Below are positions 1-64,000 of a stretch of DNA of 64,000 bases, piece by piece. Source of the DNA: Nitrososphaerota archaeon. GTDB lineage: Archaea; Thermoproteota; EX4484-205; JAAOZP01. The notes beneath the pieces are model-generated. The model worked only from the letters and a program-made list of their open reading frames with translations. It was not told the DNA's origin and ran no database searches. The DNA lies in NCBI GenBank assembly GCA_011605725.1, contig JAAOZP010000004.1:64001-128000 (forward strand). The letters run 5' to 3'. Position 1 is the stretch's first letter; every line of letters starts with the position of its first letter. A program made the position numbers and the translations under genes.

Positions 1-109
1 TTACCACGGTGAACCAAGCGATTACGAGAGAATGAGGGATGAGGAGCTTGAAAAGAAGGTGCTGGATTTCTATGAGAAAAACCTTTCAACATATTTAATT
101 CTAATTTAG
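1..109 (+). CDS. 3' end of an unidentified gene running in from the left edge (…YHGEPSDYERMRDEELEKKVLDFYEKNLSTYLILI*)
   Basis: Open frame from position 2 to TAG 107-109; no family recognised. Confidence 0.35.
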   Translation, partial: YHGEPSDYERMRDEELEKKVLDFYEKNLSTYLILI

Positions 110-180
110 TGCGCATTATAATCAGACTATACATTAGCCAAGGATAAGACTATAGCGTGTGCACTAACCAGTGTTTATGA

Positions 181-449
181 TTAAGTTCCCACTTTTCCAG
201 CAACCTTTTTAATAATGTATAGTCCAACTATTAAACAGTAAATTATCAATTCCCAGCTTTCCATCATATACCGTCCGATTAGAATTAGCCCAGAGAAATA
301 TCCCAATTAATACAGTAAACCCCAATACTTCGCTCTTTCCAATTCGACAACTCCAATGATGATTAATAGGAAATTAATGAGTATTGCTAGGTTTCTGCCG
401 CTTTCGCCAAATAACGCTGGAAAAACTGAACTTAGCGCGCGCCTCCCAT
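181..449 (-). pseudogene. Small multi-TM membrane protein pseudogene
   Basis: Manual translation: ATG 449 is out of frame across GCGCGCGC 435-442, then SSVFPALFGESGRNLAILINFLLIIIGVVELERAKYWGLLY*LGYFSGLILIGRYMMESWELIIYCLIVGLYIIKKVAGKVGT*; internal TAA 307-309; TATA-like TTTTTAAG ~25-30 nt upstream. Confidence 0.55.
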
Positions 450-491
450 TTTCAACAAATAAATAAGAGGAAGCTTAAAAATTTTATGACA

Positions 492-2380
492 TTAACACAT
501 GCCAGATAATTTTGGGTTGTCCTTTTTTATGGAACCCAGCTTCTTACTGCGCCAAATCCTGCAGACGATTGTGGCTAAGGCGATTACAACAACTAATCCG
601 ATGATAAGGGGAACAAGAGGGGGATTAACTGTAATGATGAGCGTATTGCTTATGGCGTTTTCCCTGACATCGTCCCCGGAATACGAGGCCTGTACCTTCC
701 AAGATCCTGTAGTGTCAGTTGGATAGGAATCCTGAAAGTTGCCATCCGGATCAGTCAGTACATTTCGGGTTACTTTATCTCCATTTGGCTTAGTATAAGT
801 GATACTTACGGTAGCTGAAGCTATCTTAGGAGTAATTGCCCCCGAGATTCGGATTGATTCGCCGATCGTTATGGATTCGGATGGAGTTGAAATAACAATA
901 ATGGGTTGCATTTTCTCAACTAGAAATTTTATCTTTTCGCTAATACTTCCTTCATAACGATCGTTTCCTGTCCACGAGGCAACGACGTTCCACTCGCCAA
1001 CAGCATCGACTATAATAACATTAGAGAACCTTCCGTCAATGGTCGTCTTCGTTGTCGAATTGAACATAGATCCATCAGGCTTAACATAAGTTACGACTAT
1101 TGTCGCATTAGCTATGCTTGGGTCTAAGATGCCTGAAACAGTCTGCGACGAATTGAAAATAATAGGAGTTTTAGCGATCGATATGATGATAGAGCTGGTT
1201 CTCTTGAAGCATTGGATGACAACCAGATTACTCTCGCATCCTTCATAGTCCTGGTCCCCGGTCCAACATGCCTTTATGTAGACTGTTCCAACCGATTCAA
1301 GCTTCAGTTTAATCGAGAATCGGCCACTGGAGTCCGTTGTAGCATTATAGTTTAAACGATCAAACAGCAACGATGTGTCAGATTGATAAAACGAGATAAT
1401 AAGACCTGCTTTTGCAGGGTTGACGGATCCATTGAGCATGAATTCCTCTCCAATACGGACCTCGCTCTTGGTAGTCGTCAACGTTATTTGACTCTTTAAC
1501 CTTCTCTTGGCGATTGTCCAAGTAGTATAGAAGATATCGGCCACATCATTAACAGCATGAGAATAACAGATCTGAATAATAGAATTAAGCCTCGATTGAT
1601 CCACGGAAGGTGTGCCCGTACATGCTGGAGGATTGCATACTTTGCATGGACGATACCCTTTGTTATATGCATCACATTCATCGCAAACCATATCAGGTTT
1701 TCAGGCTTTATCTGCGAAACATAACGGCACCAAGGATAATGGTAAACATCGCTATTCTTGCTACCACAGTATTTTGCTCCTGAGCCGCTTGAACTGCTTC
1801 GATAGAAATTCGATATGTCATCGTAATACTGGTAAGCTGCGTTAGCAGTTTGTACCATACGTTGCCGTACGTCGGACACATTGGTTAGTCCATCGAAGTC
1901 ATATCTTATCGGCAGTAGTGAATCGGCATATGTTTCAAACTTGGAATGATAATTGTCTTCGTTAGGGTCTTTTGCACTCGTGTGTAAGGGGTTATCCAGG
2001 TCCATTATATAATGAGACAAGACGCCGAACTCAAAGGCTATATCGTCTTCCGAGGCGTTTTGTTTGATCATGTTCTTAATTAATGCGACCTCCTCAACTA
2101 TTTTATCTACGGCTTTACCATAATTCTCATCAACATGCCAAACGTGGTTCACAAAATCCTTAAACTGAGTATCGGGGGCAATAGCCCCTTCTAAATACTG
2201 TGCGATATTTCGCTCAAGGAGGTTCTTAAGGTCAGAGGGAAGATATTGGAGAATATCTCTTGCTATTTGCCTGTGTGTTTCATGCGCCCAAGGGCTTACC
2301 CTGATGGGTGAAACATCTGCCAGAAGAAATGCTATAAAAAGGACGATAACAATCCTCATTAGAACGCTATTACTCCTCAT
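492..2380 (-). pseudogene. Frameshifted surface-anchored protein: signal peptide + S1/P1 nuclease/Zn-dependent phospholipase C-like domain + Ada-type metal-binding domain + Ig-like repeats + C-terminal TM (~630 aa if joined)
   Basis: ORF 1496-2380 has W..ETH, PD, HY..D...PLH, HSKFE motifs and YCGSKNSDVYHYPWC; ORF 492-1691 continues CDECDAYNKGYRPCKVCNPP. One extra T at 1685-1687 joins them (…NLIWFCDECDAY…). Confidence 0.75.
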
Positions 2381-2608
2381 TCAACTCACAACCTCCGCAA
2401 TCACAATGAACGCAGACAAAGGTTCCATGGAAATGAACACCTCTTATGGACGGATCGGGTTTGAGACAAAGAACCATCTTGCCTCCGCATCTTGGACAGC
2501 TTATAACATCGCTGGCTGAAACCAGTTCCGCAAGCTTCTGATAACCTTTCGAATCTTAGGAACATCGATTGAGATGCAGAAGTCTGTTTGACCTACCGCC
2601 CTCTTCAT
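2370..2608 (-). pseudogene. Small CPxCG zinc-ribbon protein, split by a 1-nt frameshift
   Basis: MKRAVGQTDFCISIDVP(K) joined to DSKGYQKLAELVSASDVISCPRCGGKMVLCLKPDPSIRGVHFHGTFVCVHCDCGGCELNEE* by adding one A near 2556; overlaps the start of the next gene. Confidence 0.5.
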
Positions 2609-2768
2609 TATGTGTCAAACCGCTTTGCGAAAAATTTAATCTTTACGCTTGAGGATAAAAATCCAGTGCATCCTAGAGCATGGAGACATATCCCCGGAAG
2701 CACGTGCTAAAATAGCATAATCTTATAAACTTTATATTCTTGTTTAGATATCCTATTAATGAGTAAAC

Positions 2769-3521
2769 ATGGGTGGCAGAATATTCCTCAGCATTTTTCT
2801 GATAGTTTTAACGATGGTTGGAGAAATTCTTCCCGTATCTGCAATCCCTTTTTATAACCACTTATGTCGATTAGATGTCAAAATAGATGCACCTTCAGAA
2901 GTTCGTGAAGGGGAGGAATTTTCAATAAAGGTATCTATAACAACGACCGGAGAAATTTTGTTTTCTCATGCAATTCTGGAAAGTTGGAGAATGCAAGGCG
3001 GAATAAAAATAACTCTTTATTCGCGTAAACAATACTATGAGGTATTACGCGAAGAGTATATAACAAGCCCTACACTCCTACCAGCGAATTATAAAATAAC
3101 AAAAGACTTTAATATCATTGCAGGAGAAGCAGGGACAGAATACTGGATTGAAATTGAAGCGATTTATGTTTTCGGCACGCTTGTATTAAGAGAGAAGTTA
3201 AATGACTTGTATATTGTCCTATATAGGACTGAAGTTGGGTATACTGGGCCCATAGCCACTGGATTTGGCAATAAAATTCTCGTAGGAGATGGAGGAGTCG
3301 AAGGTATACACGAGGATGTTTCATTCTACTGTACTAAATCTGTTAAACTAGGGATATCTGAAGTTGTGTCACTGCAACAGCAACAGGAAGTTCTTCAAAG
3401 CCAATTGCTGACACTTAGGTTAATAACGGTACTGATATCGATTATTGCCATAGTCTTCCTCATCCTTTTCTTAATTGAGAGGAAAAGATCTAAAAGTCAA
3501 TTTCCACCACCCCCATCATAA
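2769..3521 (+). CDS. Secreted Ig-like protein with C-terminal TM anchor
   Basis: N-terminal hydrophobic signal, beta-rich body (DAPSEVREGEEFSIKVSI), TM followed by basic tail. Confidence 0.75.
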   Translation: MGGRIFLSIFLIVLTMVGEILPVSAIPFYNHLCRLDVKIDAPSEVREGEEFSIKVSITTTGEILFSHAILESWRMQGGIKITLYSRKQYYEVLREEYITSPTLLPANYKITKDFNIIAGEAGTEYWIEIEAIYVFGTLVLREKLNDLYIVLYRTEVGYTGPIATGFGNKILVGDGGVEGIHEDVSFYCTKSVKLGISEVVSLQQQQEVLQSQLLTLRLITVLISIIAIVFLILFLIERKRSKSQFPPPPS

Positions 3522-3709
3522 TATATTTTAAACTCGCACGGATGAAGCGCGCGATTGTTTTTCTCTTTCTTGTCTTTGACACCAGATCCGAGAATGAAAA
3601 CTTGAAATCCTGCTGAAAATCGCTGAAAAGGACCCATATCTTAATAGGGATTATTCCTTTGAAAGAAGGACAAAGAGTTTTAAAAAGGTTCTTTCAAAAT
3701 CATATAGAG

Positions 3710-4072
3710 ATGAGGAGTGGAGTTTTCGCCATAGGGATCGTTATGCTATTGCTCGGAGGCTTCATGTACTTGGCTACTGCCCGCGAAGTATATAAGCTCC
3801 TAGGCTATGAGGTAGCTTCTAGCGAGAAGGAAATAGTGTTGCAAATAGGTGATCAAAGCATTCCCATGAAAAGCATAGGAGTGCTCCTCGGACTCATGGG
3901 CATAATCCTAGCTATTGGCGGGGCAATATCCTCCGGGAAAGGGCCTCAATACTATCCCTATCAACCCCCGCCACCAGAACCCGTCTACACTTGCCCAACC
4001 TGTGGCAACCCATTAACCTACATACCCCGGTACCGGCGATGGTACTGCTACAACTGTAGAAAATACGTGTAA
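3710..4072 (+). CDS. Two-TM membrane protein with Pro-rich linker and C-terminal zinc ribbon
   Basis: CPTCG…WYCYNC; ATG 3710 preferred to TTG 3659. Confidence 0.75.
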   Translation: MRSGVFAIGIVMLLLGGFMYLATAREVYKLLGYEVASSEKEIVLQIGDQSIPMKSIGVLLGLMGIILAIGGAISSGKGPQYYPYQPPPPEPVYTCPTCGNPLTYIPRYRRWYCYNCRKYV

Positions 4073-4212
4073 ATCCCAAGCTCCTTACTAAATCCAGGAC
4101 GATGCAAGAGTCACTGAGGACTCTTGGTTTGAAATAGCGCGCGCTAACCTCTAGAGTTCTTTCCAGTGACATGCATGAGGTAAATAAGGCAGGCTCTCTC
4201 TTAGGGCACGCA

Positions 4213-5376
4213 CTAAGATGTACTCGCCCACGAGATGAATTCCGAAAGACTGCTGAACGACTTGTAAGTGGCCTCGTTAAATACGTAATATACTTGGGTA
4301 AATGCGGAGCCTGAATTCTGCCAATAACGTAGGTAATCGTTTATTGCTTCTTCCACGGGACGTGCCGTAACCCATCTAATCAGGAATAAATCTAGCCCGG
4401 TTACGTATTTCCCTGCCGGATCTAGAATCGCTATTTTTCCCCCTGCAACAGGTATTACCACCGCCATATGACCTACGGTCTCGCTTGGTCCACCGATGCA
4501 CATGGCATAAGCACCGTAAAGTGTTCCTACGCAGTATTTGAAGTAGCAACGTATCATAGAGGTTAATAATATTGCTTGATCCTCGCAGTCACCATGTTTA
4601 TCTGCCAGCGTTTCATTAGGGAACCTCCAGAAGTCCTCTACCCAGTATGATCCACCCAGTGAAAAGAAATCCACATAATTCACAGTATACATCCCTGAAG
4701 AAAGGTATATGTAGCGTGCTCCTAAACTCAGACTGGGGGAATATGTGTCATAAGAATATTTAATATTCTGCACAACCCATCCTTGAAGCTTCTCTAAATC
4801 GTTCCAGAGATCGTTATCAGACCCGCCCCATCCTCCAGTTATGCTTCTAACCACGCTTCGAAGCTGCGGGTCATCGATAGTTATGAACCTACAACACTGC
4901 TCTCCATACGGGCTTCGGAGGCTTATTGCATCGAATAGCGACCGGCAGGTCTCATTAAGATGCTCCAGCTCGCTTAAGAGGGTTTGTCTGTCATCCAGCA
5001 CGGCTGAGTAGGAAGATTGTAAAGATCTATAGTTGGATTGCAAAGCCTCGTAATTAGTTTTCAAGTTGCTGTAGTCATTCTTTAGGGTAGCATGCTCAGA
5101 CTTCAGTTTGCTATAGTCGTCGGAAAGCAGGTTATAGCTACTTTTCAACTGGTCATACTCATTTTGGAGATTACGATATGACGATTGAAGCTCCTTATAA
5201 TCTGCCTCAAGGCTTGTATATTCAGAGTAAAGCCCGGAATAGCTTGTCGATAGCGCTTCATACCTGGAATTAAGCAGATTATAGTTAACTATGCTTATTA
5301 AAAGAATGATTGAACATACAATTAGGCCGATGCCCAGAATAATAGTCAAGTATCTCCTCCTAATGCCCTCCCCCAT
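4213..5376 (-). CDS. Membrane-anchored coiled-coil protein with transglutaminase-like (Cys-His-Asp) domain
   Basis: N-terminal TM, heptad Y/L repeats, GDCEDQAILL, GHMAV, ILDP. Confidence 0.8.
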   Translation of the reverse strand: MGEGIRRRYLTIILGIGLIVCSIILLISIVNYNLLNSRYEALSTSYSGLYSEYTSLEADYKELQSSYRNLQNEYDQLKSSYNLLSDDYSKLKSEHATLKNDYSNLKTNYEALQSNYRSLQSSYSAVLDDRQTLLSELEHLNETCRSLFDAISLRSPYGEQCCRFITIDDPQLRSVVRSITGGWGGSDNDLWNDLEKLQGWVVQNIKYSYDTYSPSLSLGARYIYLSSGMYTVNYVDFFSLGGSYWVEDFWRFPNETLADKHGDCEDQAILLTSMIRCYFKYCVGTLYGAYAMCIGGPSETVGHMAVVIPVAGGKIAILDPAGKYVTGLDLFLIRWVTARPVEEAINDYLRYWQNSGSAFTQVYYVFNEATYKSFSSLSEFISWASTS

Positions 5377-5497
5377 GGTTACCCACGATATAAACTAATA
5401 ATGGCTAATTTAAAAAATTAATGCGCATGCACCGAAGCTAGTTGATTTTGCTTTTAAATTTTAAAATAAACCTTAAATGATATAAAGGTGAGCTAGA

Positions 5498-5725
5498 ATG
5501 AGCGAGTTCAGGGGTTTAGAAATGGTTAGAGCTACTGAAATAGTTGAAAATCCGAGCGTCGAGTTAGCCGGAAAAGTACGAACAATTTATGACATTTCCA
5601 GACTCCGTTTGGGACCTTGGAATAACCTTGAAAAGGCGTTAAACATTCTTTATAATAAAGGCTGGAGGCCAGTATGTATGGCTATTTCTGGGACTATCGT
5701 CTATGTAATAATTGAAAAAAGATAG
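5498..5725 (+). CDS. Small hypothetical protein
   Basis: 75 aa ORF, GGTGA RBS upstream. Confidence 0.6.
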   Translation: MSEFRGLEMVRATEIVENPSVELAGKVRTIYDISRLRLGPWNNLEKALNILYNKGWRPVCMAISGTIVYVIIEKR

Positions 5726-5805
5726 TACACGTCTATTAGCTTTAACAATAAGGGGACAGGGAGAATACAAAAAGTTAGAAAAGCGAACTAAAAACGCGCG
5801 TGCGC

Positions 5806-5979
5806 TCACTCTTCGTTCTGGTCGGGAAGATCCCAGTCAGGGTCAACCTTGACTTGGTCTAGAGCCTTCTCAAGCATTATGCGTTGCTCGATAGATGCAA
5901 CAAGCTTACGTGTAAACACTGCGGCATCAGGATTGATTGAAACAGAGTCGATTCCAGCCCTAACAAGAAACTCAGGGTA
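5806..5979 (-). pseudogene. ppsA: PEP synthase 3'-end fragment, copy B
   Basis: [57 protein letters not shown]; resembles the PEP-utilising enzyme C-terminus. Confidence 0.75.
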
Positions 5980-5983
5980 GCAA

Positions 5984-6055
5984 GTTGAACGTTTCTAAGT
6001 CTTCATTAGGAAATCCTGTCTTCTCAAGAGGCTTGAACTCGGTTTCTTTCTGTCT
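5984..6055 (-). pseudogene. Decayed 3' end of a putative immunity gene homologous to the end of 7033-8136
   Basis: [15 protein letters not shown] vs LEKIEFLKEDFPELFK; DNA aagtcttcattaggaaatcctgtcttctc vs aagtcttccttgaggaactctatcttctc; same position relative to a ppsA fragment. Confidence 0.45.
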
Positions 6056-6127
6056 GAGGCAACTTTATGCTTCTGATGTACACGTTAAGCTTATTAAGGT
6101 CTGAGACGAATTGTTGAACGAGCCTGA

Positions 6128-6373
6128 ATGGAGGACGAGGAGGAGCTTTTGAAGAGGATTGTGGTGAATCCTAAGGTTATGGCTGGTAAACCAGTGATAA
6201 GGGGGACGAGGATCCCGGTTGAGCACCTGCTGAGGCTGCTGGCTCAGGGTTTAACTTTTCAAGAGATACTTGACGATTACCCTCACCTGACGAAGGAGGA
6301 CATTACCGCAGTCCTACTTTATGCGGCCAAGATTACTGGTAAGGAAGAAGTGTATCCAGTAACATTGGAATGA
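6128..6373 (+). CDS. DUF433 antitoxin
   Basis: RIVVNPKVMAGKPVIRGTRIPVE…EILDDYPHLTKEDI signature. Confidence 0.92.
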   Translation: MEDEEELLKRIVVNPKVMAGKPVIRGTRIPVEHLLRLLAQGLTFQEILDDYPHLTKEDITAVLLYAAKITGKEEVYPVTLE

Positions 6374-6383
6374 GGCTGGAAAC

Positions 6384-6728
6384 GTGAAGCTTCTAGTTGA
6401 CGAGAGCGTTGGCATAAAAGTCTACTTTAAGCTTAAACAAATGGGTTTCGATGTTGTCACGCCAATATATTCTATGAAGGGGGCGGATGATGAAGAAGTT
6501 ATGCGAAGCGCAGTTCTCGAGAACCGTGTAATAATCACGAATGACAAGGATTTTGGATGGCTTGCTCATCTTTATAAGCCGCTAGGCGTAATACTTCTAA
6601 GACTGAAAGACGAGAGAGCAGAAAACAAGATCAAGATCATACAGTACGTCTTGGAAAAATATGGTGAAAGAATTCCTGGGAATATTTTAATTGTCTCCGA
6701 GAAGAAAATCAGGATAAGAAGTATTTGA
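6384..6728 (+). CDS. DUF5615 PIN-domain toxin (VapC45-like)
   Basis: MKLLVDESV, GADDEEV, IITNDKDFG, KIRIR; paired with DUF433. Confidence 0.9.
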   Translation: MKLLVDESVGIKVYFKLKQMGFDVVTPIYSMKGADDEEVMRSAVLENRVIITNDKDFGWLAHLYKPLGVILLRLKDERAENKIKIIQYVLEKYGERIPGNILIVSEKKIRIRSI

Positions 6729-6837
6729 AAAATGGAAAAACAGGATAGAGATAGCTGAGTCTTACAGGAAGAAAAAGAAGCAGAGTAAAGATTTAGAAAA
6801 GCCAGAGGCATAAATAAACATCAGGTTTTAGAAGACC

Positions 6838-7032
6838 CTAATCCTCGTCAGGGTCAGGGAGGTCCCAGTTAGGGTCTGTTTTAACCTGGCCGAGGGCTTT
6901 CTCAAGCATAATCCTTTGCTCGATGGATGCGACTAGCTTGCAAGTGAAGACTGCAGCATCAGGATTTATAGAAACGGAGTCGATTCCAGCCCTAATGAGA
7001 AACTCTGTGAACTCAGGGTATACACTTGGAGC
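6838..7032 (-). pseudogene. ppsA: PEP synthase 3'-end fragment, copy A
   Basis: [64 protein letters not shown]; in frame directly after the TAG of 7033-8136, which falls where the Gln of GQAPS would be. Confidence 0.8.
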
Positions 7033-8136
7033 CTACTTGAACAGCTCAGGAAAGTCTTCCTTGAGGAACTCTATCTTCTCCAATGAGACCTCTTCCAGCC
7101 TCCTATGTCTCTTGTTTATTGCTACGACTATGTCATCCCTCTTGCGGAGCCCCTCCTCATCTATTTCCTCCTCATCCACTTTCCCAACGTGCTTGAGCTC
7201 CTTCTTCTCGAGCTTAACGAACTTGAGGCCCCTCTCCGTTTTCTTAGCGAGCCTGAGCCTATACCCATCCAGATTGTAAACCGCTGAATCGTCTGAGAGG
7301 TCATATTTTATTTGACGCTCGTACCGTCTCATCATCTCCGGGTCCTTCAATTCTATCGGCCACTTTACCATGTATCTCCACTTATGCATCTCGATGCTCC
7401 TCTTGGATTCCGGTATTGCAGTGCCCTCCCAGTATTCCCTCCTCTCCTCCCTCGCCAACCACTCTCTAAACCTTTTCTTAAACTCGATAACTGCCTCAGC
7501 CCTTTTAAGCACGTTATCAATAACCTCCTCATCGCTCATCCCGGATGAGTCGAATATGATCCTGTAGTGTGGATGATCAAGGTCGGTTATGAGCAGTTCC
7601 CCCAGATATCCGTGTTTAGAGAAGACCTCGTTGATAAGCTTTAGGAACACGTTCACATCCTTAACGAGGGCGGGCATGAACCTCGCGACCTTCATCCTGT
7701 CCTCCCTGTCCTCGAGGGCAAGTACGGAGAACCCCTTGAAGAAATCTTTATTCTTGATAGACCCGGGGGAAAAACAGAGATTATAGTGTACTCCACATAG
7801 GAATGATAAATCTACTTCATCATTCCTAATCGTGATTAAATCACTCTCTACATCCACAGCATCTATGAATGGGGAGCGTGGATCGATCCAGTCGTCCATC
7901 CATTTGATTCTCCTCCTCCATTTTGTATGCAACTCGCTGTCGTCGAAATAAACATCTTCGAGAAAAGCTTTAGTGTACATTTGGCCGAGCTCCCTCCCAT
8001 CCGGCAACTTAACGGGATATAGACCTTCAAAATTCATGTAACAGATATTTTCTCTGGTTTTGAATTCATAGCTACTTCTACCCTCCAACGCCCTTGCTAT
8101 CTTCGGGATAAGCGTCTTCCACCTCTCGCCATCCAT
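7033..8136 (-). CDS. Putative cognate immunity protein 1
   Basis: Starts 3 nt after the toxin stop; no signal peptide; paralogous to 46351-47145 (FDSSGMSDEEVIDNVLKRAEAV). Confidence 0.65.
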   Translation of the reverse strand: MDGERWKTLIPKIARALEGRSSYEFKTRENICYMNFEGLYPVKLPDGRELGQMYTKAFLEDVYFDDSELHTKWRRRIKWMDDWIDPRSPFIDAVDVESDLITIRNDEVDLSFLCGVHYNLCFSPGSIKNKDFFKGFSVLALEDREDRMKVARFMPALVKDVNVFLKLINEVFSKHGYLGELLITDLDHPHYRIIFDSSGMSDEEVIDNVLKRAEAVIEFKKRFREWLAREERREYWEGTAIPESKRSIEMHKWRYMVKWPIELKDPEMMRRYERQIKYDLSDDSAVYNLDGYRLRLAKKTERGLKFVKLEKKELKHVGKVDEEEIDEEGLRKRDDIVVAINKRHRRLEEVSLEKIEFLKEDFPELFK

Positions 8137-8139
8137 TAT

Positions 8140-11100
8140 TCAACCACCCAGTTTAACCTCTACCCATCCGAAGAATATTTTCTCTGGGGTTATATAAGCT
8201 ACTATGGCATAGCCCTTCTCAGGCACTATCCATTTTCCTTGTTCTGCCATATCTTTGTGATTCTTAAGTTGTCTTATTGCCTCATCAAGCTTTTTATTCA
8301 CCTCTCCCAAAATCTCTGAAAAATCCTTAGGTGTTTCAGGCGACCAGAGCGACTTCTCCTCAATGGCTAAGATTATCTTATTCCCATCTACCTGCATAAT
8401 GTCGAATGGAACTTCAGGAGTATTCTCCCCAGCGGTCTTCAACACCGGTTTACTGGAGTCGTATCCAAAGTTCTGCTGGTAGTTCTCCAGGAGCAATTTC
8501 TCCGTAAGCGCGTATGCGGCATATCCTCTCGTGCTAGGGTCGAGTAGGCACTTTCCATAGGAAAAGGCGTCCTGAAACTCCTCTCTCATATTGGCTTCTA
8601 TCTCCCCCAGCTTCCCTGAAATACTAGCCCCTTCTGCGGCTCTGAGCAGCTTGTCCTCTACCAAGGAGTACTGCGGATCCTTAACGCTGATGAACTCGTT
8701 CTTGAACCCTCCGGTAGCGGGGTCCAAGTACATGTAGTGCCTATTTACATGTCCCCTATTATCCTCGTAGTATATCTTCAGAATCTTGCTCTCTATGCTT
8801 CTTCCGTTCAAATCCGTGAATGATTCCGTAATATATTCCACATTCCTTACGAGGTATGCGTGAGGCTCGGAGACATACTCCACTTTCGACAGCCATTTCC
8901 CTCCATCGGGATCTATCGTCGTGGCAATCCAGAGCTTCTTACCCGAGCCAAGTTCGAGCTCCCAGAGAATCACTCCGCTGATTACTTCCCCCTCCTCATT
9001 TCCAATCTTTATATCATATTTATACTTGGGCTTGGCTGAGACCGATGAATCTTTAATGCTAACTATGCCTTCATTCTCAACCTTGTATTCTATGAGGTTT
9101 TTAAGGTACTCAGTTGTAAAGGTGTTGGAGAGTTCTTCCCAAGAGACTTGTCTAAGCCGTAGGGCGTAGACGCCTTCTCCATAGGATTTTAAAGTGACGG
9201 TACGCCCGTTCGAATCCCAAATCTTGTAGTGAGACTCACCGCCTATCTCCTCATATTCTATGATGCAGATCCCCGGGTTATTGTAACTAAGGAATTTACC
9301 AAAAGATCCTTCAGAAATCAGTGTTATATCTTCACCTATCTCCTTTGCTGTTGAGAAGAAATAGTCTGGCTCAACCGCTCCTTTAAGAGTAGCAACATAG
9401 TCTCCGTCTTTCATGTCAAACGCGCCCATGAGTGCACCACCACCTTCAACCTTCTGAGGATATACAACAACGGTACCGCCGATCGCCCCAATATGTGCTA
9501 ACGCCCTATATTCCTTATCTCCTTTGTTTAGAGATAGGGTGACGACATCTCCTTCTTTAAATTCCAGCTCCTCTGCAAGCCCTTTGGATAAGCATGGATA
9601 TACATACTCACCATATTTCATAACTCTTAAAGGAACTCCTAGTCTATGATACTTCTTAGAATATTCCAAAGTATCGCTCCATGCTTCAAGCGCCTTAATC
9701 CCGAATGTCTTCACTTGATCGAGGAAGTAACCTATTATCCCGCTGACTCTTTCCTCACCTATTTGAAGCTGTTTAGAATAATATTTTTCTAAATCAAAAT
9801 AGGTTTTGAACAGTTTAAGCCCGTTTTCGAAGCTGTCCCCTATTCCTTTAGCTGCAAGCGCCTTCCCAATGCCATCGAGGCCCTTTTTATCGAGCTTAAC
9901 TAACTCCGGAATAAGCTCATCGAGCATTTCGGACTGCGAGCCTTCAAGCTCCTCTACCTTGCCGTTGCTCAGCCACTTAACGAGACCAGTGGCAGCGTCC
10001 TCAGATTTCTCAGCCACGTTTGAAACCCTGTTGAGCGTTTTCTCCGCAAAGTCCTCCGAGATCTCGAGGAGCTTTCCGTAGAGTTTGAAGACGCTATCCC
10101 CTGCTTCCGGCAGCTTTCCGACGAGTTCCTTACACGTATCTCCATGCCCCGCTAGGATTCCTGCACCGTCGTTGATGTATTCGACGTCCCCGGGCTTAAC
10201 CTCCTCCTCGCCCGCAAGCTCTCCGAGCCTGAATTCAAGATCCTTCCAAATCCCCTCAATCCCCTCCGGAACCCTTCCAAGCACCCTTTTCATGGTGCGC
10301 ACGAACGCGTGGGCCTTCGCAATCGCATCGATGTTTATCGCGATTCCTTTCCTTGCGAGCTTGCCCGCGAGGGCTACGGCATCTACGAGCGGCGAGGTCG
10401 CCCAGGCTCCCGTCGCTTCCCCAAGGCCAAACTTCTTCGGGTCTTTTACTATGTTCTCCCTGTAATAGTTGGCGAACGAGTAGAAGGCTCCGAGCTGTGC
10501 AAGCGCCCCAACGACCTTTCCGAGGGAAGCCCAATGCTCCATCGTAACCTTGGCGCTTTTAAGCTTCCCATTCAGCTGCGACGAAATAGCGTAGGCACGT
10601 TCGTATTCCTCGGGCATGTTCAAGCCCATAAGCTTCTCAGAGGCGTCTGACATCGCATCGATAAGCATTCCTCCCTCGAACAATTCCCCGACGTTCTTCA
10701 AATCGTCGAGGCTAAAGCCAATGCTTTGCTCCATGAAGACATCTAGGGCGCTCATGGCTCCTTCCCCAAGCTTCCTCAGCTCCTCAGCCTCTTCGCGCAG
10801 TTCCTCGGAGAACTCGTTTTTACCGCTTCGCCTCTCGATGATCGCTGCAAGCTCCTCAAGCTTCTCAGCATTTCTCTTAAACTCCTCGCTAGACCTCAAT
10901 ACTGCGTTGAGCTCGAGGGCGTTCATATATGCGCCGTAAACGTAGTGATAAATGAAGAGGAATGTATGAATACCCGCGACCGCCGCCACGCCAGCCTCCT
11001 CGCCAAGCACTATTGGAAGAGCCTCGGGGGCGACGACGAAGACTATGAACATGAACACGATGCTCGGGATGAAGCGTTTCGCCCCGTTCCAAATGCCTTT

Positions 11101-13239
11101 AGCCCAATCCGGAAGGTTCTTATAGATATTCTGATATGTATAGCTGTCCGATTCGAAAACATACGGTATTTGATGGCAGGCAATAGGCTTCCATCGGCTC
11201 CTATCGGTCAAGTCGCTTCCCTCAGCCTTAACCAGCAGGACGTCTACGAAGACCTTAGCTGTCGGGTCCCCGATCATGGCGCTGAAGACGTTCATAGGGT
11301 CCTTAGCCAGCTCCGGCAGGGTCGTCCGCATTCCGTCGAAGCGGAGGTAGGGCCAGAACTTCACGTCGGAAGAGTAGTTCCCCTTCGGCAGGTCCATCGG
11401 GTATTCATCCGGCTCAGGCTCAAACCACCACTTGGCATCTGACGGAACGCCCCAGAGCCTTGAAACTACCTTATCGTCGAGCATGGCCAGCACACAGCTC
11501 CTAAGGGCCTCGCCGTACGCGTTGTTTATCGAGAAGGAGAGGACGTGTTCCCTTCCCAGTATCCCGGACCCATTTATGTTCGCCCTCGGCACCACTGGAA
11601 ACACGAGGGTGAATTCCCCACTCGGCACCTCTTCCCTCCTAACCCTGTAGCCAGTCGTAGAATTATAGTGTCTAGCGGTTTCAAGGGAGTACGTGTAGTT
11701 CTTAACTATCCATCCCCCTTCCACCACCCTCTCAACCAGGCAGTTCTGCAAAAGCGAAGCGCCCAAGTCCTTTTCCCCAACCGACCCCGCCAGCAGGATG
11801 GCGTTTCCACCCACCTCATCCAATACTCTTCCAGTAGGCTCCATCTCATAGTAATAGCTGGCTGTCTCAACCCTGCGGTAGGCGTCGTAAAGCTCCATCC
11901 TCTCTTTCTCATAAAGAACGTAGAGGTCCACGTAGTAGGTGGTGGTCTCAACCCCGTCGAAGACTATCGCATACTCACCCGTGGAATAGGATGAGGCCTC
12001 GTCCTCGCTGAACCTTCCAACGTATTCCCACTCAACCCTGTGGAACGGTTTATAATCCTCCCCCTCCGGTACTTCCCCCGGTTTCTCCTCAACATCCCCC
12101 AGGTAAACCCACTCACCCCACCCTCCAGTATGAATGCTCGCGTCGTCGACGTGCAGCTCCGAATCCCCCTGTGCCACGAAGGAAACCTCGTATTCGCCGG
12201 GAGCCGCAAGGATGCTGGAGACGTCTAATGAGAGCCGCGTCCATTCAGAGCTTGCTCCAAGGGGAATGATCGTTGCCCCTCCATCCGGGGTCTTTATCGT
12301 AACCATGCCCTTCCCACTAAGCCTATAGCTGAACTCAAGGACTGGGTAAGCGCTCCCGTCATAGCTGAATGCTTGTCTCCAGGCGCCGCGACCCCATGGG
12401 CCGGCCATAATCCTCAAGCATGATGGTTCACTCGTGTAGCTGGATGTGCAAAGCTCTCCGAACGCTTCTCCGAAACTCTCGAACAACCAGAAGAGGGAGG
12501 ACCCCATATCCCCATTCTTGATGAACTCGCGGATCGGCTCCTCAACCCACTTGTAATGATGGTAGAGCACCCTCGTTACTATCCTGTAGACCTTGAAATA
12601 GTTGGTCTGCCTGAACCTTATCCCACTGCCGTCCTTCTCCAGCCTATAGCCCGGGTTGTCAACGTAGCTCTTCGCCTCCTCCTCATCTACCAGGTCCCTA
12701 ACTACCCATGCCTCGCCCTCAACCGGCTTAAACATCCATGTATTCGCATCGTAATCCGGAGGAGGCGTAGTAACCCTGCCGACGTAGACCCATGATTCGT
12801 TGAATGAGAGGACGCGCCTAGATAACCTGTACTCGTAGTGCTTCCTGCTGGAGTTCTCATATCTTTCAACGTATACGGTGTCGCCGTCCCCCGGCTCCCA
12901 TCCAACCGGCAAATAGATATTGTAGTAGGTGCCATTTACAACCTTCTCCTCGATAATGTAGCGGGTCTTCCCCTTGGCGGCAAGGTGGATGAGCACGCTG
13001 CCGTTCGCCAACCCGTACATCCTGCTTATCCACGATTTGTTCGCATCATAATCCTCAAACTCCCTTAATTTCTCTTGGAACTTCTCATTCCCCCATCCCT
13101 CATAGATGGCCCTCTTCAAGAAATCGATCATGTTCGTCGACTCCTCGGGCTGAGCCCTCACGATGATGGAAATCGGAAGTATGAACAGCTCCTCGACGAA
13201 AAGGAGGATTAGCAGGAGGCCGATTATCCTCTTAATCAC
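8140..13239 (-). CDS. Putative polymorphic toxin 1 (1699 aa): signal peptide, CBM-like jelly roll, central hydrophobic hairpin/helical trunk, C-terminal PD-(D/E)xK nuclease-like domain
   Basis: Signal peptide; IKNGDMG…HVDDASI; hydrophobic FIPSIVFMFIVFVVAP…AVAGIHTFLFIY; C-terminal LTEKLL…VPFDI…IEEKS…AIRQL…GYAIV. Confidence 0.7.
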   Translation of the reverse strand: MIKRIIGLLLILLFVEELFILPISIIVRAQPEESTNMIDFLKRAIYEGWGNEKFQEKLREFEDYDANKSWISRMYGLANGSVLIHLAAKGKTRYIIEEKVVNGTYYNIYLPVGWEPGDGDTVYVERYENSSRKHYEYRLSRRVLSFNESWVYVGRVTTPPPDYDANTWMFKPVEGEAWVVRDLVDEEEAKSYVDNPGYRLEKDGSGIRFRQTNYFKVYRIVTRVLYHHYKWVEEPIREFIKNGDMGSSLFWLFESFGEAFGELCTSSYTSEPSCLRIMAGPWGRGAWRQAFSYDGSAYPVLEFSYRLSGKGMVTIKTPDGGATIIPLGASSEWTRLSLDVSSILAAPGEYEVSFVAQGDSELHVDDASIHTGGWGEWVYLGDVEEKPGEVPEGEDYKPFHRVEWEYVGRFSEDEASSYSTGEYAIVFDGVETTTYYVDLYVLYEKERMELYDAYRRVETASYYYEMEPTGRVLDEVGGNAILLAGSVGEKDLGASLLQNCLVERVVEGGWIVKNYTYSLETARHYNSTTGYRVRREEVPSGEFTLVFPVVPRANINGSGILGREHVLSFSINNAYGEALRSCVLAMLDDKVVSRLWGVPSDAKWWFEPEPDEYPMDLPKGNYSSDVKFWPYLRFDGMRTTLPELAKDPMNVFSAMIGDPTAKVFVDVLLVKAEGSDLTDRSRWKPIACHQIPYVFESDSYTYQNIYKNLPDWAKGIWNGAKRFIPSIVFMFIVFVVAPEALPIVLGEEAGVAAVAGIHTFLFIYHYVYGAYMNALELNAVLRSSEEFKRNAEKLEELAAIIERRSGKNEFSEELREEAEELRKLGEGAMSALDVFMEQSIGFSLDDLKNVGELFEGGMLIDAMSDASEKLMGLNMPEEYERAYAISSQLNGKLKSAKVTMEHWASLGKVVGALAQLGAFYSFANYYRENIVKDPKKFGLGEATGAWATSPLVDAVALAGKLARKGIAINIDAIAKAHAFVRTMKRVLGRVPEGIEGIWKDLEFRLGELAGEEEVKPGDVEYINDGAGILAGHGDTCKELVGKLPEAGDSVFKLYGKLLEISEDFAEKTLNRVSNVAEKSEDAATGLVKWLSNGKVEELEGSQSEMLDELIPELVKLDKKGLDGIGKALAAKGIGDSFENGLKLFKTYFDLEKYYSKQLQIGEERVSGIIGYFLDQVKTFGIKALEAWSDTLEYSKKYHRLGVPLRVMKYGEYVYPCLSKGLAEELEFKEGDVVTLSLNKGDKEYRALAHIGAIGGTVVVYPQKVEGGGALMGAFDMKDGDYVATLKGAVEPDYFFSTAKEIGEDITLISEGSFGKFLSYNNPGICIIEYEEIGGESHYKIWDSNGRTVTLKSYGEGVYALRLRQVSWEELSNTFTTEYLKNLIEYKVENEGIVSIKDSSVSAKPKYKYDIKIGNEEGEVISGVILWELELGSGKKLWIATTIDPDGGKWLSKVEYVSEPHAYLVRNVEYITESFTDLNGRSIESKILKIYYEDNRGHVNRHYMYLDPATGGFKNEFISVKDPQYSLVEDKLLRAAEGASISGKLGEIEANMREEFQDAFSYGKCLLDPSTRGYAAYALTEKLLLENYQQNFGYDSSKPVLKTAGENTPEVPFDIMQVDGNKIILAIEEKSLWSPETPKDFSEILGEVNKKLDEAIRQLKNHKDMAEQGKWIVPEKGYAIVAYITPEKIFFGWVEVKLGG

Positions 13240-16200
13240 AGGGACACCACCGTTTCCCTCGCATAGATGCCGTTCGGCCTATCTAAGGCATAGACCAGCA
13301 GCTCTCCGCCGACGCCCCTTACTATGAACATCACCTTCCCCTCAAGATCCGTTATGCCTACCTGGTTCGTCTCGAACACCTTAACCCTCAGGTTGCTGAC
13401 GGGCATGAGGCTATGCGCCCAAACCGCCTTAACGTTAACAGCGTTCCCCTCCCTCGTCACGTTCAATAAAATCCTGGTGAACAGGAAGGAAAGACGGGTG
13501 CTTTCTCCGAATATCGCTCCGTCGCTCGCCGCAACTGAGCCGGCGTACTTTCCATCCGCCCCGCTCACCTTGATGACTATGATTCCGCTCTCATTCGCCA
13601 GTGCAGAATACCCGAGGAGGCTTGCCGAGGCTCCGGCTGCAGGCACCCCGCTATGAGAATAGCTCAGCTTAGCTGCGACGCTCAACATAGAATAGCTGTT
13701 GGCCCAGTATTCTCCCCCAACGTTGATTCCCTCAACGCTCATCACTTCAACGATGATCCTCGTGAACACTAAAGTGATGTTAAGCCCTCCCGGGATAATC
13801 CTGCTGTTCCTCATCGCAGTATAGCATAGCTTGACGGCTTCGTCAACGCCGCTGTATGAGAAAGTTATGCTCCCCCCGTCCGGCACAACCATCCTATTCC
13901 CCTCAGAGTCGTTGACGATCGTTCCGACGGCTGGGCCTCCATTCTTATAATGGACGTTTATCGTCAGGGTCACCGTCGAGTTGCTCTGCGCCCAATATTC
14001 GTTTCCCCTTCTAGCCGCTCCCTTCACTTCGACTATTGAGAGCTCAACCCCCGGCACGACAAGGATTTTACACGGCCCGCACGGCAGGAAATCATCCAGT
14101 ACGAACGTCGCGTTGAACGGGGAGTCGAGTATTCTCAGCGTGAAGTTGGCCGGCGTCCCCCTAGTTATGTTTCCCTCAACCCACCTAATCTTGAGGCCGT
14201 TCAGCGTCTTACCGTTATAGCTTAAGCGAACATTAAGGATCAAGCTCACATCCTCGCCAGGCGCTCCGGCAACAACCTCGCTAGACGATTCGATCCTAAC
14301 GTCTGTGAAGACAATGTCAAGCGGAGTGCTGCCGTTAACGATTCCGTCGCTGACAACTATGTTTCCATCATACTCCCTATCCCTGTCGCTTAGGCTTATC
14401 ACCGCGCTTCCCTTCGAATCGGTTTCAGAGTACTTGAAGAAGCCCGCTTTCGCATAAGCGGCGCTACTTCCATCATGTGAATACCTCGCCCTTATCGCTA
14501 TGGATACATTCGCCCCGTTTCCAGCATAATATACGCCGTTAAACGGTATTGCGACCCTAACCTCCTTCTCTACGATTATTCTCGAGAATACAAGCGTGAC
14601 GTTAACCTTATCCAGAGCCCTTCCGCTATTGCTGAACAACGTGTAGCTTATCGTTTTAATGCAATCGCCCGCATTGTAATAGAACGTCGCCGTACCATTC
14701 GAATCAGTTAACGCCACATTCCCGTATGAGTCGACTATCCTCATTCCAGTAGAAGATACGTTTAGGCTTGAGAGGCGTGGCTTAAGCCTAACCATGGCCG
14801 TTAAGCCGCTTTGAAGCCAGTACTTCGAATCCCTCAGCGTTCCATTTACCCTTGCGGTGAGCGTCGCGTTCACCGAAACCACCCTTACAACCACATTCCT
14901 GTAGCATGGTAGGAAGCCCTCGAGGATGAACGTCGCATTCTCCGAGCCCTTATCCGGAACTTTCAGGATGAAGTTGGCAGGCGTATCCTCAACCATGTTT
15001 TTCTCAACCAGCTTAACCTTCAAGCCGCTTAGGAACTCGCCGTTGTACGTTAGCCTCGCCCTTATCGTTACGGCTGCATCGTCCCCCGGAAATCCTTCCA
15101 CAATCATGCTTGAAGACTCCAGCGCCACATCGGTGAACACTAGAGTAAGTTTCTCATTTCCATCCACCACCCCGTCGCTTGCGACAATCAGCCCATCATA
15201 TTTCCTTTGACAGCCTTTCAGGCTAAACGTGGCAGCGCCGTTGACATCCGTCCTCGTTGAAAAATCCAAGTATCTTATCGAACAATTCGGTACTGATGCT
15301 CCGTTATGGGCATACGTAGCATTTATAGCGATGCTCACGTCCGCATCGTTACATCCATACCATGCGTCGCCGAAACGTACGGCATCAACCTTCACCCCAA
15401 GAATTATCCTAGTGAACACGAGCGTCAGGTTGATCTTCCCGCTAAGCGCGTATCCCCTGTCGATGGCGAGGAAGCTTAACGAAAGGGATTTGTCGCCATC
15501 TGAGTAAGAGAACTCGACGAAGCCCTTCTCATTCGCCGATTTCGTCGATCTACCGTCGGTAACGGTTATCGTTGTCGGCGGGTCGCTGCAGTACACGTAT
15601 TCCGCCTTCAGCTTAACCACAACGTTGGACCCACTTTTAGCCCAGTACTCCATACCCCTCTTACTCGCGCCAACGTCTTCCAACGAGAGCTTAACAGTCC
15701 TCGGTATGAGGGTAACGTTGACCTCGGGACATGGGAGGAAGCCGAGGAGCCTAAAGGTCGCGTTAGCAGGCGAGGAGGGTATCTCCACGTAGAATGGAGT
15801 CGACGTTTCCCCAACGATGCCTCCCTGAACCCATTCGACCCTAAGGCCGCTCAGGTATTCGTCGCTATAGCTCAGGCGAGCATAGATCGTTACCGATGTT
15901 TTAGCCCCCGGCGCCGCCTTAATTATGCTATTCGAGGGCTTGAGCTCAACGTCGGTGAAGATTAAGTCGAGATCCGTGCTTCCATCGACTACCCTGTCTG
16001 AGGCCATCGCCGTGTCCTTGTATTCCTCATCGCTACCGCTAAGCACGAAGCTCGCCACCCCGCTTCCATTGGTCCTTGAGGAAAGGCCCAGTAGGCTTAC
16101 GGTAGCATTTGCCACGGGCTTCCCGTTATGCGAATAAGATGCTTTCAGGAGTATATTCACGTTCCATCCATTACTCGCATAGTAAACTCCATTGAAGATG

Positions 16201-18902
16201 ACGACATTGCTGGCGGAGGCCTTCAGATTTATCCTGGAGAAGATGATCGTCGGTCCACGCAGGCTTCCCAATGCATGTCCCTCGTTGTCATAGGCGGTGT
16301 AGACCGGTGAGATCTCATGATCCGAATAATTATAGGAGAATCCAACGACCCCATTGGAATCCGCAACCGCCACATTACCTTCAGTATCCTTCACCACCAT
16401 GCCTCTGGTGGAATCGTTGCAGTACAGGAAGCTAACGCTCAGCTTCACCCTGATAACCGAGCCGCTCTTATTCCAGTATTCACCATTCCTCGGCATAGCG
16501 TTCTCGACAGAAAGGAGGGTGAGTTTCACGTTCTTCGGTATTAAGACCACATTGAGGGGTTTGCAGGATATGAAGTCCACGAGCTCAAATGTCATATTGG
16601 CTCGGGATTGTGGCATCGTCAGCGTGAAGGCCGCGGGCGTCTTCTTAACGATGCCTCCCTGAACCCATCTGACATCGACCTCATCAATGAAGCTCTTGTT
16701 ATACGTAAGATAGGCCTTTAGCACTACGTCGAAGCTTTCCCCAGGGGAACCCTTTATCAGGTAGCAGGGCTCGTCACGCCTAAACGGGATTAAGGATACT
16801 CCGGTGAAAACGATCGTCACGGGGTTTGTCTGCCCTGATATCACCCACTTGCTCGCATATATCCTGCTCGAGATCTCCTCGTCGTTTGAGCATATGTTGA
16901 ACTCCACATCGCCATTAGAATCAGTTGTCCTGCTCAGGTTGAAGAAGTAGACATTCGCCCCTGAAACAGGGTTTCCATTGTGGGAATACTTCGCATTCAC
17001 CCTGAGCTTCACATTCGTCCCATTAGGTGCGAAATACTTTCCGTTGAAAAGGATGGCATTACTTATGCTGGTTGTGAGGAGGATCCTAGTGTAGACTATG
17101 GTGATGCTTTTAGCGTCGCTCCATCCATCGTAATCATCATAATAGACGTATTCTACAACGAAGTAGTGATAGTATTTTACCTTATCCATATCACCGTAGT
17201 AGAACGTGGCTTTTCCGCTGGAATCCGTTTTAACCGTGTGGCCATCGCAGTCGAATACCGAGACCCCCTTAGCGTATTCTCCAGTATCCTCAAGTTGAGC
17301 GTAGACCTCAACCGTGGCGCCGCCCCTTGCGCAGTCAACCCAGTATTCGTCCCCGCTTAGGCGGGAGGCTCCATAGACTACAGCCGACAGCTTGAACCAT
17401 ATCCACCTCACCGTAATGCTTGCATTAGTCATGTGCGTTATCCCCTTATAGGAGGAGGGCATGAACACGTAGGATCTTCTACCGCTGCCTGGGCTGTTCA
17501 AAGAATAGTAATCCATTTTGGAGAACTCGCCTAAAGCATCCACAGTCTTTATACCTAGGGAAAGCTCATTGGCCTTGCTAACCTCCACGTAGGCCTCTGT
17601 TTCCGAAGGCCTCTTCAGCGCGAGGGGAATTTTCCCTCTATGCGTCACCGCACATGCCTCAGCTGGAATCGCCTTCAGCTCGTCGAAATGAATGTTAAGC
17701 CTGCATTCTAAGGATAGTTGAAGCGTACTCGTCTTCCCCTTTGAAGTGTAATTTACGCTAGCCGTACAGATGTCCTGAAAGCCCTCCACCCTGCATTCCT
17801 CCCCCTTGTAGTATCTCTCCGGGGTTCTGAAGGAGCACCATTGTGGAATACCATCTTTGACGCCATAGTACTCCGCGACAAACTTCCACCTTACTTCTGA
17901 ACCCCTGTTCGCCCAAACGTTAAAGGTCGTGCCGCTCCTCTCCCGGTATCCCTCTCCAGTATCGCCAGTTATATCCAGGCTGGAGAGCTGAATATCAGTA
18001 ACTAAGTATTTTGCACCCCTGTAGCCAACGAGATCACCGTTGCTTACTGCTACTGCAACGTTCTTAAGGCCGACTGAGTCAGCGCCCTCATTATAGTAGG
18101 CGTTGATGCTCCAACCGTTCTCCGGTTCGACTCCCGGCGGAGAGCCATGGAGCCCTATGACGACTGAGTCTCTGAAATACCAGCGGTCAAAGTTTTCAGC
18201 TTTAAAGCTAACTGTCATCTGCTTACCTCGGAGAGAAGAGTCGCCCTCGCCCGTTCTGAAAGCATTTCCCCATTTCGCCTCCCACTCCACCTTGATTATC
18301 GTCCCACTTTCCGAGGGAATTGTGAATTTGAAAGTGTGCGTTGCGTAATCAGCGTCTCTATAGCAGGTGGCGCTATGCTCATCGGCATGAACAATTATCG
18401 TCTTCTTCTCAACAACCCTTATCGTGACGGAGGGCGTATTCCCTCCGCTGTTTACTGTGATCGAAAGCCTTATCGTATGGGAGCCCTTCGAGGTTTCACA
18501 CACGTTTTTGAAGTCGGTTGAGCCCCAGTTTCCGCTGCCCAACTGGTATTTGACAACATCATCCAGATAAAGCTTAAGGTCCTTCCCATCCGGACTCTGA
18601 TTATTGTCGTATTTTATCTGGAGAATCCCGTAGTCCCAGTTTACAACAACGTTGTCGCTATGGTCGCACACATAGTAATAATGAAGCTGCTGATAGCTCG
18701 CAGTATACTCGTAGACAATTCTCGTATACGTCACCCTTGCCTCAAGCGTATTCCTATCCAGATTGCTCCAAGCATAAGAATCGGGCGGAGGAGCCGAGGA
18801 AACGGGAATCCAGGAAAGTGTGAAATGTGAGAGAATAACGGCAACTATTACTAGGGTTGTGGGAATTGACAATAATATCTGGAGATTTGGATATCTCCTC
18901 AA
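13236..18902 (-). CDS. Giant secreted repeat protein (1888 aa) with ~5 tandem ~280-aa Ig-like modules
   Basis: Signal peptide; recurring G.EYW..SGS / FTRI / A.YSHNG.PV / TDSNG / ASDG / FTDV / TPANF motifs with ~830-bp period; many NxS/T sequons; GTGA overlap with the toxin gene. Confidence 0.85.
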   Translation of the reverse strand: MRRYPNLQILLSIPTTLVIVAVILSHFTLSWIPVSSAPPPDSYAWSNLDRNTLEARVTYTRIVYEYTASYQQLHYYYVCDHSDNVVVNWDYGILQIKYDNNQSPDGKDLKLYLDDVVKYQLGSGNWGSTDFKNVCETSKGSHTIRLSITVNSGGNTPSVTIRVVEKKTIIVHADEHSATCYRDADYATHTFKFTIPSESGTIIKVEWEAKWGNAFRTGEGDSSLRGKQMTVSFKAENFDRWYFRDSVVIGLHGSPPGVEPENGWSINAYYNEGADSVGLKNVAVAVSNGDLVGYRGAKYLVTDIQLSSLDITGDTGEGYRERSGTTFNVWANRGSEVRWKFVAEYYGVKDGIPQWCSFRTPERYYKGEECRVEGFQDICTASVNYTSKGKTSTLQLSLECRLNIHFDELKAIPAEACAVTHRGKIPLALKRPSETEAYVEVSKANELSLGIKTVDALGEFSKMDYYSLNSPGSGRRSYVFMPSSYKGITHMTNASITVRWIWFKLSAVVYGASRLSGDEYWVDCARGGATVEVYAQLEDTGEYAKGVSVFDCDGHTVKTDSSGKATFYYGDMDKVKYYHYFVVEYVYYDDYDGWSDAKSITIVYTRILLTTSISNAILFNGKYFAPNGTNVKLRVNAKYSHNGNPVSGANVYFFNLSRTTDSNGDVEFNICSNDEEISSRIYASKWVISGQTNPVTIVFTGVSLIPFRRDEPCYLIKGSPGESFDVVLKAYLTYNKSFIDEVDVRWVQGGIVKKTPAAFTLTMPQSRANMTFELVDFISCKPLNVVLIPKNVKLTLLSVENAMPRNGEYWNKSGSVIRVKLSVSFLYCNDSTRGMVVKDTEGNVAVADSNGVVGFSYNYSDHEISPVYTAYDNEGHALGSLRGPTIIFSRINLKASASNVVIFNGVYYASNGWNVNILLKASYSHNGKPVANATVSLLGLSSRTNGSGVASFVLSGSDEEYKDTAMASDRVVDGSTDLDLIFTDVELKPSNSIIKAAPGAKTSVTIYARLSYSDEYLSGLRVEWVQGGIVGETSTPFYVEIPSSPANATFRLLGFLPCPEVNVTLIPRTVKLSLEDVGASKRGMEYWAKSGSNVVVKLKAEYVYCSDPPTTITVTDGRSTKSANEKGFVEFSYSDGDKSLSLSFLAIDRGYALSGKINLTLVFTRIILGVKVDAVRFGDAWYGCNDADVSIAINATYAHNGASVPNCSIRYLDFSTRTDVNGAATFSLKGCQRKYDGLIVASDGVVDGNEKLTLVFTDVALESSSMIVEGFPGDDAAVTIRARLTYNGEFLSGLKVKLVEKNMVEDTPANFILKVPDKGSENATFILEGFLPCYRNVVVRVVSVNATLTARVNGTLRDSKYWLQSGLTAMVRLKPRLSSLNVSSTGMRIVDSYGNVALTDSNGTATFYYNAGDCIKTISYTLFSNSGRALDKVNVTLVFSRIIVEKEVRVAIPFNGVYYAGNGANVSIAIRARYSHDGSSAAYAKAGFFKYSETDSKGSAVISLSDRDREYDGNIVVSDGIVNGSTPLDIVFTDVRIESSSEVVAGAPGEDVSLILNVRLSYNGKTLNGLKIRWVEGNITRGTPANFTLRILDSPFNATFVLDDFLPCGPCKILVVPGVELSIVEVKGAARRGNEYWAQSNSTVTLTINVHYKNGGPAVGTIVNDSEGNRMVVPDGGSITFSYSGVDEAVKLCYTAMRNSRIIPGGLNITLVFTRIIVEVMSVEGINVGGEYWANSYSMLSVAAKLSYSHSGVPAAGASASLLGYSALANESGIIVIKVSGADGKYAGSVAASDGAIFGESTRLSFLFTRILLNVTREGNAVNVKAVWAHSLMPVSNLRVKVFETNQVGITDLEGKVMFIVRGVGGELLVYALDRPNGIYARETVVSL

Positions 18903-19031
18903 CGTTTATATTAAAAAGCTTTAAGATCTTTATAAGCTTAACCTAAGTTAGACGACTCTCCTATGAGAATTATGAGAATGTTACTAACATTATGTAAACA
19001 AACTTAAAAACCCGAAATCCCTCTGAATACT
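18903..19031. promoter_or_regulatory. Divergent intergenic promoter region
   Basis: AT-rich; TATA-like TTTATAAG (~18929) and CTTAAAAA (~19003), each ~25-30 nt from the flanking start. Confidence 0.45.
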
Positions 19032-20273
19032 ATGAGAAAAATCGTGGCAATACTGCTTATGACAATCACTCTCTTATCGACGAGCCCCATGCATACTGAA
19101 AGCGTTGAGGAATATAAACTGCATAGTAAAATACGTATCTATGATGATTCTATGTTTGATGCTGAGCACGGCGTAGTTAGAGGAAGTGGAACTAAAGACG
19201 ACCCTTATATCATAGAGGGCTGGAAAATAGATGCATCTAAAGGTGTTGGAATCTACATAAGGGACACTGAACCCTACTTCGTCATAAGGAATTGTCTGAT
19301 AGAAAACGGAAGCAGGGGTGAAATCCCCTTCGAGGGCATTGTCCTCGAGTGGGTGAGGAACGGGAGAATCGAGAACTGCATCTTTAGAAACAACAGGTAT
19401 GGAATAAGGGTTTATGAATCGTCAAACATTACGATAGTGAACTGCGCAGTGTACAATAGCAGCGGCTATATAGAAATGATGAAGATGGGGATTTCGGAGG
19501 GGGCGATCGAGGTTGATGTCTCGGAAAACGTGACCATAATTGGGTGCAAATTGCACAGGAACTATGGCGACGGCGTCTTCCTCGCCTTTACGAATCATAG
19601 CGTCGTAAGGGACTGCGAGGCATGTGGGAACCTCGTCGGAGGGGTTTCAATATGGTGGTCAAGCGATAACCTTGTGACGAATTGCACGGTATGCAACAAC
19701 ACGAGGGGCATTTATCTAGTCAAGGCGTCAAACAACACGGTGAGGGGTTGCAAGGCTTATGGCAACGGTCATGGGTTAAGCATCCTAGCATCGTCAGGTA
19801 ACGTGATAACGGGTTGCACGGTTAGTGGAAATTACAGGGGGATTTACATAGACCCGTTTGCGACTAACCTGGTTTACAATAACTTCTTCAACAACACTGG
19901 GAAATTCTTATTTAGGAATGAAACCCTTTCAGCGAAGAATTGGGAGATTCAGGGGGGCTACAACTTTTCCACGTGTAAATGGAACACTTCCAAGGTTAGG
20001 GGAAGGAGCATAGCTGGTGGACAATACATCGGTGGAAACTATTGGGACGATTACAATGGGGCGGATGAGGACAAGGATGGGATAGGAGACACCAATATTC
20101 CGTATGGGCCTGGGGATTATTTACCCCTGGTTAGGGTCGAGGTAGCGGAGGAGAAGCCATCGACATGGTTACAAGCTTGGATGATTGCGCGCTTTATTCC
20201 AATTATCGTAATGGTCATGGTTGTCGCATACCTCTTGATTAAGCGTAGGAGGCAGGCGGTTAAAAGTGGTTGA
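19032..20273 (+). CDS. NosD/right-handed parallel beta-helix surface protein, TM-anchored
   Basis: GSGTKDDPYIIEGW, beta-helix repeats, GGNYWDDYNGADEDKDGIGDT. Confidence 0.9.
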   Translation: MRKIVAILLMTITLLSTSPMHTESVEEYKLHSKIRIYDDSMFDAEHGVVRGSGTKDDPYIIEGWKIDASKGVGIYIRDTEPYFVIRNCLIENGSRGEIPFEGIVLEWVRNGRIENCIFRNNRYGIRVYESSNITIVNCAVYNSSGYIEMMKMGISEGAIEVDVSENVTIIGCKLHRNYGDGVFLAFTNHSVVRDCEACGNLVGGVSIWWSSDNLVTNCTVCNNTRGIYLVKASNNTVRGCKAYGNGHGLSILASSGNVITGCTVSGNYRGIYIDPFATNLVYNNFFNNTGKFLFRNETLSAKNWEIQGGYNFSTCKWNTSKVRGRSIAGGQYIGGNYWDDYNGADEDKDGIGDTNIPYGPGDYLPLVRVEVAEEKPSTWLQAWMIARFIPIIVMVMVVAYLLIKRRRQAVKSG

Positions 20274-21789
20274 TATGAGAAGGCTGCTATTGATCATCAT
20301 GCTTACCCTAAGCCTTACCCTATTCGTTAACGCGGAGCCCCAGGGGAGAAAAGGGCATGCACCCATATGCATAAATGGCGACAGGGACTTCGAGAGATGG
20401 GGAATAGCTGGAAAGGGGAGCGGGGATGAACCATACGTGGTCGAGAACATTGAAATAAGAAGCTTGACGATGAACGGAATAGAGGTCTGGAATACTAAAT
20501 CCCACCTCGTCATAAGGAACGTCTTCATAGAGGGGAATGGAAGCTTTACCGGCATCTACCTTTACAATGTGGAGAATGTGAGGATAGAGAACTGCGAGCT
20601 TAAGGGCAACGCGTTCGGAATCCTGGTTCAAAACTCTTCGAACACAGTTATAATGGGCTGTAAGGTTGGTAACGGATCGATTGGGATCTTCGTCAACTCC
20701 TCCTCTAATATAGCGATAATCGGCTCTGAAGCGCTTAACAGCAGCGTCGGAATATACGTTAAGCTTTCCTTGAACTGCACAGCAGCCAATTGCACTCTAT
20801 CTAAAAACAAAAATGGAATTATGCTCGACTCATCCTCCTCAAACATGGTTTACAATTGCACAGTGGTTGAGAACGATTTGGGCATCATGCTCCTCTCCTC
20901 CACGAACAACACTATCTACAATAACCGCTTTAACAACGAAATCGACTGGCATGTTGCTGGAAACTCGACTGGAAACAGGTGGAACGTCTCAAAAACTAGT
21001 GGAAGGAACATCATCGGAGGACCGTTTATCGGCGGAAACCAGTGGAACAGTTACAAGGGCGTTGACAAGGATAAGGATGGAATCGGAGACACTGATGTTC
21101 CATACGGCCCCGGAGACTATCTTCCATTGGTGAAGTATAAGAATTCACCGCCAAAAGCGGATTTCTTCCATTATCCCTCTAAGGTAAAGTGCATGGGTGA
21201 GGTCATTTTCCTGGATAATTCAACGGATCCGGATGGCGAGGTGGTGAGCTGGATGTGGGATTTCGGAGACGGTGGAAACGCCACCGGCATGAGCGTTAGG
21301 CATGTGTTCAGGAAGAAAGGCAACTACACGGTTAGGCTGAGGGTTATGGATGACGGAGGGCTTGAGGCGAACTGTGAGAAAGTCATTGTCGTGTACAACT
21401 CGCCGCCCAAAGCAGGCTTCACATACTCGCCGATCGAGCCGAGGGTTAATGAAACAATCATTTTCACGAGCAACTCAACCGATGTTGACGGGAGGATTGT
21501 GAGCTGGGAATGGGAATTCGGAGACGGAGCCAAAGATGCTGGTGAAAACGTGACTCATGCGTATAGGAGGGAGGGAAACTACACGATAATCCTTCTGGTT
21601 AGGGACGATGAGGGGGATACGGATTGGTGCTTCGCAACGATAAGCGTTAAGCCGGCTTTAAGAACTGAGGGAAGAGGTGCAGAATACTTTCCGTGGATCC
21701 CAGTTGCCATGGTCACTATAGCGATTATAGCGACGTCTACGTACGTTGTGCTTAGGAAGCGTTTGATGCAAAGACGAGAGCGAGCTTAA
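20266..21789 (+). CDS. NosD beta-helix + two PKD domains, TM-anchored; tandem paralog of the previous gene
   Basis: GNQWNSYKGVDKDKDGIGDT; WMWDFGDG and WEWEFGDG PKD motifs. Confidence 0.92.
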   Translation: MVDMRRLLLIIMLTLSLTLFVNAEPQGRKGHAPICINGDRDFERWGIAGKGSGDEPYVVENIEIRSLTMNGIEVWNTKSHLVIRNVFIEGNGSFTGIYLYNVENVRIENCELKGNAFGILVQNSSNTVIMGCKVGNGSIGIFVNSSSNIAIIGSEALNSSVGIYVKLSLNCTAANCTLSKNKNGIMLDSSSSNMVYNCTVVENDLGIMLLSSTNNTIYNNRFNNEIDWHVAGNSTGNRWNVSKTSGRNIIGGPFIGGNQWNSYKGVDKDKDGIGDTDVPYGPGDYLPLVKYKNSPPKADFFHYPSKVKCMGEVIFLDNSTDPDGEVVSWMWDFGDGGNATGMSVRHVFRKKGNYTVRLRVMDDGGLEANCEKVIVVYNSPPKAGFTYSPIEPRVNETIIFTSNSTDVDGRIVSWEWEFGDGAKDAGENVTHAYRREGNYTIILLVRDDEGDTDWCFATISVKPALRTEGRGAEYFPWIPVAMVTIAIIATSTYVVLRKRLMQRRERA

Positions 21790-21917
21790 GAAGCTGAGGG
21801 AAGAAGCACACAACTCCTAGAGAATAGTGGGAGAAGAAGAGCTTGAAAAATACCTTAGGGAAGATGGCAATTCGTAACATCCTGCCTTCGCAGAGAATAC
21901 TGATGAGGAAAACATAA
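21782..21917 (+). pseudogene. Possible decayed 3' end of an archaeal tyrosine integrase
   Basis: With one stop and two 1-nt gaps reads ELKKLREEAHNS*RIVGEEELEKYLREGWQFV.ILPSQRILMRKT*; resembles C-terminal tails recalled from archaeal integrases; no catalytic domain present. Confidence 0.4.
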
Positions 21918-22111
21918 TGCTAAGTTTATGCATTTGAAACGTTTCTAACTGGAGAGTACACTCCATACTGTTGATGAAATATTTTTATGCTTAGACCTCT
22001 TGCTTAAAACCCGTGGCGAAGTGCGCCTACCGCGGGGAGAAGATAAGGGAGATTGAGGAGCGCGCGCGCTGATTTGCTCGCTCTATTTGCTCGTCAGAGC
22101 TTTTTCGGAAG

Positions 22112-23893
22112 CTAAGGTTTTTCGCCCGCAGGCTCCTCCTCAATCTTCTTCAACTGGCTCCTATACATCTCCAGAATCTCCTTCACCGTTGTCGCCTGCT
22201 CCGGAGCCTTATCGTCCCTAAGCCTACCTGTGTACTTGGGGAAGCGTCCCGCTAAGCCAGAACCAGCTCTTACCGCGTTTAACCCGCAGGTGTGCACGGG
22301 GCTCAGGGTTATTTCTGACGCTATTATCTCGATGACTATTCGTGGTTCAAACCATACGTCCGCCTCTATTTTCGAATCAACCCTGGGATGTTTATGGCTG
22401 ATCTTGTAGTTGTTCATCAACTCTGTGAAAGTAGCTAAATCCTCGTCGGTGAAGCCTGTTCCACATTTAGCAAACGTTCTGAAAACGTCTTCATCAGGAT
22501 CGTATGCAGCCAAGAGGTATGCTCCATACTTGCCTGCACGCTTGCCCCTGCCATGGAAACCGCCGACTATAACGAGGTCGAAGGTGTCGGCGACTTCAGC
22601 CTTATACTCTCTCTTCAGCTTTATCCAGCTCCATTCTCTAGCGCCAGCCCTGTATGGTGCTTTCAGGTCTTTCAACACGAGGCCCTCGCAGCCTTCTGAG
22701 ATCGCCTCCTCCATGAAGACCTCTATCTGGCTGGGGTCTCTCGATATTATCTGTTTGACGAGCTTAACCCTCTCGTCTTCTATGATAACGTTCTTTAAAG
22801 CCTCCCTTCTCTCCAAATACGGTTTCTCAGTGTAGTCGACGCCGTCGGCGTAGAGTAGGTCGAAGAAGAAGAGTGCAACAGGATACTCTTTCATAGCCTC
22901 TTCGATACCATACTTCCGCCTCCTGTGCATAAGCTCTTGGAACGGCAGCAGCTCGCTGGTGTCAGGGTTTATTGCTACGCATTCCGCCTCCAGGACAGCC
23001 TCCCTAGCCTTAACGTTCCTCCTCACCATTTCTATCGCGTCAGGGTAGTGGCTCGTAATATTTTCAAGCCTCCTGGAGAAGAGCAGAACACTATCATCGT
23101 TCTTGTGTATTTGCACACGCTCCCCGTCCAGCTTGTACTCAGCAGCAGCCTCTCCACCTATTTTCTCCAGCACCTCCTGCACTGTTGTCAAGCGTTCTGC
23201 AAGCATCGGCCTGATCGGTTTGCCCACGGTTATCTTGAAGTCGCGAACACCGTCAAGCCCCTTCTCGGCTATAGCCCTCGCCACAGCCCCGAGGTCGCTG
23301 GAAATGTTGTACGCACGCTCTATGATGGGCCTGTTCGACTTGTCCCCGGTGAATGCTTGCGCAATAGCGTCGAGAATAGTGTAGTCTGCTATACCGAGCC
23401 TAAGCCTCCCGGTGACGATCCTGACAGCATACTTCGCCTCCCTAGGAGACATGTCTATCAGGAGGGAGGATAGCAGGCTTGTCTTCTGCGTCACAGAACC
23501 CTTTCCCCCCAGCCTGGCAAGCCTGTAAAGCTTCTCGTAAACATCAGTCAGCGTCGGCTCCTTGCTTAAGAGCTTCTTCTGAACCTTTCTTTGCGCAAGG
23601 ATTTCGGCGGCGCTGCCTAGGTCGCCAGCCTCCTTGTAGAGTTTTTCAACAGTCTCATCATCTATTCCCGAGAATTCTGACAGGGATCTTAAAACAAGCT
23701 TCTCGGCGACGCCGAATTCTAAGCCCTCGTAGTCAGGCCTAACCTTGCCCTGGAGCAAGTATACGAGCTTCTCAAGCTCGGCTGGACTAGCTTTCTTGAA
23801 AAGGTCTACTAGAAGGCTTGTCATCTCAAGCCTCTTCGTCGTCGACTCCACCTGCTCCATCGCTTCTGCAACTTCCTTGAAAAGCATAACCAT
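22112..23893 (-). CDS. lig: ATP-dependent DNA ligase
   Basis: EYKLDGERVQIH (motif I), EGLVLK, WIKLK, RFP. Confidence 0.97.
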   Translation of the reverse strand: MVMLFKEVAEAMEQVESTTKRLEMTSLLVDLFKKASPAELEKLVYLLQGKVRPDYEGLEFGVAEKLVLRSLSEFSGIDDETVEKLYKEAGDLGSAAEILAQRKVQKKLLSKEPTLTDVYEKLYRLARLGGKGSVTQKTSLLSSLLIDMSPREAKYAVRIVTGRLRLGIADYTILDAIAQAFTGDKSNRPIIERAYNISSDLGAVARAIAEKGLDGVRDFKITVGKPIRPMLAERLTTVQEVLEKIGGEAAAEYKLDGERVQIHKNDDSVLLFSRRLENITSHYPDAIEMVRRNVKAREAVLEAECVAINPDTSELLPFQELMHRRRKYGIEEAMKEYPVALFFFDLLYADGVDYTEKPYLERREALKNVIIEDERVKLVKQIISRDPSQIEVFMEEAISEGCEGLVLKDLKAPYRAGAREWSWIKLKREYKAEVADTFDLVIVGGFHGRGKRAGKYGAYLLAAYDPDEDVFRTFAKCGTGFTDEDLATFTELMNNYKISHKHPRVDSKIEADVWFEPRIVIEIIASEITLSPVHTCGLNAVRAGSGLAGRFPKYTGRLRDDKAPEQATTVKEILEMYRSQLKKIEEEPAGEKP

Positions 23894-23934
23894 AGTATTG
23901 AAGCATCGCGGGATGGTAAAAATGTTTCTGTCCT

Positions 23935-24357
23935 TTAAAACGAGCCGGGCGGGAACCCTGCTTTAAGGAAGGTTTCTAAAAGTTTCTTGAAGTCAACCGG
24001 GTCTCCCTCTCCAACCCCGGGACACTGCTCGTCGAATATGAAAACATACTGCTTCGAGCCGTGCCTAACAATCTCCACGTCCACGGGAAGGCTTAGAACA
24101 CTCTGAATCGTCTTCTTCTCAACCGGGTAGAAAGGGTAAAGCCTGCATAAAACAGGCTTATACTCATGGATCGTGCACAGACCGTTCCTGAGGAATGGGC
24201 AGAAACCGTTTTCACCAACAAGAATCAGCTTACCCTCTGGAGCGACGTATGGCTTGAAAGACGGGATGATTCTTCTAATCCTCTCCACGTCTTCCTCGGA
24301 AACCTCGGGATTTAGACCGCAGCATTTCTCTCCGCAAAGCCTACACTTGAAAAGCAT
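23935..24357 (-). CDS. YkgJ-family CxxCxxCC cysteine-cluster protein
   Basis: FKCRLCGEKCC, CPFL…CTIHEYKPVLCRLYPF, CPGVG; start trimmed to ATG 24357. Confidence 0.85.
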   Translation of the reverse strand: MLFKCRLCGEKCCGLNPEVSEEDVERIRRIIPSFKPYVAPEGKLILVGENGFCPFLRNGLCTIHEYKPVLCRLYPFYPVEKKTIQSVLSLPVDVEIVRHGSKQYVFIFDEQCPGVGEGDPVDFKKLLETFLKAGFPPGSF

Positions 24358-24457
24358 GTTTCTCCAAGCTATTGGAAGCCTTGGGAGAGCTTCTCCAACC
24401 ATTTCAACCGATACTTGCAGGAACCTTTTTAAAACCTTATTCTTCAATCCAGGAGGC

Positions 24458-25039
24458 TTGACGCGGAATACTGCTAAAGCAATCTCCTACTTGTTGTCCA
24501 ACCCTGTCGTAGGGGGGCTTGGAGGACTCGTAATTATGCTTAAGGAGGAGGCTTTCTTAAACAACCCTATTTTAAACATTCTAGCTGTGTTTTTCTTCTA
24601 CAGTATTGTTCCCTTCGCAAGCGTCTACTATCTTAGGCTGCGCGGCAGGTCAGATGTTTTTATGAGTGAAAGAAGCAGGAGGCCGAAACACTTTATTCCA
24701 GGCCTATTGGGCTACATGGTTTCAATCCTAGTCTTCCAAGCATGCGGAATGAGGCTGATGAGGACTGCCTCGGCCTCATTCCTTTTAACATCGCTGATCC
24801 TCCTACTCTTAACATTCGTGACGAAGGTGAGTATTCACGTCGCAGGCTTGACGGCAACAGTAGTCCTAATTCTTCACGCTTATTGGCCAGCCGGATCAAT
24901 ACTGCTACTCCTAATACCTGTCTTAGCATGGGCACGCGTAAACACTGGTGAACACACGTACCGGCAGACGATGCTTGGCGCCTTCACTGGTTTAACCGGA
25001 AGTGTGCTAGGCATACTGTTCTTCCCAACCGTGTCTTAA
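24458..25039 (+). CDS. PAP2-superfamily membrane protein
   Basis: Multi-TM; KVSIH and WARV…HT motifs; TTG 24458 after GGAGG. Confidence 0.7.
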   Translation: MTRNTAKAISYLLSNPVVGGLGGLVIMLKEEAFLNNPILNILAVFFFYSIVPFASVYYLRLRGRSDVFMSERSRRPKHFIPGLLGYMVSILVFQACGMRLMRTASASFLLTSLILLLLTFVTKVSIHVAGLTATVVLILHAYWPAGSILLLLIPVLAWARVNTGEHTYRQTMLGAFTGLTGSVLGILFFPTVS

Positions 25040-25043
25040 ACAC

Positions 25044-25787
25044 TCACCGGTACGCAGCCAAACTACCGAGTTTCGGAAAGACCTTCAACCCTTCTCCCTG
25101 AGCGAGAAGTATCGGCGTGAAAGACATCACGTCGACTCTTCTCAGAATCGGGGAGAGAAGGCTGTTCGCGTCAATTTCGTTAACCGCCATCCCCATTGTC
25201 AACGGGTTCATCGAGGGCAATACGATTATTTTTACCCACTGTTGCTCGCCGTATAGGAAGCTTTTGAACCTGTGTTTAACCCCTATTGAGTCCCTTATTG
25301 AGACAGCGGGGTGTTCATGACCCATGAGCACGACGGCTCCGTCTTCCGGCAGCTCGTGCTCCCTATCACCATGTATGAGGAAGTATTTACCAAGCCTTAG
25401 AGGCGGGTCTTGAAACTCCACGTTCAACCGCTTTAGAACAATCCTGACGAAATTGTCATGGTTTCCCCTGACTAGCAGCGGCTCTGCGCCAAGACTGCGG
25501 ACATCGTTAACAAAATCCTGGACCTGCGTCCACTCCTCAGGATTTATGTCTCCAAACTCGTTCTTTATATCCCCTAGTATTATGAGCTTTCGGGCAGACC
25601 TGTAGTTAAACATGTTTCTCAGAGACTTGATTATCGGGGCATAGGTTGGAAAGGGAATATGTACCCCTTTCTCCTCTAGCTCCCATTCTAGACCTAGGTG
25701 AATATCAGCTACGACGATAGCGTCCAAGGATTTCACGTACAGTGCGGGTTCGAACTCAACTATTTCAACATCTTCAGTTAACAGCAT
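25044..25787 (-). CDS. Lhr-associated metallophosphoesterase
   Basis: ADIHLG, LGD, RGNHD, HGD, GHEHP; overlaps the end of lhr. Confidence 0.9.
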   Translation of the reverse strand: MLLTEDVEIVEFEPALYVKSLDAIVVADIHLGLEWELEEKGVHIPFPTYAPIIKSLRNMFNYRSARKLIILGDIKNEFGDINPEEWTQVQDFVNDVRSLGAEPLLVRGNHDNFVRIVLKRLNVEFQDPPLRLGKYFLIHGDREHELPEDGAVVLMGHEHPAVSIRDSIGVKHRFKSFLYGEQQWVKIIVLPSMNPLTMGMAVNEIDANSLLSPILRRVDVMSFTPILLAQGEGLKVFPKLGSLAAYR

Positions 25788-28419
25788 GTATCGCCGCCAG
25801 AACCTCCTTGTGAAGCCTTTCGAGAAGAGTCCTCTTATCCTCCATGAGCACAACGTCTGAGAAGCTTGAAACAAGCAGGGAATGGGAAAGGGGTGAAGCA
25901 ACCCTGCTGGGCCTGCAGACCAATGGGCTCCTCACGCCTTTTTCAAGCTCAGATACGAATCTAATCGCATTCTTAATATCCATCACGTCTTCAAGGATCT
26001 CCCTGTATGTTTCCCTCATAACTGGGAAATCCTTCAAATCTTTCACGGCTTTAAGAATATGCTCAGAGTTCAACTGGAGTTTAGAGACAACCACTTCATG
26101 ACCCTTATAGTTCCTGAGGATCATGAAGCTCCTGACAGCAACATGTCTAAACCTATGTTTCAACATGTCTGTCTTTTCAATCGACGAAACCACGAGTTCA
26201 CGAAGATTTGAAGAGCTTATTGATTTAACAACCCTTTCCGGGTCAATCCTGTATTTAGGTGGGAGTATCAGCAGGAAACCATTATCGCTCACCGCGATCT
26301 GTATTGAAACGGATCCCAATAGGCTTGACGCTGCTACTGCGAATGCTCTTGAAAGAACATCGTTAACCCTTCTCCCGACTAGGCTGTGGAAAACAACGAT
26401 CTGTCTATCTGATTCATCAACATAGTTCTCAACTATTAAAGAGCCCCTCCTAATATACGGGAGTATACCTATGTTGTTAAAATATTCAGCAGTTATCCTG
26501 AGATAGTCGTAGAGGGCGACGGCTGTCTTCCTATCTATCTTGAAATAATCCATGTATTGTTTAACCCGGTCCTCCTTCCTGTCGAACAGAATCGTCTGAA
26601 GCTCCCTTATCCTGAACTCGTCTATCATGCTGGCCAAGTCATAGGAGAGTGGAAGCATTTCGGAGAACCATTGAGGCACAGTCGGCCTCTCACCCTCAGC
26701 AGGCTCCACAATAAGCTTCATTAAACGGCTTTTCAAACACCTGTATGGCCTGCCCCCGAGTAGAAAGATATCGCCTGGGGAAAGCCTTTCGAAAAACTCC
26801 TCCTCAATGTTTCCAACAGGCTTGTTGTCTCTAGTGAAAACCTTGACCATCGCCATGTCTGGTATTGTGCCAGTGTTAGTCATGTAGATCACTCTAGCAA
26901 GATTACCTCTTCTTCCAAAAACTCCCGCAGCCTCGTCAAGCCAAATCTTCCCGTAAACCTTGTAGCCCTCAAGCTGCCTGTAATACCCGCTTAAATATCT
27001 TAGAACACTTACGAAGTCCTCCATCGTCAGGTTTCTAAAATTGTATGACCTCTTAACAAGACTATAGGCTTCCTCGATTTTCCATTTTCTTTCAACAGCC
27101 ATGCCTACGATATGCTGGGCCAAAACGTCAAGAGGGTTCTCTGGAATATAGGCTTCGTCAAGTCTTCCTGCTTCAGCAGCCTTAGACATCACGAGAACCT
27201 CCAGAAGATCATCTCTCTCCATCGGTATGAAGACTCCTTTTGAAACAGCCTCAAGAGAATGGCCTGAACGCCCTACTCTTTGAATAGCCCGGGTTACAGA
27301 CTTTGGGGAGCCTATTTGAACAACACAGTCTATGAAGCCGATGTCTATCCCTAGTTCAAGAGAGGTGCTTGTGACAACAGCTTTAAGCCTTCCCTTCTTC
27401 AACTTTTCTTCAACATCCAGCCTAACTTCGCGCGAGAGAGAGGAATGGTGGGCAGCATACTCGTCCTCGCTTAACACGCTTTTAGGCCTGAGCCTCTTAA
27501 GATGGTATACAACCCTCTCAGTGCTGCTCCGCGTGTTCGTGAAGATGAGGGTAGTCCTGTTACGCCTTATGATTTCATTTATCAGCCTGTACATTCTTCT
27601 GCTGAGCTCTTCAGCAGGCGTGTGCACGAGGTCGTGGTGTGGCGATACGACTTTAAGCTCAAACCTCTTTGAAGCATGAACATCCACTATGGTGCAGGGC
27701 CGCGGCGAGGAATCTTCATACCCGGCGAGGTAGGCAGCAATCTTCTCTAACGGGTGGATGGTTGCAGACAGGCCTATTCTCTGGAAATCTTGCCCGGAAA
27801 AGCTTCTCAGCCTTTCAAGGCTTAGTGAGAGATGGGCACCCCTTTTAGAGCTGCAGAGCTCATGAATCTCATCCACCACAACCCATCTGACACCTTTGAG
27901 AAGGGATCTGAATTTCGGCGCCACGAGAATTATGGATAAGCTTTCAGGAGTCGTTATTAGTATGTGGGGAGGCTTCTTAAGCATCCTTCCTCTTTCAGAA
28001 GTTTTAGTGTCTCCCGTCCTAACGTGAATCCTTATCTCTGGAAGCGAAACCCCTTTCTCTTCAGCAAGCCTCCTTAGCTCTTCCAAAGGCTGTGAAAGAT
28101 TCTTTCTCACGTCGTTGTTTAAAGATCGGAGGGGGGAAACATAAACGCAGTAAACCCTGTCTTCAAGCCTACCTTCAAAACCCATTTTAATCAAATCATC
28201 CAGGATTGTTAGGAAGCATGCGAGCGTCTTACCGCTTCCGGTTGGCGCAGAGATCAGCGTGTTCTCACCTCTCCTGATAGGCATTATCCCGTAGGACTGT
28301 GGCGGGGTCAATCCCTTGAACCTGCTTCTGAACCATTCTCCAACTATAGGGTGAAGTATCTTAACAACATCCTCGAGCGAACTCTTAACATTGTAGAACC
28401 TGTAGGACTCCCCTGACAT
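25774..28419 (-). CDS. lhr: Lhr-core ATP-dependent helicase
   Basis: APTGSGKT, DEIH, LSAT, HHSSL, LELGID, QRVGRSGH. Confidence 0.95.
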   Translation of the reverse strand: MSGESYRFYNVKSSLEDVVKILHPIVGEWFRSRFKGLTPPQSYGIMPIRRGENTLISAPTGSGKTLACFLTILDDLIKMGFEGRLEDRVYCVYVSPLRSLNNDVRKNLSQPLEELRRLAEEKGVSLPEIRIHVRTGDTKTSERGRMLKKPPHILITTPESLSIILVAPKFRSLLKGVRWVVVDEIHELCSSKRGAHLSLSLERLRSFSGQDFQRIGLSATIHPLEKIAAYLAGYEDSSPRPCTIVDVHASKRFELKVVSPHHDLVHTPAEELSRRMYRLINEIIRRNRTTLIFTNTRSSTERVVYHLKRLRPKSVLSEDEYAAHHSSLSREVRLDVEEKLKKGRLKAVVTSTSLELGIDIGFIDCVVQIGSPKSVTRAIQRVGRSGHSLEAVSKGVFIPMERDDLLEVLVMSKAAEAGRLDEAYIPENPLDVLAQHIVGMAVERKWKIEEAYSLVKRSYNFRNLTMEDFVSVLRYLSGYYRQLEGYKVYGKIWLDEAAGVFGRRGNLARVIYMTNTGTIPDMAMVKVFTRDNKPVGNIEEEFFERLSPGDIFLLGGRPYRCLKSRLMKLIVEPAEGERPTVPQWFSEMLPLSYDLASMIDEFRIRELQTILFDRKEDRVKQYMDYFKIDRKTAVALYDYLRITAEYFNNIGILPYIRRGSLIVENYVDESDRQIVVFHSLVGRRVNDVLSRAFAVAASSLLGSVSIQIAVSDNGFLLILPPKYRIDPERVVKSISSSNLRELVVSSIEKTDMLKHRFRHVAVRSFMILRNYKGHEVVVSKLQLNSEHILKAVKDLKDFPVMRETYREILEDVMDIKNAIRFVSELEKGVRSPLVCRPSRVASPLSHSLLVSSFSDVVLMEDKRTLLERLHKEVLAAIHAVN

Positions 28420-28471
28420 TACTCAGGCTCCTTCGAAAGTTATGCTTAAGATAGTATTGATAAACCTTCCC

Positions 28472-29068
28472 CTACCTTCCTCTCCGCCGAGGCATCACTA
28501 TCAGGCCTTCATCAGGATCACCATAAGCCTCGTAATCACCCTCGTAAAACATTTTCGCCACGAGCGCGGCAGTAACAGCATCAAGCTCATGGTGGGTCTC
28601 AACTTTCTCAAGCCCCCTTATTTTAAGACGCGCCAATCCTTTTCGAAGCTTCTCAACACCGTGAGATTTACGAGGTATTTTAAGAATATCTTGAGCTCCA
28701 CCAGGATAAACCTCTATAACCTTGAAACCGGAAGAGTCGAGCATTTTCTTAAGCCGGATGCCTCTCTCCGTCAGCATTCGCATTGGTCCCAGTGTGACAG
28801 GGAAAAACTTTATGCCTCTTCTCAAAAGCTCCCTGTCGCAATTCCTAAGGTGAACACTACTCCTCACCTCCAGGCTGACTCTTCCCCTCGGCAGGGAGAG
28901 CGGAGCGTCAATCGCAACCACCGCGGGATTGAAGCGTGAAACCTCCATCATAATCTCCACGTCCGTATGTAGAATCATTGTTTCAACGCTTAGGAACTCG
29001 TTTAGAACCGCGAAACCACTGGGCCTGGTCTCCACCCCGGCTAGATCTATACCTGTGAAAAACATCAT
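28472..29068 (-). CDS. DUF429 predicted RNase H-fold nuclease
   Basis: GIDLAG, AIDAPL, IEVYP, HELDA; ATGA overlap with tatD. Confidence 0.85.
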   Translation of the reverse strand: MMFFTGIDLAGVETRPSGFAVLNEFLSVETMILHTDVEIMMEVSRFNPAVVAIDAPLSLPRGRVSLEVRSSVHLRNCDRELLRRGIKFFPVTLGPMRMLTERGIRLKKMLDSSGFKVIEVYPGGAQDILKIPRKSHGVEKLRKGLARLKIRGLEKVETHHELDAVTAALVAKMFYEGDYEAYGDPDEGLIVMPRRRGR

Positions 29069-29826
29069 ATTCTCAACCCGAACAGCCTGCAAGCATTTTT
29101 AGTGGTTTCCTCAGCAACAGTATCAGGGTCGATTTTTTTAATCCTAGATATCTCTCTGAGGCTGAAAACTATGTTCGCAGGCTCATTCCTCTTCAACGGG
29201 TCAACCCCGAGAACCGGAGAGTCCGACTCCAGCAGAATGTTTTCCAGGGGAAGCCTGGCCGCAAGCTTCTGCTTCTGCGGAGACCTCGCTATGGAGGGAG
29301 GAATGCTGAAGAAGAAGCCTGCTTCAACACCCTTCATAGCGTATGAGGCTTTTCCGTCAAAAGCATGCATTAAAACCTTCTTAGCGTTTCTTCCAATAAG
29401 TATGTCGATAGCATCCTTCCCGGCACTTCTAGAGTGAACTATAATGGGAAGATTAAGCCTTTCAGCAAGCCCTATGAAAAACCCGAAAAACCCGATAAGC
29501 CTAGCCCTATCCTCGGGAGCCCTAACCGTATAGTAGTCTAGACCCACTTCACCTATTCCGATTATCCTACTCCTGTTATCCAGGATGATTTTAACCACCT
29601 CTTCATAGTTGACTGAGAAAGGCGCCCCATAGTCAATACCGATGGTTGAGTAAACATAGCCTCTGAACTTCTCTGAAATCCTTAAAGACCTTAAGGCACC
29701 GTCCGGGCCTAGCCCGCAATCCACGATGGCGGCTAAACCGTTCTCCCTAGCTTTCAACACTACACTCTCTAAATCCATCTCGAAAGAACTGTCGCTCAGA
29801 TGTGCATGCGCATCCACGAGCCGCAA
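29065..29826 (-). CDS. tatD: TatD family hydrolase/DNase
   Basis: DAHAHL, GEVGLD, VHSR, MHAF, LESDSP. Confidence 0.95.
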   Translation of the reverse strand: MRLVDAHAHLSDSSFEMDLESVVLKARENGLAAIVDCGLGPDGALRSLRISEKFRGYVYSTIGIDYGAPFSVNYEEVVKIILDNRSRIIGIGEVGLDYYTVRAPEDRARLIGFFGFFIGLAERLNLPIIVHSRSAGKDAIDILIGRNAKKVLMHAFDGKASYAMKGVEAGFFFSIPPSIARSPQKQKLAARLPLENILLESDSPVLGVDPLKRNEPANIVFSLREISRIKKIDPDTVAEETTKNACRLFGLRI

Positions 29827-29894
29827 TGAGACGAGCCAGCCTGCTGGAAGACAGAGATAAACCTTTAACTACCTTAAATCACCATTAAGTCGGA

Positions 29895-30098
29895 ATGGTT
29901 AAGAAGGCAAGTACCAAGCTGTACGTGCTTAATAAGAAGCTGGGTGGAAAAACGTATTCTGCAACAATGCTTTATCTGCCGAGTAAGATCGTCAACGATT
30001 CCGCTTTCCCCCTGAAAAAGAAGGGTAGGCTCATCGTGAAAATAGTTGGCAGCAAGATAGTTATTGAGAATGAGAAGAAGGGCAGGGGGAAGCCTTAA
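29895..30098 (+). CDS. Small basic AbrB/SpoVT-like DNA-binding protein
   Basis: LYLPSKIVNDSAFPLK…LIVKIVGSKIVI pattern. Confidence 0.55.
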   Translation: MVKKASTKLYVLNKKLGGKTYSATMLYLPSKIVNDSAFPLKKKGRLIVKIVGSKIVIENEKKGRGKP

Positions 30099-30496
30099 CC
30101 AAGCCTGTGCTTGAAGCTAGTGAAAGAGGTGTAGATTATTATGAATTGTTCAAGCTCTCTTAGAAAGCCTGTGCTTATATGCCATGATCCCTCTCTTTTC
30201 TCAACGATGCCGGCTCCCACGAGCCCCCTAATCATGTTGTAAAACTGGCCTACAGTGATTCTTCTCCGCCCAACCCAGTTTTTCCACTCGCTCACGTTCA
30301 TCCCTGAAGGACCTCTTGAAACGAGCTCCTCGCAGAAGACCTTTGCCTCAGACGCTAAAAGCGGGCTTCTCCAGAAAATCCTGGAAAACATTTCGTCGAC
30401 AGTAGCCGGAACCCTACCCGCCTTAAAAAGTATTGTAGTACCCTTATGCGTCTGCCTAACTCTTCGGCTCCTTCTAGGCATACGGACTAATTCCAA
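30095..30496 (-). CDS. Hypothetical winged-HTH protein
   Basis: FYNMIRGLVGAGIVEKREGSWHIS; true start uncertain. Confidence 0.55.
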   Translation of the reverse strand: MELVRMPRRSRRVRQTHKGTTILFKAGRVPATVDEMFSRIFWRSPLLASEAKVFCEELVSRGPSGMNVSEWKNWVGRRRITVGQFYNMIRGLVGAGIVEKREGSWHISTGFLRELEQFIIIYTSFTSFKHRLG

Positions 30497-30605
30497 ACGC
30501 TTAGAGAAAAGCCTTACGAGCCGCCTCCCTAGCAGGCGCTAAGCTCTAAACAGGAGAAGCATACTTGCAAGCAGGATGGGAAACAGCCTTTTTAACGCTG
30601 AAGCA

Positions 30606-33173
30606 CTAGGCTATAAAACCATATTCTTCTTGAGCCGGAGGAGGCTGCGGCCTACGTCTCCTTATCCAGAGTAAAGATATTGAAACCGCCAGGACGACAG
30701 CGAAGATTATGACTATAAGGATCAAGTAGAGGTTGCTCACCCTGAAGAAAACCTCTTTAACACCAGTGTTACCGTAAGGATCGGTAGCGTTTATCAAAAC
30801 CATGTAGTCTCCAACCGGATTAGTAACTGGAAGATAATAGTCTCCAACCCACCTGCCACCCTGGTATTTAAGATTTATCATGCTCTTCATGGTTCCTGAG
30901 GAGACAACCGCGGTTACATTCCCGTCTTCAAGCCTTGAAGAATCAGGATATTTCACGATAACTCTTAAGTAGACAGTTTCAAACCCAACCTGATAACTCT
31001 CCTTTAAATCCTCTATCTCAAAGCTTAAAACAGCTTTAGTTATTTCAAGAGGAACAGGGTAGAAACCATAGTTACCATACGTGTCTTTGACAGTAATGTT
31101 CAACACGTTTCGTCCTAAAGCAGCATTCCTTGGGGCACTGACGTTTCCAAACCAAGCTCCTGCTGAGAAGTTCAGGCGGGCGAGAGCCTGCTCAACACCA
31201 TCATGAACCAGCTTAGCGTCTACAAAAGCTCCCTTATCTCGAGAAACATCCTCCAATGTCAGAACATCTTTAGAAGGATATTTCACCACCACTTTAACAA
31301 GTATTTTCTCGGTCCTGGAAAACATGCTGCCAACTGGGGCTAACAGCTCTATGATCAGCCTAGCGGGAACAATACTTATCTCCTGGGAGAAGTCTCCACT
31401 GTTTCCTGAACCGTCTGTCGCGGTTATTCTAAGGATCCAGACCCCGGTTTCCCACATCGCCGGAATCCTCCAAGACAGACTCCACTCTCCAAGGCTGGTC
31501 TTGTCAAGGTTAAACGGGCCCTTCCTAGTCTGGTCCTTGATGAGCTCAAGAGACACGCTGCCGGATGGCAGGGGTGTTCCATCAGGATATGTAACACTGA
31601 CTGAAACGTTTAGCCTAACAGACCTTTCATAAGTCTCGTTAAGCCTGCTCTTTAAAGTAATCCTCAGCTTTGCAGCAGTAAGGGTAAAAGACCTGTTTCC
31701 GGAGCCAGCATTACCATACTGGTCTGAAGCCTCCACCTTGACTAAATATCCCCCTAACGGGTCGGACGGCCCAGTCTTAATACTCTTAAACCAGTATTCG
31801 TCATGCGAGTAATCCATGAATATTTCTCTTCCTTCAACCCCGCCGTAGACGAGCTTCAGCCTCACAACCCCGTTCCAAGGCAGGCTTGAACCATCCTTAT
31901 ATTTCACCCGTACCGTAATGTTTATCGGTTTAACTCTTTCATAGGTTGTAGCATCCATCTCTACAGTAACGTTTAAAACCGCCTTAACCAGAGTAACCTG
32001 CAAAGCATCAGTAACCACCCTCATGTTTTTGAAGTCTAACGCATCGTCACACTCTATGAATGCTGAGAGGACGCCGAGTTGAACATCCACGGGAACTATT
32101 ACCTGCTTGCTTACTTCCCCCTTTGAATCTGTCTCCAGCCTCTGGCTGAAAACCACGTGCGTCGAGTTTCTCAAGTAGAGCATTGCAGAACCGCTGCGCA
32201 CTAGACCGCCAGCCTTAACCAGGATTATCGACTTCCTTTCCCATACTCGCGGCGCATCCCATACGCCAAAATGATACTCGGTGACGCAGCCGCTCCTATT
32301 AACCCGTATAGTGTAGGTTCCTGGAGTAGGGTTGGCAAGACTAATCGTGCGGGAGAAGCCTCCAGTAGAGTTGACGGTTAAACGCTCAGTGCTTAAAAGA
32401 GAACCGTTGGGGTGGAGTATCGTTAGATCAATCGCGGACGTGAAAAACTGGTCTCCAGTAATCTTTACCTGAACATTGCTGGAAGAAGTGTAGACAGGTT
32501 TATCCGTGAGAACCATTGGGGAGAGAAAAATGGAGAACTCGTCGAAAAACGTTTCCACAAACTCTTGAGGAGGGTCGACAACTCCGAGAGATAAGTTCAC
32601 TTGTTTAACGAGAAACAGTTTAACACCGGTCGCGATGGAGATTGTTTGACTACCATTATAAAGTATGGTTAAAGCGTCTGAAGAAGCGTCGAGCCATATG
32701 GTTAAGTTATACCATTTCCCGGTTGAGAAAGTCGCTCCATCATTCCTCCTGTCCAGCCTATAGGCCACTAGCTTAGGGCGTGCAGCATCGTTAACAAAGC
32801 CAAGCTTAACCTCGTATGTTGAAGAATCCGTGAGCGTGAAGATTATTCTTGAGATGTTGAAGCCTGTACCATTGTTTATCTTCAGCATGAAGCTTATTTT
32901 AAAAGAACCCTTAGCGTCGAATATGCGCTGTACGTAGGCACGACTCCCAGGGGATATGCTTATGTTTAAGCATTGCCCGCGGAAGCCGTTGGGAGAGAAA
33001 TAGTAGGCTCCTGAGGCGATGAAGAAGCCTGAGGGAGACGTGTTCAGATTATTGCTGAAGGAAGCGTTGTAAGCGAGTGTAAAGCACGAGTCAGCCTTAA
33101 CGCCGACTGGTATTATTAGGATTGCGAAAAGAAGCAGTGTTGCAGACAGTATTACTACACTATCTTTCAGCAT
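30606..33173 (-). CDS. Large TM-anchored cell-surface protein with Ig-like repeats
   Basis: Signal peptide; four V.YPDG…D.YGN.G repeats; C-terminal TM + RRRR. Confidence 0.85.
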   Translation of the reverse strand: MLKDSVVILSATLLLFAILIIPVGVKADSCFTLAYNASFSNNLNTSPSGFFIASGAYYFSPNGFRGQCLNISISPGSRAYVQRIFDAKGSFKISFMLKINNGTGFNISRIIFTLTDSSTYEVKLGFVNDAARPKLVAYRLDRRNDGATFSTGKWYNLTIWLDASSDALTILYNGSQTISIATGVKLFLVKQVNLSLGVVDPPQEFVETFFDEFSIFLSPMVLTDKPVYTSSSNVQVKITGDQFFTSAIDLTILHPNGSLLSTERLTVNSTGGFSRTISLANPTPGTYTIRVNRSGCVTEYHFGVWDAPRVWERKSIILVKAGGLVRSGSAMLYLRNSTHVVFSQRLETDSKGEVSKQVIVPVDVQLGVLSAFIECDDALDFKNMRVVTDALQVTLVKAVLNVTVEMDATTYERVKPINITVRVKYKDGSSLPWNGVVRLKLVYGGVEGREIFMDYSHDEYWFKSIKTGPSDPLGGYLVKVEASDQYGNAGSGNRSFTLTAAKLRITLKSRLNETYERSVRLNVSVSVTYPDGTPLPSGSVSLELIKDQTRKGPFNLDKTSLGEWSLSWRIPAMWETGVWILRITATDGSGNSGDFSQEISIVPARLIIELLAPVGSMFSRTEKILVKVVVKYPSKDVLTLEDVSRDKGAFVDAKLVHDGVEQALARLNFSAGAWFGNVSAPRNAALGRNVLNITVKDTYGNYGFYPVPLEITKAVLSFEIEDLKESYQVGFETVYLRVIVKYPDSSRLEDGNVTAVVSSGTMKSMINLKYQGGRWVGDYYLPVTNPVGDYMVLINATDPYGNTGVKEVFFRVSNLYLILIVIIFAVVLAVSISLLWIRRRRPQPPPAQEEYGFIA

Positions 33174-33260
33174 CTGTGTTGCATCCTAATCAAGCGTTTT
33201 AAAGGTTTTGTTTAGGTTTGTATAAAAATAAAATAGTCAGGTTTACGGCGGAGGCTCAAC

Positions 33261-33884
33261 CTAGCGCATCCGCCGCCTTACGAATCCAATAATTTTCACC
33301 ATTATACTCCTGAGCCACCCTGTTTTCTCAACCCTCAGCTCTCCTTTAAAAACCATTTCTAAAACCCTACTGTAGGCCTCTGGGTTTCTTGAAGCAAGCA
33401 TGAGAAGCGTCTCTTCACGCAGCCTAGAGCCTTTAGGAGGAGTGGAACCGTTCTCAATGCTTTTTAAAAACTCTTCCTCGCTTTTCCCCGGGCCAACAAT
33501 ACTTGACACAAGGAGGGCAAGTCCTGCTGCGAAAAAAACCATAGGCAGCAAGTATTTTAACGGGTCTTTTTGAGAAGCCTCCCCCATATCCTCAATAATC
33601 GTTACCCCCGAGAGCTGGCTTGAAAGCCTTGAATCGTATTTAACGAGTAGCATGGAGCCCTGGACTAAGGTTTTAAGCGATTCAGGCCTGAAAACCGTTG
33701 AAGAAACGTTGTTGACTAAGCATAGTTCAACCAGCGTATTGTTATGAAGTAGGGCAGTGACACGTATTGAAGCAAGAGTCCCGTTTCCCTCTAGGGTGCT
33801 AGACGGGTTTGAACACGCGTTGAGACAAGTGTTGGCAAGCAGCGTCAAGAGAAACGTTAAACATGCTTTCACGCGCGCCGTCAA
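33261..33884 (-). CDS. Hypothetical membrane protein
   Basis: Signal-like N-terminus and an internal TM. Confidence 0.6.
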   Translation of the reverse strand: MTARVKACLTFLLTLLANTCLNACSNPSSTLEGNGTLASIRVTALLHNNTLVELCLVNNVSSTVFRPESLKTLVQGSMLLVKYDSRLSSQLSGVTIIEDMGEASQKDPLKYLLPMVFFAAGLALLVSSIVGPGKSEEEFLKSIENGSTPPKGSRLREETLLMLASRNPEAYSRVLEMVFKGELRVEKTGWLRSIMVKIIGFVRRRMR

Positions 33885-34034
33885 CCCATTTTAAACCTTG
33901 AAGAGAACCTAATAAGCCCCCATGCGTAACGGCATCAATCCGCCCATCTTATCCTCATCCTTACTCAGATTTTTGAGGCGGTTTTCATCTGCCGGAGAAT
34001 TCTATGCGGAAAAGGTATTTAAGCATTAAGCGTA

Positions 34035-34496
34035 TCACGGCTTTGAACCGGTCAGATTTAAAATCTGCCTTGAAATATTCCTCCAGTGTGAGCCCCTCCA
34101 ATACAGCTTGCCACACACCTTGCACCTCCAGAGTAGATCCACGTTCTTAGGAGCTTCAGGATTCTTCTCAGCTTCTTCAGGGGGAAGGGGTTCAAGCTCG
34201 CCATTGCAAACTGTGCATCTTAAAGAATCCTTTTGGAAAACCAGTTTAAACCTCTCCACCAGGAGTCTTAACACCTCCTCCTCCGTTAAGCCTTTGGTTA
34301 AAACTACTTCAACACCTTTTCTCTCAGCTATTTTCGCAAGCTCGTCGTCAGAAGTAACGAGTATACGGCCGTTTAAAGCGAGTTGAACAATATTTTCATC
34401 ATCAACAGTGTTCAGATAGAGAGTATCATAACCCATTATTCTAAGCCATTTGGCAACATAGCCATGCATGCTGTCAACTAGAAATTTCAGGCTCAA
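34035..34496 (-). CDS. Mut7-C RNase (PIN-like) domain protein
   Basis: KFLVDSM.G..AKWLRIMGYD, CTVCNG, CKVCGKLYWRGSHW. Confidence 0.92.
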   Translation of the reverse strand: MSLKFLVDSMHGYVAKWLRIMGYDTLYLNTVDDENIVQLALNGRILVTSDDELAKIAERKGVEVVLTKGLTEEEVLRLLVERFKLVFQKDSLRCTVCNGELEPLPPEEAEKNPEAPKNVDLLWRCKVCGKLYWRGSHWRNISRQILNLTGSKP

Positions 34497-35379
34497 TCCT
34501 GACAGCCTTTAGAAAATCCATTTCTGTTAAAAAGCCTTCCAGCGAGCCGGATTTAACTACTAGGGCAGACCCATAACTGCTCCTCTTTATTATCTCCCAA
34601 GCCTCAGCAATCCTGGCCTGCGGATCCAGAACAGGCGGATCCTTAACTGTGAAGTCGATAACGCTCATGCGCATAAGCTCGTCTAAAGTCTTTCCAGCAT
34701 GCTTGAAAAACTCCCTGCCGCCGAGAAACCTGATTATTGAGCGGGATGAGAATAGACCTATTGGCTTAGACTTCTCCAAGCATGGTAAACGCCTGTGTCC
34801 AGAGCTGACCATGACTTCAACGCCTTCTCTAAGACTCCTGTCAATCGAGATGCAAACCGGAGACTTAGACATGTAGTCTTCGACAAGCCCGCTTTCCAGC
34901 GAATAGTTACACCTTTCAAGCACATCCCTAACTGTCAACACGGCTTTAAGCCGGTTGCTCTTGTCAACTACTGCAAGACTGTTAACACTCCTCTCCCTCA
35001 TCAACGTTATTGATTCCCGAATGCTTTCAGACTGGAGTATGCTTACCACGTCCCTACTCATGATTCTAGCCACAGGTGTCGACATTATGCTCATAACAGG
35101 TGTTTCAGGAGATTCTCTAGACCTCCAAAGCAGGTGTTTAGCCACCTCCATGGGTGTTACGATCCCCTCTAGAAGACCGCTTGCCGCAGCTACGAAAACC
35201 CTCCTGAAGCCTCTTGCAACCATTGTTTCAAGCAGCCGTGACAAAGGCGTGGTCTTGGTTACTGAGAGCGGCGGGGAAGTAGCGTAGTATAGTACTGTCG
35301 AAGGCGAAGAGTACGACTGGACCCTCTTCCGAGGGCGGTCCTTCATGTATCTTAATCCTTTCTCCCTATTCCTGTTCAA
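34474..35379 (-). CDS. Four-CBS-domain protein
   Basis: Repeated CBS motifs (LEGIVT, AVLTVRD, GLFSSRS, GFLTEMD). Confidence 0.85.
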   Translation of the reverse strand: MNRNREKGLRYMKDRPRKRVQSYSSPSTVLYYATSPPLSVTKTTPLSRLLETMVARGFRRVFVAAASGLLEGIVTPMEVAKHLLWRSRESPETPVMSIMSTPVARIMSRDVVSILQSESIRESITLMRERSVNSLAVVDKSNRLKAVLTVRDVLERCNYSLESGLVEDYMSKSPVCISIDRSLREGVEVMVSSGHRRLPCLEKSKPIGLFSSRSIIRFLGGREFFKHAGKTLDELMRMSVIDFTVKDPPVLDPQARIAEAWEIIKRSSYGSALVVKSGSLEGFLTEMDFLKAVRIEPEISS

Positions 35380-35381
35380 CC

Positions 35382-35951
35382 CTACTCCTCAGAAGCTATC
35401 TTAAGGTCAGCCATGCAGTCTTCGCATAAAAGCCTTCCTTCGACAATGCTCAGCGAGTCAGACCACATTCCACACTCCTCGCAGAATCCTTCGTAAAACT
35501 CTTTCCTTATTATGCTTCTGGAACGCTCCATTTCCGTTTTTTCAATCAGCTCGTATATCGCGGGTATAGCGTACACTAGGTCTCTCTCTGAGACTATTCC
35601 AACAAGCTTCCCTCCCCTTTCGACGCCGAGCTTCTTAATTTTACTCCTCCGCATCTTGTCGAGAGCTTCCACAATACTGCTGTCGCTACTAATCTTTTTC
35701 AGAGGGTTAGACATAACCTCTTTAACCTTCACGAGCCTTGGATCCTTAGATTTAGCCACAACCTTCTCTATAACATCCCTCTCAGTAATTATTCCAACAT
35801 CCTTACCTTCATCATTCACTACGATGAGCGAGCTTATATCGTGGTGAACCATTTGAAGAACAGCTGTGTGGACAGATTCATCCGGACCTATTGATATCAC
35901 TGGGTAGCTCATGACCTCGTCAACGGTTAACGCCTTCCTGCTCGGCTTCAA
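35382..35951 (-). CDS. CBS-pair protein with C-terminal zinc ribbon
   Basis: GIITERD, GIVSERD; GFCEECG…LLCEDC. Confidence 0.9.
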   Translation of the reverse strand: MKPSRKALTVDEVMSYPVISIGPDESVHTAVLQMVHHDISSLIVVNDEGKDVGIITERDVIEKVVAKSKDPRLVKVKEVMSNPLKKISSDSSIVEALDKMRRSKIKKLGVERGGKLVGIVSERDLVYAIPAIYELIEKTEMERSRSIIRKEFYEGFCEECGMWSDSLSIVEGRLLCEDCMADLKIASEE

Positions 35952-36050
35952 CCTCCTCCCCTTTTTGGCTAACTATTGTCTCCTAGAGTATTTAAACTAA
36001 TAGGGGTTAAATTTATCTATAGGGATTCTGGAGAAACATCGTATTAAAAA

Positions 36051-36359
36051 ATGGGTGGGTCTAAGAAGCTTCGGTTAAGCCAGCTGGAGAAAAGGCAGAA
36101 GGAGGAGAGTAAGAAAGAGAAGGCTGAACGCTTAAAAAGCGAGAAGAAAGTGGGTGAAATACTCCGTGAAGAGGATGATAAGATGCTTGAGAAGCTTAAA
36201 GGGGTTAAGGTTTTAACACCGTACGTCGTCTTCAGCCAGACAGGCCTAAAAATGGGGGAGGCTAAGAGGCTTCTGAAACGATTAGAGGAAAAAGGCATAG
36301 TAAAAAGGGTTTCAGGCAACAGCAGCATTCCTGTTTACACGTTTCCTCAAGCCGCTTAA
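36051..36359 (+). CDS. rps25e: 30S ribosomal protein S25e
   Basis: MGGSKK…LEKRQ, KVLTPY, AKRLLKRLEEKGIV. Confidence 0.85.
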   Translation: MGGSKKLRLSQLEKRQKEESKKEKAERLKSEKKVGEILREEDDKMLEKLKGVKVLTPYVVFSQTGLKMGEAKRLLKRLEEKGIVKRVSGNSSIPVYTFPQAA

Positions 36360-36730
36360 ACACGGGAAACAGAAACAACTTCCCCCTCCTTAAGGCTTTT
36401 CAACGAGTCGAGTGGAGTCAACAATCTTCCGATAAGAATGGTGTTTAGAAACCTGCAGTCAGGCGAGGCTGAGGTGAAGAAAACCAGCCCCTGGAAGCGG
36501 GGAGAATAACCGACGTCTCCCTGAGATGCTTCTGAAAGGGTTTTTTCAACCCCGATTCTAATACCCATGGTCAGGTAAATGTAAGTATCCCCCTTTCCTA
36601 CAACACCTATCTTCGGAAGGGACCCGCTGAGTGCTGAGAAAACCCTTGGCGAGAAACCCCGTTTAACGCTGAACCTGCAGACGTCAACACTACCCGAAAC
36701 TATTTTTAACTCAAGCACATCCATCGACAT
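36356..36730 (-). CDS. Cyclophilin-like fold protein
   Basis: GVEK…QGDVGYSP…LVFF…IGRL pattern. Confidence 0.65.
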   Translation of the reverse strand: MSMDVLELKIVSGSVDVCRFSVKRGFSPRVFSALSGSLPKIGVVGKGDTYIYLTMGIRIGVEKTLSEASQGDVGYSPRFQGLVFFTSASPDCRFLNTILIGRLLTPLDSLKSLKEGEVVSVSRV

Positions 36731-36948
36731 AAAAGTTTAACAGAAGCCTCCAGCAGGGTATTAATAAGGCTTATGCCAAGTTTGGAGAAACCCTTAGCAA
36801 CCCTTTTTCTCAACCTAAGAGCGTTAGCGCGCGAGCTTCTGAAGCCGAGGCTTTACGCTTTCAACCGCTTCTGCTGGTTCAGGCACGCTAACTATCTAAG
36901 CATGGACGATTCATACATTATTTTTAAAACAAGCGTGCTAGGAAGTGT

Positions 36949-37428
36949 GTGGGAATCCAGATGGCTAGAGGTGGAGGAGAAATCCGTAGAAGACTCATGG
37001 AACTGGTGGAGAAGTTCAGGGAAAAAGGTGCACTTAGCCCTGAGAAAGCTTTGACCGCCCAAGAGTTGGGGTTGCCACCCTGGTTTGAGCAGGCTATGCA
37101 TCGAAGACTCGGCCAGCTAGGGATATTTGTTGAAGTTAATGGCAAATACTATCTTGATGAGGATAGGCTCAGAAAAATACAAGAGAGATATTTTAAAACC
37201 GAATATGGAGGCAGGACGCATAGCTGGTCTCGTTACCTATGGGTTCTCTTGATGTTGCCCATTGGACTCATAGTTTCACTTGCAATCTTCTACCTCCTGG
37301 TCTTGAGTGGAGCTAGGTTTTTCCCAGGGGAATTCCTGATGATTTTAACTATTGTCATGGTTGTTGTAGCCGTAATAAGAATTCTCTACTGGAGGTCGAG
37401 AAGGAGATATTGGCCTGGACAATGGTGA
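36949..37428 (+). CDS. Membrane protein with N-terminal wHTH-like domain and two TMs
   Basis: FREKGALSPEKALTAQELGL…GKYYLDE, then two hydrophobic helices. Confidence 0.7.
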   Translation: MGIQMARGGGEIRRRLMELVEKFREKGALSPEKALTAQELGLPPWFEQAMHRRLGQLGIFVEVNGKYYLDEDRLRKIQERYFKTEYGGRTHSWSRYLWVLLMLPIGLIVSLAIFYLLVLSGARFFPGEFLMILTIVMVVVAVIRILYWRSRRRYWPGQW

Positions 37429-37706
37429 GGAGAACATCAAGAGCAGGAGGAGTATTTAAGTTTAGTTGGCTATAAATGGACAAAAATCCGGTTTAGTGGT
37501 GCTACTGCTTTGGAAACATATTTTAGTGGTGCCTCGGCTTTCCTGAACCCCCCAAAGTATCCAGATAGTAAAAGCGAGTATATTAATGGATATGTTCAAT
37601 TTGAATCTAACTTTATCCCTGATCCATAGGCGTGGCTTAAAAACCAAATTCTAAACTTCTTTTTAACGCACGCTAACCTTCATACCCTCGAGGAGGTTGA
37701 AAAGGC

Positions 37707-37871
37707 TTGAGGATAGGCAGGTGTGCTAGATGCGGAAGAGAGCTTAAGCGGGGGGAGCCTAGGATCAGGGTGATTCTGAAGAACGGCAGGGAGGTCAACA
37801 AGACCTATTGCATGAGATGCTTCGACAGGGTCTCCAGAATCCACAGAGGTAACATTAATAAGGAAAAGTAA
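37707..37871 (+). CDS. Small zinc-finger protein (54 aa), not in the ORF track
   Basis: MRIGRCARCGRELKRGEPRIRVILKNGREVNKTYCMRCFDRVSRIHRGNINKEK; AGGAGG ~10 nt upstream of TTG. Confidence 0.7.
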   Translation: MRIGRCARCGRELKRGEPRIRVILKNGREVNKTYCMRCFDRVSRIHRGNINKEK

Positions 37872-37889
37872 ACCATAATAAGGCTTAGG

Positions 37890-38120
37890 GTGGTCGGGTT
37901 GCTCATACTCATAGGGCCTCCAGATTCTGAGGAAAGGTTGAAACACTTGGAGAGAGAGAAGGAAAGACTTGAAAAAGAGTATGAGGATCTTCAGAAAAAA
38001 TTTGAGGAGGGTAAAATAAGTAAGGAGGAGTACGAGAAGAGGAAGCACGATATCGAGAGGGAGTTCGTAGAGGTCATGGACAGGATAGTTCAGTATAAGG
38101 CTTTTTCAAGCGGCTTTTAG
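37890..38120 (+). CDS. Small coiled-coil/SHOCT-like protein
   Basis: KFEEGKISKEEYEKRK. Confidence 0.65.
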   Translation: MVGLLILIGPPDSEERLKHLEREKERLEKEYEDLQKKFEEGKISKEEYEKRKHDIEREFVEVMDRIVQYKAFSSGF

Positions 38121-38282
38121 GGTTTTCAGAGGATTTTCTAATGCATGCTAGCGGTGGGCCCTCTGGAGACAAGAAAAGCAGGCTTTCAACTACCAATAAC
38201 TGGAGAACACTAGCTTAAAGGCCTGCTTTAACCGATTCTGGTTTAGAAAGGCTTAAAAATGGGTTTTTTAAGCTAGAGAGCG

Positions 38283-39914
38283 GTGAGTAAAATGAGCTCC
38301 TCGCAAGTAAAGGTTATTCCCTCCATAATTCTGAAAGAGGGAAGCAGGAGGAGCTTTGAAAAGGAGGCTCAGCTTTACAATCTTCTGGCTTCAGAAGTGA
38401 TTTTCGAAACAGTTAAGTCAGCCCTAGGTCCCCTGGGCTACAAAAAAATCCTTGTAGATACTTTCGGCGACACTACGATAACGGGCGACGGGGCGACGAT
38501 AATGAGCGAGCTGGAGGTTGAGCATCCTGCTGCAAAGCTGATTGTGGACGCGGCTAAGTCTCAGAGTAAGGAGGTTGGTGACGGGGTTACAAGTCTAGTA
38601 GTGTTGACCCATTTAATGTTTAAGGAAGCCGATTCCTTGATGAAGATTGGAATACATCCCTCGCTAATACTCGACACGTACACGGAGGGAATTAGGAGAG
38701 GGCTGGACGCTTTGAAGAGCGAGCTTGCCATCAGGATCGACCCGGGAAATCCTGATGTTTTAAGGAAAACAGTGTTGTCTACAATACCCTTATCGCTGAA
38801 CACGGGGGTAAGAGAGAAGCTTGCCGGCATATCTGTGGAAGCGGTTAAGAGAATAATTGAGAAAGGAGTTGAGAACACCAGGGTTTTCGACGAATTCTTG
38901 AAAACCGAGAAGAAGAGCGGTGGTTCTATTATGGACACTCAGCTGGTTGAAGGTGTTGCGCTCGACAAGGAGATTGTTCACCCAGACATGCCTAAAAGGG
39001 TTGAGAACGCTAGAATAGCCCTATTAGATATGCCGATTGAAGTTAAGAAGACTGAGACAGATGAGAGGCTGAAATTCAGCGATGCGAGGATGATCAGGGA
39101 ATTCCTCAAGACGGAACAGAAGATGATGAGTGAGATTGTTAACAAGCTGTCGGAGTTGAAAGTTAACGTGGTTTTCGTCCAGAAGGGTATAGATGACTAT
39201 GCTCAATATCTCTTAGCGAAGAAGGGGATCATGAGCCTTAGGAGGGTTAAGAAATCAGACATGGAGAAGCTCGCGCTCGCCACCGGGGCGAAAATCGTTA
39301 GTGTTCTGGAAGACTTGACTGAAGATAAGCTTGGTTTCGCAGGAATCGTGGAGGAGCGGAAAACAGGTGGAGAAAAATGGACGTTTGTAGAGAATGTTCC
39401 GAATAAAGCGGTTCACACAATTCTAGTGAGAGGAGAGAACGATAAGATTGTTGATGAAGCAGAGAGGATTGTTAAGAATTGCATCTCAGTTCAGAGGGCG
39501 CTTGTCGAGGAACCCTACGTGCTGCCGGGTGGAGGAGCAGCCGAAGTATTCCTCTCACGTAAACTCGCTGAAATGGCTAAGGGAGGGAAGGAAGGCATCG
39601 TGCTCGAATCATTAAGCAGGGTGTTCGACTCGTACGTGAAGCAGCTCGTAGCAAATTCAGGAGGAGACCCGGACGAGGTTTTAACCGAGCTTAAGGCAAG
39701 GCATGCTAACGGGAAGAAGACAGCCGGCTTCGACGCTTTGAGTGGAAGAATAGCAGACGTTGCTGAAAAAGGTATTTTCGACTCTTACAAGGTTAAGAGG
39801 ATGGCTTACCTAGCTGCACTTGAAACAGCAGCCATTCTTCTTAGAGTGGATGATGTAATCATGGCTGCCAGAATGAAGCCTCCGAAGAGCAAGGAAGGCG
39901 GGGCGGAGGAGTAG
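38283..39914 (+). CDS. Group II chaperonin (thermosome) subunit with divergent ATPase motifs
   Basis: LGPLG, DGATI, GDG, LPGGGAAE, ILLRVDDVI. Confidence 0.95.
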   Translation: MSKMSSSQVKVIPSIILKEGSRRSFEKEAQLYNLLASEVIFETVKSALGPLGYKKILVDTFGDTTITGDGATIMSELEVEHPAAKLIVDAAKSQSKEVGDGVTSLVVLTHLMFKEADSLMKIGIHPSLILDTYTEGIRRGLDALKSELAIRIDPGNPDVLRKTVLSTIPLSLNTGVREKLAGISVEAVKRIIEKGVENTRVFDEFLKTEKKSGGSIMDTQLVEGVALDKEIVHPDMPKRVENARIALLDMPIEVKKTETDERLKFSDARMIREFLKTEQKMMSEIVNKLSELKVNVVFVQKGIDDYAQYLLAKKGIMSLRRVKKSDMEKLALATGAKIVSVLEDLTEDKLGFAGIVEERKTGGEKWTFVENVPNKAVHTILVRGENDKIVDEAERIVKNCISVQRALVEEPYVLPGGGAAEVFLSRKLAEMAKGGKEGIVLESLSRVFDSYVKQLVANSGGDPDEVLTELKARHANGKKTAGFDALSGRIADVAEKGIFDSYKVKRMAYLAALETAAILLRVDDVIMAARMKPPKSKEGGAEE

Positions 39915-39948
39915 AAATGGCCTTTAACAAGGAAGCTGAAGCTAAACA

Positions 39949-40230
39949 TTGAGCATCTCCTCTTTAAAAAACAGTATCGAGAAGAGAATTGAAGTTTCCA
40001 AAAAAAGATTAACAAAGTTTGAGAAGGCGAGGATAATAGGTTTAAGGGCTCTTGAACTATCTCTAGGCGCGCCCCCTTTGATACCTATTGATCAGGGTAG
40101 TAGGCTGAGTGCTGCCGAAATAGCAACGCAAGAAGTTGAGAGAAAGATTCTACCGCTGATAATCGGTAGAAGGATGCCTGACGGAAGCTATGTTTACGTG
40201 CCGTTAAGCGACTTGGAAATAGAGGATTAA
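39949..40230 (+). CDS. rpoK: RNA polymerase subunit K/Rpo6
   Basis: LTKFEKARIIGLRALELSLGAP. Confidence 0.93.
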   Translation: MSISSLKNSIEKRIEVSKKRLTKFEKARIIGLRALELSLGAPPLIPIDQGSRLSAAEIATQEVERKILPLIIGRRMPDGSYVYVPLSDLEIED

Positions 40231-40353
40231 AATCGCGTTTAAGGCTGACGAGCATTAAGCAGGCTTTATTAATGCTTTATACCAGCAGGCAGAAAGATTT
40301 TTATTCAAGCTATTTAACCCTCCCTACGCAAAGAGGAGGTGTAAAAGTAAACC

Positions 40354-40650
40354 ATGTGCGCACAAACTACTGGACCGGCTCCTAACGTGGTGCTCATAGG
40401 CAAGAAGCCAGCACTAGTATACGCGGTTGCTGCATTAATGCAGCTAACGTCTGAACAAAACGAGGTTACTTTGAAGGCTAGAGGGAGAGCAATATCGAAG
40501 GCTGTAGACGTTGTGGAGATACTTAAGAGAAGGTTCCTTGGGAACCAGATGGTTCTGAAAAACATTCAGATAGGTACGGAGACGTTCCAGACACCGGACA
40601 ACAGGCAAAGGTTCATCTCGACGATAGAGATAACTGTTTCAAAAGCTTAA
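40354..40650 (+). CDS. albA: Chromatin protein Alba
   Basis: IGKKP, KARGRAISKAVDVVE, IGTE, STIEI. Confidence 0.96.
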   Translation: MCAQTTGPAPNVVLIGKKPALVYAVAALMQLTSEQNEVTLKARGRAISKAVDVVEILKRRFLGNQMVLKNIQIGTETFQTPDNRQRFISTIEITVSKA

Positions 40651-40710
40651 GAAACCTAGCGGACACAACCATCATTTATGTTTTTTAACGTTTCAATTCA
40701 GTTCCAGACT

Positions 40711-41208
40711 TTAACGAAGTTTCTTAACCATAAGCAACCCGGATGTTCCATCAAGATAATAATGAGGAATCTCGCGGACGACATGATAGCCGAGCGACTT
40801 GTAAAGCCTAATCGCCTTCTCATTATTAACTCTTACTTCGAGGAAGCTTTCGTCGATGGAGTTGCGAACCATCTCGTTCAACACGGTGTTCATAAGAGTT
40901 TTTCCTATTCCTCTTCCGTGAAACTGCCTTTTAACGGCTAAGCTTACCACGTGACCCTTTCTCACTATGTTGAAGCCTCCTTCAGAAGGGAAGCCTGTTT
41001 CTATCCTACACATTACATATCCAATAACTTCACCAGTTTTAGTTAGAACCGCCACGAGGAAATAGTTTGGAAACCTTTCGAGCAGATCCATGAAGAAGGA
41101 GGGCGGATAGTTTTCAGGGAGCTCCAGCCGGTTTATCTCAATAACGCTCGGAATATGCTCCGGCTCCGCATACTTAATGACTACCTCGTCTGTCAAGGCG
41201 GCAACCAT
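40711..41208 (-). CDS. RimI/Ard1 N-terminal acetyltransferase
   Basis: LPENY, GHVVSLAV, GRGIG, LEVRVNN, YYLDG. Confidence 0.93.
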   Translation of the reverse strand: MVAALTDEVVIKYAEPEHIPSVIEINRLELPENYPPSFFMDLLERFPNYFLVAVLTKTGEVIGYVMCRIETGFPSEGGFNIVRKGHVVSLAVKRQFHGRGIGKTLMNTVLNEMVRNSIDESFLEVRVNNEKAIRLYKSLGYHVVREIPHYYLDGTSGLLMVKKLR

Positions 41209-41248
41209 TTTTCCGTGTTCTCTGAGCACAGCAGCATCTTTAAAACCA

Positions 41249-42271
41249 TTATGCTTCCTCTTTAAGCATGTTTTCAAGGCTTTCATATTGCAAAACAGTG
41301 AAGCAGGCGTGTGTTACAACACCCGTCTTCGAGCCCTTTGGGAGAAACAGGCGGGAAGCCTTGTAGGCGTCGAGAAGAGTATCGTGAGCCCGGCAGTCTA
41401 GGACTGTTCTAAGGAGAGACTCGGGAATCGCTGAAACCACGTGCACAGTCTTCCCGTTTAAAAGCTTCCTGCAGAAGCCGATATACTTGACTATCAGAGG
41501 GGAATCAGCCGTGACTTTTTCAGCAACCATGAGGGGAGATATTCCTAGTCCCTTCGACCCTTCAATAGCAAGTATAATCCTGTCGAACTCTATACCTTGC
41601 AAGCAGTTGGGAATCACGGCCATCGCCCTGCTTAAAGACTCGTCGAAAGGACTTCCACCAGCCGACAGTACCAGAACCTGGATGGGGGTTGAAATCGACG
41701 TTGCGAACTCTGCTTGAACACTTTTTAAAGTCTCGTAAGCTTCAACAGGGCTTTGTGAAAGAACCCTGGGACCGCTGGCCAGTGTAATGAGAATAAGGAT
41801 CTTCAGGTCAATATTGTTGCAAAGCTCTTTTAAAAAAGGTTTTAAATCGATTTTTCCACCCGTCTCAGCTGCTTCAATAAACTCTGATGTGAACTTCCTC
41901 CAAATCTCAGGGTAAAGCGGGAAAAGATTCTCACCCAAACCTCTAAACCCTATTAAGGGATCAGGATGTGGACAGCTCACAAGGCAGGCTGACCTTACGG
42001 AGTCAGGGATCGTTGAAGTAGGGTTTAAAAAATCGAAGCTTAACAACTCCCTGGAGCCCACGGTGATATTCTCCTTAAACACAGGAGGAAGTGTTGGGTC
42101 CAACAGTAGATCAGCCTCATTACTTAAAGAATCTTTCAGAGTGTTCTTTAAGGATGAAACCAGCATGGAGTAATCAGATACGGGTTCCCTTGGCACGACC
42201 CAAGCTAAATCATCAGGGTCAATCCTGATGCTTATGCTTGTCGACCCATATGGCAACCAGATTGCCGGCAA
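41249..42271 (-). CDS. Divergent LarA (lactate racemase)-like domain protein
   Basis: WLPYG N-terminus, PHPDPLIGFRG, SAGGSPFDESL. Confidence 0.55.
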   Translation of the reverse strand: MPAIWLPYGSTSISIRIDPDDLAWVVPREPVSDYSMLVSSLKNTLKDSLSNEADLLLDPTLPPVFKENITVGSRELLSFDFLNPTSTIPDSVRSACLVSCPHPDPLIGFRGLGENLFPLYPEIWRKFTSEFIEAAETGGKIDLKPFLKELCNNIDLKILILITLASGPRVLSQSPVEAYETLKSVQAEFATSISTPIQVLVLSAGGSPFDESLSRAMAVIPNCLQGIEFDRIILAIEGSKGLGISPLMVAEKVTADSPLIVKYIGFCRKLLNGKTVHVVSAIPESLLRTVLDCRAHDTLLDAYKASRLFLPKGSKTGVVTHACFTVLQYESLENMLKEEA

Positions 42272-42415
42272 CCCTGCTCATCCCTAGTCTTAGAATAGTA
42301 GCGCGGCGCTTTTTAATAACTGTTTACGGTGGAAAGCGGCGTAGAGGTATTTTGTCAACCATTTTTGACATTGCTTGGAAAAAGTTAAATAGGATTGCTG
42401 AATAATAAAGAGCGT

Positions 42416-42850
42416 ATGTTCAGTTGGGAGTCGGACTTTGAAGAAGCGGTTAAGACGATAAATATTTACCGTAAAAAACTTCAAACTTTGAAAACAATGA
42501 GGGAAAGCGGAAAAATATCCGACAAAACGGCGGATTTCCTTATGAAAGAGTTTGAAAACTACGTGAAGTCGATAGAGGCTAGGAAACAAACAGTGATGGA
42601 GAAGCTTGCAAACAGGATGAAAGAGGTTCAGCAGCAGATAGATGTTATTGAGAAGCTGATAGCTAACAATGAGATCAGGTACTCAGCACAGGAGATTACG
42701 GATGAAAGGTATAACAAGATAGCCACCGCCCTGAACTACGCCATGGAGGAGAGCAAGAACGAGTATGAAAGCCTTAAGGAAGCCATGGCGATACTAGAGA
42801 AGCTGCCCGACCTTATGAGTCAAGGCGAGAGCGAACCCTTGGAAACCTAG
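42416..42850 (+). CDS. CdvA-like coiled-coil protein
   Basis: MFSW…KKLQTL…GKIS…EIRY..QEITDERY pattern; lacks the PRC barrel. Confidence 0.7.
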   Translation: MFSWESDFEEAVKTINIYRKKLQTLKTMRESGKISDKTADFLMKEFENYVKSIEARKQTVMEKLANRMKEVQQQIDVIEKLIANNEIRYSAQEITDERYNKIATALNYAMEESKNEYESLKEAMAILEKLPDLMSQGESEPLET

Positions 42851-43179
42851 GGAGAAACCCCTGTTTCCTTAGATACTTTTTCAAGCCTTATGCCCTTGTC
42901 GAACACCAAGTCATATATCTGGTTAATCTGGGGACTCCCAAGAGCCCTATACTCGCTCTCCGTAAGGTAGACGATCAGCCTGGGGCTCCCCTGTCTGGGA
43001 ACGAGCCCAGCCTGCTGAAGACTGCTTAAAAGACCTCGAACCATCTCCTGAGCATACAGAACATCCTCAGAAGACCTGTCGAAAACACCTGAGGGAGCTA
43101 TCGACGTGAAATCCACTCTCACACCCGGCTCGCCCTCAACCTCAACGCTTCCTATGAAAGTTACTTTAACCCTAACCAT
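42847..43179 (-). CDS. Arcadin-1-like protein
   Basis: PRLIVYLTESEYRALG…INQIYDL resembles arcadin-1. Confidence 0.6.
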   Translation of the reverse strand: MVRVKVTFIGSVEVEGEPGVRVDFTSIAPSGVFDRSSEDVLYAQEMVRGLLSSLQQAGLVPRQGSPRLIVYLTESEYRALGSPQINQIYDLVFDKGIRLEKVSKETGVSP

Positions 43180-43291
43180 CTGCCTGTATGTTCACAAACC
43201 CGCTTAATAAAGTTATTTTGGGGCGTGTTGTAGTCACCGTCCGAATATTGGGAAAACCTTTTTAAGCATACCGCATCGGCTCAGCCTCTGA

Positions 43292-44611
43292 ATGGGAATG
43301 GTTAGTGAGAAAGATTTTGAGAAAAACGAGGAGGATAGGAAGAAGGCTGTTGAAACCCTCCTTCAACTGAGCAGGCAGAAGCATGATCCAGATGCTTGGA
43401 AGAAGCTGAAGGAAATACTATACCCTCCTAGAAGGCTGGATGTCGACGTGATTATAGATGACACTACTTTAAGAGAGGGACTCCAGATGGCTGGATTAAC
43501 GACACCGGTGGCTGAGGACTTGGCTGAGATAGGCAGGCTACTCTACGAGATTGGTGTTGAGAGAATAGAGGTTATGACATATACTCCGACTGATAGGGAT
43601 GCGATAAGAATAATGGTTGACAATGGGCTTGAAGGAGTGCTCGCAGGATGGAGTAGGGCTGATAAGCGTGATGTAGATGAAATCCTCAAGCTGGATTTGA
43701 AGCAGATAGGGATAAGCCATCCCGTATCATACTATCATTTCGCTAAATGGCCTGGAGAGCATGTTTATAGTCTAGTGAACAGAGTGGTTGAAACAGTCGA
43801 GTACGCGGTAGACCATGGTTTAAAGGTTTTCGTACACGGTGAGGACAGTACGAGAGCAGACTGGGATTTTGAAAGAAAGTTTGTGAACGCCATTGCAGAA
43901 GCCGGCGCAGAGGTTTATAGAATATGCGATACTTTAGGCGTTGGGTGCTCTCTTCCAGACCATCCTCTTCCAAACGGGATACCTGAAAAGATCAGGTTTT
44001 TGAGAAAAGAGACTAAAGTGAAGAGCCTAGAGATACATGCTCACGACGACCTAGGGAATGCTGTAGAGAACACTATGGCTGCTGTAAGGGCAGCCTCAGG
44101 ACTTTATGAAAAGTTTTACGTCAGCACAACATTCCTAGGAATAGGTGAAAGATCCGGTAATGCTGAAACTGAGAAAATAATACTCAACCTGTATATTCAC
44201 CATGGTCTTCAAAAGTGGAACCTATCGCTTTTAAGAGAGACGGCGAATTTCATAGCTACAGCGCTAAACTACCATCTTCCAACGAATAAAGCGATAGTCG
44301 GAGACTCGGCTTTCGCCCATGAGTCAGGAATCCACTTGCAGGGTATAAGGATAGCACCCGCGATCTACGAGGTTTTCCCACCGGAGTTAGTGGGGCAGAC
44401 GAGGAAGATCATAATTGGAAGGAGAACAGGTAAGCACGGGATAGTTTTGAAGCTCAGGGAACTCGTAAACCAGGATGTTGATGAGGACGACCCGAGGCTT
44501 AAGAAGCTGGTGGAACTTGTAAGAAGCAGCCTGCTTCAGGTTGACAGAAAATACTATTTGACTGAGGAAGAGTTTAAAAAGCTCGCGAGCGAAGCCGGTT
44601 TCAAATTTTAG
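43292..44611 (+). CDS. DRE-TIM metallolyase (homocitrate/isopropylmalate/Re-citrate synthase family), no regulatory domain
   Basis: DTTLREGLQ, HAHDDLG, GIGERSGNA, FAHESGIH. Confidence 0.9.
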   Translation: MGMVSEKDFEKNEEDRKKAVETLLQLSRQKHDPDAWKKLKEILYPPRRLDVDVIIDDTTLREGLQMAGLTTPVAEDLAEIGRLLYEIGVERIEVMTYTPTDRDAIRIMVDNGLEGVLAGWSRADKRDVDEILKLDLKQIGISHPVSYYHFAKWPGEHVYSLVNRVVETVEYAVDHGLKVFVHGEDSTRADWDFERKFVNAIAEAGAEVYRICDTLGVGCSLPDHPLPNGIPEKIRFLRKETKVKSLEIHAHDDLGNAVENTMAAVRAASGLYEKFYVSTTFLGIGERSGNAETEKIILNLYIHHGLQKWNLSLLRETANFIATALNYHLPTNKAIVGDSAFAHESGIHLQGIRIAPAIYEVFPPELVGQTRKIIIGRRTGKHGIVLKLRELVNQDVDEDDPRLKKLVELVRSSLLQVDRKYYLTEEEFKKLASEAGFKF

Positions 44612-46265
44612 AGTATTTCTCCACAATGGGAGTTAAATCCATCTCGAAGCCGGCCGCAGGATTCTCTAAACCGTTCAGCTCCAGCACTTCAGGATGAACC
44701 TCTCCCAGAACTCCTAGTGGATTATTGTTGAAAACAATTTTTGCAACCCTGCTTGGTGTAAACAATGGGTCTTCATCTTTCTCGAACAGGACTGGCTCAA
44801 TACAAAGATTGTTCAGCAGGCTTGACACGACGGACTTAATCTCTGAGAAGGATGCTGAAGAATGCATGGATACTCCTGCGAGAGAGACTCGCGCAACCAC
44901 AGATCCCTCAGAAACTCTTATGACTGGACCGGTTTCAAAAATCCTCTGGGGATACTTCTCATGCTTGTTGAAAGCAAGATTTCTAATCAAACCTGGGAGA
45001 AGAGAGTCCCTAAGCATCGTGAGCTCAAGGCTGGAGGAGTTTGCCAGAGTAGCCCTCTCGCCGACAGGCCTCCTAACCATGCGGTAATTCTGATCCTCGT
45101 TGGTAATCAGGAAGTTGAAGACCTCAGTGTAGCCTAAACCTATCATGATCAGCCTAGCCTTGTCTTGGACAACTGTTTCAGGATGCTTCAAACCTATCGT
45201 GGAAGCCTCGGGATAAGTTGGAGTCAGCCTCCAAAGACCATATCCTATAGCAACCTCCTCTACAAGGTCTACATTATGCATGATGTCTACCCTGTATGGG
45301 GGAACCCCGACTCTGAACACGTCCCCCTCGTTCACCACTGAGAACCTACATTTCAGAAGACTCCTGTAGATCTCAGCATTACTTAGATTCTCGCCCAGGA
45401 GAGAATTAACGTAACTCGCCTCAACACTCATGATCCTAGGGTTGAAATCCGGAAAAGTCTTCTCAGAACCATCGTCGTAGATTATCTTAACCGCCTCAAT
45501 ACTCGCACCCATGTCTTTAAACACGTATAGAAGTATGTTCAGGGCTCTTGAAGCATAATACTCGTCCAGAGCAGTTACATCTATGAAGAGGTTTCTGGTT
45601 TCAGGGGTTAACCGGGTAAGCTCAGAGTTTATTATAGGCGGGAAGGATAAAACCTCCCCGGTTGAATCAACTATCACAGGATACTTGTCGAAACCCTTGA
45701 TAATATGACCGTATTCCAAGCCCTTGTCAACCTCTTTTAAAACCTCGTTTAAAGTCATCCTTCTATCTATTCCAAGCGGCTTGAACGAAACCGCATCGGG
45801 CTCTGCAGCCACATAGTATACCGGGGGCCTAATCTTGTCCAAGTCATGTATCCCGATGGATACCTTACGCCTATTCCTACCAATACCCTGATGTAGGACC
45901 TCTTGAACATTAATCACCTCCTTTAAATCCTCCTCAGTGAGCTCAACATTCCTCACCACCGCTGAGCATAGAACACCCCTGATCCCTCTAAGCCTATTGT
46001 CGAAGTGGAAAACTATATTCGGACTTGAGAAAACAGCTTCAGGATATCCCAATCCAATCTCGAGAAAACCCGCGTACGCTCTGGCAATGCCAGCGTGGCT
46101 CGAGAAATCCGGCCTGTTCGGATTATACTCTATCTTAACGAATCCTTCACCAACATCCTCGATATCTGTCGCAAGCCACGGTAGGTCTTCGACAAGCTGC
46201 TTCAGCCCCACGTCAATCCCGAGAAACCTGCTCAGCCTCTCAGGGTAAACCTCTATCACCGGCAT
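44601..46265 (-). CDS. pheT: Phenylalanine-tRNA ligase beta subunit
   Basis: PNRPD, GIHDLD, SFPPIINS, PPYRVDIMH.VDLVEEVAIGYG. Confidence 0.96.
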   Translation of the reverse strand: MPVIEVYPERLSRFLGIDVGLKQLVEDLPWLATDIEDVGEGFVKIEYNPNRPDFSSHAGIARAYAGFLEIGLGYPEAVFSSPNIVFHFDNRLRGIRGVLCSAVVRNVELTEEDLKEVINVQEVLHQGIGRNRRKVSIGIHDLDKIRPPVYYVAAEPDAVSFKPLGIDRRMTLNEVLKEVDKGLEYGHIIKGFDKYPVIVDSTGEVLSFPPIINSELTRLTPETRNLFIDVTALDEYYASRALNILLYVFKDMGASIEAVKIIYDDGSEKTFPDFNPRIMSVEASYVNSLLGENLSNAEIYRSLLKCRFSVVNEGDVFRVGVPPYRVDIMHNVDLVEEVAIGYGLWRLTPTYPEASTIGLKHPETVVQDKARLIMIGLGYTEVFNFLITNEDQNYRMVRRPVGERATLANSSSLELTMLRDSLLPGLIRNLAFNKHEKYPQRIFETGPVIRVSEGSVVARVSLAGVSMHSSASFSEIKSVVSSLLNNLCIEPVLFEKDEDPLFTPSRVAKIVFNNNPLGVLGEVHPEVLELNGLENPAAGFEMDLTPIVEKYSKI

Positions 46266-46277
46266 AGCTTAACCCTC
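46242..46277. repeat. Left 36-bp direct repeat (pheS stop/pheT start overlap)
   Basis: agggtaaacctctatcaccggcatagcttaaccctc; 34/36 identical to 53340-53375. Confidence 0.92.
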
Positions 46278-46350
46278 TAAGCAATCTAAACAGCGGATTA
46301 TTAATTTTACTGGAATAGTTCAGGTAACTAAAAAATAAGCGCGTCCCACT

Positions 46351-47145
46351 TCAATCCTCGAGTTTTTTGACGCTCTCCAGCTTCTTACGTAAATCGTTAA
46401 GATAGCGCTTGCTTATCCCAGGTACTCCGAGGCGTTGAGCTTCCCTAACAGCATCCGCTCTTTTCTTAATTTCTTCTAGCAACTTGTCCTCGCTCATGCC
46501 GCTGGAATTGAATGCTGAGTAGAAGAAATCCCAATCCTCGTGTGGCTTCAGATAATGCTTTACTTCAAAGCCATATTTTCCGCTGATTCTTTCAGCAATC
46601 TCCCTGACGTATTTTATGTAGAGCGCTATCATCCGCAACAGGCTTAGGGTCCTGCGTAAACGTTTATCCTCCATATCTATGCATTCTTCGAAATCCTTGC
46701 CCTCAGACAGACCCATTATGATCTCTTCGGTTTTCTCTATCCATTTCTGCACGAGCTCATCATACTTCTTCTTGTCTCCAATTTTTTCGGCTTCCTTTAG
46801 TTCCCTATCGAAAAGCGGTTGTATGGCCAAACTTATATGGAAATTTATATCGACCATGCCTTGTGAATATATCTCTATAGCTCCATTCTCATGGGCTTCG
46901 ATATAAGAAGAAAAGCCTAAGAGAGTCCAAGCGACCAGCATGCCTGAGCTGTCTTTCTTAGCCTCAATCCATGCCTCAAGGATTGCTCGTGGCGGCGAAC
47001 CCACCAGTCCTTCCTTTTCATATTTAACAAAACCCCCCTCTTCAAACTTCTTAAAGTCTTCCAATCTAACCTTTCCCTCAGACAGAAGCTCTACTAACCT
47101 TCTAAGGAATCCGATACTAAACTTTCCCTTAGTCACTTCATTCAT
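46351..47145 (-). CDS. Putative cognate immunity protein 2
   Basis: ATGA overlap with the nuclease ORF; FNSSGMSEDKLLEEIKKRADAV matches immunity protein 1. Confidence 0.65.
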   Translation of the reverse strand: MNEVTKGKFSIGFLRRLVELLSEGKVRLEDFKKFEEGGFVKYEKEGLVGSPPRAILEAWIEAKKDSSGMLVAWTLLGFSSYIEAHENGAIEIYSQGMVDINFHISLAIQPLFDRELKEAEKIGDKKKYDELVQKWIEKTEEIIMGLSEGKDFEECIDMEDKRLRRTLSLLRMIALYIKYVREIAERISGKYGFEVKHYLKPHEDWDFFYSAFNSSGMSEDKLLEEIKKRADAVREAQRLGVPGISKRYLNDLRKKLESVKKLED

Positions 47146-48185
47146 CCTCTCCTTGTTATCTCTATGTAAGGATTCTTATAATTACCAACACTTTCAGGCA
47201 TGCTTAAACCTTCCTCTGAAGATGACCATATGTCATAGTCGAGTACGAACAGGACACCATATCTTGCTGTCTCAGACTCCATAAGGAAATCCGTGAGCTT
47301 CTTTCTCCCTTTGTTAACCTGCAGGTCAAAAACTGTAGGATCATGAATCGCAGTGCCCTTAACCTCGACGATGGCAGTAACCTCGCCTTTCTTAAAAGGA
47401 TCCTCATATTTATCGGTTATATCCCATTTCGCTTCTATCTGAAAATCTGGACCCACATTGCCCGCCCAATTATGAAGCCTTCTCGCATCTACAGCATCCC
47501 TGGGAATTCCTGTCTCCTCACAGAATTTATTGAGGAGTAAATCCTTTTTTTTCTCTACCCATAATTCTACGACCTGCCCGATCAACTCAGTATTTTCAGG
47601 ATCGGACTTAAGCATATTAAGACAACCCGCAAGGTCGTTAACTGTATCCGCATACTTCAACACTTCTACGTAAGCTATTTTAGTCGCATCCTCGGGCACT
47701 TTGACCGTCAATCGAGGATTAAAGCAATATGCATACTTATATTCACCATATTTATCGACAAAGCACACTATTAGAACCAACCTCTCTTTGAACTCAACAT
47801 TTTTATCTACCTTCTCAAGCCCCTGAACATAATAGCCGCTTAGAAAGATACGCTCTTTCAAACCTATGTCTTGATGTCCCTCGACGTTGCTAACGTCGTC
47901 AGCTATTTCTAATCTTTGAGGAACAATTATGTCTCTTCCGACAATACATGTAAACACATTTATATCATTTCCCATCCGATACTCAATAATCCATCGTCCC
48001 TTGTATACTTTAATACTACTAATAGGATGCGCTATAGGCTTATGCACGTACACTCTTCCGTCTTCATAAAAGGTGAAGATAATTGGTTCGCCATAAATAT
48101 CCTTAGCTCCTGTTACCACATCAAGAGCAGCCCCCCTCTCAGAGTTTCTAAGGTTCCAAGATTCCACCGGGATTTCGTTTAACAT
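47142..48185 (-). CDS. C-terminal portion of toxin 2 with PD-(D/E)xK nuclease-like domain
   Basis: IGQVVE…GPDFQI…IVEVKGT…YGVLFV; frame stays open upstream (YNKIKAYDESDR) to the (GC)5 tract. Confidence 0.7.
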   Translation of the reverse strand: MLNEIPVESWNLRNSERGAALDVVTGAKDIYGEPIIFTFYEDGRVYVHKPIAHPISSIKVYKGRWIIEYRMGNDINVFTCIVGRDIIVPQRLEIADDVSNVEGHQDIGLKERIFLSGYYVQGLEKVDKNVEFKERLVLIVCFVDKYGEYKYAYCFNPRLTVKVPEDATKIAYVEVLKYADTVNDLAGCLNMLKSDPENTELIGQVVELWVEKKKDLLLNKFCEETGIPRDAVDARRLHNWAGNVGPDFQIEAKWDITDKYEDPFKKGEVTAIVEVKGTAIHDPTVFDLQVNKGRKKLTDFLMESETARYGVLFVLDYDIWSSSEEGLSMPESVGNYKNPYIEITRRG

Positions 48186-48207
48186 CCTATCAGATTCATC
48201 GTATGCC

Positions 48208-51200
48208 TTAATCTTGTTGTAGCGCGCGCGCTAATATTCCTTCAGCACAATCTTTAGGCATCCAGAATTGACTCGACTTCGTATCCTTTCTAAATGAGAA
48301 TTCTACGACTCCTTTCTTACCCCCATACTCCCAATAGATCTTCGCCTTATATATCCCAGGTCCAACATCATTTCCTTTCCCCAAGCTCAACATAGCTCCA
48401 TCTCCCTTTTCCAACGTAACTTCACGTAACCTTTCCCAAGATACTTTATAATATTCTATACTACTTATCTTAGCTACTAGTTTATCTAGCACATCAGGAT
48501 TCTCGAGAACAGTAGTTAAGAAAATACCAGCAACATTTTCATCATACTTACCTTTAATGTCGAAATAGTTATCAATAATTTTCCCTATTTTAATCCCAAC
48601 TCCTTTCCTTGCATCTCCTTTTATCATTATCAGAATTTCATCTAGGGCTTTTATCTTGTCAGGGTCTTTTGTATTCTTGTTAAGCCAATTGTTCAAAGAT
48701 TCTATTGCATCGTCACCATCCTTAATCCACATCGAAACTATACTCCTTACGATTATCCCACCTTTTCCCTGAAACTCTTCTAGAGAATAATGCTTTATGA
48801 TCGTGCTAATTGCATTTAGTATCCTGCCTGAGCTTTCTACACTCGGAACGTTTTCTAAAGTGTGTTTTGAGATTTCCGAAGCTGTTTCAAGGATATCTTC
48901 AATCTTTGAAGGATTGTTTATTCTCTTTATTAGATCTCCAACGACGTCTCCGAACTTTCTGCTGTACTTATTCCCAAGTAAAAGGTCAACAACCTTGTGG
49001 AACGATGGCTTTAGCCTCAGCACCAATACATCAAATATTGCTGGGGTTATCCAGTTCCAAATCCCCCTGCCTACGATTCTGAGCACGTCCTCAACGCTAA
49101 GCGGCTTGCCTCCTGCTTTCTCAGCCCTTATCCTGTTGACCACCGCGTAGAAGGTAGTGACATATGCTGCGCAACTAACTATCGCTCCGACAACCCTTCC
49201 AGTGGCGTATCCGATTCTATAATCCCTATCTTTCGTCGAAGGAGGTTCCTTCAACCCGAAGGCTATTCTTATCTCATCCCATGAGACGTCTAGAGCCAGG
49301 TCTGAGAGCACGTTGGAGAGGAGGTTATCGTTAATATCCTTGGCTTCTAGCCTGAATATTTGGGAAAGCTCGAACAGCTCGTTAGCATGCTGGGCCATGC
49401 CGATTTCATTGAACTCCTTGCTCCTGCCCTCGCAGACATCTGCAATTTCGTTAAACGAGTCCATTGCAGCCAACGCGTTGTGGACATCTGTCCAGATTTC
49501 AGCTATGTTCATCGCTATACCAGTGGCGAGGATTGCTGGCGATGCTGCTACAGCCCACTTAGGCGGGAGAACGAAGCCGACAACAATCATTATTCCGCAA
49601 GTAACTATTATCCCCCATCCCTTTGAGACGAAGCCGTCCCAGAAGCCCCTCCAGAACATAGGCAGCTCGCCACTTCTAAAGCTCGCTTGAAGAGTTGCAA
49701 CAACCCTACCCCCGTGCTTCAAGTTAATGAAGATCGGATATTCTGCATCTTCCTCAAGTTGGACTAGGTGTAATGGGATCGAGCCGAATGCTGGAACGCT
49801 AATAGCATGCTCCTCCGGAATTCTCGCCGGCCCAGCGAAGACCTCTAGCTCATATTCCGCGTTGCATGCAGCATAGTTTCTTATCAATACCCCTTGTACT
49901 AAATCGCCCCCGCCATATGCAAGAGGATGGTAAATGAGTTCTATCTCTTTTCCATGCGAGCCTCTTGTCGCTGCTTTATCCAAGTCCCACCTAGTCTCTC
50001 CGGTATCCTCGTATTTGTAATCGTGGTCTTCCCACCCATTGTACTTTAGCCATTCATAGAATTCACCATTAACCGTTATGACTTCGCTCTGGTTCAGCAC
50101 CTCTTCCTTTAGCAGCTTAACCTCGTAATTGGAAGGTATCTTGCTTGGCTCAAGCCTATCATCCTCCAGGATACCGAGTAGCTTCTTAACCTCATCCTCA
50201 TGGAGTATTCTCTCATAGAGGAAACCTGGCTTGACATCGATCAACGCATATCTAACGTTCAGCGTCTTAGTCATTTTCGAGATATCGCTGACATTCTCAA
50301 TTGTCGATGTGAAACCATCAGGCGAAATAGGGATCAGCTCTACTCCATTGAAATCTTGGAGATACCCCGGCGCCATATCCGTCGTCATGAAGTATAACTT
50401 AACATGCGTAGCCCCTTGGTACCCTGGTACGAAGACCCTCTTGGTCTCATTGTAGCCCTCAACGTTTACAACATAAGTTCTCCATTCCTCCGGGGCAACG
50501 AAGCTCATGGTTGAGATCGTTGTTAACGCTGTGGATATGTATCTCTTTCCTTCTTCATCACAATAGACTGCTGTGATGTTGAGCTTGGCGATGGGAGAAA
50601 GGAGCTTCGTTAATATATTCTTCGACCATAAGCCAACGATGGCTCCGATTTCCAGCTCCTTTCTATCAACGTCTCCAGTTATGAGCAGCTTGACGTCTCT
50701 CGCCTTCCGTCCTCCCTTATTGAGAAGGGTTATTGTGAGGTTTGCGTACTTCGCTATCACTTGGCTTGAAAGCTTAACCTCAAGCCTCGGAGGCTCAGGT
50801 AGAACCTCTATGGTGTAGGTTACGGTCTTCCCCCCGTTCCAGAACACTAAATCCAAGTTGCCCGGCTGAACAACAGCAAAATAGACCGTAATCTTGTAAA
50901 CCCCAGGTTTCTTGGCTTTCAGGTAAAGCGGAGCGATGCGTGTAGGGCTTGGGAGTGGAGCCCATGTCTCAAACGCGTCACTATCGGAGAACCTAACACC
51001 CAGCAAGATTTCGTAGCTTCCTCGGATCTCCTGAGGATTCCTTATTTGGGCTGTTATCGTTATCGTATCACCGATCCCAACTTTGGTTGATGAGATTGTT
51101 GTATCAACTATTATTGGGTCGTAGGCTGGGAGGAGAACCCTGAACTCGCTTATTTGAGATTGCATGGCTTCGCGTGTTTCCTCAAAGTGACTCGGGACTG

Positions 51201-51879
51201 CGATGAGAAAATTTTCAGCAAAGTAGCCTTGGCTCAGGTTTGAGAATAGCCCTATTTTCATCCTAGCGGTCTTGTTAAGTATTTTACCGGTCTCTAGATC
51301 GATGAGGGTGAAGGTGTATGAATCAGGGTCGATGTGCCTGACTAAGTATGTCCTCTTCTTAGGATACCTATGAAGAATGTGGAAGACATTAGTTCCATTG
51401 CTTTCATATTTTATAGAGCTTACATCTTCCTCACTTCCATCCTTACCAATTGCCTTATAGGAGATTTCTACGGAGACGCTTCCATCGCTGCCTCTACGAA
51501 TATAGATTTTCTCATACTCGGGGATTATCGTGTAATCCTTAAGATCATAGTCTATTCGAGTCGGTAGCTTCAGAGTATTGTTAGCACTTTTTATGGTTCG
51601 ACGTATCTCCTCTTCTAAGCTTCCAATGGAAACCAGTTGAGCTATGAAGAACCAGAGCCTCTGCGCAAGCTCAACGGGAAAGCCCTCAGGCACTATGAAG
51701 CATGCCTCGGTTATCGAGCTGCTCGGCACCTTCCCCTTCCTTAATTCCTCCTCTATGAACTTTAATGCTGTTAGAGCATCCGTTTCCTCCGTGGCGTATG
51801 CCCTAAGGGTTAGAGCAGCGCTGAAGTTGGAGGTTAATATCAGGATTGCCAGGATTGCGGCTGATGCTTTCCTAAGCAT
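48208..51879 (-). CDS. Toxin 2 N-terminal/trunk portion (1223 aa): signal peptide, Ig/CARDB-like domains, hydrophobic hairpin; frame-separated from its nuclease domain
   Basis: Signal peptide; trunk aligns by eye with 8140-13239 (FWRGFWDG, GRVVGAI, WITPAIFD, YFDI). Confidence 0.75.
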   Translation of the reverse strand: MLRKASAAILAILILTSNFSAALTLRAYATEETDALTALKFIEEELRKGKVPSSSITEACFIVPEGFPVELAQRLWFFIAQLVSIGSLEEEIRRTIKSANNTLKLPTRIDYDLKDYTIIPEYEKIYIRRGSDGSVSVEISYKAIGKDGSEEDVSSIKYESNGTNVFHILHRYPKKRTYLVRHIDPDSYTFTLIDLETGKILNKTARMKIGLFSNLSQGYFAENFLIAVPSHFEETREAMQSQISEFRVLLPAYDPIIVDTTISSTKVGIGDTITITAQIRNPQEIRGSYEILLGVRFSDSDAFETWAPLPSPTRIAPLYLKAKKPGVYKITVYFAVVQPGNLDLVFWNGGKTVTYTIEVLPEPPRLEVKLSSQVIAKYANLTITLLNKGGRKARDVKLLITGDVDRKELEIGAIVGLWSKNILTKLLSPIAKLNITAVYCDEEGKRYISTALTTISTMSFVAPEEWRTYVVNVEGYNETKRVFVPGYQGATHVKLYFMTTDMAPGYLQDFNGVELIPISPDGFTSTIENVSDISKMTKTLNVRYALIDVKPGFLYERILHEDEVKKLLGILEDDRLEPSKIPSNYEVKLLKEEVLNQSEVITVNGEFYEWLKYNGWEDHDYKYEDTGETRWDLDKAATRGSHGKEIELIYHPLAYGGGDLVQGVLIRNYAACNAEYELEVFAGPARIPEEHAISVPAFGSIPLHLVQLEEDAEYPIFINLKHGGRVVATLQASFRSGELPMFWRGFWDGFVSKGWGIIVTCGIMIVVGFVLPPKWAVAASPAILATGIAMNIAEIWTDVHNALAAMDSFNEIADVCEGRSKEFNEIGMAQHANELFELSQIFRLEAKDINDNLLSNVLSDLALDVSWDEIRIAFGLKEPPSTKDRDYRIGYATGRVVGAIVSCAAYVTTFYAVVNRIRAEKAGGKPLSVEDVLRIVGRGIWNWITPAIFDVLVLRLKPSFHKVVDLLLGNKYSRKFGDVVGDLIKRINNPSKIEDILETASEISKHTLENVPSVESSGRILNAISTIIKHYSLEEFQGKGGIIVRSIVSMWIKDGDDAIESLNNWLNKNTKDPDKIKALDEILIMIKGDARKGVGIKIGKIIDNYFDIKGKYDENVAGIFLTTVLENPDVLDKLVAKISSIEYYKVSWERLREVTLEKGDGAMLSLGKGNDVGPGIYKAKIYWEYGGKKGVVEFSFRKDTKSSQFWMPKDCAEGILARALQQD

Positions 51880-52912
51880 TCCCTTCGCCTCCCGGCTTAC
51901 CTAGGGTTCTCCATCTCAGGAGTATGATGAGCAATGAGACCGTTGAGACAGCCAACGAAGATGCTAAGAGCCTCATGATGCTTAATTCTTCAGCAAGCCT
52001 TTCATTTTCCCTAGTCTTCTCTGAAACCATCTCCTGGTATTCTTTGAGAGAGACCCTTAGAAGAGCCGTGGTATTCTTCTCTATCTCCAGCTTATCCCTT
52101 GATGCTCTTAGCTCAACCTCGGAACTATTCAACATAATCCGAAGCCGCTCATTCTCCTCCTTCGACTCAAGGTGTTTTGAGAATGGGTTTCGTCGAGCTC
52201 AATAATCAGCGTCGCCGTTAGATTCGGTGCTTTGATGCTTAGCAAGAGCTTAGCCGGCTCCTTAAGCCCAGAGAACCTTGACCACTCAATTCTCGTTTCG
52301 TACAGTCCCTTCTCGCATACAACCTTACAATCCTCGATTAGAGATTCCACTCGGAGCGTTGCCCCCACCTCAACGCTATTGCATGGAGCGATTATTTTGA
52401 AGGAGATTTTTAGAGCATCTTCATCTATGAAGATAGAATTCGGAACTATCTCGATGAAATCAATAACCTCTTCGCCTTCAACCTTTATCATCGCCTGTCC
52501 CTCTTTGAAACTTCTTACCCCCTGTCTATAGCAGTCTATCAAGAAGCAGTTACCCGAAATAGTGTCGTTATCCACGGCTATCCAGAGCTGAGTCCCATTA
52601 AAGTCGAGCATGGGGTAAACGCAGACGTAGAAATCGCCCCTTATGGTTACGTTGGGCGCGCGCGGGGCGGGTAGCGTTTAATGGCCAGTTTACTGGGAGA
52701 AATGGGCGAATAAAGATCACTGCAAACGTTAAGAGGAATGGCGATGCTTCGGCGTAAATTTCGTTTACCAGCGGGTAAACACTATTTACCTTCGAGCAAA
52801 CAACATTTACCTTCAGTGGGCATTTGTCTACGTGCCCAGCGACTCCACGCATCTTTGAAACGGCTTTAATGGCTAAAAGGAAGATGCACAATGCTTTCCA
52901 TGGCCTAGCCAC
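51872..52912 (-). pseudogene. Secreted coiled-coil, C-terminally TM-anchored protein broken into three ORFs
   Basis: Breaks at GCGCGCGC 52656-52663 and at the A-run 52188-52190; an added A gives …IIELDENPFSKHLESKEENERLRIMLN…; overlaps the start of the toxin gene. Confidence 0.6.
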
Positions 52913-53339
52913 TATGCTAGTGTGCTCTAATAATTATAATTACTGATTCTGAAATCCTTTATCACATTGTTTATCAGATTTTTAGTACTCATAACCACCC
53001 GGGTTCTAAGAATTATAAAAACGTTAATTACTACATGGACCAGTGCGCACGGCAGCCCTGTTTTTAGCACATAGAGTCACCACTTTCCAGCTCGGGGAGT
53101 AACTTTAATCAGCCATATCGCCAGAGAGTTTTTTAGCGTATGCTCTGCAAAATGAGTAGGCTAGTGTTCCAGACAGATATTGATACATTCTGCAAGAGAG
53201 TTCCAAGAAGCATTTTTGGCGAGATACAGATTTCATCCCGGAGAAACTAAAAGAAATCTAATGATAAAAGCCGACATTAAGGTTTGGTTTTAAACTAAAG
53301 CAAAATGTCACATAACAGGAGACATAACGCTTGCTTCTA

Positions 53340-53375
53340 AGGGTAAACCTTTATCACGGGCATAGCTTAACCCTC
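53340..53375. repeat. Right 36-bp direct repeat
   Basis: agggtaaacctttatcacgggcatagcttaaccctc; contains the pheS stop and an aborted pheT start (MPVIKVYP*). Confidence 0.92.
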
Positions 53376-54838
53376 CTCAACCAGCCTAAGTCGTTCTGAT
53401 AGAGGATACGAATATCGTTAACTCCCAGCTTAAGCATCAGCAAGCGCTCCAAGCCCCCTCCCCAAGCGAGAACAGGATAATCTATACCAAGAGGTTTAGT
53501 AACCTCAGGCCTGAAAATCCCCATGCCGCATAATTCAAGCCACCTACCGGCTTGCGGAACGTAGACGACGGAGTTCATACTCGGCTCAGTGTATGGGAAG
53601 TACGAGGGCCAGAATTGAACCTTTTCCAACCCGAGTTTCTTATAGAATTCTGTTAAAACTCCCTTTAGGTCTCTGAGGGTCACACTCTTATCCATTATTA
53701 TGCCCTCTATCTGGTGGAACTCTGCAAGGCTTTTGAAAGAGAGCCTCTCGTTTCTGAAAACCCTGTCGACGCTGAAAACCTTAACTGGAGGATCCCTATG
53801 CTCATACAGGTACCTTACTGATACGCATGTAGTATGTGTTCTTAACACGAGCCTCTTCGCAGCCTCCTCAGACCATTTCCCGCCCCATCCGGTTGAACCC
53901 GTCTCCCAGCCGTTTTCATGCGTTTTCCTCACTCTTTCAACAAGCTGCCTGTCAGCCAGCTCCGTGGAGGATGGGTGTGAAAGATAGAAGGTGTCCTGCA
54001 TCTCCCTAGCTGGATGGTCCTGCGGGGTGAAGAGGGCGTCGAAGTTCCAGAAGCATGATTCGACCAGTGGGCCCTTCGCCTCGGTGAAACCCATCTCTGT
54101 AAAGATTTCCTTAACCTCTTTGATGAATTCTGTTAACGGGTGTAGTTTCCCAGGGTATATAGGCTCAACATCAGTAGTGACATCGTACGGTTTAAGCTCA
54201 ACGTTTCTCCATTCCCCTGTTCTCAGGAGCTCAGGAGTCAACTGTGTTACTGCAACCTTCAGCTCAACAAGTCTACCTGCCTCAGTCAGAGAGACCAGTC
54301 TCTCAACCTTCTCCTCAACTTTAACTATGCCCCTTCCTGACAGGAGTCTAACAGCATCATTATCCAGCAGGCTGATGTCTAGAGGGCCTGACGCCAATGT
54401 CCTGACAACGGTTTCGTCAACCCCTTCAGGAGGCTCTTTCTCAACAACTATGTGAGGAACACCGTTTACAGCCCTGATTGAACCCCATCCCTTTCTACGC
54501 AGCCAGCCGAGCGCTATCGTGAAGAAAGACTCATCAGGATAAGTCTTCCGAGCCTCCTCCAGAGGCATAATGCCCCCGTTTCTCAGCACGAGTTTCAAAA
54601 GCCTTCTCTCAGGAAGCCCGTTTCTAGAATGGTATTCTCCCTCAACGGTTAACCTAGCATACTTGGTTTCCCTGGTTGAGACCCTTACTAAGCCTTTCTG
54701 AGAAAGGGAGGAGACTACGCTTGCTGCTGACGACTCATTCAAACCCGTGATCATGCAGAGTTCGCTGAAGCCCATGGCTCTACCGGTTCTTCTAAGAGCC
54801 TCTACAATGTCTTTCTCAAGCTTAGATTCCAGGCTCAC
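53354..54838 (-). CDS. pheS: Phenylalanine-tRNA ligase alpha subunit
   Basis: FWNFDALFTPQDHPAREMQDTF, LRTHTT, FHQIEG, YFPYTEPS, GLERL; GTG 54838 after AGGAGG. Confidence 0.96.
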   Translation of the reverse strand: MSLESKLEKDIVEALRRTGRAMGFSELCMITGLNESSAASVVSSLSQKGLVRVSTRETKYARLTVEGEYHSRNGLPERRLLKLVLRNGGIMPLEEARKTYPDESFFTIALGWLRRKGWGSIRAVNGVPHIVVEKEPPEGVDETVVRTLASGPLDISLLDNDAVRLLSGRGIVKVEEKVERLVSLTEAGRLVELKVAVTQLTPELLRTGEWRNVELKPYDVTTDVEPIYPGKLHPLTEFIKEVKEIFTEMGFTEAKGPLVESCFWNFDALFTPQDHPAREMQDTFYLSHPSSTELADRQLVERVRKTHENGWETGSTGWGGKWSEEAAKRLVLRTHTTCVSVRYLYEHRDPPVKVFSVDRVFRNERLSFKSLAEFHQIEGIIMDKSVTLRDLKGVLTEFYKKLGLEKVQFWPSYFPYTEPSMNSVVYVPQAGRWLELCGMGIFRPEVTKPLGIDYPVLAWGGGLERLLMLKLGVNDIRILYQNDLGWLRRVKLCP

Positions 54839-54913
54839 CCTCCTACACCTATCGTTTAAACGTGCACAAGCAGTTTTTAAATTTGAAACCTTAATAATTC
54901 CTATTGGAGAAAT

Positions 54914-56710
54914 ATGCTGATGAAGCCCGGGGTCAAGCCTCCCGAGATAGTTGAGAAACTGATTTCCGCAGCACTTGGAAGGAGTAAAGCAAGCCTCGTC
55001 GTCGAGAGAGGAGCTTTGGTGAATGTTTTCACCGGAGAGATTGTTGAAAACACTGATATTGCTGTGGTCGACGACAGAATAGTGCTGGTAGGGAATGCTA
55101 AGCATACGATTGGGCCTGAGACAAAGATTATCGATGCTTACGGAAAATACTTGGCACCAGGGTTCTTAGACGGACATGTGCATGTGGAGAGCTCTATGCT
55201 GACAGTAACCCAGTTTGCAAAAGCTGTTCTACCCCACGGGACGACGACTGTTTTCATAGATCCCCACGAGGTTGCGAACGTGCTTGGGATAAACGGGGTT
55301 AGAATGATGCATGACGAGGGATTAGGCTTGCCTTTGAAAGTCTATGTTTCAATCCCCAGCTGTGTGCCGGCGACCGGTTCAGAGTTTGAAACCGCTGGGG
55401 CCGAAATAGGTTTAAAGGAGATTGAGGAAGCATTCTCATGGAGAAACACTATTGCACTGGGTGAAGTCATGAATTACCCTGGAGTATTATCCTTAAACCC
55501 CAAGATTATAGGTGAGGTTAAAGCGGCTTTGAAAAACGGCAGAATCGTGGAAGGACATTTCTTCGGAAACCTTAATGAAGAGCTTAACGCTTACATTGCA
55601 GCAGGAATATCCTCTGACCACGAGTCTGTAACTATGGAAGCTGGGCTTGCTAAACTACGACTAGGGATGCATGTTATGGTTAGGGAAGCATCAGCCTGGA
55701 GAGACCTGAAGGAGGTAATAAGAATGGTTACGGAGAAAAAGGTTGACGCGAGAAGAGTGTGTCTGGTTAGTGACGACAGGGAGCCTAACGACCTTTTGAA
55801 AGACGGACATATCGACCACATCGTTAGAAGAGCGGTGGAAGAAGGCGTTGACCCTGTGACCAGCATTCAAATGGCCACGTTGAACACTGCGGAACACTTT
55901 AAGGTCGACAGTGAGATAGGCGCCCTAGCACCAGGGATGATAGCTGACATACTGATCCTGAAAGACTTGAACAGGGTTCTCGTCGAAACGGTGATAGCTA
56001 ATGGCAGGATTGTCGCGAAGAACGGTAGGCTGGTGGCGGAAATACCTGAATACCAGTATCCTGAAGAAGCTAAGAGGACAATCAGGCTAGGCAGGAAGCT
56101 TGATGAAAACGATTTAAAGATAAGGGTTGGCCAAGACAAGGATGCTTTCAAAGTCAGGGTTATACAGGTTGTTGAAGCTAAGGCTATTACGAGGAGCATG
56201 CTCGCAAGTATTAGGCAGAGAAACGGTTTCCTAGAGGCGGATCCGGCTCAGGATATTGCTAAGGTAGCGGTTTTTGAAAGACACAGGGCCTCAGGCAACA
56301 GGGGAATAGGTTTCGTCAAAGGCTTCGGCTTTAAGAAGGGTGCCGTAGCATCCACAGTAGCACACGACAGTCACAACATGCTTATAGTAGGGGTGAACGA
56401 CGGCGACATGGCTTTAGCGGGAAACACGCTGGCAGAGGCTGGGGGAGGAATGGTAGCCGTGGAAAACAACCGGGTACTGGCTCTTCTAGAGCTCCCCATA
56501 GCTGGCTTAATGTCGGATAAGCCTGTTCAAGAGGTTGCAGCAAGAGTTGAAAAGCTTTCAGAAGCCTGGAGACAGCTTGGCTGCACGATGACCCGTCCAT
56601 TCATGACGATGTCCCTACTGGCTCTTCCAGTCCTTCCTGAGCTCAGGATAACTGATAAAGGGCTTATCGACACGGTTAATTTTAGAAGAGTAGACCTTAT
56701 AGTGGAATAA
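54914..56710 (+). CDS. ade: Adenine deaminase
   Basis: DGHVHVESS, GEVMNYPGV, SDHE, SDDR, STVAHDSHN, LPIAGLMS. Confidence 0.96.
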   Translation: MLMKPGVKPPEIVEKLISAALGRSKASLVVERGALVNVFTGEIVENTDIAVVDDRIVLVGNAKHTIGPETKIIDAYGKYLAPGFLDGHVHVESSMLTVTQFAKAVLPHGTTTVFIDPHEVANVLGINGVRMMHDEGLGLPLKVYVSIPSCVPATGSEFETAGAEIGLKEIEEAFSWRNTIALGEVMNYPGVLSLNPKIIGEVKAALKNGRIVEGHFFGNLNEELNAYIAAGISSDHESVTMEAGLAKLRLGMHVMVREASAWRDLKEVIRMVTEKKVDARRVCLVSDDREPNDLLKDGHIDHIVRRAVEEGVDPVTSIQMATLNTAEHFKVDSEIGALAPGMIADILILKDLNRVLVETVIANGRIVAKNGRLVAEIPEYQYPEEAKRTIRLGRKLDENDLKIRVGQDKDAFKVRVIQVVEAKAITRSMLASIRQRNGFLEADPAQDIAKVAVFERHRASGNRGIGFVKGFGFKKGAVASTVAHDSHNMLIVGVNDGDMALAGNTLAEAGGGMVAVENNRVLALLELPIAGLMSDKPVQEVAARVEKLSEAWRQLGCTMTRPFMTMSLLALPVLPELRITDKGLIDTVNFRRVDLIVE

Positions 56711-56773
56711 GCCGCGCTGCAAGTCGAGAAGCATATTGAAAACCTCTGTTTTGAAGCATTAAGCGTTCTTATA

Positions 56774-57868
56774 GTGTTCTGGAAAAGCTTTAAACCTTTA
56801 AAGCTTCTCGAAACATCAGTGTTGAGTAAGCTGTCGCTAGCCTGGCTCATACCGGTCTCCCGAAGAATCGATACCTTCGTAAGCAGGGAGATTAGAGATT
56901 TCTACGAGAATGCTTCACGAGAAGGGCTAATAGACAGTAAGGAGGCTTATGCCCAGCTTGAGAAAGCCCTCTCTCATAAGACGGATTTTGTAACAGCCCT
57001 CAAGATAAGCGTGCCAGTCAACTGGAGGAGCAGTGTTTCATACTGGCTTTGGAAGAAGGGGGGCGGTGCATCCGGCTTTTCAACAATGCTTAAAACCCTG
57101 AGGGACAGGAGAATGTACGAGTTAGCGACGACTTTCGCAATAGCCTTAAAGTCTGGGGACATTAGGGATGAGGCTTTCGACGAGAAAGGCTTCGTGAAAC
57201 CTGAGGAGTACGAGTTTAAAATAAGGATAGCCGACAACCTTGAGAACCTGGTTAACCAGAGGGTTAGAAGAATACATAGGGATGGGTTTGCCGACAGATA
57301 CTTCAAGGGAAGGGAGGAGGTTTTCAGATATGAGCTTAAAGACCTAGAGTACTCTGAGCTTTTCAGGAAAAGAGAATACGATAAAATAATCTCCCTCTAC
57401 GATGACTTGAAGGAAACATGGCACGGCAAGACTGCTGGAATAGGAGAGAAAGTTGTTTCATTAACCCTTTTCGAGGCAGGTATACTGGATGAGGAGCCTG
57501 ATGCTTGTGAAGCAATAGTGAAGTACCAGTGGGCAATCACCAACATTTGGATGTGGAGCGACGAGATGAAAGACCTTTTCAGCAATCTTAGAGAGGGGAG
57601 TATAAACATGCTTATCGTCGAATGTTTAAAGAATGGCCTCAGCAGGGTTGACGAGGAGTCGGTTAAGGACTTCATAGCAAGCAACCCGTGCATCCTGGAT
57701 GAGCCGGCTAAACAGTATTTTCAGCTGGCTAGAAGCATTGAAGACAAAATGAGGAAGTATCCTTGGATAAACATGAAGGACTACTTGGAGGGAGCTAAAC
57801 TGGTCTTTCAAAAGTTTTACGAAAGAAGAAACAGATTGTTGAGAGAAATCAGCGTTAGAAAAGCATAG
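56774..57868 (+). CDS. Helical hypothetical protein, possibly a divergent class I isoprenoid-synthase fold
   Basis: GKTAG and WSDEMKD….LREG..N resemble the KT and second Asp-rich motifs. Confidence 0.4.
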   Translation: MFWKSFKPLKLLETSVLSKLSLAWLIPVSRRIDTFVSREIRDFYENASREGLIDSKEAYAQLEKALSHKTDFVTALKISVPVNWRSSVSYWLWKKGGGASGFSTMLKTLRDRRMYELATTFAIALKSGDIRDEAFDEKGFVKPEEYEFKIRIADNLENLVNQRVRRIHRDGFADRYFKGREEVFRYELKDLEYSELFRKREYDKIISLYDDLKETWHGKTAGIGEKVVSLTLFEAGILDEEPDACEAIVKYQWAITNIWMWSDEMKDLFSNLREGSINMLIVECLKNGLSRVDEESVKDFIASNPCILDEPAKQYFQLARSIEDKMRKYPWINMKDYLEGAKLVFQKFYERRNRLLREISVRKA

Positions 57869-58064
57869 TTCTCAGCAACCCTCATTTTCACCTAGCGTTC
57901 TGTTCCTCATTAAAAATTAAGCGAAAAGCCTGAAGAACTCTTGGAAAGGGTTCCTGAACAAGAATAATTAGCGCATATTAAAGGCGGTTATTTTTAGATA
58001 AAGAGAAACTATTATAAATACAGGCTGATCCATCTGCGAATGTTAGAAGCTTAGAAGTGGGAAC

Positions 58065-59252
58065 ATGATGAGAAGAAGCATCGCCAGGATTGTTCTCCTA
58101 GCCCTGATTGTACTGAGCGTTTTAAACTACAGCGTTGAAGCCCCTGAAAACCCGAACATATACTACTATAGGCTTAGGATTAGCCTTGTAAACAAAGGTT
58201 CAAGCAGCTATACTCCCACTCTTGAAGACAGGCTATTCCTAATATTTCCAAACACTTCAACCCAGAAAACGTATATTTATGAAACCGACCCGGGTGTGAA
58301 GCGGTTTTTAACAGATGAAGACGGCAACCTGTTTGCTGAACTGGATTTTCCAGAAGCAATTGAACAGGGTGGAAACATTACTGCAACCATCATAATCATG
58401 GTTAACATATCTTCCAGATGCTTGCCGGAAATCTCAGTCGACTCCTCAGGAAGCCTCTCCGACATACCTGTTTGGCTTGCAAACTATACTGTTTCAAGTG
58501 GAGCATGGAGATACAGGGATGAAGGCTTTAAACATATAGCTGACCTTGCTGCCCAGATCAAGGGTAACGATACGAACATTCTTAGAATCATTTCTAAAAT
58601 GGTTGAGTTCATAGGAGATAGAGTCAAGTATCCGGAGGGTGAGGAGTTGAGACCCCCGCAGTATCCGAATCAGACATTGCCAAGCACGGGAGAAACAGGA
58701 CGGGGAGACTGCGACGACCAGTCTGCACTCCTTGTAACCATGCTTAGATCAGTTGGAATACCTTCTTATCTTCAAACTGGTGGAGTAATCTCATCTCTCT
58801 ACAGTGTTAACGGTGAAACATGGGATGGACACTTAACACTGGTTTCAAGAGGAATAGGGTGGCACGGGTGGGTTGAAGCATATGTTCCACCATGGGGCTG
58901 GCTCCCTGTAGACATAACTTATGGATACTATTCTAACCGACGGGACCCGTTGTCTTCTATAAAGTATTCAGCCTCAGCCCGTGAACTTATGCTTGAATCC
59001 GAAAAATACTCGTCCATAGATTTTGTGGAAGAGTATTTAAAAACGGAGAAAAGAATTATGGACAGCAGCATTTTCATACGTATGGAGGAAGAGATTTCTG
59101 AGACACTGATTTATAATGATGGTTCTAAAATGGTGGAGCAACACGGGGAAAGCATGATGCTGTTAACACTTCCCTTCATTCTAGCAGTAAGCGTAGCTAT
59201 CCTCATCATCCTGATAAGGAAGAAGAGCGTGACGCTAGTTTTTAGGAAGTGA
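58065..59252 (+). CDS. Secreted TM-anchored transglutaminase-like protein
   Basis: GDCDDQS, HGWVEAY, WLPVDIT. Confidence 0.88.
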   Translation: MMRRSIARIVLLALIVLSVLNYSVEAPENPNIYYYRLRISLVNKGSSSYTPTLEDRLFLIFPNTSTQKTYIYETDPGVKRFLTDEDGNLFAELDFPEAIEQGGNITATIIIMVNISSRCLPEISVDSSGSLSDIPVWLANYTVSSGAWRYRDEGFKHIADLAAQIKGNDTNILRIISKMVEFIGDRVKYPEGEELRPPQYPNQTLPSTGETGRGDCDDQSALLVTMLRSVGIPSYLQTGGVISSLYSVNGETWDGHLTLVSRGIGWHGWVEAYVPPWGWLPVDITYGYYSNRRDPLSSIKYSASARELMLESEKYSSIDFVEEYLKTEKRIMDSSIFIRMEEEISETLIYNDGSKMVEQHGESMMLLTLPFILAVSVAILIILIRKKSVTLVFRK

Positions 59253-59328
59253 AGCAAAAACCCTTGACTAACATGGTTAACGGGCTAGAGAAATAGGTTT
59301 AAATCATCCCTTCAAAGCATTATTCTCA

Positions 59329-59571
59329 TTGCCTGGGGAGAAATCAGAATGGATAAGCATGATCTTGATCGCAGTAGCCCTATTCGCAGGAATGATGTTT
59401 TTCAAGGAAACACTTTATGTTCTAACGGTAACGATGCTCCTGCTAATGATCATGGTTGTATACGTTTTATTCAACTCTAGAAGGAGAAACCATTCTTTTA
59501 AGAAGCCTGGCGAAAAACCCAAGCAGGAGAATAAGACCAGCCCAAGCGAGAACGTCGAGGAAAAGGAATAA
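59329..59571 (+). CDS. Small two-TM membrane protein
   Basis: Two hydrophobic helices and a charged tail. Confidence 0.6.
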   Translation: MPGEKSEWISMILIAVALFAGMMFFKETLYVLTVTMLLLMIMVVYVLFNSRRRNHSFKKPGEKPKQENKTSPSENVEEKE

Positions 59572-59836
59572 CGGGTCAAGCCTAACATCAACATATTTTG
59601 CAGCCTTAACGTCTATAATCTGCGTTAGAAAAGGGAGGGGAAGACCGTTTTTAACATAGTGGTACGGCTCGGAAGGACTGTAGAGCCCGATTAACCCTGA
59701 CGCCAAGGTTAAAGCAAGCGCCTTAACAAGCAGCATGCCTGCTTCTCGAAGCCTTACTCCACCCTCTTTCAAAGCATTAAGCTTGAAAAACGCCAAGAAT
59801 ATTAATCTTGCGAAACACGTAAGGAGGCTGGGAATA

Positions 59837-60673
59837 GTGTTTAGGGACATGCTTGAGAAGATCAGCAGCATGGGTAGGGATGAGACCGTTAGGCTCTGTG
59901 AAGAGACTTTTGAAAAACTGAGCATGGAGCCCCCGGTCTTAAAGCTTAACTGTGAAAAACTCCTGGTCATCGGGGACCTGCATGGAGACCTTGAGTCGTG
60001 TGTAAATGCTCTACGCCTCGCGAAGCTTGGCGAAGCCAAGGCTGTTTTTCTTGGGGACTATGTTGACAGGGGGCCGCACCAAGACAGTGTTATAAACCTT
60101 CTCTTACAGATGAAAAACGATAATCCTGACGAAATATTCCTTTTAAGGGGTAATCATGAAACACCCTCGATGAATTTTTCATACGGTTTTCTAAATCTTC
60201 TCGTCAGAAAGTTTGGAAAAGACTATGGGAAGGTTTACGAAGCATATTTGAGAGTTTTCTCGGAAATGCCTCTCGCGGGGATAGTCAACGAAAGGGTGAT
60301 GCTGGTTCACGGAGGACTTGCCAAGGGACTTGAAAGGATCGAGGAGCTTGAGAAAGCGGGTAAAGGAGGGTTTGAACCCGAGGACAAGAAGGTTTTTGAA
60401 ACGCTCTGGAACGATCCTTCTGAAGACGTTGAAGATTTCTCTCCTAATCCTAGAGGACCAGGAATCCACTGTTTCGGCGGAAAAGCTCTTGAAAGATTTC
60501 TGAAGAACAATAATCTTAGAATGATGGTGAGAAGCCATGAACCTGTCCTTCAGGGTTATCGCATTCTTTTCAACGGACTCTTAATAACAATCTTTTCCTG
60601 CAGGTTCTACGGCGTTAAACCCACCGCGTTAGAATTGAATAAGGAAAAATACCTTTTTAAAAGCTTGGAATAG
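59837..60673 (+). CDS. PPP-family Ser/Thr protein phosphatase
   Basis: GDLHG, GDYVDRG, RGNHE, HGG, LWNDP, RSHE; GTG 59837 after AGGAGG. Confidence 0.93.
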   Translation: MFRDMLEKISSMGRDETVRLCEETFEKLSMEPPVLKLNCEKLLVIGDLHGDLESCVNALRLAKLGEAKAVFLGDYVDRGPHQDSVINLLLQMKNDNPDEIFLLRGNHETPSMNFSYGFLNLLVRKFGKDYGKVYEAYLRVFSEMPLAGIVNERVMLVHGGLAKGLERIEELEKAGKGGFEPEDKKVFETLWNDPSEDVEDFSPNPRGPGIHCFGGKALERFLKNNNLRMMVRSHEPVLQGYRILFNGLLITIFSCRFYGVKPTALELNKEKYLFKSLE

Positions 60674-60781
60674 AAGGCTGGACAACCCTAAGTAGAGACT
60701 TTGAGAAGGTTTCAGGCATATGGTGCTAGGTGGAATACTGGAAGTTAAGCTTATAAATAAGGGTTGAGGCGACACTTCGAG

Positions 60782-61117
60782 ATGAGCTCTGAAATAACCA
60801 TAGATGATTTCAAAAAGGTTAAGATGGTTGTTGGAACAATAGTCTCAGCCGAGAAGGTTAAGGGTTCTGAAAAGCTTCTGAAGCTTCAGGTAAGCTTAGG
60901 AGGGAACATTGTGAAACAGTCGGTAGCAGGCCTGGGAACATTTTACACTCCGGAGCAGCTGGTGGGAAAACAATACGTTTTTGTGACTAATCTTAAGCCG
61001 GCAGTTATAATGGGCCAGGTTTCGGAAGTAATGGTTCTCGCTGCAGTCGAGAGCAAGAATAGGGTAGCACTGATATGCCCTGACAGCAAGATTTCAGACG
61101 GATCCCAAGTGACGTAG
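60782..61117 (+). CDS. Stand-alone tRNA-binding OB domain (MetRS C-terminal/Trbp/CsaA-like)
   Basis: ITIDDFKKV…GSEKLLKLQV…TNLKP..IMG..SE.MVLAA. Confidence 0.9.
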   Translation: MSSEITIDDFKKVKMVVGTIVSAEKVKGSEKLLKLQVSLGGNIVKQSVAGLGTFYTPEQLVGKQYVFVTNLKPAVIMGQVSEVMVLAAVESKNRVALICPDSKISDGSQVT

Positions 61118-61118
61118 A

Positions 61119-62174
61119 CTAGGCTTTCAACACGCGGTAGCCAGCTGCTTTCCTAAGCCTGTTCTGTATAGCCATGCCTATGCCTTCTTCAGGAAAGCCT
61201 TCAGCAATTATAATGTCCGGGTTCATCCTGTCAAGGCTCCTCAGCGCCGAGTAGATTCTTCTCGCCACAAGGTCAAGCCTATTCCTTGGGGCCAGCACTT
61301 CCACTATGATTCCCCTAGGCAATCGTCTGGCAGTCTCCTCTGAAACCATGCATCCCACTTTTAAACCTGATTTAAGGTATTCCTCGACGGTTTCAATTAT
61401 TTTTTCAATCTTCCTCTCATAATCGTCTCCTTCCACAACAATCATATCCGCTCTTGGAGCATAATGCCTATACTTCATGCCGGGAGAAGCAGGAACTCCT
61501 TCGAGGACACCGGACAATATGGAAGGATGCACTTCAACATCGCCAAGGTATTTTCTTAGGATATCGAGAGGAATCGGGCCAGGCCTGAGTATGACACACC
61601 TGTCCTCAGACACTTGGATGACAGTCGATTCAACCCCTATGAATGTTTCGCCAGCGTCAATTATCATGTCTATCGAGCCGTTTAAATCCTCATACACGTC
61701 TCTAGCGTTAGTCGGACTAGGCCTGCCTGAAAGATTAGCGCTGGGAGCAGCTATTGGAGAACCCAAGTGTTCGATCAACCCTAACGCAACATTGTGAGCA
61801 GGCATTCTTACAGCAACCGTTTCAAGACCAGCTGACACGGCTGAGGGAACCTTCTGAGATTTAGGAACAACTATTGTCAACGGGCCTGGCCAGAGTTCCC
61901 TGATAAGTTTCTCAGCTTTCTTTGGGACGCTGGTTGAAACCTCGTTAAGCATCTCCATGCTCGAGATATGCACTATAACAGGGTTGTCTGGAGGCCTTTT
62001 CTTGGCGGCAAATATCTTTAGAACAGCATTCTGGTTGAAAGCGTCAGCCCCAAGCCCGTAGACTGTTTCCGTTGGGAAGGCTACGAGCCCGCCTGACTTA
62101 AGAACTGCAGCTGCCTCCTGAAGCACCTTTTTGGAGGGACGATGCTTATCCGTCTTAAGAATCCTTGTCAACAA
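61119..62174 (-). CDS. sua5: L-threonylcarbamoyladenylate synthase
   Basis: FPTETVYGLG, KKRPPDNP, APSANLSG, PGMKYRHYAP. Confidence 0.96.
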   Translation of the reverse strand: MLTRILKTDKHRPSKKVLQEAAAVLKSGGLVAFPTETVYGLGADAFNQNAVLKIFAAKKRPPDNPVIVHISSMEMLNEVSTSVPKKAEKLIRELWPGPLTIVVPKSQKVPSAVSAGLETVAVRMPAHNVALGLIEHLGSPIAAPSANLSGRPSPTNARDVYEDLNGSIDMIIDAGETFIGVESTVIQVSEDRCVILRPGPIPLDILRKYLGDVEVHPSILSGVLEGVPASPGMKYRHYAPRADMIVVEGDDYERKIEKIIETVEEYLKSGLKVGCMVSEETARRLPRGIIVEVLAPRNRLDLVARRIYSALRSLDRMNPDIIIAEGFPEEGIGMAIQNRLRKAAGYRVLKA

Positions 62175-62292
62175 CCAGCACTATACGTATAGGTAAGCCG
62201 GTTAATAACGTTTTTCACTAAACTTTTCCTGAAAGCTCTTGAAGACGAGAACAGGAAGGAATAATAAGTGGTAAACAGGTATTTAGCTGTAA

Positions 62293-62838
62293 ATGCGTGT
62301 CGAGATTGTTAGCCTTACGGATGAAAACTTAGCTGAAGCCCCGGAACGGGGGGAGCATCCTTTCAGCTGCAAGTATTGTCTATACTGGGAGCTTGAAGAG
62401 TTTTCCGACTCTTCTAGGGAAAGCAGGGGAGACATGCTGGCTAGGAAGCTCAACTGGCTGAGAAGAGTTGGAAAAACGTTTGGCGAATGCGGAAAGATAG
62501 TTTATGTAGATGGAAAACCAGTGGGCTACGCGCAGTATGCTCCTCCCAGCATGCTTCCTCTCTCAGCCAAGTACCCATCTGGACCGCCCAGTGGGGACGC
62601 GGTGTTGATCTCATGCCTTTTCATCGCTCAGAAGGAATACAGGAGGCGTGGGCTCGGAAAACAGCTTTTGCAAACCATAATTGAAGATTTGAGAAAGAAG
62701 GGAGTCAAGGCTGTTGAAACCTTTGCTGGAAAGAATAATCCTAGCAACCCGTCTGGACCGGTGGAGTTTTACCTTAAAAACGGGTTTAAGATTCACAGGG
62801 ATGACTCGGAGTACCCATTGATGAGGCTCGAACTATAG
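62293..62838 (+). CDS. GNAT acetyltransferase
   Basis: PVGYAQY, ISCLFI, RRRGLG, FYLKNGF. Confidence 0.88.
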   Translation: MRVEIVSLTDENLAEAPERGEHPFSCKYCLYWELEEFSDSSRESRGDMLARKLNWLRRVGKTFGECGKIVYVDGKPVGYAQYAPPSMLPLSAKYPSGPPSGDAVLISCLFIAQKEYRRRGLGKQLLQTIIEDLRKKGVKAVETFAGKNNPSNPSGPVEFYLKNGFKIHRDDSEYPLMRLEL

Positions 62839-62992
62839 TGTGAAAGGCGTTTCCCACGAGGATAATTAACCATTTTCAACTCCAGCATGTTGAGACTTTT
62901 CAGGGCAGGCAGGGTTTTTAGAGCGCGCGCGCTTTAAAAGGCTTATGTTTAAATTCAGCTTTAAAGCCAACAACGTAGCCGGCGTAAACCGA

Positions 62993-63199
62993 ATGAGGGT
63001 AAAAGTATTCGTACAGAGGCTTCGCGAAACAAGGGTTATAGACTTAAAGGAGGACAGTAGGATTGAAGACCTTCTTAAAATGCTGAGGATAAGTGCTTCT
63101 GAAGTGGTTCCGGTTAGGAACGGGGTTATAGTTACTGAGAAGGAGCTTCTGAAAGACGGAGACGAGGTTAGGCTTCTAAGTGTTGTATCAGGCGGTTGA
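62993..63199 (+). CDS. ThiS/MoaD (SAMP-like) sulfur carrier
   Basis: RNG…DGDEV…VVSGG C-terminus. Confidence 0.92.
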   Translation: MRVKVFVQRLRETRVIDLKEDSRIEDLLKMLRISASEVVPVRNGVIVTEKELLKDGDEVRLLSVVSGG

Positions 63200-63202
63200 A
63201 GT

Positions 63203-64000
63203 ATGGTTTGTGAAGACTGTGAGAAAAAGGCTGTCTACATTTCTTTAAGCGGGAGAGGACTCTGCAGCAAACATTTTAAAAAGTATTTTGAGACGAAAGT
63301 AATACGGACAATTAAGAAGCATGGCTTAATCGAATACGGGGAAAGAGTCCTCGTAGCCTGCTCAGGAGGTAAGGATAGTACAGCCCTGCTAAGCCTCCTC
63401 TGGAGGCTTATGAGGAATAAGCGTGAAAACATCGCTGCGATAGCTATCGACGAGGGTATAAGCGGCTACAGGGATGTGAAGCTTAAAGGGCTGGTTGAAT
63501 TCTGCAGGGAGAACAATATACCTTTACATACTTACTCGTTTAAGGAGCAGTATGGCTTCACACTAGACGAGGCTGTTAAAATATCCAGGGAGAACAGGCT
63601 TAAAATAAAGCCTTGCTATATTTGCGGAGTCCTAAGAAGGAGCCTGATAAACACTTATGCGAGGAGGCTCGGCTTCTCTAAGGTTGCGACTGGCCACAAT
63701 CTGGACGATGAGGCTCAGACAATCCTCATGAACTATCTCAGGGGAAACCCGTCGCTCCTAGCTAGGCTCGGCCCAAAGACGGGTATTGTTGAAGACGAGG
63801 GCTTCGTCCAGAGGGTTAAACCATTCTACTTCTGCACGGAGAAAGAGGACACTATTTACGCGCTCCTAACCGGTATTGAAGTAGACTTTGTAGAATGCCC
63901 CTACCATGTTGAAAACTACAGGCTTGAGATAAGGGATTTTCTGAACAGGCTTGACTCAACCGTTCCCGGGGTTAAGCATGGCCTCGTAAACAATTTCCTC
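63203..64000 (+). CDS. TtuA/Ncs6 tRNA 2-thiolation protein (runs off the right edge)
   Basis: MVCEDC, ACSGGKDS PP-loop, PCYICGVLRR, ATGHNLDDEAQT, ECPY. Confidence 0.92.
   Translation, partial: MVCEDCEKKAVYISLSGRGLCSKHFKKYFETKVIRTIKKHGLIEYGERVLVACSGGKDSTALLSLLWRLMRNKRENIAAIAIDEGISGYRDVKLKGLVEFCRENNIPLHTYSFKEQYGFTLDEAVKISRENRLKIKPCYICGVLRRSLINTYARRLGFSKVATGHNLDDEAQTILMNYLRGNPSLLARLGPKTGIVEDEGFVQRVKPFYFCTEKEDTIYALLTGIEVDFVECPYHVENYRLEIRDFLNRLDSTVPGVKHGLVNNFL

Follow-up and report, generated by a model that had tools for sequence, protein, structure and literature searches.

Short A(GC)nT palindromes as probable scars of chromosome break-and-rejoin events in a hot-spring archaeon

Known end-joining fillers comprise N-nucleotides added by TdT, Pol mu and Pol lambda, templated insertions made by Pol theta, and those of the bacterial Ku-LigD system. 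Telomerase, which is a reverse transcriptase and copies a proven RNA template, also heals breaks and leaves interstitial telomeric insertions. Among short repeats, the yeast mitochondrial GC clusters and the REP/REPIN sequences (associated with RAYT transposases) are imperfect palindromes of 20-50 nt or longer with conserved flanks. REP/RAYT or MITE elements are in general palindromes, or carry TIRs, of at least 20 nt, with conserved flanking bases and many near-identical copies, and the integron attC, located at cassette ends, spans 57-140 bp as an imperfect inverted repeat whose R and L boxes are conserved. HIP1 (GCGATCGC) of cyanobacteria is frequent inside genes, and we know of no HIP1 at indel joints. 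Primases of the AEP superfamily are recognized by the catalytic DxD, an SGxGxH motif and a downstream D. According to the abstract of a recent report, PriSL(X) of Saccharolobus islandicus carries out primase-mediated microhomology end joining in double-strand break repair, generating small indels, and this AEP primase has terminal-transfer, strand-annealing and extension activities (PMC12019639).

How most archaea, which lack Ku, rejoin double-strand breaks is an open question, and a joining route whose scars are fixed and readable would bear on it. In the literature on archaeal intergenic tracts we found no description of break repair with a fixed self-pairing filler. Here we describe tracts that probably have this origin, starting from a window (the whole stretch of 64,000 nucleotides that was analysed) of a hot-spring archaeon of the Brockarchaeota with a 2.2-Mb genome (G000).

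Sequence and frequency of the tracts

The core motif was a compact palindrome of 10-12 bases, (T)A-(GC)4-5-T(A). AGCGCGCGCT had 88 copies genome-wide, against 0.9 expected in 2.2 Mb, and GCGCGCGC was found at 229 sites, against about 8 expected. Even though 87% of the genome is coding, 135 of the 189 runs of (GC)>=4 (71%) were intergenic, and GC-rich purine-pyrimidine (RY) runs amounted to 306 per Mb inside gene interiors vs 1196 outside. A profile of 153 tracts with 25 nt on each side had A at -1 in 130 and T at +1 in 129, as well as T at -2 and A at +2, but no conservation beyond +/-2 nt. A MITE, REP or attC identity was discarded, as only 10-12 bp were conserved and no longer repeat surrounded these 153 tracts; a scan of the window against Rfam gave zero family matches.

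Copies of A(GC)nT numbered 59 for n=3, 88 for n=4, 20 for n=5 and 2 for n=6, while n=2 (AGCGCT) was not enriched genome-wide. This distribution implies a defined length instead of a microsatellite ladder, and it ruled out microsatellite slippage. The tract sequence is therefore fixed, self-complementary and of preferred length. Independent assemblies from other springs contained 16-118 copies each, excluding an assembly artefact.

The original prediction described these elements as alternating purine-pyrimidine tracts, an appearance that arises because tract variants differ by transitions only: among one-mismatch variants, transitions were enriched 9.6-fold and transversions 1.2-fold. Once written, a tract is inherited and decays by transitions, as illustrated by the orthologous tracts at C7:216095, one transition apart (GCGCGCGC vs GCGCGCAC). 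The excess of RY runs over a shuffle followed the same trend, with 163 vs 10 for runs without transitions from pure (GC)n and 161 vs 78 for those with one, whereas runs with two or more were at background frequency. In the window, seven nearly pure GC alternating runs of at least 8 nt compared with 2.3 +/- 1.5 in 200 dinucleotide-preserving shuffles. Enrichment was thus confirmed for runs with zero or one transition, and for those alone.

The list of tracts first drawn up for the window was accurate in its positions but over-inclusive. Six pure (GC)>=4 runs were present (435-442, 4137-4144, 22060-22069, 48222-48231, 52656-52664 and 62923-62932). Since runs with at least two transitions are at background, those at 106-115, 153-168, 5421-5431 and 53134-53144 are individually inseparable from chance, and those at 3547-3553 and 46338-46344 are too short to count as tracts. 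Moreover, the latter is not a homology break, as alignments of five relatives span 46338.

Tracts at joints, in the window and genome-wide

The sister species G002 (about 85% identity) allowed us to look at the alleles opposite the tracts. About one fifth of the tract sites were comparable, as flanks were colinear at 21% of tract sites vs 42% of control sites, and some breakpoints are imprecise because G002 is about 15% diverged. At 22 of the 40 tract sites with both flanks colinear (55%), G002 had at least 50 bp of extra DNA, with a range of 50-5,600 bp. When only intergenic sites were considered, the proportion was 17/29 (59%) vs 77/630 random intergenic positions (12%; odds ratio 10, p = 1e-8). 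The presence of a tract in place of the relatives' extra DNA, more often than in the control, supports a filler at rejoined breaks. For 17 of these 22 sites, one or both breakpoints fell inside a G002 frame open for at least 25 codons on both sides, and what G000 had lost was ordinary coding DNA that ran on into the flanks. The G002 long alleles had a tract at neither end of the lost segment, and in the comparison with G002, L050 and L053 it was absent from both parental flanks at 48222 and 52656 of the window and at about 20 further sites genome-wide; the tract is missing from the unbroken allele and lies exactly at the joint. Minimal fillers ranged from GCGCGC to AGCGCGCGCGCT; in some cases A, AG or AGC came from the parental flank, which agrees with priming in register. 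These results agree with the original prediction in its proposal of a filler from an undescribed end-joining process.

The reciprocal test was weaker: of 23 G002 tracts that could be compared, only 4 stood opposite at least 50 bp of extra G000 DNA, and most were small replacements or insertions. The proposal that the tracts are Z-DNA fragile sites was mostly unsupported, because the tract was missing from the unbroken allele at about 20 sites; re-breakage at old tracts is possible, since two or three shared tracts (C3:27550, C20:56303) adjoin a further indel.

The features of the window are as follows; no strand applies except where one is given.

434..442: A(GC)4 followed by C instead of T, a pure (GC)4 run downstream of an Ig-domain gene
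4136..4145: perfect copy of A(GC)4T, between accessory genes
5794..5805: ACGCGCGTGCGC, one transition from pure alternating C/G; 10-bp insertion
22059..22070: A(GC)5T at a synteny break, 60 bp past the end of DNA ligase homology
22112..23893, minus strand: ATP-dependent DNA ligase gene; its allele is an import from the genus's other clade
36774..37875: 1.1-kb insertion containing two small ORFs; 12-bp direct repeat TAATAAGGCTTA at 36762-36773 and 37876-37887
36823..36833: ttaGCGCGCGag, decayed or short tract within the 1.1-kb insertion; the G002 alignment stops at 36816, 7 bp before
36883..36892: gGCACGCta, decayed tract; homology to G002 contig C15 begins at 36895, just after
37666..37675: ttaACGCACGCta, decayed tract within the 1.1-kb insertion, differing from (CG)4 by two transitions
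46278..53339: 7-kb inserted element that contains a multi-copy 1223-aa ORF; 36-bp direct repeat at 46242-46277 and 53340-53375
48221..48232: A(GC)5T filler at a deletion joint, replacing about 125 bp (end of the 1223-aa ORF and the following spacer)
52656..52664: (GC)4.5 filler at a deletion joint, replacing about 570 bp
53043..53051: GTGCGCACG, probable old tract, conserved in G002, L050 and L053
53134..53144: ttaGCGTATGCt, possible old tract, three transitions from (GC)4; weak alone
62922..62933: A(GC)5T, small replacement (tttttagaGCGCGCGCGCtttaaaagg in G000 vs ttttttagcgttggttttaaaagg in G002)

Four tracts (at 435, 22060, 48222 and 52656) had been proposed to coincide with broken frames. 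Two of them are deletion joints. At 48221..48232 the relatives' alignments stop at 48220 and resume at 48233, G002 (L047), L050 and L053 keeping 125-127 bp between flanks that are 97-99% identical. At 52656..52664 six alignments stop at 52656, G002, L050 and L053 hold 504-570 bp, and the left breakpoint lies within a 409-codon open frame of G002. A third, at 22060, adjoins a synteny break and an imported gene. With the clade B ligase (G013 / L002), that of G000 shared 96% protein identity and 87-93% DNA identity, but DNA identity to the ligase of its own clade was only 75-82%; this pattern reverses upstream of about 24000. In all relatives the ligase is followed by a CDC48-like gene, which in G000 lies 132 kb off, at C4:218096, adjoining a decayed tract (ttaGCGTGCACtag). 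A 132-kb inversion at 22060 is only putative, since the genes flanking its partner site had no homologue in the sequences compared.

Between the tracts at 53043..53051 and 53134..53144 lies a 79-bp piece (53050 to 53128) with homology to G002 contig C5. The tract at 37666..37675 is aligned across in the 99.4% strain locus L055, and alone it is inseparable from chance. For the genes neighbouring the tract at 4136..4145, the relatives have the homologues on separate contigs.

Some indels have no tract, given that it was missing at the ends of the 1.1-kb and 7-kb insertions and at one of the two strain-level joints checked. The 1.1-kb insertion is absent from G008, G007, G006 and G016, each with a single copy of the repeat. 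The 7-kb element, whose 36-bp repeat overlaps the start of a minus-strand gene, is present in G002 and absent from G008, G007 and G006, and different cargo occupies its site in G016 and in strain L055.

Alternative origins and a possible mechanism

Taken together, we consider that A(GC)4-5T tracts are scars, that is, short new DNA at points where the chromosome was broken and rejoined, whether by deletion, small replacement, the import of foreign DNA or rearrangement; we assign this reading a probability of roughly 0.78. An alternative is a tiny mobile palindrome that inserts alone, with later recombination between two copies deleting the DNA and leaving one at the joint. Pure tract insertions of 7-10 bp exist (C3:21960, C7:23089 and 5795 in the window), copy number varies greatly among species of one genus, tracts cluster in accessory DNA, and two shared tracts have further indels alongside. 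However, stand-alone insertions accounted for about 5 of the 40 comparable sites vs 22 deletion joints, the long alleles of G002 are free of tracts at both ends of the lost segment, there is no conserved flank to serve a transposase, and we know of no means by which a 10-bp element could move, all of which makes this origin improbable. The excision footprint of a cut-and-paste transposon with inverted terminal repeats ending in AGCGC, which sometimes lost adjacent DNA, would also be palindromic and of roughly fixed length, and the outer T (-2) and A (+2) could represent a TA target duplication; but an element with such ends was not seen, the tract surroundings share nothing and the long alleles, being uninterrupted coding DNA, contain no element, so we regard it as highly improbable.

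We also deem it very unlikely that the tract is a selected functional site (for binding of a dimeric protein, as part of a promoter or terminator, or as a Z-DNA signal) whose link to indels is indirect, through a shared intergenic preference. The perfect palindrome, its strongly intergenic location and the RY alternation kept by its variants would fit such a role; nevertheless, tracts had no preferred distance to gene starts or stops (range -40 to over 1000 nt), were found in all four gene arrangements, are lacking in close species and are rarely conserved at orthologous sites, and the matched random intergenic control removes the argument that both are simply intergenic. Finally, the tracts had been proposed to be core sites of a recombinase for cassette capture. 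One or two of them lie in nearly every spacer of the accessory region at 1-6 kb, whose genes have scattered homologues in relatives. Yet integron-like core sites are scarcely credible, as at most 12 bp are conserved, without attC-like length and structure, the two clear insertions of the window are bounded by direct repeats of their own, and tracts sit in truncated genes or interrupt continuous homology. The last is evident at 5794..5805, which abuts the stop codon of a multi-copy minus-strand gene: its paralogue at C4:38491-38262 has homology to either side of the tract but not the 10 bp themselves, and in nine further copies of the gene homology begins at 5808.

For the scar reading, the structure of the tract suggests how it might be produced. 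A short tail reading A-G-C-G-C... would extend each broken 3' end; as (GC)n self-pairs, two such tails could anneal regardless of the flanking sequence, and gap filling and sealing would then yield the palindrome A(GC)nT. Short tails that overlapped fully should give AGCGCT, which is not enriched, so this model leaves the tail length or the joining step unaccounted for. In its complete version, a dedicated primase-family enzyme, possibly guided by a small RNA of its own, would write a self-complementary A(GC)n tail on any broken end, and unrelated ends would pair and be sealed, constituting a sequence-writing, telomerase-like archaeal end-joining pathway that drives deletion, gene import and mosaic accessory regions. 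We consider this version unlikely as a whole, although with an appreciable chance of being right.

Candidate enzyme and comparison with known systems

The best candidate for the writer of the tails, and only a lead judged from its sequence, is the following gene.

C7:378918-379793: primase-like (AEP) protein of 292 aa, directly after radA

The protein matched PF01896 with 31.5 bits, its alignment to the PriS structure 1v33 supports its membership in the AEP superfamily, and its catalytic residues (DxD, H and D) are retained, in the invariant columns D124, D126, H180 and D232. In clade A of the genus the gene is intact in genomes with 118, 88, 70 and 18 tract copies and broken in those with 33, 32 and 6, and it was absent from the search results in those with 16 and 3. 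In clade B, whose genomes have 0-3 copies, it was not found. The candidate is no more than a lead because it tracks tract abundance within the genus and not across the phylum, and the association is confounded by phylogeny. In a profile search of 401 phylum genomes (E <= 1e-6), mostly canonical PriS was matched; strong members of the candidate's family were limited to this genus and G023, and none was found in the tract-rich G389, G105, G395 and G363. Two of these, G389 and G395, have a LigD-Pol gene followed by a putative Ku frame, so read from its sequence. In G000 (93% complete), neither Ku (PF02735), which classical NHEJ (Ku plus LigD) requires, nor the Prim-Pol family PF09250 was found.

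As for a possible RNA template, a 9-bp hairpin with two compensatory pairs lies 3' of the candidate's paralogue copies, and the sole template-matching string beside it is AGCGCU, formed by the last codons and the stop codon. The intact candidate of G000 does not have the conserved 3' hairpin of these paralogue fragments; downstream of it, in both G000 and G002, is a HEPN-MNT gene pair, with no tract and no hairpin. In G023, represented by 400 kb only, the homologue is 31% identical, (CG)4 and ACGCGCGC were in weak excess, and no template was pinpointed in the gene end.

If true, the scars would keep a natural record, across the whole genome, of where DNA was once broken, deleted or imported; in G000 this record includes the exchange of a DNA ligase gene and the truncation of surface-protein genes. 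The way in which mosaic accessory regions are assembled would be explained as well. The scars would further indicate an enzyme able to add a defined, self-pairing sequence to DNA ends, of mechanistic and biotechnological interest, and its predicted product (A(GC)n tails or AGCGCGCGCT joints) is specific and hence testable.

Like the fillers of known end-joining systems, the tracts are nucleotides foreign to either parental flank, placed exactly at deletion or rearrangement joints; however, those fillers are random or copied from nearby, whereas the tract is one fixed self-complementary sequence of preferred length at hundreds of sites. The resemblance to telomerase lies in a defined short repeat that is placed on broken ends and can become chromosome-internal, although telomerase caps one end with a repeat that is not self-complementary and the tracts would join two. 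As short GC-rich palindromes in AT-richer spacers with a lineage-specific copy number, they recall the GC clusters and REP/REPIN, which insert without replacing DNA, whereas the 10-12-nt tract mostly replaces lost DNA. HIP1 is likewise a highly iterated short palindrome, but the tracts avoid gene interiors and mark joints. With PriSL(X) of S. islandicus the candidate shares a PriS-like AEP nature and adjoins radA, but it is a separate 292-aa paralogue known from sequence and not the replicative primase, and the abstract on PriSL(X) does not mention a fixed filler (PMC12019639).

A short GC palindrome in excess across the genome

The window corresponds to G000:C4:64001-128000, part of an archaeal genome (G000) of 2.23 Mb and 46% GC; its DNA ligase has relatives in MAGs from hot springs, which carry the label Candidatus Brockarchaeota or Thermoproteota. 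The original prediction had listed alternating purine-pyrimidine (RY) tracts at boundaries and gene breaks, and every one of them was found where it had been placed. Six are pure GC runs, and the remaining ones either lie 1-3 transitions from (GC)n or are short.

435, 4137, 22060, 48222, 52656 and 62923: pure (GC)4-5 runs (n = 6)

Genome-wide, RY runs at 0-1 transition from pure (GC)n exceeded the background of a dinucleotide shuffle (163 vs. 10 and 161 vs. 78), and runs with more changes than one transition were at background level. The window itself held 7 nearly pure GC runs, compared with 2.3 +/- 1.5 in the shuffles. As the excess was present only at 0-1 transition, several listed tracts (106-115, 153-168, 3547-3553, 5421-5431, 46338-46344 and 53134-53144) are indistinguishable from chance; the excess is real, and the observation was thus real yet over-inclusive.

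GCGCGCGC was found at 229 sites genome-wide, where an order-3 Markov model predicts ~8, and AGCGCGCGCT in 88 copies in the G000 genome, against 0.9 expected. When the flanks of 153 runs were profiled, A occupied position -1 in 130 and T position +1 in 129, with a weaker preference for T at -2 and A at +2 and no information beyond these positions; because of these preferences, the tract unit is the palindrome (T)A(GC)nT(A). The copy number of A(GC)nT was 59 for n=3, 88 for n=4, 20 for n=5 and 2 for n=6, without enrichment at n=2, and this preferred length ruled out a slippage ladder as the origin of the tracts. Among one-mismatch variants, transitions were enriched 9.6-fold and transversions 1.2-fold, which explains the purine-pyrimidine alternation originally noticed. 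Regarding placement, coding sequence makes up 87% of the genome and 135 of 189 runs lay outside it, between genes; all gene arrangements were represented, and no fixed spacing from gene starts or stops was detected. The 8-mers AAAGGCTT/AAGCCTTT and related ones were also over-represented genome-wide; they are located in spacers upstream of genes and probably belong to the local consensus of promoters.

Tracts and the unbroken alleles of relatives

The comparison comprised orthologous stretches of five species of the genus, with ~85% identity to the window over 34-54 kb, plus 1.67 Mb of the sister species G002. In place of AGCGCGCGCGCT at 48221-48232, G002 and the loci L050 and L053 carried 125-127 bp, and on either side the flank aligned at 97-99% as far as the tract; in place of the run at 52656-52664 the same three sequences had 504-570 bp. 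We considered a site comparable when both 200-bp flanks were colinear in G002, and 40 of the 189 G000 runs qualified. At 22 of these (55%), the tract's place was taken in G002 by additional, unrelated DNA of 50-5,650 bp. For intergenic runs the proportion was 17/29, versus 12% in a control set of 630 comparable positions drawn at random from intergenic DNA, an odds ratio of 10 (p = 1e-8). Colinear flanks were found at 21% of tract sites and 42% of controls, as expected if many tracts join non-neighbouring DNA. In 17 of the 22 cases, at least one breakpoint interrupted a reading frame of G002 that stays open for 25 codons or more in either direction, so the short, tract-bearing state is the derived one.

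Minimal fillers ranged from GCGCGC to AGCGCGCGCGCT when ambiguous bases were assigned to the flanks, and A, AG or AGC of the tract sometimes came from the parental flank. Pure 7-10-bp insertions were a minority of sites (C3:21960 and C7:23089). Within the window, the tract at 5794-5805 was missing from a paralogue homologous on both sides. A few tracts were common to G000 and G002 and some of these were one transition apart, implying that they are inherited and decaying. The reciprocal test was weaker, since only 4 of 23 comparable G002 tracts faced at least 50 bp of extra G000 DNA and most were small replacements or insertions.

Insertions, the ligase locus and the origin of the tracts

Several larger features of the window were delimited in the same comparison or observed beside it:

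492-2380, minus strand: zinc phospholipase C-like ORF (1496-2380) and Ig-domain ORF (492-1691), with an overlap of ~200 nt, each in its own frame
5808-5973 and 6839-7140: short gene families, multi-copy in G000 and relatives, with copies often truncated at tracts
8140-18902, minus strand: two giant ORFs (1699 and 1888 aa) next to each other, in a stretch with elevated GC (50-55%) and a strongly negative GC skew
22112-24000: DNA ligase gene
36774-37875: 1.1-kb insertion flanked by copies of the 12-bp direct repeat TAATAAGGCTTA (36762-36773 and 37876-37887), not by tracts
46278-53339: 7-kb insertion bounded by a 36-bp direct repeat (46242-46277 and 53340-53375), not by tracts

Two ORFs lie in the 1.1-kb insert, one for a membrane protein and a small one with CxxC...CxxC. 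The 36-bp repeat overlaps the start of a minus-strand gene, and the 7-kb site holds other cargo in the genome G016 and in the 99.5% identical strain L055, which gives it the look of an integration hot spot. In L055, tAGCGCGCTt lies directly at one joint of this site; no tract was found at the other joint or at a 2.3-kb indel. Tracts were present inside both insertions, and several homology blocks began or ended within ~12 bp of tracts. The genes at 1-8 kb were without a syntenic counterpart, their homologues being scattered and multi-copy in relatives. Regions of the short gene families also hold small toxin-antitoxin-like genes, as judged by eye. The overlapping ORFs at 492-2380 probably represent a single surface-protein gene split by a frameshift, and the position of the shift has no tract.

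Homology to every relative's ligase locus ends 60 bp short of the tract at 22060-22069, and the CDC48-like gene that follows the ligase in relatives is 132 kb away in G000, adjoining a decayed tract. By a marker nearby, G000 belongs to clade A, the large-genome clade of its genus (protein identity of 89-92%, vs. 74-76% to clade B), with which the genes beside the ligase also group. The ligase showed 96% protein identity (to G013) and 87-93% DNA identity to clade B, with a DNA identity of only 75-82% to clade A, the clade affinity switching at a crossover near 24000. These identities mark the ligase gene as a foreign allele, imported from clade B.

Three origins had been proposed for the tracts. 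The data fit (GC)n filler from end-joining, with the tract absent from the unbroken allele and located at joints. A recombinase core site for cassette capture was rejected: structure is confined to 12 bp, the actual insertions are bounded by different repeats, and tracts interrupt stretches of continuous homology as well as truncated genes. The absence of the tract from the unbroken allele speaks mostly against a pre-existing Z-DNA fragile site, although two to three shared tracts do have a further indel alongside. An assembly artefact was excluded by the 16-118 copies in independent assemblies from other sites and by inheritance with point changes. In the mechanism we propose for this filler, A(GC)n would be added as a tail to each 3' end; two such tails would pair, (GC)n being self-complementary, and the joint would then be filled and sealed. 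A weak point of this tail-pairing proposal is that AGCGCT, the product expected from complete overlap of short tails, was not enriched.

A primase-like gene as candidate writer

Matches to PF01896 in G000 comprised the canonical PriS and a second, 292-aa protein (C7:378918-379793) that keeps the catalytic residues of archaeo-eukaryotic primases (AEP). Its gene immediately follows radA, in the order radA, primase-like AEP, HEPN and MNT nucleotidyltransferase (L158, C7:377877-380755).

State of the primase-like gene in clade A genomes, with tract copies in brackets
Intact: G016 (118), G000 (88), G002 (70), G006 (18)
Interrupted by stop codons: G007 (32), G012 (6)
Fragment only: G008 (33)
Not found: G009 (16), G010 (3)

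In clade B the gene was not found and tract copies were 0-3. The way gene state tracks tract abundance within the genus is suggestive, in a small sample of phylogenetically non-independent genomes. Among 401 genomes of the phylum, strong members of the family occurred only in this genus and in G023; none was found in the tract-rich genomes G389 and G395 (family f15) or G105 and G363 (family f28), and G142, also of family f15, had only a fragment with three stop codons. Taken together, we regard this gene as a tentative lead to the tract writer. In G389 (L189, C92) and G395 (L190, C7), which belong to another family, a LigD-Pol gene is immediately followed by a Ku-like frame, read by eye, that would make a bacterial-style NHEJ pair in archaea; no Ku gene was found in G000.

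A second, truncated AEP copy in G000 (C12:18403-18857) is preceded by a AGCGCGCGCT tract (18264-18273) and followed by a conserved hairpin (C12:18860-18925). This hairpin, found after paralogue copies of the primase-like gene, has a 9-bp stem conserved in five sequences, with two compensatory pairs and none broken. The sole tract-like string beside it is AGCGCU, that is, the last two codons plus the stop codon of the gene, and no hairpin follows the intact G000 copy. In 400 kb of G023 (L191-L210), whose homologue is only 31% identical, no convincing template was found; (CG)4 and ACGCGCGC were in weak excess (4-7-fold; for example, ACGCGCGCGCGT twice) and may represent the scar in a shifted phase, as A(CG)nT. 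The idea of an RNA template for the writer stays speculative, and we give it a low probability.

No paper describing such tracts was found in the literature searched, where the phenomenon appears undescribed. The nearest published process is the primase-mediated microhomology end joining of Saccharolobus (PMC12019639), whose abstract does not mention a fixed filler.

Follow-up and report, generated by a model that had tools for sequence, protein, structure and literature searches.

A decayed member of a probable archaeal polymorphic toxin–immunity family between pheS and pheT

The window analyzed here, a 64,000-nucleotide stretch of a Nitrososphaerota archaeon (JAAOZP010000004.1, positions 64,001 to 128,000; positions below count from its first letter), contains two loci that the initial annotation had read as paralogous toxin loci sharing a trunk, with exchangeable ends. 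The second of these raises the question of whether the two large proteins are truly related, what their variable ends are and what kind of system they belong to.

Direct BLASTP comparison of the large protein of locus 2 (toxin 2, P0001; 48208–51879, minus strand, 1223 aa) with that of locus 1 (toxin 1, P0002; 8140–13239, minus strand, 1699 aa) returned only weak colinear HSPs, the best of which was not significant (E = 1.4), and an HMM in which close relatives of P0001 predominated gave only E ~1e-3 at Z = 1. However, an HMM built from 11 trunk sequences with P0002 left out matched P0002 residues 722–1171 (E = 1e-7; 29.6 bits) among the 5,823 ORFs of the genome, with the second-ranked match at only E = 0.029. 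Bridging relatives also joined the two proteins, namely the L045 protein (E = 3e-83 to P0001, residues 23–1142; E = 6e-21 to P0002, residues 710–1318) and P0030 (1.5e-27 and 4e-8). Although the trunk similarity first noticed by eye did not reach significance in the pairwise comparison, we take it, on the strength of these sequence matches, to be true homology because of the P0002-free profile match and the bridging L045 protein. A chance likeness of hydrophobic and coiled-coil sequence, with which the direct BLASTP and the E ~1e-3 would agree, has a vanishingly small probability and is refuted by the P0002-free profile and the two bridges; the tip and partner of toxin 1 also occur in standard family members. 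Each of the six motif pairs listed in the initial annotation shared alignment columns (alignment A2), the hydrophobic stretch was present too, and the proposal that the trunk defines the family agreed with an exhaustive profile search, which returned family members exclusively. Neither Pfam nor PDB sequences gave a match to the trunk and fold searches gave nothing informative, with no S-layer, tape-measure or other known family among the results.

P0001 begins with a predicted Sec-type signal peptide read from the sequence alone (residues 1–29, ending AYA/T; 51793–51879, minus strand), followed by an N-terminal extracellular region (residues 30–740; 49660–51792, minus strand) that is conserved in P0001-type relatives and has no known domain in Pfam. 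The membrane part of the trunk (residues 741–918; 49126–49659, minus strand) contains an FWxGFWDG motif, TM1 (757–775), a weaker TM2 (~773–795), a helical hairpin and TM3 (897–915), and the soluble part (residues ~919–1216; 48233–49125, minus strand) comprises a helical-repeat domain and a small beta domain, modelled by AF2 with a pLDDT >90 at model residues 230–420. The number of TM segments is ambiguous, both a 2-TM and a 3-TM topology being readable from hydropathy: the hydrophobicity of TM2 and TM3 is only moderate, TM3 of P0002 fell under the threshold, and the family-mean hydropathy displayed the third hydrophobic helix, a K/R-rich stretch after it and an acidic segment after TM2. This third helix and its K/R-rich flanks may put the whole C-terminal half in the cytoplasm of the producer. 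With so ambiguous a topology and no informative fold match, the membrane-translocation role that the initial annotation gave the trunk is conjecture, as is the receptor binding it gave the N-terminus.

The C-terminal tip running from GPD to EVK, initially assigned to toxin 2 itself, lies in a separate 347-aa ORF (47142–48185, minus strand) because the gene is broken by a loss of ~118 nt, an A(GC)5T patch and a frameshift. The filler (48221–48232) stands in place of the missing nucleotides, which correspond to L001 8426–8543 of the intact gene. Relatives are ~1600 aa long, and the intact P0004 (1617 aa; 94% identical) corresponds to P0001 followed by a further 47 aa and then by the 347-aa ORF, which is 99% identical to P0004 residues 1271–1617. 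Upstream, the remnant of a membrane-anchored coiled-coil gene (51872–52611, minus strand; ~390 aa when whole) has lost its 5′ third and carries a 1-nt frameshift near 52184/52185; its intact counterpart encodes 392 aa (L001 3605–4783). Comparison with L001 revealed a second deletion joint with a (CG)4 filler at 52656–52663, where ~500 nt including the start of the upstream gene are gone, and both joints bear (GC)n filler. The locus forms a 7.1-kb island between pheS and pheT bounded by 43-nt direct repeats that are 91% identical, with copy 1 (46235–46277) over the pheT start and copy 2 (53333–53375) over the pheS 3′ end. To judge from these comparisons, locus 2 is a decayed copy of the operon and not a working toxin gene, and its upstream gene is a pseudogene. 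Many of the genomes used are MAGs; some breaks at other loci may be assembly artefacts, and two paralogues in the window's genome are split across contig ends.

The severed ORF consists of a beta-rich pre-nuclease part (residues 1–177; 47655–48185, minus strand), with beta strands in the AF2 model, and a domain at residues 178–347 (47145–47654, minus strand) that was modelled with a pLDDT of 93. Residues 183–347 matched the restriction-endonuclease-fold proteins LHK-Exo, BpuSI, HsdR, Hjc and SwaI with middling values (VIA Z 5–6.9), and the motif, comprising G203, E207, D247, E274 and K276, is conserved in alignment A3. By modelled fold and by motif, the tip is a PD-(D/E)xK nuclease-like domain. 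D...ExK was seen in tips of types CT1, CT2 and CT3, and all recognisable tip types resemble one fold; some tips may be inactive, since ExE replaces ExK in several relatives. The tips of toxins 1 and 2 had been described as different nuclease tips on C-termini that do not align, a description that did not hold: they were weakly alignable by profile (E = 3e-4 and 7.6e-4), both contain E...D...ExK and both are PD-(D/E)xK subtypes.

Directly downstream, with a 4-nt overlap with the 3′ end of the tip ORF, lies a gene of the DN1 family (46351–47145, minus strand; 264 aa), whose product has no TM or hydrophobic segment and no signal peptide and is predicted to be a cytoplasmic, immunity-like partner. 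Models of the tip–partner complex had a median score of 0.68 compared to 0.00 for the best control; 58 of the 80 solved complexes attained this mark, as opposed to 2 of the 110 mismatched pairs, counts that are rough because our own alignments were used for modelling. Contacts agreed by at least 63% between runs with a partner pLDDT of at least 73, and the modelled interface takes in tip residues 240–245, adjoining D247. The modelling supports binding of the DN1 partner to the nuclease domain.

At the first locus, P0002 is intact, with a divergent trunk (residues ~696–1243) and a CT3-type PD-(D/E)xK tip (E1580, D1613, E1627, K1629). Its N-terminal domain is foreign, being common to two other giant proteins and unrelated to that of P0001, in line with the earlier remark that the two do not align by eye. 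The downstream partner (7033–8136, minus strand; 367 aa) is a long form of the DN1 family with 42% identity to the partner at another CT3 locus, and the upstream gene P0003 (13236–18902, minus strand; 1888 aa) encodes a secreted repeat protein unrelated to the ~400-aa upstream family. The shared gene order proposed for the two loci was confirmed downstream, where both partner genes fall within a single broad family, but not upstream, where the genes are unrelated and that of locus 2 is the pseudogene. Toxin 1 is, as far as these alignments tell, an intact and very divergent paralogue of toxin 2 whose outer domain differs and whose tip is of a related subtype.

The trunk family is rare (51 clusters in 1.84 billion proteins in the exhaustive profile search), and the operon is nearly confined to a single genus of uncultured archaea. 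Of the 16 species in the window's genus, 13 have the family in multiple copies, a genome giving as many as 17 matches (some with stop codons) and at least 10 diverged copies per 2 Mb; across the phylum it is present in 16 of 401 sampled genomes. The homologues come from Thermoproteota/Brockarchaeota MAGs, where they are annotated just as 'hypothetical protein'. A three-gene order with an abutting downstream gene was observed at ~40 loci, and at 38 loci the type of the small cytoplasmic gene directly 3′ of the large gene tracked the tip type: CT1 with DN1 (16/16), CT2 with DN2 (11/12) and CT3 with long DN1 (5/5). The shuffle p of this pairing is ~2e-4, though the association overstates independence because loci of the same genus are kin. 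Tip types were interleaved in well-supported clades of the trunk tree (13 changes against a minimum of 4), and in five independent contrasts the partner switched along with the tip in an average of 4.7, and the opposite never occurred (p = 0.0625, the floor of this test with 5 pairs). Swap breakpoints were bunched at the trunk end, near P0001 residues 1080–1135, and many relatives match the trunk profile only to position ~405–418. Orphan tip-plus-partner pairs were detected on C11, C19, C20, C1 and other parts of C4, the window's genome holds 15 DN1 and 10 DN2 partner genes, and a trunk-less 2448-aa protein likewise bears a CT1 tip paired with a DN1 partner. The proposed exchangeability of the ends is borne out by the interleaved tips, the partner switching along with them and the foreign N-terminal domain of P0002, although the tips of this particular pair are not of different kinds.

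On balance, locus 2 probably belongs, in degraded form, to a lineage-specific family of polymorphic toxin–immunity systems in archaea, because the tracking of tip by partner, the interleaved tips, the orphan pairs, the nuclease-like tip and the modelled binding, taken together, form the signature of such a family. An intact operon encodes three proteins: a membrane-anchored coiled-coil protein of ~400 aa, a large one of ~1600 aa and a cytoplasmic one of ~200–370 aa. Behind a predicted Sec signal peptide, the large protein carries an outer region of ~700 aa, a conserved trunk of 2–3 hydrophobic helices with a helical-repeat domain, and a replaceable ~450–600-aa module bearing the PD-(D/E)xK nuclease-like domain. 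The putative nuclease would harm the nucleic acid of a neighbouring cell without the matching partner, and the downstream protein, binding near the active site, would shield the producer along with its kin. Tip-plus-partner cassettes would be exchanged by recombination at the trunk end, spare ones staying as orphans. In this genome locus 2 has been disarmed by the deletion joint that cuts the tip off the trunk and by the death of its upstream gene. A surface protein with a swappable, presumably DNA-cutting tip and a protective gene would resemble the toxin–immunity weapons that bacteria use against neighbours.

Delivery is where this toxin–immunity reading fits poorly, since the third helix may keep the C-terminal half inside the producing cell; the neighbourhood of the locus has no apparatus for secretion or delivery, and classical polymorphic toxins have many tip folds compared to the one apparent fold here. 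The protein could instead be a transmembrane sensor-effector. Its outer domain would detect a touching cell or virus, its three-helix trunk would span the membrane and its nuclease would stay in the cytoplasm of the cell that makes it, restrained by the downstream inhibitor; activation would result in suicide, abortive infection or kin incompatibility once membranes touch or fuse. The third helix with its K/R-rich stretch and the acidic post-TM2 segment suit an N-out/C-in arrangement. A cytoplasmic partner predicted to bind the tip, the mid-protein TM pair also seen in giant relatives and the fact that export machinery for the C-terminal half was not seen also speak for this reading. We nevertheless consider it unlikely, as TM2 and TM3 are of moderate hydrophobicity (in P0002, TM3 is sub-threshold) and the orphan cassette arrays, surplus partner genes and repeated swaps are traits of a weapon and immunity repertoire that are not known from sensor-effector defence genes.

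The translational fusion of the tip, at ~40 loci and with breakpoints in a single spot, to a conserved scaffold of signal peptide and trunk argues against a mainly selfish, toxin–antitoxin-like addiction cassette that stabilises mobile islands while the carrier serves as adhesion or surface architecture; if the carrier did not matter, such a fusion would be expected to be lost, and one tip type occurs on two different exported scaffolds. Such a cassette is improbable, even with free-standing tip-plus-partner pairs, the repeat-bounded pheS/pheT island and (GC)n joints at cassette ends in several loci in its favour. The chances are slimmer still for a surface-anchored nuclease that feeds on or takes up environmental DNA, with the partner as an intracellular pre-export inhibitor: a signal peptide, a membrane anchor, a nuclease-like tip and a predicted cytoplasmic binding partner would fit, yet many diverged copies per genome, swaps, type-specific partners and orphans are unexpected for a housekeeping function.

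Among known systems, nuclease colicins and pyocins have an outer binding part, a middle part and a nuclease tip, together with an immunity protein that is encoded downstream and binds tightly. The family shares this three-part logic, and in the complex model its partner sits beside the active-site region. Colicins are soluble, lysis-released proteins with an HNH domain as DNase, whereas the family appears membrane-anchored with a PD-(D/E)xK nuclease, and there is no sequence or fold relation. The CdiA-CT of E. coli TA271 with CdiI (PDB 4g6u), a PD-(D/E)xK DNase toxin, has the same tip fold class (VIA Z 4.9, rmsd 4.5 Å, 108 residues aligned), a weak match no better than those to restriction enzymes, Hjc and exonucleases. 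Here too an immunity protein is encoded beside the tip, but sequence similarity is absent, and neither the carrier nor the route of secretion is the same.

Bacterial polymorphic toxin systems (CdiA-CT/CdiI, Rhs/WapA, LXG and others) were reportedly set out by Zhang et al. in 2012. Like them, the family has a large exported protein in which the N-terminal and central parts are conserved while the C-terminal nuclease tip can be exchanged, a cognate small gene directly downstream that co-varies with the tip, orphan tip-plus-immunity cassettes, many copies per genome and a fixed recombination junction. Unlike them, it has no FHA/VENN, YD/Rhs, LXG, PAAR or other trafficking domain in Pfam and no T5/T6/T7 secretion genes; the scaffold is a new trunk with signal peptide, TM helices and helical repeats, there is one apparent tip fold and the host is a single-membrane archaeon. 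The CdiA-CT/CdiI, Rhs/WapA and LXG systems are described in PMC8416519 and PMC9424270. As summarised in PMC8416519, Makarova et al. (2019, mBio) predicted contact-dependent polymorphic toxin systems for archaea, in which the first gene is long, homologues of its C-terminal part form arrays and immunity genes are adjacent; DNase/RNase tips are the commonest toxin type and, according to that summary, none has been experimentally characterised. Compared by that summary, the family shares the long first gene, homologue arrays, adjacent immunity genes and nuclease tips, and its own homologues are 'hypothetical protein' entries of Thermoproteota/Brockarchaeota MAGs without a Pfam match. VARTIG of Thermococcales is a lineage-restricted hypervariable module with a large secreted protein first, whose C-terminal part is recombined between strains; an Ig domain makes up the part that varies, and a toxin domain was not found (PMC8416519). 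The family is likewise archaeal and lineage-restricted with a large secreted protein and a shuffled C-terminal part, but with no Ig or other Pfam domain detected there, the variable part being a nuclease-like domain with a cognate partner.

Locus 2 occupies positions 46351-52912 of the minus strand, between pheT (44601-46265) and pheS (53354-55105). In order of transcription it comprises three fragments of an upstream gene (52598-52912, 52129-52611 and 51872-52135), the 1223-aa ORF P0001 of toxin 2 (48208-51879), a 347-aa ORF holding the tip (47142-48185, 22 nt past P0001) and a 264-aa ORF encoding the partner (46351-47145, overlapping the 347-aa ORF by 4 nt), all on the minus strand. A 43-nt direct repeat (46235-46277 and 53333-53375; 91% identical) flanks a 7.1-kb block here, and its copies span the start of pheT and the end of pheS, duplicating that junction. 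The flanking repeats mark the block as an insertion into the pheS/pheT junction with target duplication; no integrase was seen with this insertion. The related locus L001 shows the same synteny at pheS/pheT, and the housekeeping neighbours recorded around the loci were pheS, pheT and thermosome.

Homologues of P0001 are mostly ~1600 aa long. The closest, P0004 of L001 (1617 aa; 94% identity), consists of the equivalent of P0001, 47 further residues and the equivalent of the 347-aa ORF (99% identical), all in one frame. DNA alignment of the window with L001 revealed two losses at locus 2. At the trunk/tip boundary ~118 nt are gone and a 12-nt patch, A(GC)5T (48221-48232), stands in their place, shifting the frame so that P0001 stops seven codons on; further upstream ~500 nt including the start of the upstream gene are gone, with (CG)4 at the joint (52656-52663). 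The upstream gene carries a further 1-nt deletion near 52184/52185. The initial annotation had treated the "GPD...EVK" tip as part of toxin 2, but given these losses and the frameshift relative to L001 the tip is severed in an ORF of its own, and the locus 2 operon is therefore a decayed copy. An assembly artefact was considered as the cause of the split gene and ruled out, as both joints contain the same type of (GC)n filler, which is missing from the intact L001, and the flanks align cleanly. DNA identity to L001 (over 46000-53400) was 88% across the upstream gene and trunk and 98.7% across the tip module and partner, changing exactly at the (GC)n joint. This step suggests that the tip and partner segment was recently exchanged between lineages, and that the exchanged segment was joined imprecisely. 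The break is a clean case of a (GC)n-sealed joint, placed exactly at the cassette boundary. In seven related loci, too, a (GC)n palindrome follows shortly on the partner gene, 590-840 nt beyond the large gene. Other short (GC)n palindromes occur in the window at 435-442, 4137-4144, 22060-22069 and 62923-62932.

Toxin 1 (P0002, 1699 aa; 8140-13239) has P0003, a 1888-aa repeat protein, directly before it and a 367-aa ORF (7033-8136) directly after. The motif pairs from which a common trunk of toxins 1 and 2 had been proposed are indeed colinear, with every pair sharing columns in a nine-sequence alignment. The similarity could not be demonstrated by direct pairwise BLASTP (best E = 1.4, with weak colinear HSPs), but homology was recovered along three independent lines. 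The relative P0030 matched the P0001 trunk at E = 1.5e-27 (among 5.8e9 sequences) and P0002 at E = 4e-8 pairwise. An HMM built on 11 trunks, with P0002 left out, matched residues 722-1171 of P0002 among 5,823 ORFs (E = 1e-7, 29.6 bits; runner-up E = 0.029). The large protein of the related locus L045 matched both P0001 (E = 3e-83, residues 23-1142) and P0002 (E = 6e-21, P0002 residues 710-1318). The trunks of P0001 and P0002 are thus homologous. Three other searches were less sensitive: when P0002 was compared by hhalign with the P0001-family alignment, the C-terminal ExK region alone was reported and the trunk missed, a word-indexed homologue search with the P0002 trunk returned a single, 99% identical protein, and an HMM dominated by close P0001 relatives reached only E ~1e-3 against P0002 at Z = 1, showing that more diverse paralogues are needed in the profile. 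The N-terminal regions of the two toxins are unrelated, as had been proposed; residues 162-610 of P0002 instead match two other giant proteins (C20:18044-25387 and C5:73692-80762, contigs of the same genome) at E ~1e-75.

The N-terminus of P0001 has a hydrophobic segment ending AYA/T, with the cut after AYA, and is Sec-signal-like as read by sequence and hydropathy. Comparable N-termini are present in nearly all full-length relatives, and the large protein thus appears to carry an N-terminal export signal. After ~700 residues follows an invariant W-x-G-x-W-x-G motif (P0001 743-749), then helix 757-775, which is strongly hydrophobic, a weaker one at ~773-795, an acidic helical hairpin, a third, moderately hydrophobic helix (897-915) and a K/R-rich stretch. 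An AF2 model of P0001 725-1223 had a mean pLDDT of 79; confidence was low for the membrane part, and pLDDT exceeded 90 for a helical-repeat domain (~955-1145) and for a small beta domain. When this model was searched with Foldseek and VIA, the only matches were to designed helical repeats, TALE repeats, three-helix bundles and F-BAR-like helices (E > 0.02, Z <= 6.3), generic results that are uninformative for a helical model. No S-layer or tape-measure match, which would have spoken against a toxin family, appeared in fold or family searches, and with generic helical matches only, the modelled trunk is unlike any known translocation, S-layer or tape-measure module.

The AF2 model of the 347-aa ORF (pLDDT 93) comprises a beta-rich part and a C-terminal alpha/beta domain with the alpha-beta-beta-beta-alpha-beta core of the PD-(D/E)xK fold. 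A VIA structural search with residues 183-347 gave 16 rows at Z >= 5, of which 12 were restriction-endonuclease-fold proteins, led by 3syy (Z 6.9, rmsd 3.3, 103 aligned), with 3s1s at Z 6.4 and 1gef at Z 5.6; the list (Z 5-6.9) includes LHK-Exo, an REase-like protein, BpuSI, HsdR, PaqCI, a phage exonuclease, Hjc, SwaI and McrC. The CdiA-CT toxin 4g6u scored Z 4.9 against the tip. Because Foldseek with the tip model gave no match at E <= 0.001 (probability 0.90 for SwaI), support for the fold comes from VIA and the motif; the Z scores are middling, and the predicted PD-(D/E)xK fold is argued for by the consistency of the list together with the motif. The catalytic signature (E in helix 1, then D and (D/E)xK on strands) is present in the window tip (G203, E207, D247 and E274-V-K276, with G203, E207, D247 and E274-x-K276 kept in the family alignment) and in P0002 (E1580, D1613 and E1627-E-K1629), and the D is nearly invariant across the tip family alignment. 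Several tips of the CT1 type to which the window tip belongs (P0011, P0014, P0016, P0035 and others in this alignment) have glutamate in place of the ExK lysine (E-M-E-S), and may have an inactive or variant active site.

The tips of toxins 1 and 2 had been taken for different kinds. Profile comparison gave a weak link between them (E = 3e-4; E = 7.6e-4 between their tip types CT1 and CT3) and the E...D...ExK motif is common to both; they are therefore diverged subtypes of one fold. A third tip type, CT2, has D...ExK too.

Forty further loci were retrieved for operon comparison. Nearly every full-length gene is preceded by a gene of ~380-450 aa and abutted on the same strand by a following gene of ~200-260 or ~340-390 aa. 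At its N-terminus the upstream protein has a signal or TM segment, at its C-terminus a TM segment, and it also contains a coiled coil. P0003 was considered as its counterpart at toxin 1 and rejected, since it has no similarity to the ~400-aa upstream partner. Clustering on the last 300 residues divided the tips into CT1 (16 loci, including locus 2), CT2 (12), CT3 (5, including toxin 1), CT4 (4) and CT5 (1), and the downstream genes fell into DN1 (21), DN2 (12) and other clusters. CT1 was paired with DN1 at all 16 loci, CT2 with DN2 at 11 of 12 and CT3 with a long form of DN1 at all five (shuffle p ~2e-4 for the association). Since kinship alone could yield such an association, tip types were placed on the trunk tree, where they are interleaved within clades of 95-100% support and changed 13 times against a minimum of 4. 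Of five independent contrasts, an average of 4.7 had the partner changing together with the tip, and none went the opposite way (p = 0.0625, which is the floor for five pairs). Where close trunks carry unlike tips, similarity is lost within a stretch of ~50 residues where the helical-repeat domain ends, and the swap breakpoints cluster around the motifs EELExxGKxL and NGLKLFxTYF. With at least four tip clusters interleaved among trunk clades and breakpoints in one place, the exchangeable C-terminal end proposed in the initial annotation holds.

No hydrophobic segment was found in the partner proteins. When the nuclease domain and the 264-aa partner were modelled as a complex alongside controls, the median score was 0.68, compared to 0.00 for the best control, with contact agreement between runs of at least 63% and partner pLDDT of at least 73. 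The mark for this score is reached by 58 of 80 solved complexes and two of 110 mismatched pairs, counts that hold approximately here because alignments made in this analysis were used. The predicted interface takes in tip residues 195-201, 284-300 and 240-245, the last of which adjoin D247. The model supports binding of tip and partner, as model confidence rather than measurement, and co-variation together with the complex model points to the partner as a putative cognate immunity gene.

Orphan cassettes of tip and partner were found at C11:37956-42827, C19:6427-7302, C20:36832-38207, C1:31543-34139 and C4:212300-214315, and each free-standing tip fragment in the genome of the window adjoins a partner of matching type. 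Partner genes outnumber tips in this genome (15 DN1, 10 DN2). Of the two giant proteins of ~2400 aa that share the outer domain of toxin 1, the one on C20 (2448 aa, trunk-less) ends in a CT1 tip and is followed by a DN1 gene. In both this protein and the one on C5, the N-terminal part has 6-8 TM helices and a TM pair lies mid-protein; the two differ only in one replaced cassette (residues 2015-2305 on C20, 1981-2217 on C5), of which the C5 version has an orphan copy at C5:82480-83133. The giants thus seem to be another scaffold on which these cassettes are carried.

Searched exhaustively with the profile, 1.84e9 representatives yielded 51 proteins, every one a family member or fragment. The homologues are named only "hypothetical protein" and originate from Thermoproteota or Candidatus Brockarchaeota MAGs. 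Among GTDB species genomes, the window's genus has the family in 13 of its 16 species (as many as 17 matches in one genome, several of them containing internal stops) and the rest of the order in one of 10 genomes; 16 of 401 genomes in a phylum sample were positive, one of them a distant outlier. Large proteins, tips, upstream genes and downstream genes had no Pfam match (scanned at E <= 0.05-0.1 for P0001, P0002, P0004 and neighbours), and PDB sequence searches with the family and partner alignments found nothing; the large-protein scaffold is new in this sense. The genome of the window holds three more trunk paralogues and carries a family load of at least five genes of ~5 kb plus ~25 partner genes. 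This is a sizeable share of a small genome, which makes an influence of the family on competition or kin recognition among these communities likely.

This genome has at least five trunk-family copies. For a further two paralogues, the gene is divided between contig ends (C10:60674-62593 and C15:21560-23410) and contig starts (C19:1-3486 and C8:1-3360); the ends have ~45 residues in common, which places the assembly break at a repeat within the genes themselves. The 1707-aa paralogue of locus L010 in this genome (C19:9185-14305) has its first ~100 codons in another frame (C19:8892-9269), owing to a frameshift or else to a sequencing error.

Much is known about the polymorphic toxin systems of bacteria, whose hallmarks are a scaffold that is exported, nuclease tips that can be replaced, abutting cognate partners and orphan cassettes. 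This family has all four. Archaeal polymorphic toxin systems have been predicted, with none characterised (PMC8416519). We favour, with some reserve, the reading that these proteins are delivered toxins. Pfam domains of a delivery route (T5SS/CdiB, T6SS, T7SS, Rhs cage and the like) were absent from the large proteins and operon partners. CdiA/CdiB systems have a TpsB partner, a TPS domain, FHA repeats and a VENN motif, whereas none of these was found by Pfam in P0001, P0002, P0004 or their neighbours, and where CdiA has the VENN pre-toxin motif at its junction this family has the two breakpoint motifs. Rhs proteins have a YD-repeat shell and an Rhs core bearing an aspartyl autoprotease motif, while the large proteins here lack RHS/YD Pfam matches and their trunk is helical in the AF2 model.

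For the trunk, hydropathy and charge are compatible with two membrane crossings and with three. If its third helix truly spans the membrane, the producer would have the nuclease in its cytoplasm, and a sensor-effector mechanism or passage through the membrane would then be favoured over secretion; we consider this alternative unlikely. One such scheme, which we hold to be improbable, is an archaeal allorecognition or incompatibility device in which a three-pass anchor would keep nuclease and inhibitor in the producer with the polymorphic outer domain facing other cells. Sensing would then trigger a suicide or attack nuclease inside, or a membrane-embedded toxin would be passed on by fusion or vesicles rather than secreted, a route likened to myxobacterial outer-membrane exchange, with cassettes shuffled by (GC)n-patch end-joining of a kind unusual to this genome. 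The architecture of the family is compact and sharply delimited, combining a new scaffold domain, a nuclease-like tip and a cognate partner with a confident predicted interface, and natural swaps are many, which makes toxicity, immunity specificity and, most of all, delivery across the archaeal envelope directly testable.

Just downstream of the toxin 1 operon, on the plus strand, lies a gene pair encoding DUF433 and DUF5615 (PIN/Mut7-C-like) proteins (6128-6373 and 6384-6728), a common combination of the toxin-antitoxin type. Divergent from the same operon are two NosD/beta-helix proteins, one with PKD domains (19032-21789, plus strand), in a region with many secreted surface proteins.
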